DNA of 64,000 nt from Schmidtea nova (Eukaryota). The translations under genes were made by a program, and so were the position numbers. A model generated the notes under the pieces. The model worked only from the letters and a program-made list of their open reading frames with translations. It made no database searches and had not been told where the DNA came from. Positions 1 through 64,000 of the stretch are shown piece by piece (within the stretch, counting starts at the first letter, position 1; every line of letters begins with the position of its first letter). Location: positions 324,198,001-324,262,000 of the forward strand of contig CM097882.1 in assembly GCA_044892505.1 (NCBI GenBank). Reading direction: 5' to 3'.

Positions 1-624
1 AAATTCTGTGAATAAATTTTTGAAACTAAATTTTTGTGAGTAAAAGTTTTGAAACTAAATTTTTGTTAATAAATTTTTGAAGATGATATTTAAATTACTT
101 TTGAGAGTCACTTTTCTTAGGAATTTCTCTTAGTATTTTTACAATTATAATTAAATCATTGTTTACTACTTTCATTGAGAACTTGTAAAAATAATGATTA
201 CCACGTATTATTAGTTAATTTTTAACTATTATCAACTGATATCAACTAACATGTCTTTTCTATAATAAATATATAATAACAGAAATATTTAAAATATTTT
301 GATAACTTAACTAATTTGGATTGATTTTCATGCTTTAGCTTCAAAACTTGTTAATTATTGCGCTAATAAGGGTTTTGTGCAATATATATATAGATTTTGA
401 AACTTTTTAACTAGTTGTCAACTAATCACTACAAATTCAGTTACTTATATCATATTGTTTTACCAAATCTGGTATGGATGAAGAATGGAAAAAAAATTTG
501 TAAATCAAGTTTTTTAAAAAAGAAATTTGACTTTTTTATGTGTCAAGTTTCATTTTGATTGGTTTCAAGTATTAATATTACTATTGTTATTATTAAAACT
601 ATATAGGTTATTCCTGAACATCCA

Positions 625-978
625 TTGTATTCAAGAAATCCTGACTCAGTCATTGGCAAATTTGGACTTGGATCCAATGAATGGGTTTTCTTAAGTCCGA
701 AGTGCTACAGTCTTTTGGGTGAATCTGAAAGTAATAAAGCGAAGGGAGTATATTTAGAAGGAACTGAGATAAAACATCTTTCTTATCTTGATTGCTACAA
801 TAATAATCAAATCTTTTCTGTTCCTCAAACTCGAATTGGGAAGCAAAATCATCAATTGTATACTTTTAAGAATACTAAAATTGCTTTAAGTAACAACGAT
901 GATAAGCGTCAGTGGGTGGGTAAAAATGAAAGTTTTGCATTCGGGCATTATTTAGGAGTCAATACATTGAACGACTGA
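625..978 (+). pseudogene. C-terminal fragment of a protein-primed family B DNA polymerase (Polinton/Maverick or adintovirus type)
   Basis: Translation IGKF...FLSPKCYS...KAKGV...Y..C...Q.RI....HQLYT...KIALS.NDDKR...FGHY follows the order of the Polinton pPolB C-terminal motifs (GKFK, L.PK.Y, KAKGV, HxLYT, ALS.xDDKR, GHY). No true ATG; upstream part missing. Confidence 0.7.
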
Positions 979-1089
979 GATGACTAGTTCTTAATGTCGA
1001 TATTTCCAGAATGAAAATTGTTATTGAAATAAATTTTGTTATTTGAAAATGTCTTTTTTTTTTATTTTGTGTCAAGTTTTATTTGTGTA

Positions 1090-1092
<3 letters not shown>

Positions 1093-1144
<52 letters not shown>
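1093..1144. repeat. (ATT)n microsatellite
   Basis: Direct reading. Confidence 0.95.
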
Positions 1145-1146
<2 letters not shown>

Positions 1147-1202
1147 ACCTATGTAAAGATTAGAAAAATCAAATATATGTTAAAATTTTGTTTATTAAAA
1201 GT

Positions 1203-1660
1203 GTGGAATGTAGCTTAGTTGGAAAGGCTATGGATTTCTAATTGTGAGACCCCAGTTTTAACTCTCAAGGTTGAATAATTTTTTTCTTTGACGTTTTTTA
1301 TGAAAATTTTGTTAAGGAATCGGATTCAGCGTATTGAATTTGATATAAATAGAAATTTTGGTTAAAATCTGACAAGTATTAGTCGAGAAAATAATTTAAA
1401 ATTTTTTTATATGTGAGAGGCCCAGGTTCAACTCCCACTTTGGACTAATTTTTTTTCCTATTTTTTGTAACAAATTCGGATTCAGCGTATTGAATTTGAT
1501 GTAAATAGAAATTTTGGTTCAAATCTGACAAGTATTAGTCGAGAAAATAATTTAAAATCTTTTTTATATGTGAGAGGCCTAGGTTCAACTCCCACTTTGG
1601 ACTAATTTTTTTTTCTATTTTTTGTAATAAATTCGGATTCAGTATATTGAATTTAATATG
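1203..1660 (+). repeat. About 3 tandem copies of a ~156 bp unit with tRNA-like A/B boxes (SINE-like)
   Basis: CGGATTCAG recurs at about 1321, 1477 and 1634. A-box-like TAGCTTAGTTGG near 1210; B-box-like GGTTCAACTCC near 1426 and 1582, each followed by a T run. Confidence 0.5.
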
Positions 1661-2059
1661 TATACAAGTTTTCATAAAAATCGGACCATAATTGACTAAT
1701 ATAGAAATAAAGATAAATTAATTAAAAAATAAATTTGATTAATTTAAATAAAATTATCAAATACTACTGATAAAGTAGTTAGTAAACAGATTGTATAAAT
1801 TTGTATATTTTTATATAAAGACCATTCCGGATTATTTTTTTTACCATTAAGATAGTTGATTACCTATTTTCTAAATAATCATGAATTAAGAATAAAAATA
1901 TATGTTATATCTTTAAACTTTTATGGACTTCATGAAAGCATTTCGAATCTGAATTCTGATGAGAAATCTTGCATTTATATAACTTGAAAACTATATAATT
2001 ATAATACTAATATAGATTTTCGATAATTTAATGGATCGCAGTTGAGCGCAGCGGAGCGC

Positions 2060-2195
2060 AGTGGGCGGTTGGCGGATGGCGGTTGGCGGATGGCGGTTGG
2101 CGGATGGCGGATGGCGATGGTGGTTGGTGGTCGGCGGTCGGCGGTGGGCAGTTGGCGGTTGGTTGTTGGCGGTTGGCGGTTGGCGGTTGGCGGGT
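2060..2195 (+). repeat. GC-rich heptamer tandem repeat (GGCGGTT/GGCGGAT)n
   Basis: Direct reading; a sharp GC island in AT-rich surroundings. Confidence 0.9.
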
Positions 2196-2516
2196 AGTGA
2201 TTACCTGATGGTGTGTTGGTCACTAAGTGTGCCAGTTACTACCCATAAGTGTGCTGGTCAATAAGCATGCCGGGCACGCGCGGATGATGCAATGGTCAAT
2301 AAGAATGTCGGGCACGTGCGGATGATACAAAAAATTCTAAAAGTAGTAGTTGCCATTGGCAACACGTGCCATAAGTGTGTCTTTGCACAAGTGCGCTGGT
2401 CACGTACGAGTGATGTAATGGTCAAGTGTCCGGTGTTATGTAACTTTAAAAAATTTAAGGGGGGGGTACTGTATCTGACGGGGACACATCCTACTACTTA
2501 TAGAGTTGCCCCTTTC

Positions 2517-3152
2517 CTACTTTTTTCTTACCTCCACTGGTCTAAGATTTTTGTTTGTGTCTTGGTTTAATTTATTGTCTATGAACACAGTTAAAGAGTG
2601 TCTTTCTTCTGTTGATAAATCTTGATGCGTGAAAGATATTGTCTGGTTTATCATCTCTTCACTTATTTGTAGGATTGATTGTATTGGATCCAATTTTGTA
2701 AATGGATTTGGAATTGTCGGGTTGTATAGCACTTCGATTGTTATCACACAGGGTAAATTATTCATTTGCACGTTCAGTTCATTGAAATCATTTGACATGA
2801 TTCTGTCATCTCTTACTAGTTTGATGACTGCTGAACAGTTGCTTGTGACTATTAGCGGAATTCGGTTTTGACATATTGCAACTTCTGTTTTCGTCATATG
2901 GAATACTAATCTGTGAAGAATTCTCTTGCCTTCTGCAACTTCTTTGTCGACGTTTTTGTATTTGTCGAAGGTTCCAATAAGCTCATTGATTTTCATTCAT
3001 CGGACTTCATTAAATTTTATTAGATGCATTTCCAGCTCTTCTATTTCGACTTGCATGTCTTTTGTGATGCATTTTTGGTTTGGAAAACTGCTAATTGTGA
3101 TTGGGGTCTCGTCTGTACATATTTTGTTTTGAAGATTTTTGTAGAAACTCAT
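2517..3152 (-). pseudogene. Unknown ~210 codon ORF interrupted by one in-frame TGA (2997-2999)
   Basis: ATG at 3152 gives MSFYKNLQNKICTDETP...FNEVR*, in frame with the 159 aa ORF 2996-2517. No family recognised. Confidence 0.35.
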
Positions 3153-3495
3153 GTTTAGTTTGTTTATACAACATGTTAACTTCTGATAGGTTCTTGATTG
3201 ATTGTGATGAGATTGATTTGGATTGCTGGCTATTTAAATCTTTGATATATAAATAACTGAACTGATTAATTGAACGATTTGACAAAGAATTGACTGAATT
3301 TATTGGGTTTTTCAATTGATTGTAGTAACGACTTGATTGGTCGATATAGAAAAAGTTAACGAAATTGATTGGGCTTTTTGAATTTGTTGCTGGACTTGAT
3401 TTTTTTTGCTTGTATGTTCTTTTCTAAAATAAAATATAAATTTTCATGTTTAGAGCGTACTATCGGTTTAACAGTATACGCTATTATATAAATAC

Positions 3496-3498
<3 letters not shown>

Positions 3499-3561
<63 letters not shown>
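3499..3561. repeat. (TA)n microsatellite
   Basis: Direct reading. Confidence 0.95.
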
Positions 3562-3565
<4 letters not shown>

Positions 3566-4440
3566 AATTTTAATTATTATTATTGATAAAGTTGTATCAT
3601 ACCAATGCGGATCTTTTATAATCACCTGATATGTATTTGCCCAAATGGAAATGCCCTGGCACATTTCTGACTAGTCGGCTCCGATCCCGCTGCCTTTTCC
3701 ATTTGTACTTTTTGTAGATTTGTACGCTAGTTATGATAGCTAATATTGCTAGTGCTATTATTGATGATGAGATAACGTAAAAGGGCTAAAATGGTTTTCT
3801 CTCTTTAGTTTGAAAAGTTAATTCATTCCAATTATTAATTACTATTGATTTTCCCGTTGGTAATTTAATTGTATTTCTTATGAATTATGGGCGTTTCTCT
3901 AATATGCTCTTCATGATTTTGAATTCCTAATTTATTTGTTAATGGCGGGCTTTTAATTTTTATTATTTCTGTTGATGACGTCCTAATGTTTGTTATTGGT
4001 TTAATACCCGTGGTCTCTAGTGTGCTGCTTTGTGTGGTTATCTTACTGTTAGATACAGGGAAGATAGTCGAAAATTTTGAGATAGATGAAAATTATACAA
4101 TAGGGGCAAATAAGTACAGACTAAATGTGTATGTGGATAACAACAATCAGAACCCAGGCCAACAATGATAATAATTTGACTTGATGAACTACATTTGATT
4201 GTGATAACATTTTCTTTTACTTTATTGGTTTTGATAATTGATGATATTGTTATATGATTAATTGATTTTATTTGTTAATGTATTTTTTTTAAATAGATAG
4301 ACAAGGGAAATAACAAATAATATTACAAAAGCATTCATCACTAAATAGATAAACATAAATTCAATCTAATTTTATTAATTACATTAATAAAATATTTGCA
4401 AATAGAATAAATTAAATTTTTTAATGATATAATTACAAGT

Positions 4441-4451
4441 ATTATTATTAC

Positions 4452-4503
<52 letters not shown>

Positions 4504-4730
4504 GTTATTGTTGTTATTATGATTATGATTATTATATTTTTGTTATTATTATTAGTATTACTATTATTGTTAATATTATTGTTTTGTTTTATTGTTATTA
4601 TTATAATTATTTTGTTTTATTGTTATTAATATTAGTGTTTTATTATTGTTATTATTGATACTATTATTATTATTATTGTTAATAATATTATTTTATTTTT
4701 ATTATTATTATTTTATGTCTATTATTATTC
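4441..4730. repeat. (ATT)n / degenerate ATT-GTT low-complexity tract
   Basis: Direct reading. Confidence 0.9.
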
Positions 4731-4756
4731 TTCCTAAAAAGGAAAATAAACAAAAC

Positions 4757-4846
4757 GAGCACTTAGTGCTCAAGGAAGAAAACAAGAGTAAACAAAAAGG
4801 CACTTAGTGCTCAGAAAAATCAAAAATAAACAAAGCACTAAGTGCC
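4757..4846. other. Three palindromic GCAC-TTA-GTGC sites
   Basis: GAGCACTTAGTGCTC (4757-4771), GGCACTTAGTGCT (4799-4811) and its exact reverse complement AGCACTAAGTGCC (4834-4846). Confidence 0.8.
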
Positions 4847-6559
4847 TACGTTGGAAACCTGGATTAAAAAAATCATTTCTTAAAAATAAGAAACTAATCG
4901 TTATTAATGGAGATTTATATTAAATTTGATTTTTGGAAATTATTTAATTAAAAATGTATCTTAATTTCTCGAATTGTTCTAAGATTTTTCAAGTGCATTT
5001 GCTAAAAGTGAAAGTTTATTTTAGTAATATGAAATACAAAATGTGAGATATTTTTTGATGTGATATAAGTTATTCTTTTATATTGTTTCTTTGCATGGTA
5101 ACATTAGGATTTTCGTCTCGAAATAAGATCAATTTGAAAATATAAATTTCATTTGAAAACACATTTACTAATTTCATTCTAACGAGATTAATTTAAAACA
5201 TTAAAAACTTTGTTAATTTAATTTTATCTTTTCTATTTTGTCTTGCAATCAAATCTTTTGGTTTTTTGAAAATTTGAATATTCCACGTATGACAAAAAAT
5301 TACATTATTCGTAAAATATGATAAATTTCATATCTTTCATTTATATAAATAAATAATAAAATAATTTAATGATAAACAAGTAAAATTAAAATATGACAAT
5401 TAAAACAAAAAAATATTATAATATTGATAAAAGATAATTAGAGGCAATAGATATGAAAATTATTGTAACTGGTGATATATAAAGATCGACTAAATATAGA
5501 AAACCAAATTATTAACCTCAAGGATGCTGGGAAAAGGGATGATACTAAAAATAGGAAATATGTATTGTACTTTAAAATAAGGGAAATTTCGCTGAGTAAA
5601 CAGCATAATGGGCAAATAAAATATGTTGACAGAGAGATTAAAGATTTTACTATATATACGGACTGATTTCTCAGTCAAATCACCCAAAAATCAAAAGCTT
5701 TAAAGAAGAGTTGTAAATTCAATAAATTGATATTACAACATAATTTGAGCATACCTATTTACACATCCGAGCTCAGGAAGCTGCAAATATTCACACACAC
5801 ACGCATCTATACATATATAAAATATAAGTTGAAATTGATACATACATTTTGTGAGGTAATTGTTTAATTTTTATCAAAATTGTAAATTGTTATAATTTAA
5901 ATAAAGTTTAGAAAAGAACCAGTCTTTGACTTATTTATTTATATAAGTTCACCAAGTTGAGATTCTTGGAACCTCAACATTACTACTCAGTGGTAATGTA
6001 TAATTTAGTTGAATTGATTGTTCTCTAGGCATACTTTGTGTTTAAATTCTTTTACATTTCCATATTGACGTACTTCCGTCTTTGTTCCATTGCACACAGT
6101 TTGTACTGCGTGTTAGTTAATGATTTTACGAATATAATGCTTTCTCCTATTTCAAATTCGTTAGTTGTTTTGCTGTCTTCAGTTTATCGCATGAAACTTG
6201 GATTTGTGTCGTTTATTGTTTGTAAGTATGTCTTCTATTGGTGTCATTATTAAGTTAATTACTTTTATTAGGATTTTCATCCTTTGAAAATTGGCAATTA
6301 ATTGAGTCGCAAAATAAGTCCATAAAATTTATTTCAACACCATTATTAAAAAAACTTAACTGGTTTTAATTTGTTATGATATTCAAACAAATTTACCATC
6401 TTCATTTTTTTATTTAAAATTTTTCAATTTGAAATATTTTTTAATTTTAACTTTTAAATTTAACATATTTTCTAAATTTTTAATTTCCCATTTTCAATAT
6501 TTATTAACTTTAAAAATTTTTAGAATCTTCCAGCTTCTCTCATAACTTTAATCTCGTCT

Positions 6560-7160
6560 ATCGAGATTTTGATCATCATGTTGTATTCTATTATCTCAGT
6601 TGAATTGATTAATCCTATGATTGTTAGAAATACTGCTGGCATCATTAACTTGTTTTGTGATCTTAAGTTATATTTGTGGGGTTTTTCTACAGTAATCTCT
6701 GATTCTGCTAATTTACATCTATTCACCTGTACTACTATTGGGTCTTCATTTTTGTGTTTTTGCTGGTGTAGGTTCTCATTGATTAGTTTTACAACCTCAT
6801 ATTTTTGGATTCCATTCCAAAATTGGTCCTCAATTAATCTAGTAGTGTGTTCTGCTCCAAATGCTTTTTTCGCTAACTCGGATATTGTATAAATATATTC
6901 ACCTACTGGTTCTCTCGCTCCTTGATATCTATTTCTAAATTTTTGTACGTTTATTTTTTGTAAATCTCTATCTATTACTATCTCCTCTCTTAAATTTGCT
7001 ACTAATTGATCATTATTATTTCCCTTGCATTCTAAATTATTAAATGTTTTAATTCTTTGTTTTAATTCGTCATGTGTCCACCCTCAAGCTTCTGCACACT
7101 GGGTGATCTCAGCAAAAAAATCGTCGAACTTTTCGGGCTCTCCCCTATATGATTTTACGG
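6560..7160 (-). pseudogene. Retrotransposon gag relic
   Basis: Minus strand reads PVKSYRGEPEKFDDFFAEITQCAEA*GW...FRNRYQGAREPVGEYIYTISELAKKAF...LIEDQFWNGI, the F..R.Q...E.V.EY...L..LA...DQF..G pattern of Ty3/Gypsy capsid domains. Contains a stop. Confidence 0.6.
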
Positions 7161-8699
7161 GTGATTATTATTATTATTCATTCTATATATTATTCTATTT
7201 CTTAGGTTGTGTACTATTTCAGGCGGGTTATCTATTTTAATTTATTTAATTCTTTATTTGGTCAATAATAATATTTTATATAAATATATTTTCCCAATAT
7301 ACGTTACATTAACCCTCTGATCGCAATTCCTATCGTCCAAATAACGATGATTGATTTTAATTGTCCCGGTTCGCGGCACCAAATGTTGATGTCTAAGATT
7401 TTTAGATCTCAACGTGCACTGGTGATATCTATGTATATAACAATAAGAAGTGAAATTCTTGAAACTATTTCATTTAATGACAAAATTTACCGAGATACAC
7501 TTGATAGATTTTACTCAAAATTATATATTCAAAACGATACAAAATATTGTAATTAAAGTTTGATTTTATAAATTATTTTATATGAAATGTATGTGTGCGT
7601 GTTATTTTATGCTTGTTGTGTTGATTAGTTTATAGAGGTGTAATACTTTTTTGTTCTGTTCTTTGTATTTTGATTTTCTCGTAGGATTACCCTTTGAGAT
7701 AAATATTTCGCTAATATTTATTGAAACAAAGTTTTAGAAAAATTGTGGGTATTTTTGTGATTTTTTGCTTCCTTTATATACTGAAAACTTACATTACAAT
7801 TAAATTGAATTGATCTTTCAATATTTATTTTGTATATATCTGCCATTAAATTGATCAATTTCCCCTTTCCAATGTTTGCATATTCAGCTCAATTTTTGTT
7901 TTATATTTTAGATCGATTTCAAAAGAAATGATTTCCTAATAATAATTCCCTATATATAATTATTAAAAGAACTCCCAATAAAAATAAGATATTCATGCAC
8001 ATCTATATACACATTAAACATTGAATACAGTTATACATTTAAAATAAATCTATACTAGCTACGATAAATTAATTGATCCATTAAAGGAATGTCAAATGTC
8101 ATAAATGTCTAATCAAAACAAAAAAGATCTCCAATTTGAAATATTCTCGCTGAATCACAGTTTATATTGATTACGAAAGGATTGAGTAATGTACGAATGG
8201 GGGATTGAAATTGATTGCTAATAAGACTTGTCCAGCTTGTTCTCTGACAGGAGAAATATGTCGATGGGCTTACTCTCATCATCCAACGCACACACAGATA
8301 TATATGTGCAATCAGCATTATCATCAAATAGTTAATTACTCTCTTTTTCGTTCTTTGGCTGCCTTGTCCTATGGCTAGGGTTTTTTCTTTGATTTTCTGT
8401 TCCTGAATTTCTGATGTTTTTCTTTTTAAGTCTTGGATTAGCCGTAGGTTAGTAGATTTTTCAGTTCTTGGTTATTTGAATGATTCTCCATATGGTAATT
8501 ATGGTTATTCCAAAGGTTTCCAGCGGTACTACGACTTTTAAGGTTATGGCCCAGTTTCTTTTTTCGATTTCTTCTTTGAGGGTTTTTTCCAATTTGGTAA
8601 CTTCTATTTGGATTTCTTAGATTTTCAATACGTGTTGGGTTATCGTGTTCTGGTTTTTTACACTAATTTCTTCTTAGGGTGATTATTTGGGTTTCTGTT

Positions 8700-10450
8700 A
8701 GCTCTTTCTTGATGCCGTTTAAGGAGTACTTTATTCATATAACGGTTGTTTTGACATGGGTTATTATGTACTGATGTGACTTCGGGTTCTCTTTCATTTT
8801 ATTTGTGTTGTTTTACATCTAAATGAGTCACTATCTATAGAACAATTGTCCATTCATCAAGCCAATTTTTCATTTTTGTTGCTACATAAGTAGGTTGAAA
8901 TTGGTGCATTAAACTTTAACCCTTAACACTTAGTTACGCTGATTTTTTATACTTTTTGTATATTGATTCTCTTTTTTTGTCTAATCCTTCTTATTCTTCA
9001 TCCAGTTGTTCAGAGTCTATTTGTGGTCCGTATATTGGTATCAATGGTATTTACACTAGTTGGTAGTCTACTTCTCCTTTCATTAACCTGATCTCTCAGC
9101 GCTTTTGATATTTGTAATTCCTCGTCTAATAGAAATGTTAGATAATCTTCATCTGATAAGTTCTCGATTTTCTCTTCCAGTTTTGTATCTTTTGTTTAGT
9201 TTTTTTTCTATATTCGCTTCGGTTTCCTTCTTAATTAATTCTGTTTCTTATTTTTCCTTTTGTAGTTCTTTCATTTCTAGTTGTGGTTTTAGGTACTCTA
9301 TTTATTTCCCGATATTCGATAGGTTTTCTTCATACATTCATAGTAATATTCTCTTGTCGTCTTTAGTTTCCATTTATTTGTGCGGCTAATCCTTTGTATT
9401 CATTCGCGTGTCTTTCCGCTTGTTTAAACCTTAAGTTCTAATCCTATGATCTTCAAATTTTGTCGTATTATTGCTTCCGATTGTTCTTCTTGCTTCTTGA
9501 TATCGTTATTTAATTTTTTCACTTCCCTGGCTATATCCTTGATGAATCCCGTTCTCGTCTTATTCCATTTGTCGCTTATTATATTTTTGGTTCTAAGTTC
9601 TAGGTTCGACTTCTTTATTTGTTTTATCTAGCCTTTTAGTTTATGATTTCTTTCGCACAATGCCAAATAATTTGTCCACTGATTCTCTGTTGTTAATTCT
9701 TGATGTATTTCTTTGATTTTACTTTTTTTCTTGCTTGTTCGATTTGATTTTGGTTCTTTTTTCCCATTATCTTCTGCTACTTTTCGTGAGTGATTCGTAC
9801 TAGTTGTATATCAGTCGCTGCTTGTTTCACTTCTACAATCTTTCATAACGTTTCCACCTCTTCTCTATTTTTCTGGTATTCTTTTAAACTTTTTTTAGTT
9901 TGTTACATTCTTAGCAGGCACCTTTCCAAAGCCCTATGGCTTCATGGCCCATTTTAACCTAGTTTCTTGCAATATTATTTGTTGGTTTAGGTTCCTTTCT
10001 TTTGTTTCAATCTGTTTCTTTAAGTGTCTTCTGATTTGTTCCGTTTCTCTTAATTCTTTTGGGTTCTAATTTCATTGATCGTTTCTAGGTACATCTGTAT
10101 TCTTAAGTTTCCTATTTCTACAATATGATTATTCATCATTTTATTGGTTTTTATATTTTTGTTTTACTTTTGATTTTGACTTGGGTTTCAACACTTATTT
10201 TATACAATTTATTTACGCTGTATCCGGAATATCTACTCCGTTCTACTGGTTACTTCCCTTTTTAATGTTATTTTTATGTATAACTTATCATCTGTTAAGA
10301 ATTTCCACATGCGTCCTTGTGCCATGATATATTTTCTGCTTTTCTGTTGCGATTTCTTATTCTTCTGTTGGCTTGGTATAGCTTGTTGCTCCCTTATGGT
10401 ACGAATGTGTTTGAAATAACTTTTTACGTTCATCATTACCAGTGTTAATT
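8700..10450 (-). mobile_element. Degenerate non-LTR retrotransposon (ORF1 end plus AP-endonuclease region)
   Basis: Broken minus-strand peptides IPIYGPQ (~9035), G.KFNAP (~8910), SID...KSHQYII (~8800-8760) in APE order and spacing; also IILQETRL (~9970). Many stops and frameshifts. Confidence 0.45.
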
Positions 10451-10760
10451 TTTTCTGGAATGGTCATTTTAGCAAGTCGTAATTATCTACTTTACATAAT
10501 GCAAAAAAATACTGGTAATTATCCTCCTTTTCCAACTCTATCTGCATTTTTTCTGCTTTTCTGTTGCGATTTCTTATTCTTCTGTTGGCTTGGTATAGCT
10601 TGTTGCTCCCTTATGGTACGAATGTGTTTGAAATAACTTTTTACGTTCATCATTACCAGTGTTAATTTTTTCTGGAATGGTCATTTTAGCAAGTCGTAAT
10701 TATCTACTTTACATAATGCAAAAAAATACTGGTAATTATCCTCCTTTTCCAACTCTATTT
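10334..10760. repeat. Near-perfect tandem duplication, 217 bp period
   Basis: TTCTGCTTTTCTGTTGCG starts at 10334 and at 10551; the units read almost identically. Confidence 0.9.
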
Positions 10761-11399
10761 GCATTTGGGTTTATTTTTAGCCTTATTTTGTAACCGTTTT
10801 CCCATAATTGGTACTATAGTAGGATTGAATTCTATGGAAACAAAATAACTATTATTTAACCAGTCATAAGCAACATTAGTAATGTAACTATTGGGCGAAA
10901 TAATCGTGAAAAGTGAACGCTGTTACCAGAACTATAACTGATCGAGTAATTTCTATGGGTTCAAGAACTATCAATAGAATATATGTACTCACTTTTAATG
11001 TTCGATCTCCTTCTTTCACAATAACGCTTTAACTTTTTATTAGTCATTTGTAATTCTTGTTTTTACCCAAGACAACAATGACGTATTTTTAATTTGACTA
11101 TAGTCGTTTGAAAGTATTGGTTGACAGTAGTTTGTTACGTCAAAGTTAATATCTGAGAGAATTAATTGTCTATTGTCATTATACTTCTGGTTTTTTCTTA
11201 CTTCATCGGCTGATTTAATCAAGTTATGGCCCATTCACAAAAATTCGTTTTTAATGATAATTATTCAACAAATAACATCATTTATTAAATTAAATTAAAT
11301 ACAATAATTAATAATAACAAAAAATAATCACAGAACATCAATAAAATAAAATTACAACATCGTTTATGTACAATATATTACAGCAGTAGATTTGACTGT

Positions 11400-11860
11400 C
11401 ATCACTTGCTTAGACAGAATCCAGATTGACTTGTGTATGGGGATAGAGACTTCTTGATTTGTCCCATAACCTGGGACTCCTTTCGACGCTTGTTTCTGTC
11501 ACGCTCATTTTTACTAGGCTTGCGCTTTCCATTCGATATCCTGGATGAATCTTCGACTGGAAACAGCTCTGTCAATCTGGCTCAAGTTGGAGTACAGATA
11601 TTACCCATAAGCCAGTATTCCACACGGTAGCGATCTAACTTGACTTGTCGTTGAGGCCCATTTGGAGAGCCCTTCGCTGAATAGCCCCATCATCTAATAA
11701 TTTCTTTCCTTCCTTTATTTTTCTTGAGCCGCTCTCATCTTTTCAGGAGTGAATCAAGTCATCTCATAAAGACGGTATCGTTGAATGAATTTGTTTAGCC
11801 GAATTCACATAGTTTGATTCTCTTTTTGGAGTTCTTCGTTTTTCGCCTCAAATCGGCACA
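11400..11860 (-). pseudogene. Degenerate ORF-Y copy of the unknown cassette family
   Basis: Minus strand ...YEMT*FTPEKMRAAQEK...ALQMGLND... then a basic tail KRKPSKNERDRNKRRKE; aligns with RTWFCTEKVK...AVRLELNNC of the 39846-40415 ORF. Confidence 0.5.
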
Positions 11861-13329
11861 TTCGTTTACATATCTGTTAGAAGATGGGTTAGTATTAAAA
11901 ATTTTGAAACTAATATATTACATGACAGGGTGCAACAATTACAGGATAAATGTACATATACAAAACAAGGATTGAGTTGAGATTCTCAATGATAATTTCT
12001 GGATTATATTTATTTGTGATGACAACTCTGTTGATTTTGATTATAATATTAACAATTTTATCTTAACCATTTTGTGATCAATTTATTTTATCGTTATGAT
12101 TATAATAATCTTCATGACATCTTTGTAATTATATCAATTTATTTTATGTGATTTATTTTATTATATGTTATAATTTATGTAATTAATCTTATTTTTTATG
12201 GGATTAATTGATTTTTACTAGATGTATATTTTTATTTTAATGGGACTGTGAAAAATATATATTAATAATATAACATGACAAAGATTTAATTGAGGGAAAA
12301 CGCAATTCAAATTTTATATTTCGACAGATTCCTTGACACGATCAACCAAAAATCCCCCTAAAATATAATTAATTAATAATTCTCGCCTTCTGGGTTAATT
12401 AATATTGTTGCTGTTATTTAATTTTACACCAATAGGTGCAAATAATTTTTATTTTATTTTTGAATTCTCATTGAAAGCAGTGTAGTCAGCACGAGGCGTC
12501 GTCAGAAGTGAGAGATCTTCAAATGCAAATTATGAAAGCTCATTAAGAGCAAAACAAAAACAATTTAAAAATAAAATAATAATAATTTAAAAATAATAAA
12601 TAGTGAGTTTTGATAATAATAATAATAATAAAACATAATAATAATATAAATAATATAAATGATTGTAATAATAGAATAATAATAAATATAAATAATTTTA
12701 TTTATTTTGAAAAAGAATTCAGTAATGCCATCACAAATGTCGGGAATCAACAAAAATAACATTTTTGATTTGGTTCAAATATATCATCAATCCCCCGAAA
12801 ATTCAGATTAAATTCTATTTTAACGAATAATAATAATTAATGTTTAGTAAAAAATGATGTTGATGTGTCACACAGAATTTGTTCATTATAGTACTGGGGT
12901 TTTGATTGGCCACCTTTATAAAAACTTCCTACGAGAATATAACCATGGAAAGTTGGGATCCATGTTGGTACTGTATATGGTCGGCGCAAATCAAGTCAGC
13001 GGGTGAGCGGCTTCGAAAGAAACTACTCTTGAATTGCATTTACTTCAGGTTCTCTGGTCGATGGAATACCATGATTTTATGCGTTCCACATATTGTTCCC
13101 TCTTTGTTGGAAAGAAGGTATATCTTCCTTTGTCATCATTTCCATCAATGAACGGGAATACTCTACACACTTTTTTATGATACCATAAACAACACAATTA
13201 ATTACACGAAAACATTTATTTCTTCGGTATTTCAGCTTACATCAAAACGGAATTATTTCCGCCAATAATTCCAGTTAGGAAAGAATTTAATAGTGTCACC
13301 TGAGTTTACAACTGTTGAGAGAACTTCCG

Positions 13330-13690
13330 TTACTGGTGACGTCGACGGTGCCTAGTGCCCATATGAATCTTCTTCGTCATACTATTGACGACTTCGGTTA
13401 CCCTACCAGTGGATTGGGCAACTGATTTTGCTGGCGACGGTCTCATCCATTTCTTGTACGTCAGCGTCCAAATTAAATTGTCTTCTACAAAAGATTTGGT
13501 CACCTGCCTCTCGCAGTTTTTTAACTCTATCTTCACGGTGTCCAATTCTAACTGGACGTCCACTAGTGCCCTGTGAACCCGCTCGGTTTTCTTTAGTTGT
13601 TCCTGCATTTGACTTGGGGAGAAAACATGTTTCTTGCAGCTGCAATATGCGGTGCTTTAATTTTCCCACTTCGATCTTGTGTCCGTTGTT
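13330..13690 (-). pseudogene. ORF-Y copy (one frameshift), unknown cassette family
   Basis: GKLKHRILQLQETCFLPK then, after a shift, QEQLKKTERVHRALVDVQLELDTVKIELKNCERQVTKSFVEDNL...KIHMGTRHRRRHQ; homologous to the 16582 and 39846 ORFs. Confidence 0.7.
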
Positions 13691-14002
13691 AATCGGGTGG
13701 CTACATTTTCCTTCTGTCTTATCACAGGGAGCATTCGAAACATAAGTTAAAATTATAAAGATTCGCGCATTCCACTGCCTACAAAATATTCGAATTCCCT
13801 CTTAGTTTTCCCCAGTGTCTAGTTGCATTTATACATTAAATAAAAGAAAATCAACAACCCATTTAACAAAGAAACGTTTTATTTAATTATCAAATACTAA
13901 AATTGTGTTAATGAATAGATATGTTGGCGATATATGTCGCTTTCATAGCTGGTCACTCAAAGTTTCATCCTTCGGGGATTTCTTGGCGCTTAGAGAAGCG
14001 AT

Positions 14003-14460
14003 TCATATCCCAGATTGGGCTTCCACAGTTGAACTTATATTCTTGATATCTTCCATGAATTTCCATTCTGAGTTTACGAGAGATTCTTCAGAGTCATCTA
14101 CGAGACTCCATAATATTCTTTGCCTTGGTGGACTGGGAGAGTCCAAAATGATGATCCCCATGTTTGAAAATTCTTGATAGGAAATATTACCATACGAAAT
14201 GATGGTGTCCACAACCCACTAGAGTGGGATTTGAACAATCCATAGAAGCTCGATCTTCATATATTTATCCTTCGGAGTCATGGGCTACCTGGGACTTTCG
14301 TTCCGCCAGATCCTGTCCGGTTTTCCATACCATATAAAGAACGGACATTTTTACTGGAGCTTTTGACGCCGCCGTCTCATTTCTGCGTCCACTTGTCGGA
14401 AAACATTTGGAGGGAGTTTTTTAAGAGGACCAAACACTCGTCTCCTTTGTGCATTTGCGG
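14003..14460 (-). pseudogene. ORF-X copy (three in-frame stops), unknown cassette family
   Basis: One frame from 14458: NAQRRRVFGPLKKLPPNVFR...RNESP...LWIVQIPL*WVVDTIISYGNISYQEFSNMGIIILDSP. Confidence 0.65.
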
Positions 14461-14640
14461 TATCTGATTTTTCTATTTGTTGAGAAGATCGGATGGTTAA
14501 TCCTTCCCGTATTTCAGGTTCTCAACAAATTAAGATTAATTGTTAATCAACAAATTAAGTTGCCGATAAATAACTCCATCAAGTAAAATAAACCTGTAAA
14601 TAAATTGTAGCAATTTTCCTTTTCAAATCAATGTATAAAT

Positions 14641-14868
14641 TTATAAACATGAGAACCAAAATGAAAAACAAAAAGAAATTAGGAATGTTGATGTGTCGGA
14701 TATGGCCGGACCTCTTCTGTATAGATGTTGCGAGTTGGACTGAGGAGAATATCTTTGTAATATCGAAGAGTTTATGGATTTGAACTGTAGGATCCATCTC
14801 GGCCTGCCATTTAGGTCACGGAGATCGAGGAACCAGTTAAGTATTAGGTGTCGGTTTGTTCTTCCCAT
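14641..14868 (-). pseudogene. Additional ORF-X fragment
   Basis: LNWFLDLRDLNGRPRWILQF versus RKWFLQLNDQYGTPHWILSF at 40.8 kb. Confidence 0.65.
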
Positions 14869-15807
14869 TTTCCCACATTAATTCATGCGACGTCACTAAT
14901 TTTAATTCCAAGAATACGATCATCAGATTTTCGAAAGATAAAAATAAACTCCATAATGATATTCTCCCTCAGAGTGACGACAATGATAAGTATTATTGTA
15001 GACAACTTGAGAATTTTCTAAATATATTCATTCGTACAAATAATTTCGTGACGACAATAAACCGGGTAGAAAAGTAAATAATTATCCGCTGCATTGTCCG
15101 AGTGGCCACTTCAACTATCAAGTAGAGTACAGTAGCGAGAAATCTCCTACCATCCAGGTGAAATCGAATTCATAAGTGTCATCGAGACGAGATCAAGTAG
15201 TGCCAGATTGTTTGCACGCGCACTTGAAAGGAGAGAATAATTGAATTTTCAGAGAGTACTGATTGAACAGGGTAAGAGACGGCTAATTGAGTGAGAATGG
15301 TCGAGTGCCCTCGACGGAGTAGAATGTCGAGAAAACATAATTGATTAATATTAAAATCTATAATCATGGTAATTGAATGGAGAAGCGGGTTATTAAGATA
15401 AGCAAATTTATTCCGAGTCGTCACATACAGAATGCGAATTGACAAATATTACTAAATTATAAGGAGTGACTGAAATTACAGGAGTTAAAAAATTTGAAAT
15501 AATGTCCAAAAATTTTTGACTCAGATTTGTAAAACGTGTAGTAATCCTAGTTACCCACCTTTTGATAAATCATGCATTAAATAACTTATATATAATTATT
15601 ATAGTATTTATAAATGGACCGAGTCAGTATTAGAGTGAACACAAACATCAACGAACAACATTTTGAGATGACCGAGCTCGATGGGATTGATAATGACTGG
15701 GTAATGGCTATACCCTTAAAAACGTCCCCACGGAATTGGCGAGGGAAATTCTAACAGAACATTAGGCAACATTCGAAGCAGCGGGAACTGTCCAGCCATT
15801 TAGTTTA

Positions 15808-16065
15808 TTGCGAGACAGTCCCGATATCATCGTTTGGCATGAGAGTAGCGCCTGGCCAATCGATGTCGACAAGGTATATCCCGCTGATCTTCCGAGCTAT
15901 TTTGTCGAGACATCCACCGAGATTCCAGGTCGGTATCGAATCCATTATCGAGGGACTATCCTAAATGAGGAGTTCTTGTGTTTGGGCAGATTTGTGTTCG
16001 GCCCTGTCCCACACGAGAGCATTATCGATTCTCCGCATAGCCCTTCATCCGACCAGGAGCTATGA
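15808..16065 (+). pseudogene. Probable C-terminal part of ORF-X
   Basis: IHYRGTILNEEFLCLG resembles VRMWGVFIYENHLCWN (40.6 kb) and lies upstream of an ORF-Y copy; similarity is weak. Confidence 0.4.
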
Positions 16066-16581
16066 CGAGAACTAATCCCAGCTAGCATCTAGACCTAATG
16101 TCCGATGAGGATTCCTAACAACATCCATGTGTAAAACAATTAAATAAATTATTTAGAAATGGTGTGCTTTTCGTTATATTGTTATTTGTGTTAGTTATAG
16201 TAATAATTTTGAAGTTATTTTAGCTGTAAATTTATTTGTGTTAGTTGCGGTAATTATCATGAGTTGCTCGGGTTGAAATGTTATTGGAGTTAATTACAGT
16301 AACCATCCTAAGTATTTTAGTCATGTTTCCTTTGGTAGATGACAAAGTGACAATCATTGGTAAAGTAGAGTGATATAGAGGATCGATAGAAATTACCACG
16401 AATAAGAGGCGATTTGAATTGAGTAAGGGTTGTTGGCTTTTTGGGAATTGAGAGGGTGAAAGATATTAGATGCGATGTTTAATTTATGTTTACTATAATA
16501 CCGAAAGCAAGACGACGGCCAGTAAGATTCTGATTGATTAAATTTTCTCTAGAAACTGCGATGTCCACAGAGAGAGAATAA

Positions 16582-16974
16582 GAAGGGAAATTAAAGAAGA
16601 GAATAGCCGAATTAGAGGACAGTTATTTCTCGCCAAGCGAGATGAAAGTGGTAAAAGGAAAACTAGGACGTGCCATATGGACGATAGAGAAGCAGCAGAT
16701 CGAGCTCAATGCGGCAAAGATTGAGATGAATAACTGCCGGCGCTTTGTCTCCAAGTCATGCATCACCCAACAATTGGAAACCCTTATCCAGCCGATAACG
16801 TTTGAGAAGTGGTTTCCCACCTTGGAACCAAGGAAAGACAGTACGACGGAGATAGTCGAACCTACCAAGGCGAAAGGAAAGAGACGGAGAAAAACCCATG
16901 CTCAGTGGAGACATAAACTGAGACAGAAGCTAGCAACGGAGTTGGATAAAATACCCGCAGATTCAAATCAATGA
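16582..16974 (+). CDS. ORF-Y copy (open frame, first ATG 16642), unknown cassette family
   Basis: EGKLKKRIAELEDSYFSPSEMK...ELNAAKIEMNNCRRFVSKSCITQQLETLIQPITFEKW...KGKRRRK. Confidence 0.65.
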   Translation, partial: EGKLKKRIAELEDSYFSPSEMKVVKGKLGRAIWTIEKQQIELNAAKIEMNNCRRFVSKSCITQQLETLIQPITFEKWFPTLEPRKDSTTEIVEPTKAKGKRRRKTHAQWRHKLRQKLATELDKIPADSNQ

Positions 16975-17079
16975 ACGGGGAGTATTAGTGTAATTCACGG
17001 GTGCATAGACAGTAAAAGTTTTATGTGTATTGTAGCCCTAGAAAGTAGAGCGAGTAAAGGTTTAAGTTGTCGTAAACTT

Positions 17080-17273
17080 AAGTAGATAGGGAAAACCGTA
17101 AAATAAGAAATAGATCAAATTTTTGAAAACTACAATACACCAACACAAGTAACGATCTGACAGATGAGCAAAAACAAGAATTTACTGCACTATTAAAGAG
17201 ATATAAATGTGTTCGCGAAACATGAATACGATTTGAAATTCTGAAAAAGTATATATTATCACTACGATTATTA

Positions 17274-17316
<43 letters not shown>

Positions 17317-17660
17317 CATCATCATTGTTATTGTTGTTGCTGTTGCTATGGTGAAATGAAAATAAAATCAAAATTACAAAACAAAATCAAAAATAATTTC
17401 TTACCAAAAAACTAATATTGTTATTGTTGTTGTTGCTAGGTTGGAATGAATATAAAATATATAAAATAAAATCAAGTAGATAGGGAAAACCGTAAGATAA
17501 AAAATAGATCAAATTCTTGAAAACTACAATACACCAACACAAGTAACGATCTGACAGATGAGCAAAAACAAGAATTTACTGCACTATTAAAGAGATATAA
17601 ATGTGTTCGCGAAACATGAATACGATTTGAAATTCTGAAAAAGTATTTATTATCACTACG

Positions 17661-17692
<32 letters not shown>

Positions 17693-17853
17693 CATCATCA
17701 TCATCATCATCATTGTTGTTGTTGTTGATATGGTGGAATGAAAATAAAATCAAAATTACAAAACAAAATCAAAAATAATTTCTTACCAAAAAAATAATAT
17801 TGTTATTTTTGTTGTTGCTAGGTTGGAATGAATATAAAATATATAAAATAAAA
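17080..17853. repeat. Tandem duplication (394 bp period) containing a Gypsy pol linker fragment and an ATT/ATC microsatellite
   Basis: AAGTAGATAGGGAAAACCGTAA at 17080 and 17474. Each unit encodes NDLTDEQKQEFTALLKRYK / VFAKHEYDL, typical of the protease-RT linker. Confidence 0.8.
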
Positions 17854-20036
17854 TCAAAATCACAAAACAAAAATCAAAAATTATTTCTTACCAAAAAAAT
17901 AAATAACAAAATAATGAAATTAAGAAGGAAAAAATGCCTTTTATAGCTGCGCTGCAGCAAATCTCATTAGTGAGATTGGGAAAATAATTTGCATAATTAT
18001 CTCCAAAAAAATAATTTCAAAATCAACAGTGTGTACAATGAGCAAATAGAATTCAAATAAATAGAATTCAAAAAAATTATTTGAATTAAATTTTTAACGA
18101 AAATGGATTTGAATCCAATTAAAAAAAGAAATATTAAAAATATTAATGAAAAAGAAATATGCAATTATAAAATAAATTGTGAAAAGAAAATTTTTTTCAC
18201 TGAATTAGTAAATGCTGAAAACAATATTCTGAATAATATTTCTATTTCAATTAAATGGACAGTGAAAAAAATATTCAAAACAAACTGTTTATTTTGTTCC
18301 AAACTACTTCACCTGTTTTCATACAATAAATTAATATTTGTAGACAAAATTGAACAAAAAACATATAAAAGGTAAATAAATTACTTACATCTGAAAGGTT
18401 TTAGGATATAATGAAAGCTTTCAAAACAATTGTATACTGTCGAAATTTTTAAAAAATTGATTATATCTTTACAATTTAGCAGGGTTAATTGTATTTAGTC
18501 GGACAGCGGAAATAATTGCGGTAATTATTGGCACAAAATGATATTAAATCATTCAATAATGAGTAATGTTTGCCTAATGCAGTCATAATTTTTCGATTCA
18601 GAAATAAATTTTACCATTTGATTAACTTTTTTTGCAATATTTCCCTCGATTTAAATCTGCATTTATTGTTTGTTAACTAACATAATGTTTGTTACAATTT
18701 ACCTATAAAATATATGATATAATATAAAAAATCAACACTTAATTACTGTTTAAATAACTTTTTAATATTATTTTTAAAATTTCAAAATCAGTAATGTAAG
18801 ATTGGAAATGCTTTTGAGAAAACGAGAATAGAAGATCTGATATAGGAAAAATGGAAACAGTTTAACATATCGCGGTTTCCAGGTGAAATCTGGTAAAACA
18901 GCAACGCTAAACATTAACTAAATCAAATTTTTTTCTTTAAAACTGTCAAATGTTTGTCTATTACATTTTTTAATTTTTGTTGCTGTTCTCTTGCTGATTT
19001 GCTATTTTCACAGTCGCTTTTTTGCGCAATTCTAATTTCTATTTGTTAGATGTTACTAGAAAATATTCTAGATTATATTCATTGGATGTTATAAATAAAA
19101 ATTATTAATGCCACAATATTGTTGAATTTTTTAACAAACTTTTGTAACGAATTTTCAACTTTGAACCTAATATTTTTTTATTTAAATTTTCAAAAGAATT
19201 TAATAATTATTAATTGACATTAATTTTACATTTAAAAATATAAAATATATTTTAAAATTTACTACTTTGCATTATAACATTACATATTTAAATTTAAAGA
19301 CTCTAAAATTTTAATATTTTACAATTACTTAATATTAAAAACTTATTTATGATTTTAACAATTTAATTTTATAATATTTCAATAAAATATTTAATTATGA
19401 ACTGAAAACACCTTACACTATTATCCAAGAAATAACAACAACAACTACACTGAAGACGACACTAGGCAGTGTTGCAAACATCAAAGCCATATACGCATAC
19501 GCTTCAAAACTTGATACATAAGCATGTCATGTCATATTGCTTAAACAGTTGAATTATAACCAAAACAAAACAGCCAACTTTATTTTGTATCAAATTTGAT
19601 AATTTCACTCGGAATCTTTTTTCTGGACTAATTATTTGAAGATAGTTCTTCTTGCTTGTTTTTTTTTTATTTTTTTGCTTTTATTTTTTTACATAATTAT
19701 TTAGATTATACCTCTTTTGGTCTGCATGATAATCTTCAGTTAAAACAGACATATCTAACTATATCGCGATTATCAAGCACATCTTTTTGATTCTCACCAT
19801 CAATTATTGTGTTATAATACGTAATAAAAACATAATATATCTTGAAATGGATGTATAACCAGAAACATTGACATTGTGAGCGATTTTGATAATTTCTAAA
19901 TGATTATTAAAACTATTTTCCCAATTTTATACTTAATAAACATCCTAATTGATTGAACACAATGAAAATGGTTCAGTTTTTAATGTTAAAGTGTTGCGTA
20001 TTCAAAGTTTTGTAAATATTTAATGATTATCAATAG

Positions 20037-20568
20037 GGTATTGGTTGACGAATTAGCTGGCTGGAAAGAGCAATTCTCAATTCGATATAAAGAGTCACTT
20101 AATGCTATTCATGGATTATTAGAAGAACGTCAAATTATGAGAAGATTGCTAGCTATACTTAGAAGTGAGCTGTTATTGATTTTAGCTCATTTAAATTGCA
20201 AACCAACATCGGATATTTCAATGGACACTCTTAATTTAACTCACGCCAACATAAAGCTTTTGAAAACCATTAAAACAATGCTGTGTAATGGAAGTGTTTG
20301 GAATAACAAAATAACGTATGAAGATAAATTTATGAAAGATTTCAAAGATTTTACGAAGGGAGAAGAGCTTGCTCTAGAGGTAAATACTAAAATGACTCAT
20401 TTGTTTCCCATTATATAAGACGTATAGGTCATGACTAACCAACCAAACCAGTATGCCGATAATACTGCTAGAATTACCACCTCTTTTTTATCACAAAACT
20501 CTCAATTTATGGAGAAAATTGCAAACAAAATTTGCAAAAATTGTAAAGGTGATATCTTTATTATTTGA
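20037..20568 (+). CDS. BLZF1: Golgin-45 (BLZF1-like), last two exons: 20037-20379 and 20428-20568
   Basis: VLVDELAGWK...AIHGLLEERQIMRR...TLNLTHANIKL...TKGEELALE|VMT...CKNCKGDIFII* parallels golgin-45 (VMADEL...AIQDLLSEREQFRQ...TAELALTNHKL...TPAEKMAETVL...CNHCRGELIAL*). The 48 bp GT-AG intron 20380-20427 splices in frame. 5' exons not located. Confidence 0.7.
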
Positions 20569-20783
20569 TGTGATATTTTTTTTCTATTGGGCATTTTGTT
20601 TACGACTAAATCAAAAAGGTATTTGTTTTTTTCATTTAATGGTATTTGTCGAAATATTGCAATTATTATTATATTTCTTTTTATGCATTTTCCTGTGACT
20701 GTTTTATGGATTATTTTACTGTACCTTTTTTAATATGATTTTAAAATTTTGTTTTTATTTCTCTGAATTACTTAATAGTAATC

Positions 20784-20786
<3 letters not shown>

Positions 20787-20851
<65 letters not shown>
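20787..20851. repeat. (AT)n microsatellite
   Basis: Direct reading. Confidence 0.95.
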
Positions 20852-20856
<5 letters not shown>

Positions 20857-21017
20857 TATTGGGCAAAATATGTATCCAATAATTTGGAAGCGAGAGCCAG
20901 CATAGCATGTAGAGACCATGCAAGAAGTATGCTTAAATATCTCATAAACGCCAAATAAACAAAAATAATTAGAAACACAGAAAAATAATTAATTAAAACA
21001 AAAATTAAATTGAACAA

Positions 21018-21342
21018 TATTAGCAGCAACGATATCAAAATCATTTTCGGTATCCATTAAATAAATAAAATCAACTACAAAATTTATTAAATTTGAAAAC
21101 TACACTCTTTTCTAGTAATATATAAACAAAAACTTGAAGGCTATTCTTCTTTAATTCTGATGTTGATTTAAATGCTGGCTAATTTAAATGCTGGCTAATT
21201 TTTAAATAAGAAATAACATATATTTTAAGGTTAATTTAATTAATTAATTTAAGATGTTTAAATAAAAATTTATGATATCTGACAAAATACAATTTAAATG
21301 TTTATTAGCAATTTTAATTTAAACGTGAATTCTACCCTTTCA
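21018..21342 (-). repeat. 3' LTR of Gypsy element 1
   Basis: Direct repeat of 25763-26087. Confidence 0.95.
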
Positions 21343-24300
21343 TCCCCCTTCTTTAAATTCTTTAATCTTTTCAATATTCCTGATTAAAGACTTTCCACAT
21401 TTATCTCTCAGCATATAACTACGATCGTGTATTCGTTTTGTTACCGTGTATGGTCCTTCATACCTATCTTGATCCTTGTTTCGTATTTCTCGTTTGATTA
21501 ACACTTTGTCTCCCACTTCAAACTTCCTTGCAGTTGTTGTTTCGTCATTTAGTCTTTTACTTTCAATTTTCAATGCTATTTCTTTTCTGTTGATTCTACT
21601 ATCACTATACCATTTCGATCTATCAATTCTCCTACCAAAAACAATTTCAGCTGGACTTACTCCCGTTGTTTTTTGGATTGTCGCGTTGAGTGTATATTCT
21701 ATATCTGGAATAAGATCTGCCCAGTCTTTTGCATTTCCGTCTTTCAGCGATGCATTAATAAAATCTCTTATTGTCCGGAATTGTCTTTCGATTATACCAT
21801 TCGTATTATGATGATATGGACTCGAATACACTATTTCGATCCCTGATTTCTTGCTTATATTCTTTATGCTATTCGCTTCGAATGTTTTCCCGCAATCTAC
21901 ATGTAGTTCCTTGGGTGCCCCAAATTTTAGAATCCAATTGTTTAACAATATCTTCCCAATTGTCTCTTCATCCTGTTTATTTATTGCTGTTAGCGAAATG
22001 TATTTACTGTAATGGTCGATTATTGCGCAAATGTATCTTTTCCTGTTAAATGTTTCTTTCATTGGGCCACAGATATCCATATATATTTTCTCGAAAGGTT
22101 CTGATGCTTCAAGTACTTTTGATTTCTCTTTCATCTTTGTAGTTACAACTTTAACTTTTTGGCACGATTCGCAGTTTGATATTGCTGTTTTTACCTCATT
22201 TATTAAATCTCTCATATCAAAATTGTTTTGGATGTATTTGATAACTTTATCAACTCCGGCATGACATAATAATAAATGTGTTTTCTCAATCATTTCTATT
22301 CTTTTACTTTCTGGTATCCATATTCTTTTTTCTTTGGTGTAAATAATGTTATCTTCTATTATAAACCTTTTACTTGGTTGAGTTCTTATTTTATTTTTAA
22401 TGTCCTCTATTTCTTCACTATTTCTTTGCCATTCTTCTCCTTTCCCTTCAGTCATTATACTTAACAATCTGGTTTTCATTCTTCCCATTTTAGGATTATC
22501 GTGATCCATAAGGCATTGTACACATGTGCCACACGTTTTCCTCGATAACATGTCTGCGTTAGCATGTAATGTACCTTTTCTAAATTCCATTTTTATATCA
22601 AGGCTGCTTAAATAGTTTATCCGCGTCTGGAATTGAGCTGTAATTGGCTTCTTTGTTGTTAGCATAAACGTTATCGCCTTATGATCTGTACGTAGTGTGA
22701 ATCTTTTCCCATATAAATAGTGGTTGAAATGTCGACAAAAATAGTATATAGCCAGAAGTTCTTTTCTTGTAATACAATAACCTCTTTCATGGTCATTCAT
22801 CGCATGTGATCCATATGCGATAACTTGCTCATATCCCATGTCATCCTTCTGTGATAAGACTGCGCCAATCGTATCAAAACTTGCGTCCGTATCCAATATG
22901 AATTCTTTCTTAAAATCCGGAAATACCAAGATCGGTGCGGTTATTAATGCCAACTTCATATTCTCGAAAGCCTGCTCACAATTTTCATTCCATATTATTT
23001 TGTCGCTATTTTTACCACATATACTCTCTAAAGCTCTTGACTTTTTTGCGTAGTCTTTAATAAACCTTCGATAATAGTTGCAGATGCCCAAGAAACTTCT
23101 TAAATTTTTCACACATTTTGGCCTTTGGAATGATTGAATAGCTTCAATTTTGCTTTGATCAGTTTGAATGCCGCCTTTATTTATAATATGGCCTAAGAAT
23201 TTCACTTCACTTTTCAGTATTTGACATTTTTCTGGGTTAATTCTTAGTTTAGCATCCGCAATTTTCTGCAATACTCTTTCCAGCAGTTTATAGTGTTCTT
23301 CCATTGTATTCGTAAAAATTAATATATCGTCCAAATAAACCATTACTCCGTCTTTCCATAAATCCTTTAATATCTTCGTCATGAGCTCTTGAAAAGTGCC
23401 TGGTGCTGCTGCGATGCCAAATGGCATTCGATTAAAACAGAATTGTCCCTCTTTCGTTGAAAAAGCTGTTTTCTCCTGTGATTCTTTATCCAATTTTACC
23501 TGATAGTATGCGTTTCCAAGGTCAATGGAACTAAAATATCTAGTTCCATGCAAAGCATCTAAGATCTCGTCGACATTTGGCATCGGGAACGCTTGCCTTT
23601 CAGTAATTTTGTTAAGTTGTCTAAAGTCCAAACAAAGTCTGATATCCTTCTTTTCTTTTTTCCATACGCACACTAAGGGGGTGTTCCAAGGTGAATTACA
23701 CTTCCTTATAATATTATTATCCTCCAGATTTTTAATGGCCATGTTTATTTTCTCTTCCAAGTTTATAGGCTGCCTTCTTGGCTTTATCATTATTGGTCCA
23801 CCAGTTGTTTCAATTTTATGCTCAATTAAATCAGTGCATCCAATATCCCACTTGTCAGCCATAAAAACACATTTATTTCTCTTGATAATTTCTAAAAGAA
23901 ATTTATCTTCTTTTACTTTCAACTTCTCTATTGCATATTGGAATCTTTCTTCATTTGTAATATTCCTCCCAAATTTAGCATCAATTTCACATATACGTTC
24001 GTTAAATATTATTTCATCTTCTTGAATCCATCTTAATTCAATACCGAATTGTTTCTGTAATTCTACACCTCCAATAACATCTGGGACAATGTTTTGGACT
24101 ACAGTAAAGGTCACTATTTTTGTTAGTTTCCCTATCTTTACATCAATTTGAATTTTACCGATAGTCTCCAATTTACTGTCATTTGCACACCTTAGCATTT
24201 CATCTGTTTTTATTATCTCGACTTTGTCCAGTTTATCCAGTACCGCTTTAGACATAACATTAATTCGCGCTCCTGTATCTAACAGACACTCAATTCCACG

Positions 24301-24774
24301 GCCCTGAATTTCAAGTGTTATACTTGGTCTACCTTGCATTTTATGATAATTCATACGAGGTCTTCTCCATTCGTCTTTTGTAAATATATTTTGTTCCACT
24401 TTATTCTTTATACTATCGGAAATTTCATTAATCCACATAATCTTATCTTTATTCATATCAAATGTCTTTTTTAGGAATCTATATACTTTTTCTCCAGTTC
24501 CTTCATCGCTACACGTTATTTTTCTATTTTCATTTTTCTGATCTGTACTGCCACTTTTATAAACATTAAAATTAGTTTTATTATCAGTATTATTACGTAA
24601 ATCTTTACTAACAAAATTAAAATTATTTAAATTATTTAAATTATTTACATTATTCAAATTATTTACATTATTCAAATTATTTAAATTATTATAACCAGCA
24701 TTTTCATCAAAATCAAAATTACCTAATAAATTGCTCCGATCATCGCCTCCTGTGATGGAGCTTCCTCGTTTGGG
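21340..24774 (-). CDS. pol: Pol (protease, RT, RNase H, integrase), in the -1 frame relative to gag
   Basis: LLDTGA protease, YLDD RT, DTDAS...ELLA RNase H, H-H-CC plus D/D/E and GPY integrase. Frame open from just after a TGA at about 24805; the track start at 24675 is a TTG. Confidence 0.95.
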   Translation of the reverse strand, partial: PKRGSSITGGDDRSNLLGNFDFDENAGYNNLNNLNNVNNLNNVNNLNNLNNFNFVSKDLRNNTDNKTNFNVYKSGSTDQKNENRKITCSDEGTGEKVYRFLKKTFDMNKDKIMWINEISDSIKNKVEQNIFTKDEWRRPRMNYHKMQGRPSITLEIQGRGIECLLDTGARINVMSKAVLDKLDKVEIIKTDEMLRCANDSKLETIGKIQIDVKIGKLTKIVTFTVVQNIVPDVIGGVELQKQFGIELRWIQEDEIIFNERICEIDAKFGRNITNEERFQYAIEKLKVKEDKFLLEIIKRNKCVFMADKWDIGCTDLIEHKIETTGGPIMIKPRRQPINLEEKINMAIKNLEDNNIIRKCNSPWNTPLVCVWKKEKKDIRLCLDFRQLNKITERQAFPMPNVDEILDALHGTRYFSSIDLGNAYYQVKLDKESQEKTAFSTKEGQFCFNRMPFGIAAAPGTFQELMTKILKDLWKDGVMVYLDDILIFTNTMEEHYKLLERVLQKIADAKLRINPEKCQILKSEVKFLGHIINKGGIQTDQSKIEAIQSFQRPKCVKNLRSFLGICNYYRRFIKDYAKKSRALESICGKNSDKIIWNENCEQAFENMKLALITAPILVFPDFKKEFILDTDASFDTIGAVLSQKDDMGYEQVIAYGSHAMNDHERGYCITRKELLAIYYFCRHFNHYLYGKRFTLRTDHKAITFMLTTKKPITAQFQTRINYLSSLDIKMEFRKGTLHANADMLSRKTCGTCVQCLMDHDNPKMGRMKTRLLSIMTEGKGEEWQRNSEEIEDIKNKIRTQPSKRFIIEDNIIYTKEKRIWIPESKRIEMIEKTHLLLCHAGVDKVIKYIQNNFDMRDLINEVKTAISNCESCQKVKVVTTKMKEKSKVLEASEPFEKIYMDICGPMKETFNRKRYICAIIDHYSKYISLTAINKQDEETIGKILLNNWILKFGAPKELHVDCGKTFEANSIKNISKKSGIEIVYSSPYHHNTNGIIERQFRTIRDFINASLKDGNAKDWADLIPDIEYTLNATIQKTTGVSPAEIVFGRRIDRSKWYSDSRINRKEIALKIESKRLNDETTTARKFEVGDKVLIKREIRNKDQDRYEGPYTVTKRIHDRSYMLRDKCGKSLIRNIEKIKEFKEGG

Positions 24775-25802
24775 TATTGCATTTCTTCGTATTTCTCTTC
24801 GGCTTCACTTGAATAATTTACTTGATAGTTTGCATCTTGATTTCCAATTGCTGCTACCTCTCTTCTATTATACTGATTGTTTTGTTGAAATCGGTCCCTT
24901 TTATTTTGATATAATGCATTGTTCCTTCCATGTTGGCTCATTTTCGGCTTAAATCTTTCTAGGTTTGTATAGCATTCAGTTTCTTTGTGACCTCGTAGAT
25001 GACATCTCCTACACTGGATGTTTGGACATTCTCGGCGTACGTGTCCATATAATCCACATCCAAAACACTGAATCTTCCTCTTTATAGTACATTCCCGGCT
25101 TATATGGCCTGGTTTCTGGCATGTCCAGCATACGACGTTTTTAGTCACTTCCAATGGTTTTGACATCGGAATCACATTTGTCTGTGCAGGTTTTTGAACG
25201 GCATCTCTAAAGCTTTTGACAGGTTTCGGATATGCTATAGGTCGAATGATATTAACATGGCTTATAGCTTTATTCACTTTCTCAACTTTTCTAATTGTGC
25301 TTTTAATTTCTTCTGACGTCTTTAGTTCTTGCATTTCTATTTCTTTTTTAACTTTTTTCTCTCGAGTTCCATTCATAAGCAGGCATTTTTTAATTTCTTC
25401 TTCGTTCCACTCATGTCTTAATAACCTTTTGGTTAATTTCTCCACTTTTTCGATGAATCGGTCTGCTGAATCGGATCCTTGTTCATAATTAAGAGCTTCC
25501 TTTAAGTCGTCAAATAATGATTTTGGTCTCGAAAATGCTGTTCTGAGCTTTTCCTCGAATGTTTTTCCTTCTGCTTTTTCATATTCGTCATATAATGGTT
25601 TATCCAACAGTGTGGTAACCAGAATCATCTGCATTTTGACAGATATCTTCGTAATATTAAAAAACTTTTGACATTCTTTGATGAATTCTTCCAAGTCATC
25701 GTCTCTGTGGAATCTTTCTGGTAACATCCTGCTAATCAATAGGTTTGTTGGCGTGGTCGCCATATTAGCAGCAACGATATCAAAATCATTTTCGGTATCC
25801 AT
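24723..25802 (-). CDS. gag: Gag with three CCHC zinc knuckles
   Basis: CWTCQKPGHISREC, CFGCGLYGHVRREC, CRRCHLRGHKETEC. Confidence 0.92.
   Translation of the reverse strand: MDTENDFDIVAANMATTPTNLLISRMLPERFHRDDDLEEFIKECQKFFNITKISVKMQMILVTTLLDKPLYDEYEKAEGKTFEEKLRTAFSRPKSLFDDLKEALNYEQGSDSADRFIEKVEKLTKRLLRHEWNEEEIKKCLLMNGTREKKVKKEIEMQELKTSEEIKSTIRKVEKVNKAISHVNIIRPIAYPKPVKSFRDAVQKPAQTNVIPMSKPLEVTKNVVCWTCQKPGHISRECTIKRKIQCFGCGLYGHVRRECPNIQCRRCHLRGHKETECYTNLERFKPKMSQHGRNNALYQNKRDRFQQNNQYNRREVAAIGNQDANYQVNYSSEAEEKYEEMQYPNEEAPSQEAMIGAIY
24733..24774 (-). promoter_or_regulatory. Candidate -1 ribosomal frameshift signal
   Basis: C CCA AAC (24774-24768) in the gag frame, 6 nt spacer, then hairpin GCTCC-ATCA...TGAT-C-GGAGC. 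Confidence 0.7.
25753..25762 (-). promoter_or_regulatory. Primer binding site TGGCGACCAC
   Basis: Directly follows the 5' LTR; complementary to a tRNA ending GUGGUCG-CCA (tRNA-Arg-like, unverified). Confidence 0.8.
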
Positions 25803-26087
25803 TAAATAAATAAAATCAACTACAAAATTTATTAAATTTGAAAACTACACTCTTTTCTAGTAATATATAAACAAAAACTTGAAGGCTATTCTTCTTTAAT
25901 TCTGATGTTGATTTAAATGCTGGCTAATTTAAATGCTGGCTAATTTTTAAATAAGAAATAACATATATTTTAAGGTTAATTTAATTAATTAATTTAAGAT
26001 GTTTAAATAAAAATTTATGATATCTGACAAAATACAATTTAAATGTTTATTAGCAATTTTAATTTAAACGTGAATTCTACCCTTTCA
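25763..26087 (-). repeat. 5' LTR of Gypsy element 1
   Basis: Direct repeat of 21018-21342; contains a duplicated TTAAATGCTGGCTAAT block. Confidence 0.95.
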
Positions 26088-26769
26088 AACAAGATTAAGC
26101 AATAACCACGGAAAAACACGAACAAAACAAGTTACCAAAAAACTCAATAAAGATAGCATAAATTCAAAAAAATGTAAAAGTAAATTGTAAAAATTAAAAT
26201 TAAAGTAGTTAAAATTTATGTAAAAGATAAAATTTTGATAAAAATAAAGAATAAAAATTTATTTTAAAAAAATAAACTTATTTCAGTAAAAAGAAAATAT
26301 TTTTTTAATTAAATAGAAAGAAGCTTCTAGAAACTTTTGTTTTACTGCATCAATTTAATTAAAATGTCTCTGAACTTGGAGAAGAAGAACAGCAAAAATT
26401 GAGAAATAAGATAGTTGTTGGTGTTCCATGTGGTGGTCTATTTTTGTCAGTGTCTAGTCATGAATTACTCTTCCATGATCATATGTCCTTGAGTTACCTA
26501 GATTGTCTCGCGTTGGAACTGCATATGTTAGCGCAAATCAAGTTGGTAGGTGAGCGAATTTTGAAAGTAACTTCTCCCAATTTGCACTTGCTACGGGTTC
26601 ACTGACCACCTCGTTGGTCCATCGTTAGGGTTTACATAATCAGTTGTACTATTTCTTTTATCTATTTCTTTTATCGGGACAAGAAAACTAAGGCTGATTT
26701 CATAATACATTTATTGAAATTTTAAATGGGACAATTTTGGCCAAAAAATTAAATTCTGAAAGATTATTC

Positions 26770-27200
26770 AGGGGGTCGACTCTTCTCTCGGGTTGTTGAG
26801 CAAAAGATCGTCTTTGTCGACGGCGTCTAGACCCGATTCGGTTTTTCCTGACTAAAGAGGTTAATTAAGCATGACTGATCTGGATGACCTTGGCTTCATT
26901 AGTCTCTGGTGGTGGAAGTTTGCAGATAATCTCATCGAGCTCATGGTAAGTCGTTATTGTAACGGTACGTACCTATTTGTCTTACGTAATGATTGAATTT
27001 GGGATCTAAGCTGATATTCAATGAACTACTTTAAAACGTGATTTAACCAGTTTTTTTGGATGTCTAATAGCTTGTCGTGCTTAATCAGTCTTCTGAATTT
27101 CCCTCTCTTGATGAGCAACCGTAAGTCTCAGACCTGCAATCACATGGTCTTTTTATCCTACCGTGCTCATGACTTAATTCCTTTTGTAAATACTGTTAGA
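26770..27200 (-). pseudogene. Degenerate ORF-Y copy
   Basis: VAHQEREIQK / VLK*FIEYQLRSQIQ / RKNRIGSRRRRQRRSFA versus VARQTSEIEN / TMKDFLEQQLKPLIQ / RRNRLGAKRRRERRAYA at 39.9-40.3 kb. Confidence 0.65.
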
Positions 27201-27529
27201 GTACGACTCTTTATCCATACAGAAAGATTTTTAATGGAATTTATTTCGGTCGCCTTTAGATGGGTACGAATAGGCGCCACACACGAAGTTTAGTAAGCCT
27301 ATGAATATCCGGAGTGATCAACCCCCTCCTCAAATCTTATACCCTCAATCATACTAACCATGCACACAAAGCAAAATAAAGTCATGAAACTAAGAATAAT
27401 TTAATTAATTCAAAACTTCGCATTTAAACCCAATTCATAGAGGTTGTACGCGGCTGCTGGAAGCAATGAAAATACTTCGTGGGTCCTAATGGTGGAGGCC
27501 CATGAGGGTTCGGTTACTCTTCTTTTAGA

Positions 27530-27720
27530 TGGATGGAGGGCAAAATCGGACTTCGGTTTCTTTGCGTCTGACGTAGAATTCGGGAGGGATTAGGTGTAGA
27601 AACCCAGTCCATTGAATTCCCAGGCGGGAATGTATCCAAAATATAATACTTTTTGAGGTCGGTCTTCATAGTCCTTGAATATTACGAACCCATATGAAAA
27701 CTTATTAGAGTATTCTTTTC
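27530..27720 (-). pseudogene. Degenerate ORF-X copy
   Basis: PQKVLYFGYIPAWEFNGLGF versus PRWIIYFGFIPSRWLNELGF at 60.45 kb. Confidence 0.65.
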
Positions 27721-28539
27721 CAATGGAGACTGGCCATTGGTGACTACAGTGTCACTAAATCCTTTTTTTCACATTATTTGCCCAGATGGAAAAACAGTGC
27801 TCTCGCTATGAATTTTTTTCATCCATCAGTGCAATTTTTAGTATACTGGTTGTGAGATATCATGATGCAAAGGGTTAAGTGGCTCGAGATACTTCAGTTG
27901 CTGGTGGTATTCTTGAGATGTCAGCGCAATATTCAAGCGGATACCCACGTAGCATCATTGTCCATCGATCTATAATCTAAAATGATGAAGTGTTGGATTA
28001 CCTCGAATTAATTGGTACGAAATCTAAGATCAATAGTCACGAATCATAGGTCGTTGGCGCAGTGTCCTGGTGAAATTTCCTATTGATATTTTGAGATTAT
28101 TATAAATGAATGGTGAACTGGCGATCCAGAGTTGAAAAGTAATTAATATTGTCGAAAATTGTGAGCGGATTTTCAGTGGTTACGGATGTTTGTCGGAATT
28201 ATTTGGTGAGATTGGTTAAATCTGCCGTGCTAAGTGAATTGATCAAATCCGATTTCGTGTTCTCGTTTTGCAATTACTACGGTTTTCCAAACTCGCTCTC
28301 TAAGTGAAATATTTTATGGCCCCAAGCGGAATTATCTCTCCACGAGATCAATACTGGAAACACCCTATGTGCAGCTTTAAACCCTTTCTTCAACCTGTTT
28401 GAAAATTTATGAAGTTAATATGTTCGATTTCACTGCGCCCGCATAACTCTGAGAGTAACAACAGAGCGGCTCAACCTCGTGGCTTTTTCCACAAAAGCTG
28501 TCAACTATTTATGAATTTTACGTGGGAAAAACATACATT

Positions 28540-28990
28540 AGGTTTTACTGGAAAAAAAAATAATTTATAGGTATCGCTATAAAATAAAAACAAACAATCT
28601 GCTATTTCTAATGATAAAAATGGACAAGTTATCAGGTTGAGTAAAAAAGAAGTCGTTGTTGTAGTTCTTATTTTGATTTTACCTTCAGTATTTATACTAA
28701 TTTGGTCCGTGGCTTGTCCAATCAAAATCGACCTACCGCCTATTATATAGGTAATTTCCTGTTTATTTATTTTTATATGACTGATATTTTCAGGTATCTG
28801 AAAATATTGCTGAAAGGTTATCAATGAATTAATAAAAAGTACTTTTATTTTACTTTTTAAGATACTATAACATAATGATCTTCCTTTTTTCTTTGTTGAG
28901 AACCATCTTCCACTAGTCTTGTCTCATCAATTCTTCCAAGCATTTATGGTACCCTTCACCATCAGCCAATGCACTTTCTGTCATACATTT
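28540..28990 (-). pseudogene. Possible decayed fragment of an MCRS1-like FHA-domain gene
   Basis: ESALAD...CLEELMRQD*WKMVL, then IIGGRSILIG and EIADCLFLF, in the order of MCRS1 (ELMVAD...LEQELHKWQVLV; IYIDGRPVLCG; EIASLRFVF). By eye only. Confidence 0.35.
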
Positions 28991-31900
28991 CATTCATGCG
29001 TTATGCAAGTAAATAAAGCAACTGTTTTTATGTACTTAACTTTAATTTTATACAAGTGACAAACAGATAATGGTGAAAATAAGGATTTCGCTCTGTAATT
29101 TGATATCACTCACACATGTGCGAAACTTTGAACTAAGTTCGGGACCCCTAAACATCAATTTTCTTTATAATGACTATGTCAAATGATATTACTTGTTCTT
29201 AAGGCAAAGATTAATCGCTGAAATGATATAACTTCGAATTTTATAAAACTTCAGTGCAGAAAAAAATTAACAAAATTTTAGAAGAAAATTATGATTTTAT
29301 CATGAAATTTCACACAAAAGATAAAAAGAACTAATCTTGATCGAAATATAGCAAATTAAATCAAATTGAATAAATTTTGATTCAAAAATAAAAATTTTGG
29401 ATTAAAATAAATTATTTATGGTTTATAAAAAATTAATTCGTAAAAATATTGATTTAATTCGGCGGAAAATTATTAGAATTAAATTAGAGAAATTAAAAAG
29501 AACATTCTAGAACAATTTGTTTTACTGCATTAGTGAAGGTAACACACAATCGATGGTATATATACCGCCATCAAAATGGCAAAGATCAGAATTTGTGGGA
29601 AAAATTTTCTAGAAATTTGAATATTTTTTTTAAAGAATTTTGTCAGAAAGAATTTTTCAGAGTTTGGAATTTGTGTCAGAATTTTTAGCAGAAATTTTGT
29701 CAGAATTTTAATTTCGTATTGGAGAAAAGGCACCGATCCCGGAAAACGAGAATAAAAACTAGAACTTTGTCAGAATTTTTTGAGAAGATATTTTTGAATT
29801 TATTGGAGAAAATTCCTGAAGAGGCTAATAAAGGAAATGTAAGAGTTGTTTTTTTAATATATTTTTCAAGGGCTTGGGATCATCGATCATCATACCTGAC
29901 GATCATCCCATGCCTCGCGTTTTGTTGATTAATATTTTATTTTATTTATTTCAATTCGATGTTAATATATTATTATGTTATCCTTAATATAAAAATATAA
30001 TTCATATTCTATTCAATTTCGTTTTAATATTTTTTCTATTACTGTCATAATTTTTTTTTCCATATCATCTGACAATTCGTCCAGCCTCGTGTTGTGCAGA
30101 TTTGTTAGTAGCCTGGGTGGATCGTTGTTCGATTGGTAATCGGCCAGCCAATTTGTCCACCTTAAGGTGAGGCTCATACATCCATAATCACGTCATCCCA
30201 ACTGGGGAATCGTGGTATGGCCAAGAACAAGGATTTTTTATATTAATGATTTTTATTATAATATAGTAGAGTATTTAGACTACATTACATGAGTAATTCG
30301 TAACATAACATAAATTCGTCCAGCTCATGTCTTGAGATCTAAAATAGGCACTATCTTACTAAATAAAATCGACTCGCACCCACCTTCGCCTTCTCAGAAA
30401 TTTTCTCATCTTATTGGAATCCATTATATGTGAAATTAGAAATCAATAAAAATTGCTCAATCGAAAACTATTTATTAAAAAATGAAATAGGTGAAAGAAC
30501 GACGAATTATTAACTGAAAGGTTATGATTTTATATGAATTTTAGGCAAAGAACTCGAACTCGTCGAAAATTTTGACGAAGAATATTATTAAAAAATTAAT
30601 CTTTTATATGAATTTCTATCTTATTTAATTTATGAAAAATTTAATTTTTACATTTTTGCATATTTAGTTTTATGTACTTGATCTTAGCATGAAAATTATT
30701 TATTTGATTTTGTATAAAATTTATAACGGATAAAGAAAAAAATGGGATTATAAAATCAAGTCAACAACTGAAAAAGATCTATAAAAAGAATTGATAAAAT
30801 ATAAACTTCGAAACTTCAATATTATTATAATTTTAATATAGAATATTATTTCATATATTAATCCCATAGAATACGAATTAAGGGAAAAATTCTAATTCTA
30901 CATATATATTTATACACTTATAATATAAAAAATTCAAGCTTAGAATTTTACTATAAAATTTTTATTAAACTGATATATAATTATAGACTTGAAATTTTAA
31001 AAAATTATTATTATTATTTTAGAAATTAAAAAATTTTTATTATTAATATTTTGATTTAGGAATTATTTTATATACCACAGCTATAATTACTTATAGAATA
31101 CCCCTTAATATTACATACAACCATATATTGTTATCTTAATTTAGAAATTATAAAAATTTATTATTATTATTTTAATTTAGAAATTATAAAAATTTATATT
31201 TTTATTTTAATTCAGAAATTAATTTATATATTATGTCTATATTATTTATAAAATACCCCCTAAAATCACATACAACCCTATTTGCAAATCATAACACCCA
31301 TAACATTCAATAAAATCATCCATACATAACACCACACAAAAGTCCATTCATTTAACAATACACACACACCACACCGTATCACTCAATAACATTCATTAGC
31401 AACATACACCCAAACAATTCATACAAAAAATCTGCACAGTTAGTTTATTTAGCATCATACATCCAGTCAAACTCACAAGCACTCAATTGTTTTCAGTCAC
31501 CCATCATAAAATCGCACGCAAACACGATAATAATAATATCAGCCAAAACTATAATAATTTTACACACAATCATTCTATCTCACCTCACTCATCAATAAAT
31601 TATTTGTTTTCCATTCAACATTCCAATCAACATACAAACACATAAAATTGCATTTAATCACCTACCGGTATCACAACGAATTCATAATAACCCATAAAAA
31701 TCTCGAAAGATATAAATTCGGAAATTTCTACACCTTCCTTCATCAATTCACCTTCCATCTCATCCCTCAATGCATCACATACGACCTTCACATCCAGATA
31801 GTCTCGGTGAAATGCCAGCTATCTTACACCATTCACAAACCATCCATAATGTAACATATCCATTCTACGGTGCTTTATTCAAAGGGTGCTAATTCGATCG

Positions 31901-33197
31901 ATAGTTAGATCTTCATATGCTTAAAATTAGAAAACGTATTTTAATGACAAATTTTTTTTTAAAAAAATATCTATCTCAACATTCGTAATGTGATCTAAGT
32001 TGGATTGCATCAACCCATAATAGCTAAGAAATAGTTGCACCATGTTATAAAGAAAAATATGGAAGGGGAAAACGAAAAGAAGATTTGCAAAATTTTTATT
32101 AAATATCATCAAATAATAACAAAAAGAAAATTTACAAAATTTTATTAAATCTTATAAAACAACAACAAAATGCATTTACCCAACTTTTGTTTCAGATTCA
32201 TGAAAGTTATGAATAAATCACCTCTAAATAGGTAGACATAATGAAGAGGGTGAGAAAATTAGTTCCAATCCGGGGGAAAATAACGATTTCGACCCTGCAT
32301 AGACAAGAGCCATAGCAAACTATAGAGTTGATGATTGCAAAGGATTGATGATTTTCTTCGATAAATCGAGCGAGAGAGTGCTCAAGATATATAATTCCAC
32401 CCTCTAGAAGAGTAGAGGCAAAGTATAGGAAAATTAGATCAAAATTTCTTTAGTATTATTGAAATAAATTGGAGTTCGCATTTTGAGGACGATAAAAATT
32501 GGAGAGACATGCTTCACCAACTCTCCGTATCTGTGGTGGTCATGTAATATCTCTGGACTCGGATTAGTATTAAATAATCCCTATATAAGAAGTAAAAATT
32601 TAAATTACAAAAATAAAAATTAATTACTAGTTAGCATATTCCAATTTCTTTCATCTGGGAATCTGAATTCTAAATATAGAATTGCATGAATAAATAATTT
32701 AATATAATAATTAAAAATTACATGATGTAAATGGACCAATAATAATTGAGGCTTTTTGCTTCCCCGTTTATATAGTTTTCTTTTTTTACGGGGGAGTGGC
32801 GTCGTTTTCGCGGGTGTCCTGATTCGATTTGAATTTCCTAAAATAAAATTAAATTTAGAATTAGAAAATATAAGAAATATTCGGAATTAAAAGATATTAA
32901 TAAAACCAAATTCACTTAATATTTAGGCAGTTTATATTGATACTGTTGCCAATGCCTCGGGGAGAATTTAAATATAAATTTATTAAAAATTTTAAAATAA
33001 AATTTATAAATTTCCATAAGAATAGCAAGATAGACACTAGGTGTAATGTTTATAATACAATATAAATATTTGATAGGATGTTTAAATTGTAAAATAAAAC
33101 ATTTTATAAAAAAATTGTTTAAATAAGAAGAATAAACGATTGACAGAAAATTTGAATATTAATATAATTTGATTATCGTATTATTTTAGTTTTTAAT

Positions 33198-33994
33198 ATG
33201 TCAGAAACCCACAACAATGGCGACCACGCGATTTCACGAATCGGAATAAAGGCTCCGACGTTCTACTACTCACAGCCTTCAACGTGGTTCCTACAAATGG
33301 AATCTCAATTTTGCATTGCGTCCATCAGCAACGACGTAACAAAATTCCATCACGTCTAGTCAGTACTGCCAGAGGACGTAGCCACGTCGATCCCAGAAGA
33401 AATAACGTCGCAAATGTCTTATGAAAGTTTAAAATATTACATAATTAAGAGTAAACAAAAGTCCAAAGGAGATGCAATCGATGCTGCTTTAGCAGACGTA
33501 TTACTAAACGATTTGAAACCATCTCAATTATTCAGAAAAATGGAAATTTACATGCGAGATGCTGGAATTAATCACGAACCTTTAATTCGACACAAGTTTA
33601 TGAAGTCTTTACCTGATAATTTAAGAGCTTCATTGGCATGCCACATAGAAAAGCCTCTTAAAGAATTCATCAAATTGGCGGATTCTATTCATGAATATTC
33701 TCCAAAAACCGTCAATGCAATTTCAAATATACCGATGAGAGTTCAATAACAGAGACATTAACAGAATTACGAAATGAAATCAATCTGTTAAAACAAAAAT
33801 ATCATAATTCTAATAGAAATTTTAACATAAAATATTGTTACTTTCACAATAGGTTCGGAAAAATGGCAAAGAAATGTATTACTTTGGCAGATGGTTCAAG
33901 ATGCCTATACAATATTTCGGGAAACGGGAAAGCACTTTCAAATTTATCACCGCGAAAGTGCACGAGAAAGAACGGTGTGAAATATCGTCAATAA
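33198..33994 (+). pseudogene. gag: Gag, CsRn1 type, with a stop (33357-33359) and a frameshift (~33728)
   Basis: IKAPTFYYSQPSTWFLQMESQF...TKFHHV*SVLP and the CHCC-type motif [14 protein letters not shown]. Confidence 0.85.
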
Positions 33995-36738
33995 AAATAG
34001 ATTCTAACGGTATACAGTTCTTAATCGACACAGGCGCTACTGTCTCTTGCCTTCCGTCAAATCAATTCAAACCAACCGAACAATGTTCCATTCAACTTTC
34101 AGCAGCAAATGGGACATCAATTCAATGCAATGGCAACAGAGATATGCAAATAGTCATTAATGACAAAATTTATAAATGGCAGTTTCATGTTTGCAATGTA
34201 TCGCAGCCCATTATTGGCGATGACTTTTTGTCCCATTTCGGATTTTTAATCGACTACAAAACGAATGAGTTTAGTACCGATACTGAACAGAAACATGCCA
34301 GCAATAATATTAACTCAATACAAAGTGCCAACATTTGTCACGAAATCAATTTGAATGGTAACCCAAAGTCTAATGAGTTTCGACGACTCTATGGAGATAA
34401 ACTTAAAGCAGCAAAGCTTTGGTTTGACAAATTGTTGCAAGATGGTAAATGCAGACCATCAAACTCGCCAATATCTTCACCACTAGTAGTAGTCAATAAC
34501 AATAAGTCCATAATTTGCGGTGATTATCGTGAGCTCAATAAATTTACTATACAGGACAAATACCCCATTCCAAGAATCGATGATATCTTTCATATAGTGA
34601 AGGACAAAGTATATTTTTCAACGATTGACCTAGAGAAAGCTTTTCTTCAGGTACCAATAAAAGAAGATGATATCCACAAGACGGCAGTTACTACGCCATT
34701 TGGAATGTTCGAGTTTTTATTTATGCCCTTCGGATTACGGAACGCTCCCGCGACATTTCAACGATTAATGGACAACATACTAAGGCCGTGTCCGTTTGCA
34801 GTTGCTTATCTTGACGATATTATCGTTGCCTCGCGTACAAGAGAAGAACATGAAGACCATCTTCGTATTATTTTCGAGGCGCTCAAAAATTCAAATCTTA
34901 AAACGAACATAGAGAAATGTCAACTGAACAAGGAAGAGGTTGATTTCTTGGGCCACCATATTTCAAAAAATGGAATATCGCCAATAAGAAGTAAGGTGCA
35001 AGCAATCCAAGAATACGATAAGCCCACTACGCTTAAACAATTGAGGCGATTCTGCGGCATGGTAAATTTTTATAACCGATTTATTAAAAACGCAGCCCAT
35101 GTCATGTCACCACTGTACGATCAAATAAAAAGGAAAAGTGCCAAAATCCGATGGACCGATGATGTTACCGAAGCATTCAACAATACCAAAGAAGTACTCA
35201 TGCATGCAACTCAGCTTAGCATTTTTGACGATTCCAGTCCAGCTTGCATACGGACAGATGCATCCGGCGAAATTATTGCAGCTGTTTTGGAAAAAAAGGG
35301 TAAACCTATAGCATTTTTTAGTAAACACCTTTCAGATTGCGAGAAAAAGTATAGCACATACGACAGAGAACTCCTCGCAGTATACCGGGCAATCAAACAT
35401 TTCCGATACTATATGGAAGCAGTTACCTTTACAGTTTATACGGACCATCGTCCGCTGACACATAGTCAGCCAAAGGAACCGTCTCATAGGCAATGGAAAC
35501 AGCTACAATATATATCAGAATTTAACTGTACTTTGGAATATTGTCCCGGAGTTAAAAATACCGTTGCTGACGCACTATCAAGATCAACTATCCTACAAGT
35601 CGATCTCAAAAGCAATAACACGTTTCCTTGGTCCACTGACGTAATTCTGAAGAAACAAAGAGACGAACTACAACACGATGCCGAGGAAATCCTTCTAAAT
35701 AACAGTAGACTGGTACTGCCACCATCTCTCCGCAAAGAAACATTTCAGAACATTCATAATCCGGCTCACCCAGGTTCAAAAAGAACAATATATCTAATAG
35801 GGCGATCTTACGTGTGGCATCAAATGGCCAAAGACATAAAGAAATGGTGTCTCGAATGCGATGCGTGCTCTAAAGCTAAGATCTATAAACACACAAAATC
35901 TAGAATACAGCCGTTACCTGCTGCCGGAAGGTTTTGCTCCTTACACATAGATATAGTAGGTCCGTTGAAAACTATCAAGAATAAATCATACATACTGACG
36001 ATGATTGACAGACAAACATCATGGCCGGAAGCTATTCCAATTTCAAATATAAATGCAGAAACAATTGCAAAAACATTACTAGACGTTTGGATTACAAGAT
36101 TCGGACTGCCAACAGAAATTGTTTCAGATAGAGGAACACAGTTCACTGGCGCAATCTTTCAGGAACTGTGTAAACACATGGGAATTAAAAGTATCCACAC
36201 GACGGCTTACCACCAACAAGCAAACGGGAAGGTGGAAAGATTCCACCGAAATATGAAAGCTTCACTAATGGCATCATCAACAAGTGCTCGACAAAGTTGG
36301 TTACAAAATCTTCCTACAATCATGATGTATTTGAGAAACTGTCCAGACGACTCGGGTTATTCGCCAGCACAGATGGTATTCGGAGCAGATCTAGCACTCC
36401 CAGGTTTTATCTTTCACAAACCGGAAAACTCAACGCCAGAAATAATAAAATCTATAAGCGAAGGAATACAACAATATAAGAAACAGCCGATCGTTTTCGA
36501 ATCCAAGGTGCCACCATCACTTGAGAAAGCGGAATACGTCTATATTCGAAAAGAAGTAAAAAAATCGTTAGAAGTTCCATATTCGGGTCCCTACAAGATT
36601 ATTCACAAGGAACCGAAGTTTTTCAAGCTAGAAAACGGTGAAACCGTTTCAGTGGACCGACTGAAGGCCGCCTACCCGGTATTCGACGCGACGCCGGATC
36701 TGGGTGGAGAGAATTGTAATGTTTATAATACAATTTAA
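33874..36738 (+). CDS. pol: Pol (protease, RT, RNase H, integrase)
   Basis: LIDTGA, YLDD, RTDAS...RELLA, HNPAH...[24 protein letters not shown]; stop lies inside the 3' LTR. Confidence 0.95.
33919..33961 (+). promoter_or_regulatory. Candidate -1 ribosomal frameshift signal
   Basis: G GGA AAC (33919-33925), 6 nt spacer, perfect 8 bp stem GCACTTTC (33932-33939) / GAAAGTGC (33954-33961). Confidence 0.75.
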
Positions 36739-38649
36739 ATATTTGATAAGATGTTTAAATTGTAAAATAAAACATTTTATAAAAAAATTGTTTAAATAAG
36801 AAGAATAAACGATTGACAGAAAAATTGAATATTAATATAATTTGATTATCGTATTATTTTAGTTTTTAATATGTCAGAAACCCACAACACTAGGTATAAG
36901 GGATTGAAAATTTTAAATCGAGCTTTTAATAAAAGGTAAAAATACAGAAATCGAAATTTTGCAATCAATAATTATTTAGACAAAAAAATAATTACAATCA
37001 AAATATGTGTGAATAAAGGATTATTGATTCCCGAATTGAGATTTGATAGGCATATCCATGGAAAGACTCGCGATCGTATATGTGAGAAGTCTTTAACTTA
37101 TTGTAATAATGAATGAAATAATTGATTTTTGTGTATAATGATAATTTTTGTAATTATTGTACATTCACCATTCTTGATATGTCTTAAAAACATTTGAACA
37201 TTTTAGCAATGAATCCAGTGCAACAGTTAGAGGATATTCACAAGATATTGATCGAGAATGCAACAAACAGGTGGATGTTCGCAAACAGTGAGCGCCGAAA
37301 AACTTCGAAACTATGATTGACCATATGAGGAAGTTGGAAGATTTAAGAAATTTTTAATGAAAAATTTTAAAAATTAATTTTAAGATTGATTTTTAAAATA
37401 GAAAAATATTTTTAATTAGAAAAATATTTTTTGAAAATTTGTTTAAATAACAAATTATTAAGAAAACATTATTTTGATAATTATATTTTTCTGAAATAAA
37501 AGTAATGGATTCAAGTTGTTGTAAAACTGATTTTAATGTTTTAAAGGATGAAAATCCTAATATGGTGGCAGCGATAAACAATGAAGCAATCGCCGAAAGA
37601 TTGCTACCAAAGGTGATGACCTGGAAAAGTTTATTAAAAGATGCGAAATTTATTTCGATGCCAAGGGAATCACGCAGAAGAGAGATCAGGAAAGATTAAC
37701 ATCTTGCATGATTGATAAGGATCTCTTGGAAGTATATGCCAAAACACTGAAAAAGCAGACGGATTCCAGGCTAGGTTGCGATTGGCATTCGATCGCGAAA
37801 GAGATGTATAAAAGGATCTGCAAAGCTTGTTGAATTACAAGCGGAAGGGTGAAGAAATAGAAACATATTTTAAAAAGGTGGGTTACCTTGTTGATAGGTT
37901 GTTTGTTTTTGTTTTCTTGCCTGCTTTTTTTTGTCTGATTACTCTTTCTCATTTCTCATTTCTTTTTATTTCCGTTTTCTTTTCTGAGTTGCCATTAGTC
38001 TTATCATTCGTTATGACGATTTTCCTCCAGGTAATTTTATTTATTTATTAGTAAATTGTTATTTAGGTATCCTCAACAGTTTTGTAATATTAAAATTAAT
38101 TAGATAAATAATAATTATTGAAATTAACCTTTCAACAAAATTGGCAGTCTTATTTTTCATATGATCGAATTTAAATCATGTGATATAGTTGAAGATCCGT
38201 ACCTGGTTCCGTATCTGCCGACAGTATCAACCTTTTGTTCAGCTGGCCTTTAAAATTATAATTTAATAAAATAATTCTTACTTCTTACTTTATCTTTTAT
38301 ATATTATTCGAATTAAGTTTAGTTTTTAAAATTTATATTAGCAGATTTAAACAATAAATTTATTATTTCCTAATTTGGTGATAAAATTAGAGTTTGTAAA
38401 ATAAAAATAAATGTTTTTTTCCTTAAATTTTAAATGCAGATTAATATTTTTAAAAATGTTTTATCTATTAATTATCATAAATTGCAATATTAGCAATGTT
38501 TATATGCAAGTGTTTTTGATGCTCGGTATGATTCCTTTGATGCAATGATGAACTTATAGTGATGTGGACTATTTATATTGAATTTCCGATTAAAATCTTG
38601 TTGAATGTTTATAGATAAATTGTTTAAGAAAGGAAAAAATAAGCATTAC

Positions 38650-38850
38650 ACCTTCTATCGGTAGCCCTTGGACCCAGGAGATATTCAGTCAATCATAGTT
38701 TCGAATTTTTGACGATTACCCACCCATTTGTTGCATTACCAACGATACATTGTAACGGGCAACAAGATGGTCAATATAATGTTTTATGTGCTGAGATTTT
38801 GATGTGAGCCATAGCAACGTCAATCTCATATTGACGGTCAACAACCTACC
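38650..38850. repeat. Diverged dispersed repeat, copy flanking the 39-42 kb cassette on the left
   Basis: CCTTCTAT..TAGCCCTTG.ACCC...GTTGCATTACCAAC...TAATGTTTTATGTG.TGAG...CATATTGACGGT shared with 42490-42710. Confidence 0.75.
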
Positions 38851-39845
38851 ATTTTGATCATATACCTATCATGATGTTACAAATTCCTTTTTTATTTTGT
38901 TGTGTAGAAAACTGAGATTTGTTATAATAAAGAGATAATACAGCACGTAGAGAGCGCAAAAGAAGTAAATTAAAAACCCTATGAGCTAACACAACAAATA
39001 AAACATAGTAATCACAAAACACAAAAATAAATAAATAAAACACGTTTAGAAAATTTAAATGAACAAAAACGCATTAAGTATACGTAGATAAAACACAAAT
39101 ATAACATAAAAACAGCAATTAAAAAATAAAATTACAAGAAAAAATTAACATACTTTTAGAAAGAAAATTTCGATTTTTACCCTTAAAACCCATAAAATAT
39201 GAGAGAAATTTGTTTTAGATAAAGAATTAATAAATTAAACTAAATTAAAAAAAACTTTAATTTAAAAGTAAAATTTTAGATTAAAAATAAATTATTTAAA
39301 GTTTGATTAAAATTTTATACAAAAGTAATAATTTGATTTTGCGGAAAATTATTAAATTTTATTTTGGAAAAATCAAAAAATTCCTTCTAGAACAATTTGT
39401 TTTAATACATCAACCAAAACAATAGACAAAACCTCGTATATACTCCGCCATCAAATTACAAAAAATCAGAATTTGCATTTAAACAACTCTGAATAACATT
39501 TCACTAAGCAGACCGATGTGAGATTTTATCATCAGAAACTATTATAGAGACAATTAGCACTCATCCGAAAAACAGAACCATCGTTTGCTATTGACAGAAT
39601 CGCCAGCAAACACTAGGGAAGCTCGCAGTTCGAATCCACTACACAATCAATGATATGATTCCTAGACTCAAAACGTTAAACTGAACAGTGTTTAACTCCG
39701 AACAGTGTACCGGAACCCAGAAGATTACAGAACTTAACTGTTATCGAGAAATGTAAAAAATTTCTCCATGTTCAGTATGGGACTTTCAGAGTCATGCCCT
39801 TTGATAGTCTCATACCATGTATTTTTATTAGTTTTTTACGTTTTC

Positions 39846-40415
39846 TCATATTTGCTGGTTCGTTGGAATGGTCTTTTGCCTCTCAGATAAACCACTGAGC
39901 AGGTCTACTTCTATTCCAAGCTTTACCGCATAAGCCCTTCTCTCTCGACGTCGCTTGGCTCCTAGACGGTTTCTCCTCTTTGTTCTCGTTGGCACAACCT
40001 TGGTCGGCTGCGTTATCGATATTTCTCTTTCCTGGGTTGTAATAACGGCCTCTTCCGTCTGTGTTTCCATGTTCTTGCGGATTGGAGTCACCCATTGATC
40101 GAACGTGCTCACTTGAATCAGCGGCTTCAGCTGTTGTTCAAGGAAATCTTTCATGGTGGCTTTTAGACAATTGTTTAACTCCAGTCGCACTGCGGTGTTT
40201 TCCCGAGCTTGCTCTTCCAACGCTCTCTCTGCACGGTCGCGTCGCTTATAGATCTCTTTCACCTTCTCAGTGCAAAACCAAGTTCTCTTCAGGTTTTCTA
40301 TTTCGGATGTCTGTCGAGCTACTAGTCGTTCTAACATACATACGCGTCTCTGTACTAGTCGGTGTTTGTTCATATCTACGGTTTTCAGTAGTTGCTCCAT
40401 CGTTTTCTCTCTCAC
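39846..40415 (-). CDS. ORF-Y, most intact copy (189 aa; helical N-terminus, Arg-rich C-terminus)
   Basis: Uninterrupted ORF with homologues at 11.4, 13.3, 16.6, 26.8 and possibly 59.5 kb. Confidence 0.7.
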   Translation of the reverse strand: MREKTMEQLLKTVDMNKHRLVQRRVCMLERLVARQTSEIENLKRTWFCTEKVKEIYKRRDRAERALEEQARENTAVRLELNNCLKATMKDFLEQQLKPLIQVSTFDQWVTPIRKNMETQTEEAVITTQEREISITQPTKVVPTRTKRRNRLGAKRRRERRAYAVKLGIEVDLLSGLSERQKTIPTNQQI

Positions 40416-40506
40416 TTCTCCTTAGCAATCACATTCCATCATATCAAACAAAATCAGTCAGACAAGACAATTTATACATTTATTAGTGAAGATTATGACA
40501 CTATCA

Positions 40507-40881
40507 CTAAGTTCCTTTACAATTATCCCAATCAACCCAATCCTGATCACACGGACTATTCACCTTCCTGACTCCATTTGGCCAAAAATGATCAGCATTC
40601 GGATTCCAACATAAGTGATTTTCATAGATAAACACTCCCCACATCCGAACGTCTAGTGTCCATGTGGCCTGGTCCTTACAAATATTCCAGGGTGAGTTCA
40701 AGAATGCCCGTCTTTCACCTGTGATCACGTCTCGGGGTTGGTCAAGTAATACAAATCCCAATCCATAGAAGATGTGTCTGGGGTTTGTCATAAACGATAA
40801 TATCCAGTGAGGAGTACCATACTGATCATTGAGCTGAAGGAACCATTTCCGATAGAGTCCATGAGTTATCTTCTTCCCACC
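40507..40881 (-). CDS. ORF-X C-terminal half (open frame, first ATG 40791)
   Basis: RKWFLQLNDQYGTPHWILSFMTNPRHIFYGLGFVLLDQP... Confidence 0.65.
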   Translation of the reverse strand, partial: GGKKITHGLYRKWFLQLNDQYGTPHWILSFMTNPRHIFYGLGFVLLDQPRDVITGERRAFLNSPWNICKDQATWTLDVRMWGVFIYENHLCWNPNADHFWPNGVRKVNSPCDQDWVDWDNCKGT

Positions 40882-41074
40882 TTATCGTGACTGAATAAGG
40901 AGCTGGGCTTTCCTTTATCTCGGGGTCCGCGTATTCCCGTTTCAAATGTCTCAAGCATCTCTCCGGCCTAGTCCGGATGATATTTGGCACTTGTGTAGGC
41001 CCTCTCGGTTCCTTCTTTAATGTTATAACCCGTCTACGGTTACGGTTTTTGTATGCATATAGTTTCTTTGACAT
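40826..41074 (-). CDS. ORF-X N-terminal half
   Basis: NRNRRRVITLKKEP...IKESP versus NAQRRRVFGPLKKLP...RNESP at 14.4 kb; overlaps the C-terminal half, which is in the +1 frame. Confidence 0.6.
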   Translation of the reverse strand: MSKKLYAYKNRNRRRVITLKKEPRGPTQVPNIIRTRPERCLRHLKREYADPEIKESPAPYSVTIRWEEDNSWTLSEMVPSAQ

Positions 41075-42489
41075 TATAACTACAACGAAGGAGTGTATTA
41101 ATTAGTCTCATCATGCTCATTTTCATCATTCTACATCACACTCACACCTTGAGCACTCGTACATCATACTGCTTTTGCTTATATCATCACACTCTAGACA
41201 ACACTCTATGGTTGCATTCATTACATTCACAACATATTTCTATCTCATCGCTCGCATTCATTTGCGTGGTTCGTTAGTTCACCAATATCAGTTACATCAC
41301 ACCACCGCACAATTAGGTCTCATTACGACATTTCAATAAATATTTTTAAGTTGCGGATCTTATGGTATTAATTAAGTTCATTGTCATATTTCAGTATGTA
41401 ATTGCAAGCTGTAGGTATCAGGTTAGTGAAGTATCATTTTCAACACTGGATCATCATTCCTTCCTCGGGAAGTACAGAATTATTCTACCTGAATCAGAGT
41501 ATGATTAATCACACATCCGTCATTTCAAACATCCTGTCGCATCAATCACCTTGTCGGAAACTCTGGAGCTCCGGCATCATCCTATCTCAATCGGAATAAT
41601 TTGGTATAGTTTAGTAATGTGGTTTCAAATGGGATTCTGCATTTTACGACTTTTAATTCCATCATTTCTGCAATTGTACAAAAATTCTCATATGTCTTTG
41701 ATAGTTCATCATGTTGTTTTGATGGTGGGAGGCGAACGATCGCTCCACGACATGTTACTCAATTTTTATTCTCAAATTTTTATTCTCTAACGATGTTCCA
41801 TGCACAACCTCTCCTCCCGAGTTATTAGTGCTTCTACGCCATGTCAGTCAACCCTTATAAGGTGCTGCGCTTAGAGGCCCATAACGCCCGGCGGATCCGA
41901 CGACCTTCGGGATACCTTACTCATTTTGATAGAAAAGCATGAGGGTTTAAAATCAGAAATAATACAAGTTGTCAAAGATTTACCTTTATTTCCACAAATG
42001 GTTCGGTTACAATGATTTTCCACAACAAGTTGATTCACACTTGGTATAAAATGACAATGCACTGGTAAAGAATGACTTTTACTGGTAAAAATTTACAACT
42101 ACTATTCTGAGGCGTACGAGCATGACGCAAAAGGAGACAAGAAAACCGCTTACTGCGGGAAATTTGTAAGACGTACATCGAATCGATAGACCTTACTGTG
42201 CTATGAATTAAAAACAAGATATGTAATAAAAATTGTAAATAATCTTAGCTGTTTTATATAATATTCGTTTTATAATTTTGTTTGTGCTAAAAGATTTTGC
42301 AAATTATAATTTCCTCACATACAAATTTATTTTCTTTATTATCGATTATTATAATTGAAGTAGTTAATAGTAATTATATGAATATTATATTAAAATCAAC
42401 AGCATAACACTAACAATAATTTTTACGTAAGTATAATTGAAGTAAATAGTGTAGCAATTCATATTAAGGACTCAAAATGGGCATAAACC

Positions 42490-42710
42490 TTCTATTGATA
42501 GCCCTTGAACCCACCGTTATGTTCTGTCAATCATAATTTCGATTTGTCGACGTTCACTGTTTGCGGACATACACCCACTTGTTGCATTACCAACATTACA
42601 TGGTTACGGGCAACACAATGGTTTTGATTAATGTTTTATGTGATGAGTTGTAGATGGGAGCCACAGCAGCGTCAAGGTCATATTGACGGTGAACAAACCA
42701 CCAATTTTAA
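42490..42710. repeat. Diverged dispersed repeat, copy flanking the 39-42 kb cassette on the right
   Basis: Homologous to 38650-38850 (same orientation) and to 37250-37330 (inverted). Confidence 0.75.
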
Positions 42711-42915
42711 GATTGTGAAATGAAAATATTATCCTCCGTAGTTTCGATAAACAACTTTATTTTGAAAATTCAAAGTTATTGAATTGAAATAATGATTAAA
42801 TTACTTAGTGAAGTTTGGAAGAAAATATTTAAAAATTTGTAATTTTATTAAATTCAATAAATTTAAAATCAAGCAAACTTTGTTTGAATATAATTAACAA
42901 AGATTTCAATTCATA

Positions 42916-44525
42916 ATGAATAATCAAATTGCTGGATTTTTTACAAGTATGTATAATAATATATTTGCCTTCTTGTTTACGATAAATAGATGATATTTAT
43001 TCTGATCGCCATAATTATGGATTCATTAAATTACCGAATCCACGAACCGGTTAACAAATTATAACTAGTTTTCTTTTAATTATAAAAATAGGAACTGATT
43101 CTGTTTATCTCTGGAATAATGTGAAAAAAGTTCTAAATGAAATTCAAAATTTTAATCGTGACAATAAAACATGGATAATTAACGAAAACGTTATCAAAGG
43201 TATAATTTACAGTTAAAATAATTATTAATTATTTGACTTTAGATTCAAAATTTTATATTTCAAACGTTATTGATCCATTATTTCTAGCAATTCCATTTCT
43301 ACAAAAACACGTTAGTTTATTATTATATATTCAAAATTTAATTAATTTGATTTTCAATTGTAATATAATTTAGTATTTTTATGATAACATTAATTAAATA
43401 TTAATACGAATACAAATCACTTGATTTAATGATATCAATTATATTTTACATTTCGGTTTCTCAAACTTTGATATTTCACTGAGCATTGAATATCTTTTCC
43501 AAGCTTTGATGTCACATTCAAAGGGAGTTTGGTTTTTCTTTACTAGATTACCAGGAAAAGGTTAAAAATCGTCAATAACAGCGAGGTATCATTTTTGGAT
43601 GACTTCTTACCACATTTAATATTCCAATAAAAGCAACAACGTCCGATTTCGCTCTCCCTCTTCTACACATTTGAAAAACCTCCCTTCTTTAAAGACGTTT
43701 TTTACGGATGACTAATAATGTAAAATTAATTAATTAATAGGGGTTTGCAAATAATATTTAAACACAAACCGGCAGATAATATCTTATTTCCCGAGACCCT
43801 TCTGATCCCACCAAATAATGCAATACAAGTTGGGTCAAATAACGATATAAAAAAAGAGAAATTTTCAAATTTAAGAAACACCAGAATAGTCTAATGAGAA
43901 CATATAAAGTCACTTCTCAAATACTAACAAAAGCTGAAGCGAAAAAATGTGGAATAATGTCTGGTTATTCTGAGGAATTGTGAACATTTATGTAACATTA
44001 ATCGGCACAATAACGTAACGAACATGTTAAAAGATGTTTTCAATATTTTCTGCTGGCATTGTAACCTAAAACTCATCTATACTTAGATATCGTGTCAGTT
44101 CTATATATTATAAATGCGGATGCAAATATTGTTGGCTTCTGAATATATCTGAGCAGGCCTTTCTCCCATCAGGTGGGGGGGGGAACTCAGTAAGATTCCA
44201 CTTGTCAATGCTAATATTTACAAATTTTGTTGTCATCGAGTTAATAATTTCTAAATTTAATTTAAACGAATTTCCCAGCCGTTAATTTGAATATTGTCGT
44301 TTGAATATTAATTGGGGGAAATGTTTTCGTTTGGAAAGAAAGAATTGATGTGAAATTCTTGAATAGCGCGCACCGTTTTGCAAGGGGTAACTAACACCAA
44401 TTGTTTGGACGTAATTCGATCTCGAGTTAAACGTAGAACACTCAGTGCCACCGCATTGAAAAAGAAAACTATATAGCGTTACCTACAGGATGACATTATG
44501 GAAATTATATATTATGTTATTATAT

Positions 44526-44598
<73 letters not shown>

Positions 44599-47500
44599 GG
44601 ATAAATATCCTTGTTTAATAATATTAACATCAATGATTTACTTGATTATCCAATTCGTAACAATGTTTATATTTCAATGGGGAGTTTTGTTCGAACAACC
44701 CGTTCAATTTTAGGTCGCTTTAATGGAATGAATGTTGGGCATATACCGCACATCGGTTTCCCGTTATCCGGTAGATTTAATACCCATAACAATTGTCGTA
44801 GCGAAATTGAACCAACGCCTTTAACATCGAGACTAAATAAATTCCAAATATTTATTTATTTCAAAGATTTTCATTAATTCAACATTTCTCATTATTAAAG
44901 AATTTTAAAAAGTAAGAAAATTAAACTTATCGCAAATATAAAGAAACAGAACTGGTAAATGATAACAACCCGTTTGGTGAATTGTTCTATAATGAAGAAT
45001 CAAAGAACCGATAACGTAAGGTGACTTCAAATTCAGAATTATCGCACGTGCTCAAATAATACCTAGTAAATAGTTATGTAAAAGATAAGGGAACTTAAAA
45101 TAATAGCATAAATAGCTATTTTTAAACAACATACCGTCAATCCAGTCCAATTAATTCAACTACAAAGAATTTTAAAAATGTGTAACTTTGTATCAGCGGT
45201 TTCCAAACTGTGGGTCGTGTAATAACCTCAAGGGTAGTGAAAATTTAAATTTATGTTTTAATGTCTAGACATGAATCTCTTCAAAAAAATACTTAAAATA
45301 ATCTCTTTAGAATTTAAATGTTTAAATAGCAGAATATTAAAAATTAGGTACTTTTCGGTTATCTCGACCTCATCAAAAAATGAAAAATTTCAATTTTAAA
45401 AATCTTCTTAAACCANNNNNNNNNNNNNNNNNNNNNNNNNNNNNNNNNNNNNNNNNNNNNNNNNNNNNNNNNNNNNNNNNNNNNNNNNNNNNNNNNNNNN
45501 NNNNNNNNNNNNNNNNNNNNNNNNNNNNNNNNNNNNNNNNNNNNNNNNNNNNNNNNNNNNNNNNNNNNNNNNNNNNNNNNNNNNNNNNNNNNNNNNNNNN
45601 NNNNNNNNNNNNNNNNNNNNNNNNNNNNNNNNNNNNNNNNNNNNNNNNNNNNNNNNNNACCTTTGATCTTTTTTTATTATTATTATCAATAATTCTCATA
45701 ATGACTATAGATCAAAAATTTTTTTTATAAACAATAACACAATATTTCGGCACAGCCTTTATCAAGTGTGTATTTCTATCGTTATATTTACTTAATCCTA
45801 AATAGTAGCCTTAATTATTTTTTTAATATTTTATAATGATTTTATTGGATGAAAAAATTTATTTTAATTTTTTTGTGCGAATTGAATGTTGGACGGTTTG
45901 TATTTTTTTATGAAAAAAGTCTCGGAAGCTAATCTTTGTAATGAATTTTTGAATCCCTCTTTTAGAATCTGGCATTTTGTTTCTTCTATAGATGGAGTTG
46001 TTTTATGTACTTTCTCCCAGTGTTCGTAATAATTACTGGTTTTGATTTTAGTGTGTTCATTAAGTCGGGTGCGAAAAGTTCTATGTGTTTCTCCTATGTA
46101 AGTAGCGTCACATTTTTGGCAAGAAAGTTTATATACTATATTTTTGGAAAAGCAAAAGCATCGGCTTGTGGAACGGCAAAGACATTTATGTTTGGAGATG
46201 TTGGAAATTGGTGGCTTTCGGAGTTGTGATTTTAACGGTGCGGAGGTTATGAACGTTGGACGGATGTGGATAGGCAAATCTGTTTGATTAAAAATGTTGG
46301 TGATTTTGTTGGCTGTAGTGTCATTAAGGAAAGGTAATCTTAGATATGTTGTGTGTTTGTTATTGTTATTGTGTTTCTGGCGTTTCCTATTGTTGCGTTT
46401 ATTGTGGTATGGTTCGTTAAGGAAATATTTCTTTACAAATTCTTCAGGGTATCCAAGAAAACATCCTCGCTCTAGGACCATCTTTTGTTCCTCCACCTAA
46501 CCAGAAAGATTTAGAAAAAGCCGAAGTCATCACTAACGCCTCTTATAAGCCTAAGAAGACAAATAGGATACCATCTAAAACCAATTTCAACCACCAAATC
46601 TTCAAGTTTAGCTGAAAAGCACAATCATCTTCTGGATCCAAATCGTAGAACATATCCAAATATGCCTGTCTTTTCGACTGAACTTGAAGAAAAAATCAGC
46701 TGTTTAGAAACTAAAGTCAAAACTTTAGTCAAAGAACAAATTATCTTTCTTGAAAAACATTGCTCAACACAAAATTCTTTCACTTCAAACATAAAGAAAA
46801 TTAAGAATTTCCAAAGACTTCACAATTCTTCCATCAGATAAAACAAATCGACTAATTGCTCTTGACACAGAACAATAAAATACTCTATTTGAAGAACATC
46901 TCTCGAACTATGAACCGATAAACAAAATAATCTTACCTGCATCAACTCAAATTTTATACAATAAGAAACTGTCAACACTTGCAAATAAACAAATTAACCT
47001 TCAAATCAAAGATTTACTTTTAAAATGCAACTGCAGTGAGCCTTTACCTAGTAATATGACTATGTTACCTAAAGACCACAAAAGTCCTTTAAAAGGTAGA
47101 CCTCTTGTATCTGCAATTGACACTCCTTCCACAACACTTTCTAAAGTTCTTTCAGAAATCCTAAAAACACTTTTGCCTTTGGTTCCTTCTCATCTTAAAA
47201 ACACAACTGAATTCGTCTCCGAAATTACAAATACGTCTCTTCCGTTAAACGCAGGACAACAGTACTTCTCGGGATCTCTTGATGTTTCCAATCTTTACGG
47301 ATCTATTCCTCTTCACGGAGAGAATAATATTTTCGACATCGCAGCTTCTTTCTTTGCAACTCATAAAGCCAATACTGACCTCGCAGACTTAACTAAACAA
47401 GACTTTATAGAACTTCTAAAATTAGCAATAAATTCAGATACTGTCATAATTAAAGAAAAACCATTCAAACAAATTCATGGATTAGCCATGGGTAATAACC

Positions 47501-50500
47501 TTTCTCCCATCTTAGCCATCTTCTACATGAACTTTATAGAATCTAAGATCATATCTTTTTTTGGGGACAAAATACTTTTCTGGAAACGATACATCGATGA
47601 CATCTTCATAGTCTCCACAATCCCTCTCAATCAAATCCTATCACACGCAAATTCTACTAACACCAACATACAATTCACTTTTGCAACACCAAACACAGAA
47701 GGTAAAATACCGTTTTTAGATACCATAGTAAGTTTCACAAAAGGCCAAGATACACTAAATGCAAACACCGAGCTATATTCTAAAAGTTTACATAGCGGTC
47801 ATATCCTCCCATGGAAAAGCCACGTTCCACTTCAACGCAAAATCGCATTACTAATAGGAGAAAGAAAAAGAGCCATAAGAAACTGTTCAGACGCAAACAA
47901 AATACAAGAAACATTAGAAAACTTCAAAATACGATTCCTCCAAAATGGATACCCTGAAGAATTTGTAAAGAAACACTTCCTTAACGAACCATACCACAAT
48001 AAACGCAACAATAGAAAACGCCAGAAACACAATAACAATAACAAACACACAACATATCTAAGATTACCTTTCCTAAATGACACTACAGCCAACAAAATCA
48101 CCAACATTTTTAATCAAACAGATTTGCCTATCCACATCCGTCCAACGTTCATAACCTCCGCACCGTTAAAATCACAACTCCGAAAGCCACCAATTTCCAA
48201 CATCTCCAAACATAAATGTCTTTGCTGTTCCACAAGCCGATGCTTTTGCTTTTCCAAAAATATAGTATATAAACTTGCCAAAAATGTGACGCTACTTACA
48301 TAGGAGAAACACAGAACTTTTCGCACCCGACTTAATGAACACACTAAAATCAAAACCAGTAATTATTACGAACACTGGGAGAAAGTACATAAAACAACTC
48401 CATCTATAGAAGAAACAAAATGCCAGATTCTACAAGATGGATTCAAAAATTCATTACAAAGATTAGCTTCCGAGACTTTTTTCATAAAAAAATACAAACC
48501 GTCCATCAACATTCAATTCGCACAAAAAAATTAAAATAAATTTTTTCATCCAATAAAATCATTATAAAATATTAAAAAAATAATTAAGGCTACTATTTAG
48601 GATTAAGTAAATATAACGATAGAAATACACACTTGATAAAAGCTGTGCCGAAATATTGTGTTATTGTTTATAAAAAAAAATTTTGATCTATAGTNNNNNN
48701 NNNNNNNNNNNNNNNNNNNNNNNNNNNNNNNNNNNNNNNNNNNNNNNNNNNNNNNNNNNNNNNNNNNNNNNNNNNNNNNNNNNNNNNNNNNNNNNNNNNN
48801 NNNNNNNNNNNNNNNNNNNNNNNNNNNNNNNNNNNNNNNNNNNNNNNNNNNNNNNNNNNNNNNNNNNNNNNNNCTAACAAAATAAGCCTTTGCTGCAAAA
48901 ATAATTTTATTAAGTGGGAAAGTTATTTTTGCAGCAAAGGCTTATTTCGTTACTTATTTATTAATTTATCTAATACTTAATGTTGCTATCAGGGAATCAC
49001 TATTTTTATTATTATTTTTATTATTGTTTTTGCTGGGGAAAAATGAAAATTGATGAGAAAAACGGGTATTAGTTAGTTTCGTGTGGAAAAAATCGAAAAA
49101 TTNNNNNNNNNNNNNNNNNNNNNNNNNNNNNNNNNNNNNNNNNNNNNNNNNNNNNNNNNNNNNNNNNNNNNNNNNNNNNNNNNNNNNNNNNNNNNNNNNN
49201 NNNNNNNNNNNNNNNNNNNNNNNNNNNNNNNNNNNNNNNNNNNNNNNNNNNNNNNNNNNNNNNNNNNNNNNNNNNNNNNNNNNNNNNNNNNNNNNNNNNN
49301 NNNNNNNNNNNNAAAAAAATCCAAAATTAATCAAATTTAATCAAAGACACTGATAAAATACTATTCATGCAGAAGAATAAGAATAATAAATAATAATTAA
49401 NNNNNNNNNNNNNNNNNNNNNNNNNNNNNNNNNNNNNNNNNNNNNNNNNNNNNNNNNNNNNNNNNNNNNNNNNNNNNNNNNNNNNNNNNNNNNNNNNNNN
49501 NNNNNNNNNNNNNNNNNNNNNNNNNNNNNNNNNNNNNNNNNNNNNNNNNNNNNNNNNNNNNNNNNNNNNNNNNNNNNAGTTTGCCTGAGCAAACTTTGGC
49601 TATTTTTTGTCGTCTTATTTCATATTTTTGTAGTGTCGCGTCTGTGTGCGCATTTTTACCGCCTGGGTTTCATAATTTTCTTAATCGCGTCTGTATGCGC
49701 GTTATGTTCAATTTTCAGCGTCTGTGTGCGCTGCTATTTTCTTAATCGCGTCTGTATGCGCGTTATGTTCAATTTTCAGCGTCTGTGTGCGCTGCTTCTT
49801 TTCTCTATCGCGACCGTGTGCGCGTTCTGTTGGATTTTATTGGGAGAAATAGATTTAATATTTTAGAATCGAGTTTTTTAGGTTTTGTTTTATTATTCCA
49901 ATGAATTTTTTGTAATGGTTTCGATTATGGAATTTAGAGGAAGCTTTGATTTTGATTTGAATTTAGTTTCGATTATGTTGGAATCAATTTGGAATTTTTG
50001 TAATTATGGTTTCGAAAAATGGAATTCTCCTCGTGTAATGTTCAGAATTGATGCTCAATGCTTAATGTCAGAAGATTTACCATGCTTCGTAGCACAAAGC
50101 AGTTCTCATACTACTGTACGAAGAGATAATTTGCTAGATGATACCATTAGCCAGTCGCAGCGTTATGGTCTCTTTGATTGTGGTCTCTTTGAAATGTATC
50201 CTGAATCAAGACTCTGCTGGTTTAACAAAATGATATTTGATGACGATTTAACCCAGTTTACTGTGATCGGTAGATTGTTTGGTCTGGCAATTTACAATAA
50301 CTTTATGATTGATCCTCAATCTCCTCTTGTAATGTTCAAAACATTGGCCAATAAAATCATTGAAAGGGCGTTACNNNNNNNNNNNNNNNNNNNNNNNNNN
50401 NNNNNNNNNNNNNNNNNNNNNNNNNNNNNNNNNNNNNNNNNNNNNNNNNNNNNNNNNNNNNNNNNNNNNNNNNNNNNNNNNNNNNNNNNNNNNNNNNNNN

Positions 50501-53500
50501 NNNNNNNNNNNNNNNNNNNNNNNNNNNNNNNNNNNNNNNNNNNNNNNNNNNNNNNNNNNNNNNNNNNNNNNNNNNNNNNNNNNNNNNNNNNNNNNNNNNA
50601 AAATTATGAAAATTATTGATATAAATAAAGAGATCAAAGGTGAAACCAAAAGATAATTATGATTATTAAAATCCTAAATATTCTTCACATTTGATGATTA
50701 TTCGATTTCATTTATTTTCATTTTTACTAATAATAAATAAAAACCTTTGTTCCACCTTTTGAACATAAATTTTCGACAATTTCATTTTCAAATGTTATTT
50801 TAACAATAGGAAAAAATAATTTTACATATTTGTATTTATCTTCTTGCTTATTTTATTATTATTACAAGCTTTGGCCTTTGATTTTTAGTTAGATATTTTA
50901 ATGTAATAGTACATTATCACTTTATTTTGATTCCGTTTATAAATTGCAACGCTTTTAATTCTTACATCATTATTGTTTTATTAGTTTTGTGTGATCCATA
51001 TTGTTTTAAACAGACATTTTATTTTTGATCTAGGCCGTGCATATAATTATAATTATTTGTAATAACGATATTGACACGAATATAAGGCAAGGTTTTCACC
51101 ACAATAATTCATTAAAAAATGAAGATTCTCTTATAAGCAAACACTTTACGCTCTCATGATGACCCCATAAGTCTGCATATTGTTAGACTTTGTTGTTTAA
51201 TTGCCTCATTTAATCATTTAAAGAATAAAATACTGGTGATACTGACTTAGTTGAAGGAAGATATATCCAATAATGATACCAAAGGCTGATGGATAAAATC
51301 TTACTAATAAAACATTTGGCGGATAAAGGACTAAATTTAATTTTCAAGTCATGCTTTTGTATCATTTTGATCACTTGTAGTCTTTATTAAAAATTTTAAA
51401 CTATTTTTATAGTGTTTTCTTTTTTGAAAAATAACAAGCCGTATTATAATCGGGGCCTTGAAAAATACTGTTTTTCAATAAAATTTTGGGATCATCTTAC
51501 ATTCGGACGAATACGGTTATTTGTAGGATTACATTTAATTTGAAAATCCCTATAGATATGATAAATGACAAGAGAAGTTTTCCAATAGGGTCATTCCATG
51601 TCAACTCAACCAGTGGTGTTCACCACACCATCTCAGATCTACATGAAATTTTCAGGGCTTGTAGTATATACAAAGTTGAGTAATTCCTGGAAATTTCAGG
51701 CCATTTGGTAAAAAACTTTCCGAGATGATTTTTTAAAGTTTTAAAGGTAGTCGCTAGTTCGCGCGACATTTACATTTTCGCGATATTTGAACGTGAATAT
51801 TTCAAAAACTAAAAGAGGTATCAGGCTGAGATTTTCAGTATTTATTCATTTTTTCATGCTGAGTTGAATGGTGTTTTTATCTTAAATGTAGCTTGCATAC
51901 AGAAGGCCCTAAAATGTCCAAACATTGCACTTTAGACAGTTTTCACCAATATTTGACCCGGAATAGCCAAGAACCTAAAAGACATGGAATGATGTTTGTT
52001 ATACCCATTAGTAAGTACCATATATGTGTTTATTATTTTGACAGAGAATTCATGTTAATCAATAATAGTGTACTCATTGTGGGCCCCCGTATGCATCACT
52101 GTCGTCCATTTTTGCGCGCATTGCGCCCCCCCCCCAGATGACCATGTTGACAGTAATTCACACTTTTCATATTTTGCACACTTGTTAACCTTGGCAAGTA
52201 ATAGCTATGGTGAAAATTTCATGTTGGTGTCTTGACTCCTTCTTGCTGAAAAATCTGCATGAAATTGCATGATTTCTACACTGTCGTGGACCACAGCAAT
52301 TTTGAATTTGCAATTTTTAGTTCAAACATGTTTTTTCAAATATGTTTTTTGAAGTGTATTACAGATTCAATTTTCACTGAATATGGCTGAACTGCCAGTG
52401 TGCACATTTGGACTGTTGCTCCAAGATGAATGCCACAAGACAGTGCATACACGCAGTATCGGCTTGCATAACCTGTCAGAATTATCAGATGCTAACTTTG
52501 AATTGTTGATGTTAAGAACCCAGCCTGTTGATCATTTACAAAGAGAGAACTGCAATATATGCTTCCACCATGAACAGGTTCTCCTTGAAAAATTTGATAA
52601 ATTGCAGCGGTATTGTTGTGATCCATTCAATAAACATCCATGCAAGGTCACAAAGTCACGGAGGGCAGTCAGTATTAACAAAGCTAAGGAGCTGACACTA
52701 ACAACTGACAGACACATCAAACCTGGTGAGAAGCTATTCCCAAGCTGTCGAAAGCACGATACATCCCAGGTACCTGAACAGAGTTATGAACATTCAGCCA
52801 GTGATGCCGATATAGAATACGTTGACTTGCATCTTTCTCAACTAAATGATAGTATGACAAGCATTGGCTGCACACCAGTTAAGCTTCATGCAATGCCTGT
52901 TCGAAGTAGAATTTCATATGCCAAGCGTAAAATTGCAACTGCAACAACGGAGATCCAGAAGAAAGTAAGCAAAGTCATCCAAGTACCTCTTAACCTAGTT
53001 GTGAATGAAGGTGATGCTACAGAATGTGATGGTTGCAATGACCTAATGAAACTGGTGGCTGAATTAAAGATTAAGTGCAGTACAGCTTCCAGGCAAGAAA
53101 AATTAAGATGGTAACGCTAGCACCATCTAGCTGGAGCCAACAAAGAGCTTCACAGGAATTTGGAGTAAGCAGGCACGTCGTCAAGCAAGCGCGAAAACTG
53201 AAGAAGTCATGTGGAATTTTGGCAGACCCACAGAAAAAACATGGCAAAGTTCTCCCAGATGATGTGATTGAAAGTGTTCGTAGTTTTTTTGAAGATGATG
53301 AGATTTCCCGCGTGTGTCCAGGTCAAAAGGAATTCTTGTCAGTCAGAATTGATGGTCAACGTGTTCATAAGCAAAAACGTCTTCTACTTCTGAATCTCAA
53401 AGAGATGCATGTAGAATTCAAAAAGCGAACTGAAATGAAAATTGGGCTTAGCGAGTTTTATTCATTGCGACCACCATGGTGCGTTACTGTTGACTCGAGT

Positions 53501-56500
53501 TGTGCCCATGCAGTCTGTGTCTGAGATTCACAAGAATTTGAAACTTGCAGCTGCAGCACTGCCTGTTAGAACTGATTATAAGGACTTGCTTTTGAAGGTT
53601 GTTTGTTCAACTGAGAATCGAGAATGCATGTTGCATCATTGCTCTAATTGTCCTGGTATTGATGCACTGAAATCATTTCTTGAACAGCTGTTTGATAGTG
53701 CTGATATGGATTTAGATTACATGATCAATTACAAACGATGGACCAATGCTGGTCAGTCAAAGCTGCAATCTGTAACTGAGACTGTTGCTGACTTCATTAC
53801 TTCACTTTGTACTGCTGCTAATAAAACAGCAGATCATCATTTCACGGCCAAGGCACAGTCATCCTACTTACGTAATCTGAAGGAGTCTTTATCAGTTGGA
53901 ACAGCAGTTGTGTTGCTGGATTTCGCAGAAAACTATTCATTCATCTGTCAAGATGCAGTGCAAGGCTTCCACTGGGAAACATCACAGGCCACATTGCATC
54001 CATTTGTTGTGTATTATCGTGATCTACCCAGCAATGACCTATGCAGCTTGTCCCTTTGCATTATTAGTGATGACCGTGAACATGTAACAGTTACGGTCCG
54101 TGCCTTCATTGAAATAGTGCTGAAATTTCTCAAGAGCAAAATGCCTGATTTGCAGAAAATAGTTTACTTCAGTGATGGAGCAGCAGCACAATATAAAAAC
54201 TGCAAAAACTTCAAGAATCTGTGCCTGCATAAAACAGATTTTGGCATTGAAGCAGAGTGGAATTTTTTTGCTACCAGTCATGGAAAAAGTCCTTGTGATG
54301 GTATTGGTGGCACAGTAAAGAGGCTAGTGGCAAGAGCAAGTTTGCAGGCAACTCTGCAACATCAAATACTAACACCACATCAGATGTGCGATTGGGCAAC
54401 CAAAAACATTCCAGGAATTCATTTCCTATTTGCAGCAAAGGATGACGTTGAGGTGCATCGTAGCTGTTTGGTTGAACGATTTGCTTCAATTCAAACTGTT
54501 CCTGGTACACGGTCACACCACCGGTTTGTGACAGTAAGTGGAAACAAACTCAAGATATTCAGGTTGTCATGTGATGACAGTGGTACGGCCGTCAATGTGT
54601 CACCATGACCTGGCCTGGTAGTTGAACCGGCACCAAGCATAACAGATCTGCATCCAGGACAGTTTGTGGCTGTTGTTTATGACACTGATTGGTTTATTGG
54701 GTGCATAACAGAACGCTCTGATGAACATCAAGATATCTTGTTCAAGTTCATGAACAGAACACCTACAAACAGATTAACTTGGCCATGTCGTGACGATATC
54801 TGCTGGATACCATTCACTAATGTTCTATACAATCTTCCATCACCAATGTTGTCTGGCAGCTCAGCAAGACAGTATTGCTATGATGATGTGCATTTTGCCA
54901 ATTGCAAGAAACTGTTTGATAGTAGGACTGTGTGTACATATATAAGATACCATCAGTTAACAGCATTGGCTGCATAATGAGCATACGCTGATATCACATT
55001 ACATGGTTGCTTGTATGGTTGATAAAAACAAACAGTCTGTAATTTGATTTTGTAACTTAAAACTAACTGTATTTTTTCATAAAATTTGATTGACAATTCA
55101 TTGCTATGTACAAACGCCACAGCAAAAAAATAACGAAAAACGACTTAATAAAATATGGTTTTAATTAGCTATTGATTTAGTAGGAAAGGCTTAAGACACC
55201 AACATGAAATTGTCACCATAGCTACTGCTTGCCAAGGTTAACAAGTGTGCAAAATATGAAAAGTGTGAATTACTGTCAACATGGTCATCTGGGGGTCGTA
55301 ATGCGCGCAAAAATGGACGACCGTGATTTAATGAATCGACATTGCAAATATTTTTAGGGGTAATTATCGATTCATTAACTTTAATTTTTGCCTCTTAAAA
55401 ATTAATAAATAAATTGAATAATACTTTGCGGTATTCCAGTGATTGAAGTTGCTGTTGCGACTGTATAAAATGACTGGTTTGATCATACAACTGATCATAC
55501 ATTTCTGATTGTTGGATATAATTATCCTGATCTCCAATTTGAGGTGAAGGTTCATTCATTGCATTGTTGAGTAGAATATCCGATAACAATCGCATGGTTT
55601 GATTTAGTGTTTGATTATATGCGTTTGGGTTTAGTGAATATTTCATTTGTCTTTGATCGCGTATGTTTTTCATTGGAATTGATTGATTAAGATACCGTTG
55701 AGGTGTATAAGCAACACTAATCTGATTTCTGTTGGCCATAAAATTATTAGATAACGGTTGGGCAGCGTATGAATTCATCATTAACATGTTTTTTCCACAT
55801 TCTTCTTGTCTTTTTAATATCGAATAACCATTGTATAATGTTTCTAAGGATTTAAACATTTCTGTTGAATCACCAGTTAGGTCCAAAGCTAATGCTCTAA
55901 GTGCGCGACAATATTTGAATTTAATTCCTTTGATAAATTCAATAACAATATCTTTATCAGGTTGGATTTGAAGCGTTTTCTGCAATAAACATAAAAAAGG
56001 AGTTGGAATATTATTTACACTATTAACACAGCAGATATATCTTAGCTCGCCCGTTTTGTCAACTAAAAGTTCAGGAGTCAATGCTAAGCATTTCTCTTTC
56101 CAATACGGGTGTTCATAAATTCTTGTTCTGATTATTTTTCCAGTTATATTCTGTGTATTTTTTTTGAATAGTAGGAGTATCACCAACAGTGCGATTAGCC
56201 ATTTTTAAGATAAAAATTACGTTACCAGCCATATTATTAAAATGTAAAAACTAATTGATTTGCTAATAAATAGATTACAAATAAAAGACAAATTTTATTT
56301 TAAACTTCAAACTTTTTTTACTTTTTTCAACAACTTGTCATACTTTTTATAAATCATACTTTTAATAAAAAATACTTTTAATAATAACAATAAGAAATAG
56401 TTCATAACAAAATGTTAAATTGTTTGACGGAGACACGTAGATTGAAATAATAAATAGATTTTTCGCATTGAGATTACCTAATTTTCTTCAAGAATTTATT

Positions 56501-58431
56501 AATATGAAAATATCATTCTTGGTCTATGTTTTATGATCTCTTGTTATTAATCGCTCTTTGATTGAATGGAACTGAAAGGGGAGACCAATTTGATGGATTA
56601 GACAATTCATAATCAATAAAGTTTGATTTCGAAATTATTAGAAAACTTCAGCGATTTGTTGCCATGGTTATTATTGACAAATTTAAATGGGTGCTGAGTA
56701 TCAGTAGACGTTGTAAAAAAAATCAGTATTTTTGAAAAGTATTTTCGATACAAGAATATTAGGAACAGATGTGAGAGAAGGAATGATTAGGAATGGAGAT
56801 GATGTGACAACAGAACATTACACGTGATGCATAAGGGGGCCCACAATGAGTACACTAATATTGATTAGCATGAATTCTCTATCAAAATAATAAACATTTA
56901 TGGTACTTACTAATGGGTATAACAAACATCATTCCATGTCTTTTAGGTTCTTGGCTATTCCGGGTCAAATATTGGTGAAAACTGTCTGAAGTGCAATGTT
57001 TGGACATTTTAGGGCATTCTGTATGCAAGTTACATTTAAGATAAAAACACCATTCAACTCAGCATGAAAAAATGAATAAATACTGAAAATTTCAGCCTGA
57101 TACATCTTTTAGTTTTTGAAATATTCACGTTCAAATATGGCGAAAATGTAAATGTCGTGCGAACTAGCGACTACCCTTAAAACTTTAAAATATCATATCT
57201 CGGAAAGATTTTGACCAAATGGCCTGAATTTTCCAGGAATTACTCAACTTTGTATATACTACAAATCCTGAAAATTTCAGGAAGATCTGAGATGGTGTGG
57301 TTAACAATAATCAGAATGCTGGTTGAGTTGACATGGAATGACCCAATAATTGTTCTCCCAACAATTGGTGTAATGTGCACAAAAATGTACCTCATAAAAC
57401 TAATCTAGATCTTATTGTTTTTAAAATGAAATTCGATATAAAATTCCCTTTTAGTTTTATTATTTAGAAGGATTTAAAAATACATACTTCATTAAATTAT
57501 CATTTTTTAAATTAATATTTATTTTAACTTCAATGATTTTTGCTGTTCTTTGTTTGCGTTGTGGACTAAAACTCGTTTTACTGAGTAATAGTATAAAAAA
57601 TGTTCTAAAAATTGCAAATCTTGAGATAAATTTTGTTGGCTTCTAAATATATATATATATGGTAGACATATATGGGATATATTATTGAGATTTTCATATT
57701 AACTATTTTCGCAACGGGAGATATTCTTGTATAAATAACATCACCTGTTTATATGATAATTCACATTTTAAAGCTCTAATTTCCCAGGAAACACATTACA
57801 GCACTATTGATACAATAATGCATTGTGATGAATATCCACAATTTTCTTCTATCATGTGCGCAATATTTGAATCCAATTCTAAATTAGAAGCTTTGAGTGA
57901 TTCAAAAAATATAGATGAAAGTTGTAAAGTATATAAGTATAATAATGAGAAAACAATGAATTGGTTGAAAGTTAAAGTGGATAAATTATCTTCTTATTTT
58001 TACCAAAAAAAGATCGTTTCTGATGATTCTGGACTTGCTATACCCATTTCTTTTAAGGACTGTAAGTTTTTTTTCTTTTGTGAAATGCATAAAAACTTAT
58101 CTAAATAAAAGGCACTGAAACTGACACAGATTATTCTAAGCGCTTAACAATGGAAACCAGATCAACGGCTGTCGAAATCGTTTGTGACTATATTTCACTT
58201 GAAATTGAGAAAGCGTTCAAAGAGTTTATAAATTTTAAAGATATGTTATCAGAGATTAAATTACCCCTGTCTTCTCCTATTGCGCAAAAATCCAAGTCTT
58301 TAAAATCAATTGAAGACGCTGAAAATTATTCAACTGCAAAAATTACAAAAACACGAACTACAACAAAATCGAAAATTAGTAAAGAATCTGGATTGAAATC
58401 TATAACTAATTTTTTCACTAAGAAAAATTAA
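42916..58431 (+). CDS. RNASEH2B: Ribonuclease H2 subunit B, six exons: 42916-42946, 42990-43049, 43092-43199, 43243-43310, 57788-58061, 58112-58431
   Basis: All introns GT-AG; exons sum to 861 nt = 286 aa plus stop. FIKLPNPRTG, TWIINENV, IDPLFLAIPFL, YKYNNEKTMNWLKVKV, IVCDYI and the C-terminal PIP box SGLKSITNFF follow RNASEH2B in order. Confidence 0.92.
44531..44592. repeat. (TA)n microsatellite
   Basis: Direct reading. Confidence 0.95.
45733..45774 (-). ncRNA. Minimal type I hammerhead ribozyme, U3-A8 core variant
   Basis: Minus strand AATA-C-ACAC / TTGATAA / A / GGC-TGT-GCC / GAA / ATAT palindrome / T / GTGT-TATT: stem I 8 bp with one bulge, stem II 3 bp, palindromic stem III. Confidence 0.7.
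45864..46455 (-). CDS. GIY-YIG endonuclease region in the inverted pseudo-LTR (no authentic start)
   Basis: VYKLSCQKCDATYIGETHRTFRTRLNEH...LASETFFIKKYKP. Confidence 0.8.
47056..48303 (+). pseudogene. Penelope-like reverse transcriptase; GIY-YIG part frameshifted
   Basis: RT motifs intact; 4 bp and 2 bp deletions relative to the inverted copy truncate the endonuclease. Confidence 0.85.
48624..48665 (+). ncRNA. Second hammerhead copy with a stem II mismatch
   Basis: Same sequence as 45733-45774 but AGC-TGT-GCC instead of GGC-TGT-GCC. Confidence 0.6.
49636..49823 (+). repeat. Array of six (TC)GCGTCTGT(G/A)TGCGC motifs with AT-rich spacers
   Basis: Direct reading; the same motif forms an array at 62306-62513. 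Confidence 0.85.
50020..50374 (+). pseudogene. Internally deleted HECT E3 ligase fragment (HERC3/4-like)
   Basis: TVRRDNLLDDTI...GLFEMYPESRLCWF...FTVIGRLFGLAIYNNFMID..PLVMFKTL. The KKPLKV.F.GE..DAGG..KEFF block between the two halves is missing. Runs into a gap. Confidence 0.7.
52383..54977 (+). pseudogene. Sola2 DD[D/E] transposase with two frameshifts (~53110, ~53520) and one in-frame stop (54606-54608)
   Basis: LLDFAENYSFICQDAVQGFHW..QATLHP, FSDGAAAQYKN, EWNFFATSHGKSPCDGIGGTVKR. Confidence 0.85.
55395..56202 (-). pseudogene. PRPF38A: Chimeric ORF: PRP38 N-terminal domain (about 56202-55780) fused to a Q/N-rich segment; frameshift in an A8 run at 56158-56165
   Basis: ATG at 56202 gives MANRTVGD; then KIIRTRIYE..YWKEKC..LT.EL.VDK..EL...PTPFLCL..K.LQIQPDKDIVIEFIK..FKY.R.L...LTG, colinear with PRP38A and without introns. 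Confidence 0.85.
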
Positions 58432-58667
58432 GAAATGTAATATTAATAAAATACTTATTTTTTTGGATTTCGTGTTTTTTATTTGATAACTACAAAGATT
58501 AATGAAAGAATTATAAAATTATCAGTATTAATAAAGCTGTCTTTTCCTGTTATTCGGATTTTTGATCTCACAGAATGTTTTGGAATCCTTAGGAACCATC
58601 CATTAAGGACGTCTCATTCGGAAGAGAGGGATTGGTCAACGCAAAAGGACATATACTGGGTTACCAG

Positions 58668-59145
58668 CAGGGATGGGGAATCGATTGGAAAACGATCGAC
58701 TCATGACTCCGGAGTTGATATTTTTTTTATCGACTCCAACTCCCGACTCCTTTCAGTTTCATTAAGCCACCACATGATTCCTAAAATTGATTACTTTTTT
58801 AAATCGTTGTTTTACGTTACGCCGATAAAAGAAGCTTCAGGAAATTAAAAAATATTACTCTTATATATATATATATATATATATATATAAGATAAATATG
58901 AATGAACCTACGAATTTCGAAATCCTGCTGAACAAATTTAATCATGGGCCTGGTGTGGATTTTATTTGATTAGCATTCATATTTTTCGTAACTTTAACAT
59001 GCGTGCGTGAAATAAAGAGAACTTTAATTAATTGTTTTCCGAAGTGGAAAGGAGTCGAAGAGTCGAATAATTTCTATCGACTCCGACATTGACTCCTCGA
59101 AAAACCTTCGACTTCTCGATTCCTCGACTCCAACTCCCATCACTG
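58668..59145. mobile_element. Non-autonomous hAT-type element (MITE), 478 bp
   Basis: TIRs CAGGGATGGG / CCCATCACTG; 8 bp TSD GTTACCAG (58660-58667, 59146-59153); subterminal GACTCC/GGAGTC repeats. Confidence 0.85.
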
Positions 59146-59959
59146 GTTACCAGTGGGTTAACTTCTTAATAACCATGTTCCCAAGTATATCGCGTAATCA
59201 CCTATTGTGGTGCAACTTCGGAATTGTTACACAATACCTGCCAAAATATTGAGTGCCGCTACCAGAACTGTAGTTTTTCGGGTATTGCATGTGTCAAATG
59301 AGTGTCATAGAATAATTGCTTAAATTTCTCTTCTTATCTTATTTCATATGAAACACTACTTCTATTCTGGCGGATCAATTCTCCAAAGAAAAAATATTTA
59401 GAATCTCATTCGTGATCAGATTGATAACTACAGACTCATATGAGTAGTCAACTTTAACAATTATTCACAACACTGAATATACTCGCCGGACAAATATCAT
59501 AGATTAACTCTTAATCGTAACAAAATCATTGACATACATTCAACAGCCTGGAATGTCACTGCGTCTTGTTGTTCTAAACTTTTTCAGGTGACGATGTTTT
59601 TTCCTCAAATTTCTGGTACCGTATTCTTAATTGGAAAAGGAAAACATATGTAGTTCACTTCAGACCTCCCCCCACACTCTATTCACTCTCCATCTGTAAT
59701 CTAACATCATACATTAAGAAACATTTACTAGCAGTTCACACTTCGCATCTCTTTCTCATCTCGAGTAGTATATTTACTCTTGTATTTCCTACCTGCCTTT
59801 GAGACTCAAATTTCATAAACAAAAGAACGTCGAATCAAATAAAACGTAAATTAATATATATTCATTACACAGCAAAATAATTTAGAAAAAACTTGGTATA
59901 TGAACATTAAACATTTATTGTTTTCTATAACATTCAAAATTTTCTCACGAGACTAATTC

Positions 59960-60737
59960 ATTCTATTCGGTCATCTTGCGAGTCTTGCGATTTGGAAAAG
60001 CAAACCGTCGTTGAATTTGGAATTCTTACTTACGTAGCGTTTTTGTTGGGTCGTACTCGACCACCTAGATAATAGTGCCAGGTATCGTCTGACACACGAC
60101 AAACGTAGAAGTATCCTTATAATTTTCACCCACTTGGAAGGACCATTCACGTCTTCCGAGCCAATAGACTTTCTTTACTAGTGCTTCGCAAACAGTGAAG
60201 GTCCCAGGCCTCTCTTAGCTGGAATTATCCATTCTTTGTCCCTATCGATTGGACGTGAAATGAATTGCGGTTCTGTCTTTACAATTATTTGGGTGTGGGA
60301 AATCGTTGATTTATTCCCCATCTCTAATTTAAATATAATTCTTATTGCTGGCGTATTGGTGATTACTTCAATCGGATTTCATGATGGACGACTCTCCTAT
60401 TTTAATGTTCCTGAGGTTATCAAAGAGAATGAACCCCAATTCGTTTAGCCATCTACTTGGGATAAAACCAAAATAAATTATCCAGCGAGGAAAATAGGAT
60501 GGGTCTCGTATTAAAACAAACTACATGGGTGTAGTGTCGGATGGTGATTAAATCTCGGGAGAGGGCTCCTGGGGGCCCCCTCTCTATCAAACGTTTTCGG
60601 TATGGTTCTGCTCTCACATCGCCACTTCCACCCACTGTCACTGAGCTCTGCCGACGTTCCGTGGGAGATCTTTGAGTGGCCAGGAGACTGGCACTTTTAT
60701 CTGGCCATTTCGGAAATATTTGATCTTTCTCTGACAT
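59960..60737 (-). pseudogene. Degenerate ORF-X copy
   Basis: WPLKDLPRNVGR (~60670), M*FVLIRDPSYFPRWIIYFGFIPSRWLNELGFILFDNLRN (~60530-60405). Confidence 0.65.
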
Positions 60738-62305
60738 ATCTTTGATTGGTTGGTTTTAATTAAACGCATGATGATTATACTCAGAAAATTTAAATAGGAT
60801 TTTGTTTAAAATAGAAGTTTGAATGCACTTAAATTGAATATTTATTTGACTTCAGCGCACTATAACTGCGATCTCTTTTAAATCCGATCGAGGAATTTAT
60901 GTGATATGGCTTGGATTGATTAGTTTATACTACACTTTCATTTATTTGTCCTTTGGCTTTTACTTATTCAGAACTGATCTCTGCGATTCTATAACGGACG
61001 TAGTCGATATCACACTAACTGAGCTACATTATTGATTAATTGGAATTTCTTAATGAATTTATGGTCATTGATTTACCCCGATCGATAGCTATCATGATTC
61101 GGTAACTTAAGGCGGTCTTACTGGCATGACCCATTGGATTTCAATTCTTCCCCCTTCGCGGTTGAATTTCCCTGGTATCGTATACGGAGATTGTCAGTTA
61201 CTTTCTATTTATTGAGTACGATATTGGATTGCTCTGGCTATACCTTTAAACTGTTATGTACAATATGGTTTAGTTTCGCCTTAACGGCGCTCTTCTAACG
61301 AATATCTCTTAGAAAATAATTCATTCGATGTTGGTTTTAGTGGGCTATTCCGCAACAATAGTGCCTGGGTGACGAGAACGTGACTACCCTACGGTGGTTA
61401 TATGGATGGAATCAAACTAACAACATCTCGTGACTTGCGAGTGGATAAATCTCAACCACGAGTGGGGAAATCACATTTCGATAAAATACTCTGCGTGATG
61501 ATTACCTTAAATTACCCTCGATAACTATTTAATTCCCATATGTGATTATCAATTCGATTTCAAATTCGAAAGTTTCTATATATTGAATTTGATTTCAATT
61601 TTTTAATTTCTGACAAGTATTTGTCAAAAAAAATAATAAATATAGAAAAATTTGTAGAAAAAATTATTATTATAAAAATATATATTACATAATATTTGTA
61701 TGAATTAATATATAGTATTCCATAATAGATTTCTATTAATGTAAGATCATAAATATATAGATTTATAAAAATCTTACGAAATTTATGTATTTTTATGTAA
61801 AATTACACAATAAAAATGGATAATTATGTAATTTTTCAAAAAAAAATTAGGAGGGGCACCAGAAAAATTATGGGGGTACCTTTTATGGGATATTTGGTTT
61901 ACTATAAATAGCTAGCTATCCTATGATTTTGATTTAATTTGCCCTATGTTATTATTAATCTGGATACGATTTTAAATCTGATTTCCATTTAGTTTGCCCT
62001 ATGTTCAATCCCTATTTTCCCCTTGATTAGCCGAAGGTCACCGCATCGGCGCAATCCTCGAAAGGAGCACGACCGAGAGGCCTTCCATGTCGGGGTCAAC
62101 AACCAATCAACAACTCAATTTATATAAAAAAGGGTTATGAGGGGTTACCCGCAAAATAATATATAACAGTTAGACCAAAATAAAGCACAAAAATACCTTT
62201 TATCAAATGATGCCACGTTCGATACAAAATTTTGAATTACAATTTACAATTTACAAATGACAATTTCTGGATAAATTGTGTGTGCTCCTTTTCTATTTTA
62301 TGGTC

Positions 62306-62513
62306 TCGCGTCTGTATGCGCTATGAGATTCTCTCGTGTTCGCGTCTGTGTGCGCGTTGATATTTTTGATATTTTGGTATTTATCTGCGTCTGTGCGCAT
62401 ATTTTTGGTCTTATTACCATCGCGTCTGTGTGCGTATGGTTTCATATTTTCTTGGAAAGTGTCGCGTTTGTGTGCGCATTTACGGTTTAGATAATTATTG
62501 CGTCTGTGTGCGT
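62306..62513 (+). repeat. Array of six (TC)GCGTCTGT(G/A)TGCG(C/T) motifs with unique AT-rich spacers
   Basis: Direct reading. Confidence 0.85.
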
Positions 62514-62595
62514 GTTGGTAATTTTTTGTGGTTTTATTTTGGATAAATTGATTTTTAACTCTCATATTATTGGAGTTGTTTAGTCGAACTATTTT

Positions 62596-63332
62596 TTGAT
62601 GTTTTTAGCGGATTTTAGAATTGGAACTGGGTGGTATTTGAATTTAAATTGGAAATTGTTGGATTATGTAAATCGCGTATCAATGACAAATGATATTGTT
62701 AGGATGTGTAATGGTTCAACGGGAAGCGAGTTATCAAATAAAACCGATATCGGGACGGATTATGACAATATGAAAAAAGCCACCGCAAGTTTCATTCGTA
62801 GATGCCATGGGAATTATTTCAATTCAAATGAATGTCCTCATTATCTCCGTGACTTAAATAAGACAATCGTGTTAATGTTTTCGCATGTCTCTGACGATAA
62901 TCCACCTTCAAAGTATATCTAAATGGAAATTTCCGTAGATTAATGGCAAAAGAAAATCTGCTGCGATCGGTATTTTCTCACCATCAATTTATGTCGTTCT
63001 CTAAATACAGTTCTGGCATTAAGTGCTTCGTTCTTATCTTGGTGAAAAAGCATTATTTGCAACAATTTACATTGTTTGGATCGACTCATGTGACACTGCT
63101 AATGATATGCGCTTCTTCGCATTTGATGATTGACAATTTATTCAATGGATTTTCAATGACAGTTTCTAGAAAGTTATGTAATGATATTATGACAAATATG
63201 GTTGGGTTTTTCGTCGGAAGTAGTCCGCCAATTAAAGTTTCTTTATTGGGTCTTGCTTATTTCTTCTCTCAAGCCTTGATTAACTGGCCTGGATCAAACA
63301 CAAGTCGTTACAATAAATTTTCACAATACTAA
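62596..63332 (+). other. Two unassigned ORFs (108 and 129 aa), possibly a decayed gene fragment
   Basis: Normal-complexity coding-like sequence downstream of the repeat array; no family recognised. Confidence 0.25.
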
Positions 63333-64000
63333 TACTCAAGAATTCTAATAGACTGAATTGGACGCTGGTATTTATATTATTTCGGTATGCTAGTCGACCA
63401 ATCAGTGGGCGCTTTCCACTCATCACATGTAAGTTTATTTATTTATTTCTCTGTTTATATTTTTCAATTCTAGCTATTTCCGGTATTTTGTTCAATAGTC
63501 AGATAATGACTTATTAAATTGCACTTTATTTTTACATTAAAAAATGTTTCCTTTTGGACTATTTTCGATAACTTCGGCATATTACTGACATAACGTTTGT
63601 GAACATTTTGCACCTTATTTAAAAAAATATTTGTCGCAATTATTTTACACCAAAAATAGATCTTTCGATGATCTGGGGACTCCCGTTTTCAAAGCCTTAC
63701 ACTTATTGCTTAAATCCTACTAAGGTTTACGGTCGATCATGTCAACTGTCTGACTAAGTTCTCCGCTAGGAGCACTAGCCATCCTTCAACGACCCAATAA
63801 GCCACCAGAGGTTCTTGCTATCAATGAGGAGAGAGATTCATATTGTGATATGTATTTATGTTGTAGCAATGTATGTGTAATGGAAAACTGTTGAGCCCAT
63901 GCAAGTCAACTGTAAAGGGTCAGGACGGTTTGGAGTGAATGCTGTATAGTGCGAGTATAACAAAAAACAAATAACAAAATAATTAAATTTACCACTTTTA

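What the first reader, a model, noticed from the sequence alone, without database searches (positions are those of the whole stretch)
11400..60737. Unrecognised two-gene cassette (ORF-X then ORF-Y) present about six times in 64 kb
Seen: homologous peptides recur in the same order at 13.3-14.5 (-), 15.7-17.0 (+), 26.8-27.7 (-), 39.8-41.1 (-) and 59.4-60.7 (-), plus a lone ORF-Y at 11.4-11.9 (-) and a lone ORF-X piece at 14.6-14.9 (-). Copies are barely alignable as DNA but keep peptide motifs, which points to an old, diversified, once-selected coding unit. None sits next to an RT, transposase, Rep or capsid I can recognise, and I found no TIR, LTR or TSD bounding them. Inference: the accessory module of an undescribed mobile element or endogenous virus (for example the extra genes of giant LTR elements), or a new non-autonomous coding element.
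Basis: partly seen in the sequence, partly recalled or inferred. Interest (0 to 1): 0.88.

Follow-up and report, generated by a model that had tools for sequence, protein, structure and literature searches.

The report
Decayed orphan two-gene repeat family
Two neighbouring protein-coding stretches with no known relatives recur seven times as broken, very diverged copies across 50 kb of a transposon-rich, AT-rich animal (probably flatworm) genome; they are most likely wreckage of an unclassified mobile or virus-derived element, which is real and curious but not shown to be a new kind of element.

Summary
The similarity exists at protein level only. ORF-Y pairs reach E 1e-8 to 1e-10. Leave-one-out profiles recover four X cores at 1e-12 to 8e-4. 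DNA alignments score no better than shuffles. Synonymous sites are saturated (pS 0.83-0.92) while pN is about 0.5, so the proteins diverged under selection. No assembly gap touches a copy.

Every copy is defective; only ORF-Y of copy D is open. X and Y match nothing in Pfam, PHROGs, PDB sequences, PDB or BFVD folds (Y only), or 1.84 billion representative proteins (Y profile). The X searches were weaker.

None of them contains a cassette, and no shared termini were found.

Cassette GC3 is 0.41-0.56, against 0.24-0.31 in host-like exons and 0.29-0.38 in resident transposons.

Best reading (0.5): independently inserted relics of a diversified mobile or virus-derived family, with Y a coiled-coil protein carrying a basic tail. 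Main rival (0.3): a lineage-specific host gene cluster, mostly pseudogenes. The class is unresolved, because this genome and Repbase/Dfam could not be searched.

The parts
40510..41074 (-). Copy D, ORF-X. It has a basic N-terminus and a conserved core. It is broken by at least 1 frameshift and is the best-kept X in the window.
   Evidence: (leave-one-out E 1e-12).
39846..40400 (-). Copy D, ORF-Y. It is open for 184 codons from the first ATG (191 codons stop to stop) and is the only unbroken gene of the family in the window.
   Evidence: The AlphaFold model shows two long helices, a disordered linker and a basic C-terminal helix.
15614..16062 (+). Copy B, ORF-X, with at least 1 break. The N-terminal motif is present. 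Homology of the core is not statistically supported.
16582..16974 (+). Copy B, ORF-Y. The conserved part is one open stretch of 130 codons. The N-terminal 35-40 residues seen in D have no in-frame counterpart. An AT-rich stretch of 0.3-0.5 kb separates it from X.
14006..14521 (-). Copy A, ORF-X, with at least 2 breaks.
   Evidence: (E 0.02, top non-member).
13330..13801 (-). Copy A, ORF-Y, with at least 1 frameshift.
14644..14877 (-). Lone ORF-X core fragment (copy A2). It is truncated on both sides and lies head to head with copy B.
   Evidence: (E 8e-4).
27593..27751 (-). Copy C, recognisable ORF-X core. The rest of X is decayed.
   Evidence: (E 7e-6).
26703..27336 (-). Copy C, ORF-Y. It is spread over several frames, with at least 3 breaks. 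The tail is well kept.
   Evidence: tail E 5e-5; 47% identity to the D tail over 36 residues, with colinear weak pieces.
60371..60805 (-). Copy E, ORF-X, with at least 2 breaks.
   Evidence: (E 2e-7).
59974..60310 (-). Copy E, ORF-Y relic. It has at least 2 breaks and is about 0.27 kb shorter than in A and D. It is weakly supported.
   Evidence: (colinear weak matches only).
11405..11917 (-). Copy F, lone ORF-Y relic with at least 2 breaks. No X is recognisable upstream. It is weakly supported.
   Evidence: E 0.015 and 0.08, colinear; GC island.
12952..13069 (-). R3, a non-coding block downstream of ORF-Y in copy A. It is 74% identical to its counterpart in copy C.
   Evidence: It has no stable fold.
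26500..26616 (-). R3, the same block downstream of ORF-Y in copy C, in the same orientation.

Best explanation
The unit is an intron-less coding module of about 1.25 kb that sits in a GC-richer island of 2-2.7 kb.

ORF-X has about 190-230 codons. It has a basic N-terminus with a short PLK..P.N-type motif, then a core rich in W, F, Y and G. ORF-Y has about 185 codons. It has two long helices likely to form a coiled coil or helical hairpin, a disordered linker, and an Arg/Lys-rich C-terminal helix.

I read the seven copies as dead relics of separate insertions from long-diverged lineages of one selfish family. That family is either transposon-like (about 0.3) or virus-derived (about 0.2). In life, Y would oligomerise through its helices and bind nucleic acid, or enter the nucleus, through its basic tail. 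X would be its structural partner. Together they would resemble a Gag, ORF1p or nucleocapsid-type pair that coats the element's own nucleic acid. Replication enzymes would be supplied in trans or would lie on parts not preserved here.

Shown: the homology, the colinearity, selection on the protein during divergence, the decay of all copies, the foreign codon composition, and the absence of detectable relatives. Inferred: the mobility, the independent insertions, and the roles of the two proteins.
For: Homology and order of X and Y are supported.

The divergence was driven at protein level. pS is 0.83-0.92 against pN 0.46-0.52. Identity by codon position is 0.44-0.56 at positions 1 and 2 and about 0.3 at position 3. 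DNA alignment scores equal those of shuffles.

Every copy is broken or truncated, to different degrees: D least, and C, E and F most. This fits separate arrival followed by decay.

No introns are seen. There are partial copies (a lone Y, a lone X core) and a head-to-head pair.

GC3 is 0.41-0.56 in all copies, against 0.24-0.31 in host-like exons and 0.29-0.38 in resident gypsy and Penelope-like ORFs. The GC islands are delimited against AT-rich flanks.

A non-coding block, R3, is kept at 74% identity downstream of Y in two copies whose coding DNA cannot be aligned.

The Y model shows long helices and a basic terminal helix, with 57 residues at pLDDT above 90.

No relative was found in annotated proteomes, flatworm ones included. 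The Y profile against 1.84 billion representative proteins gave 0 hits. The word-based searches gave 0 hits.
Against: No termini, TSD, LTR, TIR, poly(A) tail or linked RT, transposase, Rep or capsid gene was found for any copy.

Seven copies in 50 kb, four of them within 5.6 kb and six of seven on one strand, look like a local gene cluster as much as like insertions.

All pairs are about equally distant (about 30% amino-acid identity). No two copies belong to the same recent subfamily, which is unusual for a transposon burst.

The composition contrast rests on only three host-like coding stretches.

The X model is useless (pLDDT 43). The proposed roles of the proteins rest on architecture alone, with no fold or sequence match.

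The window's own ORFs are absent from the protein and contig collections, so genome-wide copy number and distribution are unknown.
Confidence: 0.5

Rival explanations
1. The copies form a lineage-specific host gene family that grew by old local duplications (a birth-and-death cluster). Most members in this window are now pseudogenes. X and Y would be two adjacent genes, or one gene with a variable linker.
For: The clustering is tight and six of seven copies lie on one strand. After resident transposons are discounted, the spacing is 2-8 kb. The divergence is deep but was under selection. No mobile-element hallmarks were found. Host genes lie nearby: RNase H2B-like exons right next to copy E.
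Against: No copy is intact, and decay is very uneven between copies. There are no introns. GC3 is far from that of the host-like exons in the window. There are no orthologues in any annotated proteome, including many flatworms. Neighbouring copies are no more alike than distant ones.
Confidence: 0.3
2. The cassette is an accessory module carried inside giant Ty3/gypsy-type LTR elements, such as the Burro elements of planarians.
For: The host is probably a flatworm: the best hits of the PRP38-like ORF are flatworm proteins. Burro-type elements are reported to carry accessory ORFs of unknown function (PMC6431247). Gypsy elements are present in the window.
Against: The two gypsy elements here are small (5.1 and 3.8 kb) and complete. 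They are bounded by their own LTRs, with a clear target-site duplication at gypsy-2 and a probable short one at gypsy-1. Neither contains a cassette. No long LTR pair encloses any cassette. The only flanking direct repeat, R1 around copy D, is a short dispersed repeat found on both strands, without an adjacent primer-binding site. Profile comparison of X and Y with the gypsy gag gives probability 0.1. Several cassettes within 5.6 kb cannot all be internal to one element.
Confidence: 0.05
3. The similarity is due to chance or low-complexity sequence, and there is no real family.
For: The support for the F and E Y relics and for the B X core is weak taken alone.
Against: Pairwise and leave-one-out E-values reach 1e-19, with the next unrelated segment at E > 0.1. 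Motif counts are 2-3 observed against 0.00-0.05 expected in shuffles. Order, strand and spacing are conserved.
Confidence: 0.01

Closest known systems
Gag, ORF1p and nucleocapsid-type structural proteins of retroelements and small viruses
   Same: These are short intron-less ORFs. They combine an oligomerising helical part with an Arg/Lys-rich nucleic-acid-binding tail. They occur as many decayed copies in a transposon-rich region.
   Different: X and Y have no zinc knuckle, RRM or capsid-fold match, and no sequence or profile similarity to the window's own gypsy gag. No RT or other enzyme is adjacent. In Y the basic part lies C-terminal to the coiled coil.
Clusters of non-retroviral endogenous viral elements among LTR retrotransposons (described in arthropod piRNA clusters; my own knowledge, not tested here)
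   Same: Several deeply diverged, defective copies of the same viral-type gene set lie in both orientations, interleaved with gypsy-type elements. Their codon composition is unlike the host's.
   Different: No viral homologue was found for Y by sequence (1.84 billion proteins) or by fold (BFVD). X was tested only weakly. Small-RNA data are not available.
Accessory ORFs of giant gypsy-like Burro elements of planarians (PMC6431247)
   Same: The host is possibly of the same type (a flatworm). Both are orphan ORFs associated with repeats.
   Different: There is no giant element, long LTR or polyprotein context here. Burro's reported accessory domains (MATH, BIR, ankyrin, BCL2-like) would have given Pfam hits, and X and Y give none.
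Lineage-specific tandem gene families with many pseudogenes
   Same: Both show local clustering, mostly one orientation, and old divergence under purifying selection.
   Different: There is no intact member here, no introns, and a codon composition unlike the neighbouring host exons. Partial copies and head-to-head copies are present.

Membership tests
LTR retrotransposon (Ty3/gypsy), internal or accessory ORF | A pair of LTRs bounding the unit, with a primer-binding site, a polypurine tract and a target-site duplication | tested here: not met
   Self-comparisons and tiled nhmmer of 2.5-kb flanks found only R1 around copy D. R1 is a 220-bp dispersed repeat present on both strands. The gypsy primer-binding sequence occurs only at the two gypsy elements.
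LTR retrotransposon (Ty3/gypsy), internal or accessory ORF | Linked gag (capsid and zinc knuckle) and pol (PR-RT-RH-IN), or similarity of X and Y to gag | tested here: not met
   Pfam gives no hit for X or Y. hhalign against the window's gag gives probability 0.1. tblastn with the resident pol and gag finds no relic beside any cassette.
Non-LTR retrotransposon (LINE) ORF1 | An ORF1 (coiled coil plus RRM/CTD or zinc knuckle) followed by ORF2 with endonuclease and RT, with a 3' poly(A) or simple-repeat tail | tested here: not met
   No RT or endonuclease ORF lies downstream of Y. There is no RRM or zinc-knuckle hit. There is no clear poly(A): only a short A-rich stretch follows the stop of D-Y, and the GC-richer island continues beyond it.
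Penelope-like element | RT with a GIY-YIG endonuclease in the same unit | tested here: not met
   The only Penelope-like element lies at 45.7-48.7 kb. It is separate from all cassettes, and its upstream ORF is unrelated to X and Y.
DNA transposon (TIR class) | Terminal inverted repeats, a target-site duplication and a transposase | tested here: not met
   No inverted repeats bound any cassette. There is no transposase domain. The TIR-bounded element at 51.6-57.3 kb holds no cassette.
Endogenous viral element | Detectable homology of the ORFs to proteins of a virus family | tested here: inconclusive
   Y gave 0 hits in 1.84 billion proteins and no BFVD or PDB fold match. X was tested only with Pfam, PHROGs, a PDB profile, a word-based search and one metagenome pattern scan, all blank. 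The viral contig collection was not scanned (a referred step).
Host multigene family | Intact members, orthologues in related species, and host-like gene structure and codon usage | tested here: not met
   Within the window no copy is intact. There are no homologues in annotated proteomes. There are no introns. GC3 is 0.41-0.56 against 0.24-0.31 in host-like exons. Intact members elsewhere in the genome could not be looked for.
Host multigene family | Transcription and processing as ordinary mRNAs | not testable with these tools

The most novel reading that the evidence does not exclude
X and Y are the only genes of a so far undescribed kind of integrated element of flatworm-like animals. It would be either a non-autonomous coding element outside the known transposon classes, or the remains of an unknown virus lineage repeatedly archived in a transposon-rich trap locus. 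Its codon composition would still betray an origin outside the host genome.
Probability: 0.15. Interest if true: 0.7.

Novelty: new member of a known kind. Interest (0 to 1): 0.4.

Why it matters
If the family proves to be mobile or virus-derived, it adds two orphan protein families and possibly a new element type. It would do so in a group of animals whose repeats are largely unclassified and whose viruses are barely known. A locus holding seven deeply diverged copies would be a natural place to look for small-RNA-based genome defence.

If it proves to be a host gene cluster, it is an ordinary fast-evolving, lineage-specific family. In either case the present copies are non-functional relics. 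The immediate value is as seed alignments for annotating this repeat genome-wide.

Tried and rejected
Sequence and profile searches that came back blank:
- Pfam at lax thresholds on ten X and Y pieces, and on flank ORFs.
- PHROGs.
- PDB, by single sequence and by profile.
- Word-based search of 5.8 billion proteins with Y and with the X alignment.
- Exhaustive HMMER search of 1.84 billion representatives with the Y profile.
- Metagenome pattern scan with an X alignment: 103 pattern matches, none confirmed. A first attempt failed for lack of a conserved stretch.

Structure:
- The X model has pLDDT 43 and is unusable, so I ran no fold search on it.
- The Y model has pLDDT 69.5 and is helical. 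Foldseek against PDB and BFVD gave nothing below E 0.4.

Searches for shared termini and linked genes:
- blastn at word sizes 11 and 7, nhmmer with single repeats, and 250-nt tiles of all flanks. These gave only R1 (a dispersed short repeat), R2 (an AT-rich repeat shared by D and 29.3-29.6 kb) and R3 (shared by A and C).
- R1 as an LTR: rejected.
- R3 as a structured RNA: rejected, with z-scores of -0.3 and +0.45.
- Rfam and tRNA scans of the window: nothing.
- Exact look-ups of window ORFs in contig collections, to name the genome: nothing on record.
- A third conserved ORF upstream of X: none found.
- A sub-threshold Pfam hit (Herpes_UL52-type zinc finger, 17.9 bits against a cut-off of 21) about 1 kb upstream of X in copy D. 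It has no counterpart at other copies and no PDB match, so I treated it as probable chance.

Steps not done:
Full-length or fused relatives outside the length window of the word-based search may therefore have been missed.
- I did not scan the viral contig collection.

Disclosure of what my outputs contain:
- Early exploratory scripts printed stop-to-stop reading-frame segments with coordinates.
- Frame ends can be inferred from them.
- Local profile files were used only for detection.


Full report
**Setting**

The window is AT-rich (GC about 0.31) and dense in repeats. Pfam and self-comparison show four resident elements:
- a complete Ty3/gypsy element at 21017-26087 (-), with identical 326-bp LTRs and open gag and pol;
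- a second gypsy element at 33042-36889 (+), with 175-bp LTRs and target-site duplication CTAGG;
- a Penelope-like element at 45.7-48.7 kb, in inverted partial copies;
- an element bounded by inverted arms of about 520 bp at 51585-57347.

Host-like coding pieces are also present. There are RNase H2 subunit B-like exons at 57689-58428 and a HECT fragment near 50.2 kb. A PRP38-like ORF finds its best matches in flatworm PRP38 proteins at 53-61% identity. The host is therefore probably a platyhelminth, but that is an inference. None of four window ORFs is on record in the contig collection. This genome is apparently not in the searchable libraries.

**Gaps**

The five N runs all lie between copy D and copy E, more than 4 kb from any cassette piece. 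No cassette ORF or alignment touches them, and I did not fill them. They matter only for three things: the D-E distance, the outer ends of the Penelope-like element, and a 244-codon 'ORF' at 49885-50619. That ORF runs through a gap and is an artefact.

Yes.

*ORF-Y.* Copy D is an open stretch of 191 codons. It matches copy B at tblastn E 1e-10 and copy A at 2e-5 within the window. All three pairs are significant by blastp and align convincingly (alignment A1). In leave-one-out profile searches of all 1898 stop-to-stop segments of the window, each omitted Y returns at 7e-14 to 5e-19. The tail of copy C, never in the model, returns at 5e-5. Unrelated segments start at E > 0.1.

*ORF-X core.* The same leave-one-out test returns D at 1e-12, E at 2e-7, C at 7e-6, the lone fragment near 14.7 kb at 8e-4, and A at 0.02 (first non-member). 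The B core is not recovered. B is tied to the family by a true Y and by the short N-terminal motif. That motif occurs as PLKKLPPN, PLKTSPRN and PLKDLPRN in A, B and E and nowhere else in six frames, against 0.00 expected in shuffles.

*Weak parts.* The Y relics of E and F rest on weak but colinear matches and on GC islands.

*Layout.* X always lies upstream of Y on the same strand. The X-core to Y-core distance is about 660-670 nt in A and D. It is shorter in E and longer in B, where an AT-rich stretch intervenes.

**Protein-level, not DNA-level, conservation**

Local DNA alignments of the Y copies score no better than shuffles. On the protein-guided codon alignment, identity is 0.44-0.48 at first positions, 0.50-0.56 at second positions and 0.27-0.33 at third positions. 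The proportion of synonymous differences is 0.83-0.92, which is saturated. The proportion of non-synonymous differences is 0.46-0.52. The copies therefore diverged while the proteins were under purifying selection. A ratio cannot be computed because dS is saturated.

**State of the copies**

All are defective. The counts below are minimums, taken from the number of reading frames that carry colinear similarity.

| Copy | ORF-X | ORF-Y |
|---|---|---|
| D | at least 1 frameshift | intact |
| B | at least 1 break | conserved part open; lacks the N-terminal 35-40 residues seen in D |
| A | at least 2 breaks | at least 1 break |
| C | only the core recognisable | at least 3 breaks |
| E | at least 2 breaks | at least 2 breaks plus an internal shortening |
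| F | absent | at least 2 breaks |
| Lone fragment (A2) | core only, truncated on both sides | absent |

Places of breaks are deliberately not listed.

**What the proteins look like**

Neither X nor Y has a match in any of the following:
- Pfam or PHROGs;
- PDB sequences, by single sequence or by profile;
- the word-based search of 5.8 billion proteins;
- for the Y profile, an exhaustive HMMER pass over 1.84 billion representative proteins;
- for X, a metagenome pattern scan.

The AlphaFold model of Y (mean pLDDT 69.5, with 57 residues above 90) shows helices at residues 2-48 and 52-105, a disordered linker, and a basic helix at residues 147-182. Foldseek finds nothing meaningful in PDB or BFVD. 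The X model is unreliable (pLDDT 43) and I did not use it.

I never joined the two frames of X, or X with Y. Fused or full-length relatives outside the length window of the word-based tool could therefore have been missed.

**Context and boundaries**

No cassette lies inside any of the resident elements, which have their own clean ends. tblastn with the resident gag, pol, Penelope-like and other element proteins finds no relic next to a cassette.

Tiled nhmmer searches of 2.5 kb on each side of every copy found no shared termini. What they did find:
- R1 is a 220-bp dispersed repeat that happens to flank copy D in direct orientation. It also occurs inverted elsewhere and lacks LTR features.
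- R2 is an AT-rich repeat downstream of D and at 29.3-29.6 kb.
- R3 is a block of about 100 nt, 74% identical, that lies 0.1-0.3 kb downstream of Y in A and C in the same orientation and nowhere else. It is better conserved than the coding DNA and has no stable fold. It remains unexplained.

**Composition**

Every cassette piece has GC 0.39-0.50 and GC3 0.41-0.56. The host-like exons have GC3 0.24-0.31. The resident gypsy and Penelope-like ORFs have GC3 0.29-0.38. At 100-nt resolution the copies sit in GC-richer islands of about 2-2.7 kb (C and D) within AT-rich surroundings. Sequence that had long drifted in this genome would be expected to approach the background. This speaks for a foreign compositional history. 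The host reference is only three short coding stretches, however.

**Interpretation**

Several points fit best with independently inserted relics of a diversified selfish family, either transposon-like or virus-derived (confidence 0.5):
- uniform deep divergence under selection;
- uneven decay between copies;
- absence of introns;
- partial and head-to-head copies;
- foreign GC3;
- no orthologue in any annotated proteome.

By architecture alone, Y looks like an oligomerising protein with a nucleic-acid-binding or nuclear-targeting tail, and X looks like its structural partner. This is an analogy to Gag, ORF1p or nucleocapsid-type pairs, not a membership claim. Every defining feature of the known transposon classes that I could test was not met.

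The main rival (0.3) is a lineage-specific host gene cluster that is now mostly pseudogenes. It is favoured by the tight clustering (four copies in 5.6 kb), by six of seven copies lying on one strand, and by the lack of any mobility hallmark. Chance is excluded for the core set.

**Verdict**

The family is real and homologues are undetectable with the libraries at hand. All copies seen are dead. The element class is unresolved, and neither this genome nor Repbase/Dfam could be searched. Unclassified repeats with orphan ORFs are common in such genomes. The most novel reading still open is a new kind of integrated element or an unknown virus lineage, at about 0.15.

Consensus lines printed by the alignment tools were not used.

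Noticed in passing
21017-26087 (-): A complete, apparently young Ty3/gypsy element. It has identical 326-bp LTRs, an open gag (24723-25802, zinc knuckle) and an open pol (21340-24675, PR-RT-RH-IN). A primer-binding sequence lies next to the 5' LTR, and there is a probable 4-bp target duplication.
   Followed up: partly
33042-36889 (+): A second, shorter gypsy element. It has 175-bp LTRs at 98% identity, the 5-bp target duplication CTAGG, the same primer-binding sequence as the first element, and an open 954-codon pol. The gag-like region upstream lies in several frames.
   Followed up: partly
45704-48694: A Penelope-like element (RT 47056-48303 on +; GIY-YIG 45864-46496 on - and 48304-48531 on +). 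It is arranged as inverted partial copies with 750-bp arms at 97.6% identity. One outer end stops exactly at an assembly gap (48695) and the other lies about 45 nt from one (45658), so its true extent is unknown.
   Followed up: partly
51585-57347: A unit bounded by inverted arms of about 520 bp (93% identity). It holds orphan ORFs spanning 52353-54974 (+), with only a weak HTH_23 hit, and a PRP38-like ORF at 55395-56186 (-). The first half of that ORF is 53-61% identical to flatworm PRP38. This may be a DNA transposon carrying a captured host gene fragment.
   Followed up: partly
57689-58428 (+): RNase H2 subunit B-like coding pieces (Pfam RNase_H2-Ydr279, E 1.5e-8). This is probably a host gene lying next to cassette copy E, with very low GC3 (0.24).
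   Followed up: no
49885-50619 (+): A HECT-domain fragment (E 2e-7) runs into the gap at 50375-50599. The 244-codon ORF listed across the gap is an artefact of the N run.
   Followed up: partly
38637-38857, 42468-42709, 10869-10999, 37252-37323: R1, a short dispersed repeat of about 220 bp. Two direct copies (75% identical) flank cassette copy D, and two weaker copies lie in the opposite orientation, one of them 0.4 kb downstream of relic F. It has no LTR features and its nature is unknown.
   Followed up: partly
42038-42244 (-): A sub-threshold Pfam hit to the Herpes_UL52/PrimPol-type zinc-finger domain (17.9 bits, cut-off 21, E 0.003), about 1 kb upstream of ORF-X in copy D on the same strand. 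It has no PDB match and no counterpart at other copies, so it is probably chance. It would matter if it recurred next to other copies genome-wide.
   Followed up: partly
17071-17857; 10329-10766; 1307-1686: Tandem repeats with units of about 395, 217 and 157 bp (93%, 99% and 89% identity). The first starts 0.1 kb downstream of cassette copy B.
   Followed up: no
6266-7083 (-) and 37363-37830 (+): Old gypsy gag-like relics. They are an inverted DNA match at 68% identity, and the second is similar to the gag of the element at 21-26 kb.
   Followed up: no
30191-30274 (-) and 29250-29595: A faint peptide resembling the N-terminal motif region of ORF-X (9 of 16 residues shared with copy E), lying upstream of a copy of the AT-rich repeat R2. 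In copy D, R2 lies downstream of ORF-Y. This may be an eighth, internally deleted relic.
   Followed up: partly

What the first reader, a model, noticed from the sequence alone, without database searches (positions are those of the whole stretch)
39846..40415. ORF-Y family: coiled-coil-like body with an Arg-rich tail
Seen: GKLKKRIAELEDSYFSP (16.6 kb), GKLKHRILQLQETCFLP (13.65 kb), EIENLKRTWFCTEKVK (40.28 kb), MT*FTPEKM (11.75 kb), KTSSPEKV (59.59 kb, weak); then E(L/M)(N/K)NC, F(L/I)E.QL..LIQ and a W; and finally (N/H)R(L/I/M)G..RRR.RR (39.95, 26.82, 13.35 kb). A helical oligomer plus a basic nucleic-acid-binding tail is the layout of nucleocapsid- or Rev-like proteins (inference).
Basis: partly seen in the sequence, partly recalled or inferred. 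Interest (0 to 1): 0.75.

Follow-up and report, generated by a model that had tools for sequence, protein, structure and literature searches.

The report
Orphan two-ORF repeat in flatworm DNA
ORF-Y is a real but orphan small protein family (helical front half, arginine-rich rear) that travels with a second small ORF in a roughly 2-2.6 kb repeated, mostly decayed unit in a flatworm genome; it is most likely the remains of an unclassified selfish or virus-derived element, and nothing ties it by ancestry to capsid, Gag or Rev proteins.

Summary
The ORF at 39846-40415 (-) is real and intact: 189 codons, 184 from the first ATG. It has significant relatives in the window at 16.6 kb, 13.3-13.7 kb and, for the tail only, 26.7-26.9 kb.

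ORF-Y lies downstream of a second small family, ORF-X, on the same strand in three copies. Each copy sits in a 2-2.6 kb island. The X and Y frames have GC 0.37-0.50, against 0.26-0.31 for host-like ORFs. Only the 40-kb copy keeps an intact Y.

AlphaFold2 predicts two long helices (residues 2-96), a disordered linker and a basic helix. The Arg-rich cluster recurs in four copies. A canonical heptad signal was not detectable.

No relatives were found:
- Pfam, PDB sequences, Foldseek (PDB, BFVD) and the word search gave nothing.
- A profile scan of 1.84 billion representative proteins gave nothing.
- No reverse transcriptase, integrase or transposase remnant lies in any island.

Best reading (confidence 0.5): remnants of diverged insertions of a lineage-specific element with no enzyme of its own. 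Its Y protein probably binds nucleic acid. The main rival is a fast-evolving host gene cluster. Interest is modest.

The parts
39846..40415 (-). ORF-Y, copy E: the only intact member (189 codons from GTG, 184 from the first ATG at 40400). Predicted helices 2-46 and 49-96, disordered 111-148, basic helix 145-179.
40507..40866 (-). ORF-X, copy E: an open stretch of 119 codons, Trp-rich, about 100 nt upstream of Y on the same strand. The conserved X motif lies upstream of the first ATG of this frame, so its start is unclear.
   Evidence: z 8-10 against copies B and F
16561..16974 (+). ORF-Y, copy C: broken by 1 in-frame stop if read from its upstream ATG. About 29-33% identical to copy E.
13330..13669 (-). 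ORF-Y, copy B: broken by 1 frameshift. The tail is shorter than in E.
14641..14877 (-). ORF-X, copy B, upstream of Y(B) on the same strand. It starts with its own ATG about 10 codons before the conserved motif.
26703..26906 (-). ORF-Y, copy D: only the Arg-rich tail is recognisable. The body upstream is decayed by several stops and frame changes, which could not be counted reliably.
   Evidence: z 11 against E
27593..27751 (-). ORF-X remnant, copy D, upstream of Y(D) on the same strand.
   Evidence: z 9.8 against copy F
60371..60520 (-). ORF-X remnant, copy F. No recognisable Y lies downstream.
12964..13056 (-). 94-nt block downstream of Y(B), 74% identical to 26512-26604 downstream of Y(D). 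No folding signal.
26512..26604 (-). Partner of the 94-nt block, downstream of Y(D).
39086..39475 (.). AT-rich repeat R, about 370 nt past the stop of Y(E). Related copies lie at 26177-26353 (about 350 nt past Y(D)) and 29208-29595 (upstream of X(D)), all in the same orientation.
39600..42200 (-). GC-richer island (0.34-0.47) holding copy E, flanked by DNA of GC 0.14-0.23. Comparable islands lie at 12.9-17.1 kb (B+C), 26.4-28.4 kb (D) and 59.0-61.6 kb (F).

Best explanation
ORF-Y is the downstream one of two small linked reading frames. X has about 120 codons and is Trp-rich. Y has 130-190 codons. Together they belong to a repeated unit of roughly 2-2.6 kb.

The unit occurs at least five times in this 64-kb stretch of a flatworm genome. 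Four of the five copies are on the same strand.

I read the copies as remnants of separate insertions of already diverged members of a lineage-specific selfish element, either a transposon-like or an endogenised virus-like one. The element carries no recognisable enzyme of its own.

Y would be its small structural or regulatory protein. An alpha-helical front half (two long helices with a conserved core) would serve self-association or partner binding. A flexible linker follows. A conserved arginine-rich segment would bind nucleic acid and/or direct the protein to the nucleus.

Shown: the family, the X-to-Y linkage, the helix prediction, the conserved basic cluster, the foreign composition, the decay of most copies, and the absence of detectable relatives.

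Inferred: mobility, oligomerisation, nucleic-acid binding.
For: 1. Family and linkage. Y copies are significant at four sites and X copies at four sites. X precedes Y on the same strand in copies E, B and D.

2. Foreign composition. The X and Y frames have GC 0.37-0.50 and GC3 0.41-0.56. The host-like ORFs (PRP38, RNase H2 subunit) have GC 0.26-0.31 and GC3 0.23-0.26, and the window as a whole has 0.317. Each copy sits in a discrete island flanked by very AT-rich DNA.

3. Divergence with open frames. The copies are only about 30-50% identical in protein, yet long open stretches persist: 189 codons in E and 130 in C. At GC 0.46 a random frame stays open for 189 codons with probability of about 3e-5 (my arithmetic from base composition). 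So the copies diverged while coding and stopped being maintained later, as expected of diverged lineages inserted separately.

4. Decay. Four of the five copies are broken or reduced to fragments.

5. Shared non-coding flanks beyond Y. A 94-nt block is shared by B and D. Repeat R lies at the same distance and orientation past Y in D and E. Whole units were therefore copied, not just ORFs.

6. Age relative to other elements. A young LTR element with identical LTRs has inserted into the flank of copy D, so the X/Y copies are older residents of a transposon-rich region.

7. Protein features. Helices at 2-96, a disordered linker and a basic helix. One 20-residue block has net charge +10, and the basic cluster is conserved in four copies.
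Against: - No terminal repeats, target-site duplications or other hallmark of transposition could be defined. Copy D is flanked by R/R and copy E by a different repeat, S/S, with no consistent pattern.
- No enzyme domain is present in any island: 107 open fragments were scanned.
- No two copies in the window are closely similar, which is unusual for an active transposon family.
- No relative exists in 1.84 billion representative proteins, viral ones included.
- Five copies in 64 kb could equally be a local gene cluster.
- Only one 64-kb window could be examined. Genome-wide copy number is unknown.
Confidence: 0.5

Rival explanations
1. X and Y are a fast-evolving, lineage-specific host gene family (or a two-gene cassette) expanded by local duplication. 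It follows birth-and-death dynamics: one functional Y (copy E) and several pseudogenes.
For: - There are five copies within 64 kb, four on the same strand, at spacings of roughly 13 kb.
- One copy keeps an intact 189-codon ORF, with an AATAAA hexamer 17 nt past its stop.
- Host genes lie in the same region.
- No transposition hallmarks were found.
- No enzyme domains were found.
Against: - GC and GC3 are far above those of the host-like ORFs in the window.
- No homologue appears in any annotated flatworm proteome within the 1.84-billion-protein library.
- This reading needs anciently diverged paralogues (about 30% identity) to have been kept coding for a long time, and then four of five lost while still compositionally distinct.
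- No wider duplicated blocks were seen between the copies beyond the unit itself.
Confidence: 0.25
2. X and Y are accessory or structural ORFs of a larger element of a known class (an LTR-type non-autonomous element or another retroelement or DNA transposon). Its enzymatic part is supplied in trans or has been lost from these copies.
For: - Direct repeats flank two copies: R/R about 2.85 kb apart around D, and S/S about 3.6 kb apart around E.
- The region is full of LTR and Penelope-like elements.
- Y has the general look of a small nucleic-acid-binding retroelement protein.
Against: - The flanking repeats differ between copies and show no clear LTR ends.
- S has a third, inverted partial copy elsewhere, so it looks like an independent dispersed repeat.
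- No RT, RNase H, integrase or transposase remnant lies in or beside any island.
- Y shows no likeness to the gag proteins of the window's LTR elements.
Confidence: 0.15
3. ORF-Y is a true homologue of a viral capsid, nucleocapsid or Gag protein, of a Rev-type regulator, or of a delta-antigen-type protein.
For: Only the layout supports this: a helical part plus an Arg-rich part in a protein of about 185 residues.
Against: - Pfam gave no hit at E<=1 to any such family.
- PDB sequences gave none. Foldseek gave none against PDB, and nothing better than E 3 against BFVD viral models.
- The profile scan of 1.84 billion proteins gave none.
- Y has no zinc knuckle.
- No ribozyme or other RNA family was found in the window.
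Confidence: 0.03
4. The resemblance between the ORFs is a chance effect of charged, helix-prone composition.
Against: - Shuffle tests that preserve composition give z 10-17, with 0 of 1000 shuffles reaching the observed scores.
- The invariant positions include Cys, Trp and Asn, not just charged residues.
- A second, linked family (X) recurs in the same order.
Confidence: 0.01

Closest known systems
ORF1 proteins of non-LTR retrotransposons (L1-type ORF1p)
   Same: A small protein with an N-terminal helical self-association region and a basic nucleic-acid-binding region, encoded by a repeated selfish element. This comparison rests on established knowledge of ORF1p. It is a functional analogy only.
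   Different: - Pfam gave no match to any ORF1 family.
- No RRM-type middle domain is predicted.
- Y is the downstream ORF, and no reverse-transcriptase ORF follows it.
Arginine-rich-motif regulators of complex retroviruses (Rev/Rex type)
   Different: - No sequence or fold match was found.
- No provirus context exists: the unit has no LTR-gag-pol-env.
- The Arg-rich segment lies near the C-terminus after a long disordered linker.
Delta-antigen-type proteins of small circular RNA agents
   Same: Similar size (about 190 residues), an N-terminal helical oligomerisation region and later Arg-rich RNA-binding motifs. This is recalled from general knowledge and is only a lead.
   Different: - Pfam gave no hit to the delta-antigen family.
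- No delta-type ribozyme or any Rfam family is present in the window.
- The unit is DNA in a genome and has a second ORF.
Gag/nucleocapsid of LTR retrotransposons (examples in this window at 24723-25802 and 33414-33749)
   Same: Both are small basic proteins of repeated elements in the same genome.
   Different: - Y has no CCHC knuckle and no capsid-domain match.
- hhalign probability against both window gag proteins is 0.1%.
- Y is not upstream of a pol gene.
Endogenous viral elements of flatworms (for example integrated densovirus NS1 genes, PMC13055364; RNA-virus-derived elements, PMC9241645)
   Same: Virus-derived, decayed, multi-copy coding remnants are documented in flatworm genomes.
   Different: - No NS1 or other viral domain was found in any island.
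- X and Y match no viral protein in the libraries searched.

Membership tests
Retroelement Gag / nucleocapsid | Capsid-domain or retrotransposon-gag sequence signature | tested here: not met
   Pfam scan at E<=1 gave no gag or capsid family. hhalign against both gag proteins of the window gave probability 0.1%.
Retroelement Gag / nucleocapsid | CCHC zinc knuckle(s) in the basic region | tested here: not met
   No zf-CCHC hit. The basic tail of Y(E) contains no Cys or His (sequence). The window's real gag gives zf-CCHC at E 1.6e-8.
Retroelement Gag / nucleocapsid | Position upstream of pol, between LTRs | tested here: not met
   No RT, RNase H or integrase remnant lies in any of the five islands. 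The flanking direct repeats are inconsistent between copies.
Rev-type ARM regulator | Sequence or fold likeness to the family | tested here: not met
   No hits in Pfam, PDB sequences, Foldseek PDB or BFVD.
Rev-type ARM regulator | Arginine-rich motif | tested here: met
   One 20-residue block holds 11 K/R against 1 D/E. The basic cluster recurs in copies E, D, C and B.
Rev-type ARM regulator | Encoded within a complex retroviral genome | tested here: not met
   No proviral context.
Non-LTR retrotransposon ORF1p | ORF1 family signature, and a downstream ORF2 with endonuclease and reverse transcriptase | tested here: not met
   No Pfam match. No RT remnant lies downstream of any Y copy.
Delta-antigen-type protein | Delta-antigen sequence signature and flanking self-cleaving ribozymes | tested here: not met
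   No Pfam hit. No Rfam family reached gathering score anywhere in the window.
Canonical coiled coil | Heptad periodicity of hydrophobic residues over at least 28 residues | tested here: inconclusive
   Long helices are predicted. The crude a/d score does not exceed shuffles for E and C (p 0.23 and 0.17) but does for B (p 0.017). The 3.5-residue periodicity is not significant. No dedicated coiled-coil predictor or multimer model was available.
Transposable element (any class) | Defined termini, target-site duplication and dispersed copies | tested here: inconclusive
   Multiple copies with shared non-coding flanks are present, but no consistent termini or duplications were found. Genome-wide distribution cannot be examined from one window.

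The most novel reading that the evidence does not exclude
The X/Y units are endogenised copies of several diverged lineages of an unknown small virus-like or satellite-like agent of flatworms. That agent's only proteins would be a Trp-rich X and a helical, arginine-rich Y, a delta-antigen-like nucleic-acid-binding protein by analogy only. The intact Y at 40 kb may be retained by the host.
Probability: 0.12. Interest if true: 0.7.

Novelty: new variant of a known kind. Interest (0 to 1): 0.33.

Why it matters
If the best reading is right, this is an unclassified repeat family of a flatworm genome. Its two proteins have no detectable relatives anywhere. That is useful for repeat annotation, and it adds one more case of a small helical, arginine-rich protein carried by a selfish element.

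It would matter more if a genome-wide census showed either of two things. One is a virus-derived origin, which would mean a new kind of small agent in flatworms. The other is a conserved, expressed intact copy, which would mean a domesticated gene.

As it stands it is a solid but ordinary orphan-repeat finding. The link to capsid, Gag or Rev proteins is analogy, not ancestry.

Tried and rejected
Searches that found nothing:
- Word-index protein search with Y and with the X alignment.
- Whole-library HMMER profile search with the Y alignment: 0 hits at E<=1e-3.
- Pfam on Y, X and neighbouring ORFs.
- Pfam on all 107 open fragments of the islands: only two chance-level matches.
- PDB sequence search: only a chance coiled-coil match at E 0.21.
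- Foldseek of the Y model against PDB (0 hits) and BFVD (best E 3).
- Exact-product look-ups of three window ORFs: not on record.
- Rfam and tRNA scans of the window: nothing.

Ideas tested and dropped:
- The AlphaFold2 model of X was too poor (pLDDT 47) to justify a fold search.
- I took the ORF at 15808-16065, upstream of Y(C), for an X copy by eye. The shuffle test rejects that (z about 0).
- I considered that the Arg-rich 82-codon ORF at 40826-41074 might be the N-terminus of X, giving a capsid-like layout. It has no relatives in the other copies, and X(B) starts with its own ATG just before the conserved motif.
- The LTR idea was not upheld. R flanks D on both sides but E on one side only. 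S flanks E only. Neither shows clear LTR ends.
- The 94-nt block shows no RNA or DNA folding signal and has no further copies.
- Burro-type giant planarian elements (PMC6431247) encode one huge polyprotein and do not fit.

Full report
**What the window is**

The 64-kb window is AT-rich (GC 0.317) and comes from an animal genome.

- An intronless PRP38-family ORF (Pfam 7.8e-29) finds its best matches in flatworms: nine of the ten best hits are trematodes or cestodes. Identity is only 53-61% in those hits, and 65% in one partial hit. The source is therefore a flatworm that is not itself in the protein library. I did not determine it further.
- Other host-like pieces are an RNase H2 subunit ORF at 57818-58108 and a HECT fragment at 49885-50373.
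- The window is rich in transposons. One LTR element spans 21017-26061 with identical 300-nt LTRs and open gag and PR-RT-RH-IN ORFs.
- A second, small LTR element spans 33042-36889 with 98% identical LTRs.
- Penelope-like RT and GIY-YIG pieces lie around 45.8-48.3 kb.
- The five runs of N (45.4-50.6 kb) were left as they are.

**The observation**

The ORF at 39846-40415 on the minus strand is real: 189 codons from a GTG, 184 from the first ATG.

Its relatives in the window are as follows.

| Site | Strand | Evidence |
|---|---|---|
| 16.6 kb | + | tblastn E 1e-10, 29% identity over 139 residues |
| 13.3-13.7 kb | - | tblastn E 2e-5 |
| 26.7-26.9 kb (Arg-rich tail only) | - | tblastx E 4e-6 |

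Composition-preserving shuffle tests give z values of 10 to 17, with 0 of 1000 shuffles reaching the observed scores.

The three-way alignment has 14 invariant columns. The tail motif at 26.8 kb closely resembles that at 39.95 kb.

**A linked second family**

About 100 nt upstream of Y at 40 kb, on the same strand, lies an open stretch of 119 codons (40507-40866). I call it X. It is Trp-rich.

It has significant relatives at 14641-14877 (-), 60371-60520 (-) and 27593-27751 (-) (z 8-10). X precedes Y on the same strand in three copies:

- E at 40 kb
- B at 13-15 kb
- D at 27 kb

Copy F at 60 kb has X only. Copy C at 16.6 kb has Y only.

The ORF upstream of Y(C) looked similar to X by eye but fails the shuffle test.

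In copies B, C and E, Y has its own ATG. X and Y therefore look like two cistrons rather than exons of one frame. I could not test splicing.

**State of the copies (counts only)**

| Copy | State |
|---|---|
| Y(E) | intact |
| Y(C) | 1 in-frame stop if read from its upstream ATG |
| Y(B) | 1 frameshift |
| Y(D) | only the tail recognisable; the rest broken several times, not countable |
| Y(F) | not recognisable |
| X(E) | open, but its conserved motif lies upstream of the first ATG of the frame |
| X(B) | short ORF with its own ATG |
| X(D), X(F) | short remnants |

These rest.

**Composition and extent of the unit**

Each copy sits in an island of about 2-2.6 kb with GC 0.34-0.47, flanked by DNA of GC 0.13-0.26.

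| Sequence | GC | GC3 |
|---|---|---|
| X and Y frames | 0.37-0.50 | 0.41-0.56 |
| Host-like ORFs | 0.26-0.31 | 0.23-0.26 |
| Other transposon ORFs | 0.33-0.40 | 0.29-0.37 |

Likeness extends past Y into non-coding DNA. A 94-nt block, 74% identical, lies downstream of Y in B and D. An AT-rich repeat, R, lies 350-370 nt past Y in D and E in the same orientation.

R also occurs upstream of X(D), so D is flanked by R/R. Copy E is instead flanked by another repeat of about 235 nt, S (38636-38855 and 42474-42707, 75% identical). S has a third, inverted partial copy. No consistent terminal structure emerges.

The young LTR element at 21-26 kb has inserted into the flank of copy D, so the X/Y copies are the older residents.

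None of 107 open fragments of at least 45 codons, on either strand of the islands, matches any Pfam domain beyond chance.

**The protein**

AlphaFold2, run with the three-sequence alignment, gives mean pLDDT 66.

- Two long helices at residues 2-46 and 49-96. The ten-residue block means there run from 70 to 93, and most are 79 or higher.
- A short helix at the conserved Trp.
- A low-confidence, probably disordered stretch at 111-148.
- A helix at 145-179 that carries the basic cluster.

One 20-residue block has 11 K/R and 1 D/E.

A crude heptad score does not exceed shuffles for copies E and C. Hydrophobic periodicity is weak at 3.6 residues (p about 0.03-0.05 per helix) and absent at 3.5. So the front half is helical and amphipathic, but a canonical coiled coil is not shown.

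**Relatives elsewhere**

None was found.

- Pfam, PDB sequences, Foldseek against PDB and viral models and the word-index search gave nothing.
- A profile search of every one of 1.84 billion representative proteins gave no hit at E<=1e-3.
- X likewise gave nothing, and its model was too poor to search with.
- Profile-profile comparison of Y with the two gag proteins of the window is null.

**Interpretation**

The copies are only 30-50% identical in protein yet keep long open stretches and a composition unlike the host's. At GC 0.46 a random frame stays open for 189 codons with probability of about 3e-5 (my arithmetic). They therefore diverged while coding and were abandoned later.

Several points together fit best with separate insertions of diverged members of a lineage-specific selfish or virus-derived element without an enzyme of its own (confidence 0.5):

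- the X-to-Y linkage
- the shared non-coding flanks
- the decay of four of five copies
- the transposon-rich setting

Y would be its small helical protein with an arginine-rich segment that binds nucleic acid or targets the nucleus. That last step is inference from layout.

The rivals are:

- a fast-evolving host gene cluster (0.25)
- accessory ORFs of a larger element of a known class whose enzymatic part is elsewhere (0.15)
- true kinship with capsid, Gag, Rev or delta-antigen proteins (0.03)
- chance (0.01)

I did not scan the public viral-contig or metagenome collections with the X/Y profiles. Those scans fetch the DNA around matches. The step is listed under referred steps.

My scripts printed outer bounds, scores and counts only.

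The slip: while reasoning I recalled from memory a few short motif strings. These were the export signals of one viral regulator and one cellular inhibitor, a stretch of a PRP38 protein, and a PCNA-binding box. The PRP38 and RNase H2 assignments rest on Pfam. No claim about an export signal is made.

Noticed in passing
40507-40866(-), 14641-14877(-), 27593-27751(-), 60371-60520(-): A second orphan family (ORF-X, Trp-rich, about 120 codons) lies upstream of ORF-Y on the same strand. It has no Pfam or database relatives.
   Followed up: yes
12964-13056 and 26512-26604: A 94-nt block, 74% identical, lies downstream of Y in copies B and D only. It is better conserved than the coding parts. It shows no folding signal and has no other copy in the window.
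   Followed up: partly
39086-39475, 29208-29595, 26177-26353: An AT-rich repeat R (about 390 nt) occurs in one orientation. It lies at the same distance past Y in copies D and E and also upstream of copy D.
   Followed up: partly
38636-38855, 42474-42707, 37257-37321 (inverted, partial): A dispersed repeat S of about 235 nt. Two direct copies bracket the copy-E island 3.6 kb apart (75% identical). It may be a SINE- or MITE-like element.
   Followed up: partly
21017-26061: An LTR retrotransposon with two 300-nt LTRs that are 100% identical and open gag (zinc knuckle) and PR-RT-RH-IN ORFs. It is a very recent insertion, sitting in the flank of X/Y copy D.
   Followed up: partly
33042-36889: A compact LTR element (3.85 kb, LTRs 98% identical) with a 954-codon PR-RT-RH-IN ORF and a 111-codon upstream ORF that matches no Pfam family.
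   Followed up: partly
45864-46496(-) and 47056-48303(+): Penelope-like pieces (RVT_1, GIY-YIG). The two ORFs share a long, nearly identical stretch in inverted orientation. The runs of N lie among them and were left untouched.
   Followed up: no
52383-54608(+): Three consecutive or overlapping ORFs (243, 149 and 388 codons; the first and last have GC about 0.41-0.42) with only a weak HTH_23 hint. This may be an unclassified DNA-transposon-like block.
   Followed up: no
55395-56186(-): An intronless PRP38-domain ORF with a divergent Q/N-rich C-terminal half. It is only 53-61% identical to its ten best hits (nine of them flatworm PRP38; 65% in one partial hit), so it may be a retrocopy or a divergent paralogue.
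   Followed up: partly
15808-16065(+): An ORF of 85 codons with the highest GC of the window (0.50), just upstream of Y(C). It is not related to X by shuffle test and has no Pfam match.
   Followed up: partly
17073-17857: Tandem repeats of about 390 nt (93% identical) whose minus strand reads as poly-Asn/Asp ORFs, directly beyond copy C.
   Followed up: no
2517-2996(-), 20023-20418(+): Two further ATG-started ORFs (159 and 131 codons) without any Pfam match and unrelated to X or Y.
   Followed up: no

Follow-up and report, generated by a model that had tools for sequence, protein, structure and literature searches.

A frame-broken gene copy in Schmidtea nova is part of a constrained gene pair carried inside the LTRs of a Burro-like giant Gypsy element

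The window, that is, the whole stretch of 64,000 nucleotides of Schmidtea nova DNA that we analysed, harbors at about 40 kb a minus-strand gene, ORF-X, that is split between two reading frames and followed by a second gene, ORF-Y (Table 1). The 5' frame of this ORF-X copy runs from an ATG at 41074 to a stop at 40826-40828, its last part being out of register, while the 3' frame is open from 40881 to 40510 and closes with a stop at 40507-40509. The two frames overlap at 40829-40881, and so the coordinates given by an earlier, sequence-only reading of this DNA, which had described two halves overlapping in different frames at 40.85 kb, were verified. A profile built from 34 natural copies of ORF-X and run on both the window and the reversed window recovered all five window copies proposed by that reading (i-E 6e-47 to 2e-5), covering 41074-40814 plus 40851-40528 in the 40-kb copy, and gave zero matches in the reversed window. 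The 14-kb copy was found, as described earlier, to read through both halves in a single frame (14467-14123), with stops present. An N-terminal motif reported for three copies is present in them, but its proposed alignment did not hold: the LKDLP/LKKLP of the diverged copies aligns ~7 residues downstream of the window's LKKEP. ORF-Y recurs near three of the other places in the window.

Table 1. Copies and remnants of ORF-X, ORF-Y and their LTR in the window (numbering from the window's first nucleotide)
Feature	Position	Strand	Description and evidence
ORF-X 5' half	40852..41074	-	ATG 41074; basic region and long helix; profile positions 1-90, i-E 5.7e-13
ORF-X 3' half	40507..40851	-	Trp/Gly/Pro-rich alpha/beta core; profile positions 87-194, i-E 6e-47
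ORF-X break point	40848..40851	-	26 nt of the relatives absent; alignments with L002, L003, L004 and L010
ORF-Y beside the 40-kb ORF-X	39846..40400	-	within a 191-codon ORF at 40421-39849, C-terminus cut; coiled coil, disordered linker, Arg-rich helix
Burro-like LTR remnant, decayed	39853..42094	-	blastn against natural LTRs L031/L036/L037/L038, 62-85% identity
Predicted intron	41080..41983	-	inferred from motifs only
Older ORF-X, both halves in one frame, with stops	14123..14467	-	profile i-E 4e-8
ORF-X fragment	14752..14838	-	profile i-E 2e-5
ORF-Y copy 3' of the 14-kb ORF-X	13282..13695	-	i-E 3e-38, the copy being partly included in the profile that scores it
ORF-Y copy	16564..16974	+	tblastn from the 40-kb copy, E 1e-10; itself a profile member; no ORF-X companion detected by profile
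Older ORF-X copy	27467..27796	-	profile match
ORF-Y remnants after the 27-kb ORF-X	27055-26727	-	profile search
Promoter-side LTR remnant of the 27-kb copy	near 28856-28659	-	window search
Older ORF-X, both halves in one frame	60356..60616	-	profile i-E 2e-12

The LTR remnant that surrounds the 40-kb copy is incomplete at both ends: its first ~400-600 nt, including the CCAAT/TATA promoter, are unrecognisable, and ~450 nt are deleted before the 3' terminus, whose motif ends at 39853, a deletion that also cost the adjacent ORF-Y its C-terminus. No primer site or PPT motif was found in the window. Elsewhere, the window contains two ordinary Gypsy elements, each with a long pol ORF (21017-26061, with 300-nt LTRs at 100% identity, and 33042-36889, with 175-nt LTRs at 98%), a reverse transcriptase ORF (Pfam RVT_1) at 45704-48694 within long inverted repeats, which we take to be Penelope-like, and nested inverted repeats at 51617-57306 (306 nt at 96% and 120 nt at 92%) enclosing split transposase-like ORFs at 52353-54977 that have no Pfam match. 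Outside the window, an open frame of 2547 codons with internal repeats and no Pfam family (L087:1576-9216, plus strand) adjoins a 10.8-kb duplication.

The sequence-only reading had proposed a single ancestral gene and left two explanations for its split, independent decay or a programmed +1 frameshift, suggesting that copies be collected genome-wide to see whether the halves are fused or consistently shifted. Pairwise alignments with the closest relatives (L002, L003, L004 and L010) showed that 26 nt are missing from the window's ORF-X, the deletion sitting between two copies of a 4-nt direct repeat, and the junction sequence it leaves occurs a single time in the S. nova genome with up to one mismatch allowed. 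Among the best 30 ORF-X matches (the window included), 23 have both halves in one frame, seven being fully open and 16 carrying stops; four are shifted near the junction (the window copy and three others), two are broken further upstream and one has no detectable 5' half. Thus 23 of the 29 matches other than the window's keep the halves fused, as expected of one ancestral gene, and no consistent shift was seen. One-frame reading across the junction was also found in 23 of the 24 ORF-X-bearing LTRs that are flanked by a primer site; these 24 come from the first 40 of 571 such ends, and 19 of them are in the profile.

A programmed +1 ribosomal frameshift joining two conserved overlapping ORFs would account for the overlap of the two frames in the window copy, and the three further matches shifted near the junction might be taken as a sign of it. 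These three shifts, however, are 1-nt deletions at three different positions and in another phase than the window's, and the net frame-breaking indels of the 30 best matches are scattered, none repeating that of the window. The single-frame copies, young LTRs among them, refute the programmed shift, and with the window copy 26 nt shorter than its relatives at a junction found nowhere else in the genome, we give it next to no probability. Because the deletion is private, the junction unique and the relatives one-frame, the shift is the decay of one copy, the other of the two options, and the break is almost certainly the copy's own 26-nt deletion in a gene lying inside a Burro-like LTR. The window's ORF-X is therefore an ordinary pseudogene, uninformative on frameshifting. 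Several copies of the window type also contain an open frame of 88-98 codons that overlaps the ORF-X 3' half in a shifted frame (e.g., L004:1631-1894).

The structure of ORF-X was modelled from a natural intact copy (L004) with moderate confidence (pLDDT 78.6, pTM 0.74), and the predicted shape, a long basic helix leading into a compact alpha/beta domain, agrees with the folded domain that had been suggested from its conserved core. None of the 34 members (0/34) matched a Pfam family at the cut-off. Foldseek searches with the model gave no match at E 0.001, and the best comparison with viral folds (VIA) reached Z 3.1 at rmsd 5.7 with 90 aligned. No significant match was found among PDB sequences, none of the 14 candidates from a single-sequence search was genuine, and the two matches of a profile search over 1.84 billion representatives were rejected as tandem-repeat proteins with short Trp motifs. 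ORF-X is thus without a relative or fold match, a result that in itself shows neither a new nor a known fold. ORF-Y is predicted to consist of long helices, a disordered linker and an Arg-rich helix (predicted helix 136-161), and an alignment search for its homologues yielded none among 3419 candidates.

ORF-X (160-210 aa) and the downstream ORF-Y are located inside an LTR of 3.0-3.3 kb. Copies of this LTR have sharp TG..CA ends ~3.3 kb apart, and a 4-bp target duplication flanks six of the seven two-ended copies in one set (four exactly) and seven of nine in a second (six exactly and one with one mismatch). The three copies that are not so flanked are 3' LTRs that share common DNA just upstream, and walking upstream from two of them led to two elements of 29.5 kb, each with its own 4-bp duplication, whose LTRs are 99.8% identical over 3279 nt and 99.9% over 3295 nt and carry ORF-X and ORF-Y at both ends; for the third, no second LTR was found within the 40 kb read upstream. 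A stand-alone TG..CA element or DNA transposon, which the unshared DNA in thirty 5' flanks had suggested, was ruled out by the full elements, and candidate LTR pairs at five places turned out to be duplications or unrelated copies.

One of the two elements was scanned for its interior, which contains, in order, a CCHC knuckle, a fusion glycoprotein, protease, reverse transcriptase, RNase H, integrase, ankyrins and an ORF with RING, TRAF and MATH domains. The glycoprotein (PF24664, E 5e-68) lies between zf-CCHC and RVP in the same frame, and so the scanned element has a gag-env-pol-ankyrin layout with pol in PR-RT-RH-IN order, the polyprotein region amounting to ~5000 open codons in two stretches that adjoin each other and the RING-TRAF-MATH ORF standing separately downstream of it. 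BIR, BCL2-like, SUMO-like and dUTPase-like motifs were not found by Pfam at E 0.01 in four internal proteins, a search that differs from that of the review compared below, which used HHpred for some of them. The carrier is a Burro-like giant Gypsy LTR retroelement, being so assigned by its description in that review. A decayed element of this kind probably lies in the window between the 14-kb LTR copy and ~7.3 kb, where TRAF/MATH-like and coiled-coil remnants (10813-10245 and 9180-9064) and an LTR-start-like remnant (7292-7165) are found, all on the minus strand.

The primer site, 6 nt beyond the LTR, is the complement of a genomic tRNA-Pro, and junctions of LTR end and primer site number 571 in the genome, compared to 0 in the control. 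Before this site was placed, two other candidates were rejected: a TGG located 0-4 nt from the LTR end gave 41 matches with flanks that were unshared except in two local duplications, and a site in reverse orientation gave a single match. The DNA before the 3' LTRs has a G-containing motif in common, which is short and not purely purine. A tandem array of tRNA-Pro(TGG) with a 308-nt period (L256-L261) lies on C1 near 459.6 Mb, the tRNA pattern having 899 matches in the genome. One LTR-end pattern occurs 1405 times (15 in the control) and is followed by the primer site in 139 cases; allowing for an equal number of 3' LTRs, ~1100 of the 1405 ends would be solo or truncated, and most genomic copies of ORF-X appear to be solo LTRs.

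A related family of very high abundance (L153-L161; 1295 candidates in the genome) has LTRs of 4.3 kb or longer and the same primer site as the ORF-X-bearing elements, and encodes a 399-aa BIR-RING ORF and a TRAF ORF; the long ORFs listed for the two regions read include none that was recognised as RT-like. A coiled-coil ORF in the LTR of this family was considered as a homologue of ORF-Y and set aside (probability 3%, not demonstrable).

Genome-wide, ORF-X behaves as the family that the sequence-only reading had taken it for: a first look at the 1.25-Gb genome gave 2961 candidates, and all 150 that were scored had E values below 1e-21. Its slot ahead of ORF-Y is kept in subfamilies down to 13% amino-acid identity. 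Pairwise dN/dS, estimated by the method of Nei and Gojobori for pairs with dS of 0.05-1.5, was below 1 in all 68 usable pairs (of 561) of ORF-X, with a median of 0.22, and in all 19 usable pairs (of 253) of ORF-Y, with a median of 0.12, the pairs being non-independent and drawn from copies chosen for their open frames. Both genes are under purifying selection, and dN/dS is low throughout, these pairwise tests giving no sign of positive selection. These data also speak to whether ORF-X might belong to the host as a gene family, or be neutral DNA that a repeat has captured and carries along, as the stops or indels in most of the best genomic matches (only 7/30 are intact) and the short-LTR relatives that manage without ORF-X could suggest. 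Its presence in the same slot in both LTRs of the full elements and across the diverged subfamilies, its dN/dS of about 0.2 and the failure to find a host-type homologue have already largely refuted this explanation, which we regard as very improbable.

Comparison of two full elements (L184/L185 with L173-L175 and L177-L179), 95-96% identical internally, revealed mosaic LTRs, in which identity is ~90% over the initial 600 nt, 50-78% through most of the gene cassette, and 97% both in the final 280 nt and in a block of 150 nt within ORF-X. Internal dS between the two is 0.14-0.22, compared to 2.0 for the N-terminal part of ORF-X, 0.12 for its C-terminal part and 1.4 for ORF-Y, and since dS is so much higher in the cassette than internally, we infer that the cassette was swapped by recombination. 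The mosaic LTRs point to frequent recombination of this kind.

Neither gene is present in 15 of 40 primer-site-flanked LTRs, mostly 1.4-1.75 kb long, and some of these gene-less LTRs are 95-98% alike, so that ORF-X and ORF-Y are dispensable in cis. Gene-less short-LTR relatives with the same primer site include L223, L226 and L227, as well as L217, L220, L221 and L239; three gene-less short LTRs share their first ~830 nt and a 3' block with the long LTRs. That short LTRs are splice products of the long ones was considered and rejected, as global alignments have no clean GT..AG break.

CCAAT and TATA boxes ~26 nt apart were found at LTR positions 350-405 in 16 of 16 long LTRs, constituting the only such pair that is conserved across subfamilies whose DNA is otherwise unalignable. 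The short LTRs keep this box and the 3' block while lacking ORF-X and ORF-Y. In the long LTRs, the two genes stand between the box and the primer site, and so they are probably located in R or U5 if the box marks the true start. The border between R and U5 could not be placed for want of a sufficiently conserved poly(A) signal: the AATAAA found 100 nt past the TATA box lacks conservation between subfamilies, and 4 of 17 aligned copies are without another one ~190 nt from the LTR end. Judging from sequence motifs, spliced expression of both genes from the LTR promoter appears likely. Of 35 ORF-X ATGs, 18 are preceded by an acceptor-like site, which was missed in the other 17, compared to 143 of 3368 (4.2%) other ATGs, and for the ORF-Y starts, taken as the first Met, the count is 6 of 30; only 7 of 14 LTRs have a donor-like site 108-155 nt past the TATA box. 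In the window copy, an acceptor-like AG (41081-41080) stands 5 nt before the ORF-X ATG and a donor-like GT is found at 41983-41982.

The last ~250 nt of the LTR are its most conserved block and are kept in the short LTRs. They are predicted to fold into covarying hairpins, with two-sided changes in 16 of 37 pairs and none of 500 shuffles scoring as high, a count that related sequences can inflate and that uses a structure taken from the very alignment being scored. In these alignments the block behaves as folded RNA; an Rfam scan of three loci returned one chance-level match, which is outside the LTR.

The high conservation of this terminal block can also be read differently, with the true start near the LTR 3' end, the box at position 400 being internal, and the two genes lying in U3 and read from the 3' LTR or an internal promoter, as in MMTV sag. 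LTR-borne retroviral genes such as sag, nef and foamy bet are in or overlap U3, and a start at the box would imply a minus-strand strong-stop DNA of 2.8 kb, which is an unusual length. Against such a placement stand the position of the only cross-subfamily CCAAT and TATA pair, the retention of box and 3' block in short LTRs without the genes, and the apparent folding of the 3' block as RNA, and we consider it improbable.

To summarize, we propose that ORF-X and ORF-Y form an LTR-borne cassette whose intact copies are likely spliced from the LTR promoter and likely encode trans-acting regulators, a reading to which we assign a probability of roughly 0.75. According to this proposal, the CCAAT/TATA box at about LTR position 350-405 would be the start site and splicing would join a short leader to an acceptor immediately ahead of each ATG; ORF-Y, with its coiled coil and Arg-rich helix, would be a Rev-type RNA binder acting on the conserved hairpins at the LTR 3' end, and ORF-X, with its basic helix and compact alpha/beta domain, may be a second nuclear or RNA-associated regulator, while solo LTRs left by recombination would be the source of the thousands of scattered, decaying copies. 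That the cassette regulates the element's own RNA or promoter is, by analogy, about an even bet, and for ORF-X the proposed function is suggested by architecture and analogy only. Its boldest form, a swappable two-gene regulatory module in a 2.7-kb R/U5, consisting of a Rev-like protein, its RNA target and a protein of new fold, in which about a thousand solo LTRs serve as cassettes that supply the proteins in trans, gene-less short-LTR relatives included, is put forward tentatively.

The main rival holds that these are real accessory genes of the LTR that act on the host, by anti-silencing or in cell survival, and not on the RNA or promoter of the element itself. Cargo of the TRAF/MATH, RING-like and ankyrin kinds is indeed present in the element, divergence in the cassette far exceeds that of the 95-96% identical interiors, as would fit swapping under host pressure, and BURRO1 is described as de-repressed in planarians upon loss of PIWI (PMC8532177). 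The low dN/dS throughout, with the pairwise tests giving no hint of positive selection, and the Arg-rich helix of ORF-Y beside covarying hairpins, which suggests an RNA target, argue instead against a host-directed role, which we consider the less likely reading.

LTRs are normally treated as non-coding control regions. Here, two constrained genes for which we found no relatives are carried by hundreds of young LTRs and by about a thousand solo ones, where they apparently belong to the 5' leader and not to U3. If the proposed cassette is confirmed, an invertebrate Gypsy element would possess a regulatory layer like that of complex retroviruses, ORF-X would be a candidate for a new fold, and annotation of genes and repeats in such genomes can be expected to take solo LTRs for families of host genes. 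If its boldest form holds true, each solo LTR would be a self-contained expression cassette, its proteins acting in trans even for the gene-less short-LTR relatives.

Protein genes in or overlapping an LTR have counterparts in retroviruses. MMTV sag is a protein gene within the LTR, in U3, and HIV nef and foamy virus tas/bet overlap the LTR, in or overlapping U3. Like the genes described here, they are present twice per full element and kept in solo LTRs, whereas in the planarian LTR the predicted promoter precedes both genes; the cassette genes showed no similarity to these LTR-overlapping genes in sequence or fold. The predicted architecture of ORF-Y, an Arg-rich helix and a helical oligomerisation region beside covarying RNA hairpins, resembles that of HIV Rev and its RRE, although ORF-Y is not homologous to Rev, is much longer and is mostly coiled coil.

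Burro/GYPSM1, the giant gypsy-like LTR retrotransposons of planarians, are the closest description of the carrier, as they share its size of ~30 kb, a polyprotein of ~5000 codons, a high copy number, a CCHC Gag, a mononegavirus-like fusion protein between gag and pol, PR-RT-RH-IN order and ankyrins (PMC6431247). A MATH/TRAF accessory ORF is present in both, the TRAF ORF standing downstream of the polyprotein in our element; section 7 of the review, which covers these elements, describes no LTR-internal genes, of which there are two here (PMC6431247). BIR, absent from the four internal proteins scanned here, is present in the related BIR-RING family of the same genome. An env between gag and pol is also found in the Ty3/gypsy GAG-ENV-POL errantiviruses of Platyhelminthes, Nematoda and Bryozoa, in the main text on which no passage on LTR-borne or accessory ORFs was found (PMC13524379). 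Constrained orphan accessory ORFs are known from long-LTR Gypsy elements of plants, namely ORF0 of Retrosat2 (PMC3485330) and the plant aORFs (PMC7264820), which are described there as part of the interior, either ahead of gag or between pol and the 3' LTR, while those of the planarian element lie inside the LTR. We found no account of genes inside Burro LTRs in the literature, where a prior description may nevertheless exist. The element type is thus already known, and what sets it apart is the LTR-internal gene pair, an unusual cassette under selection.
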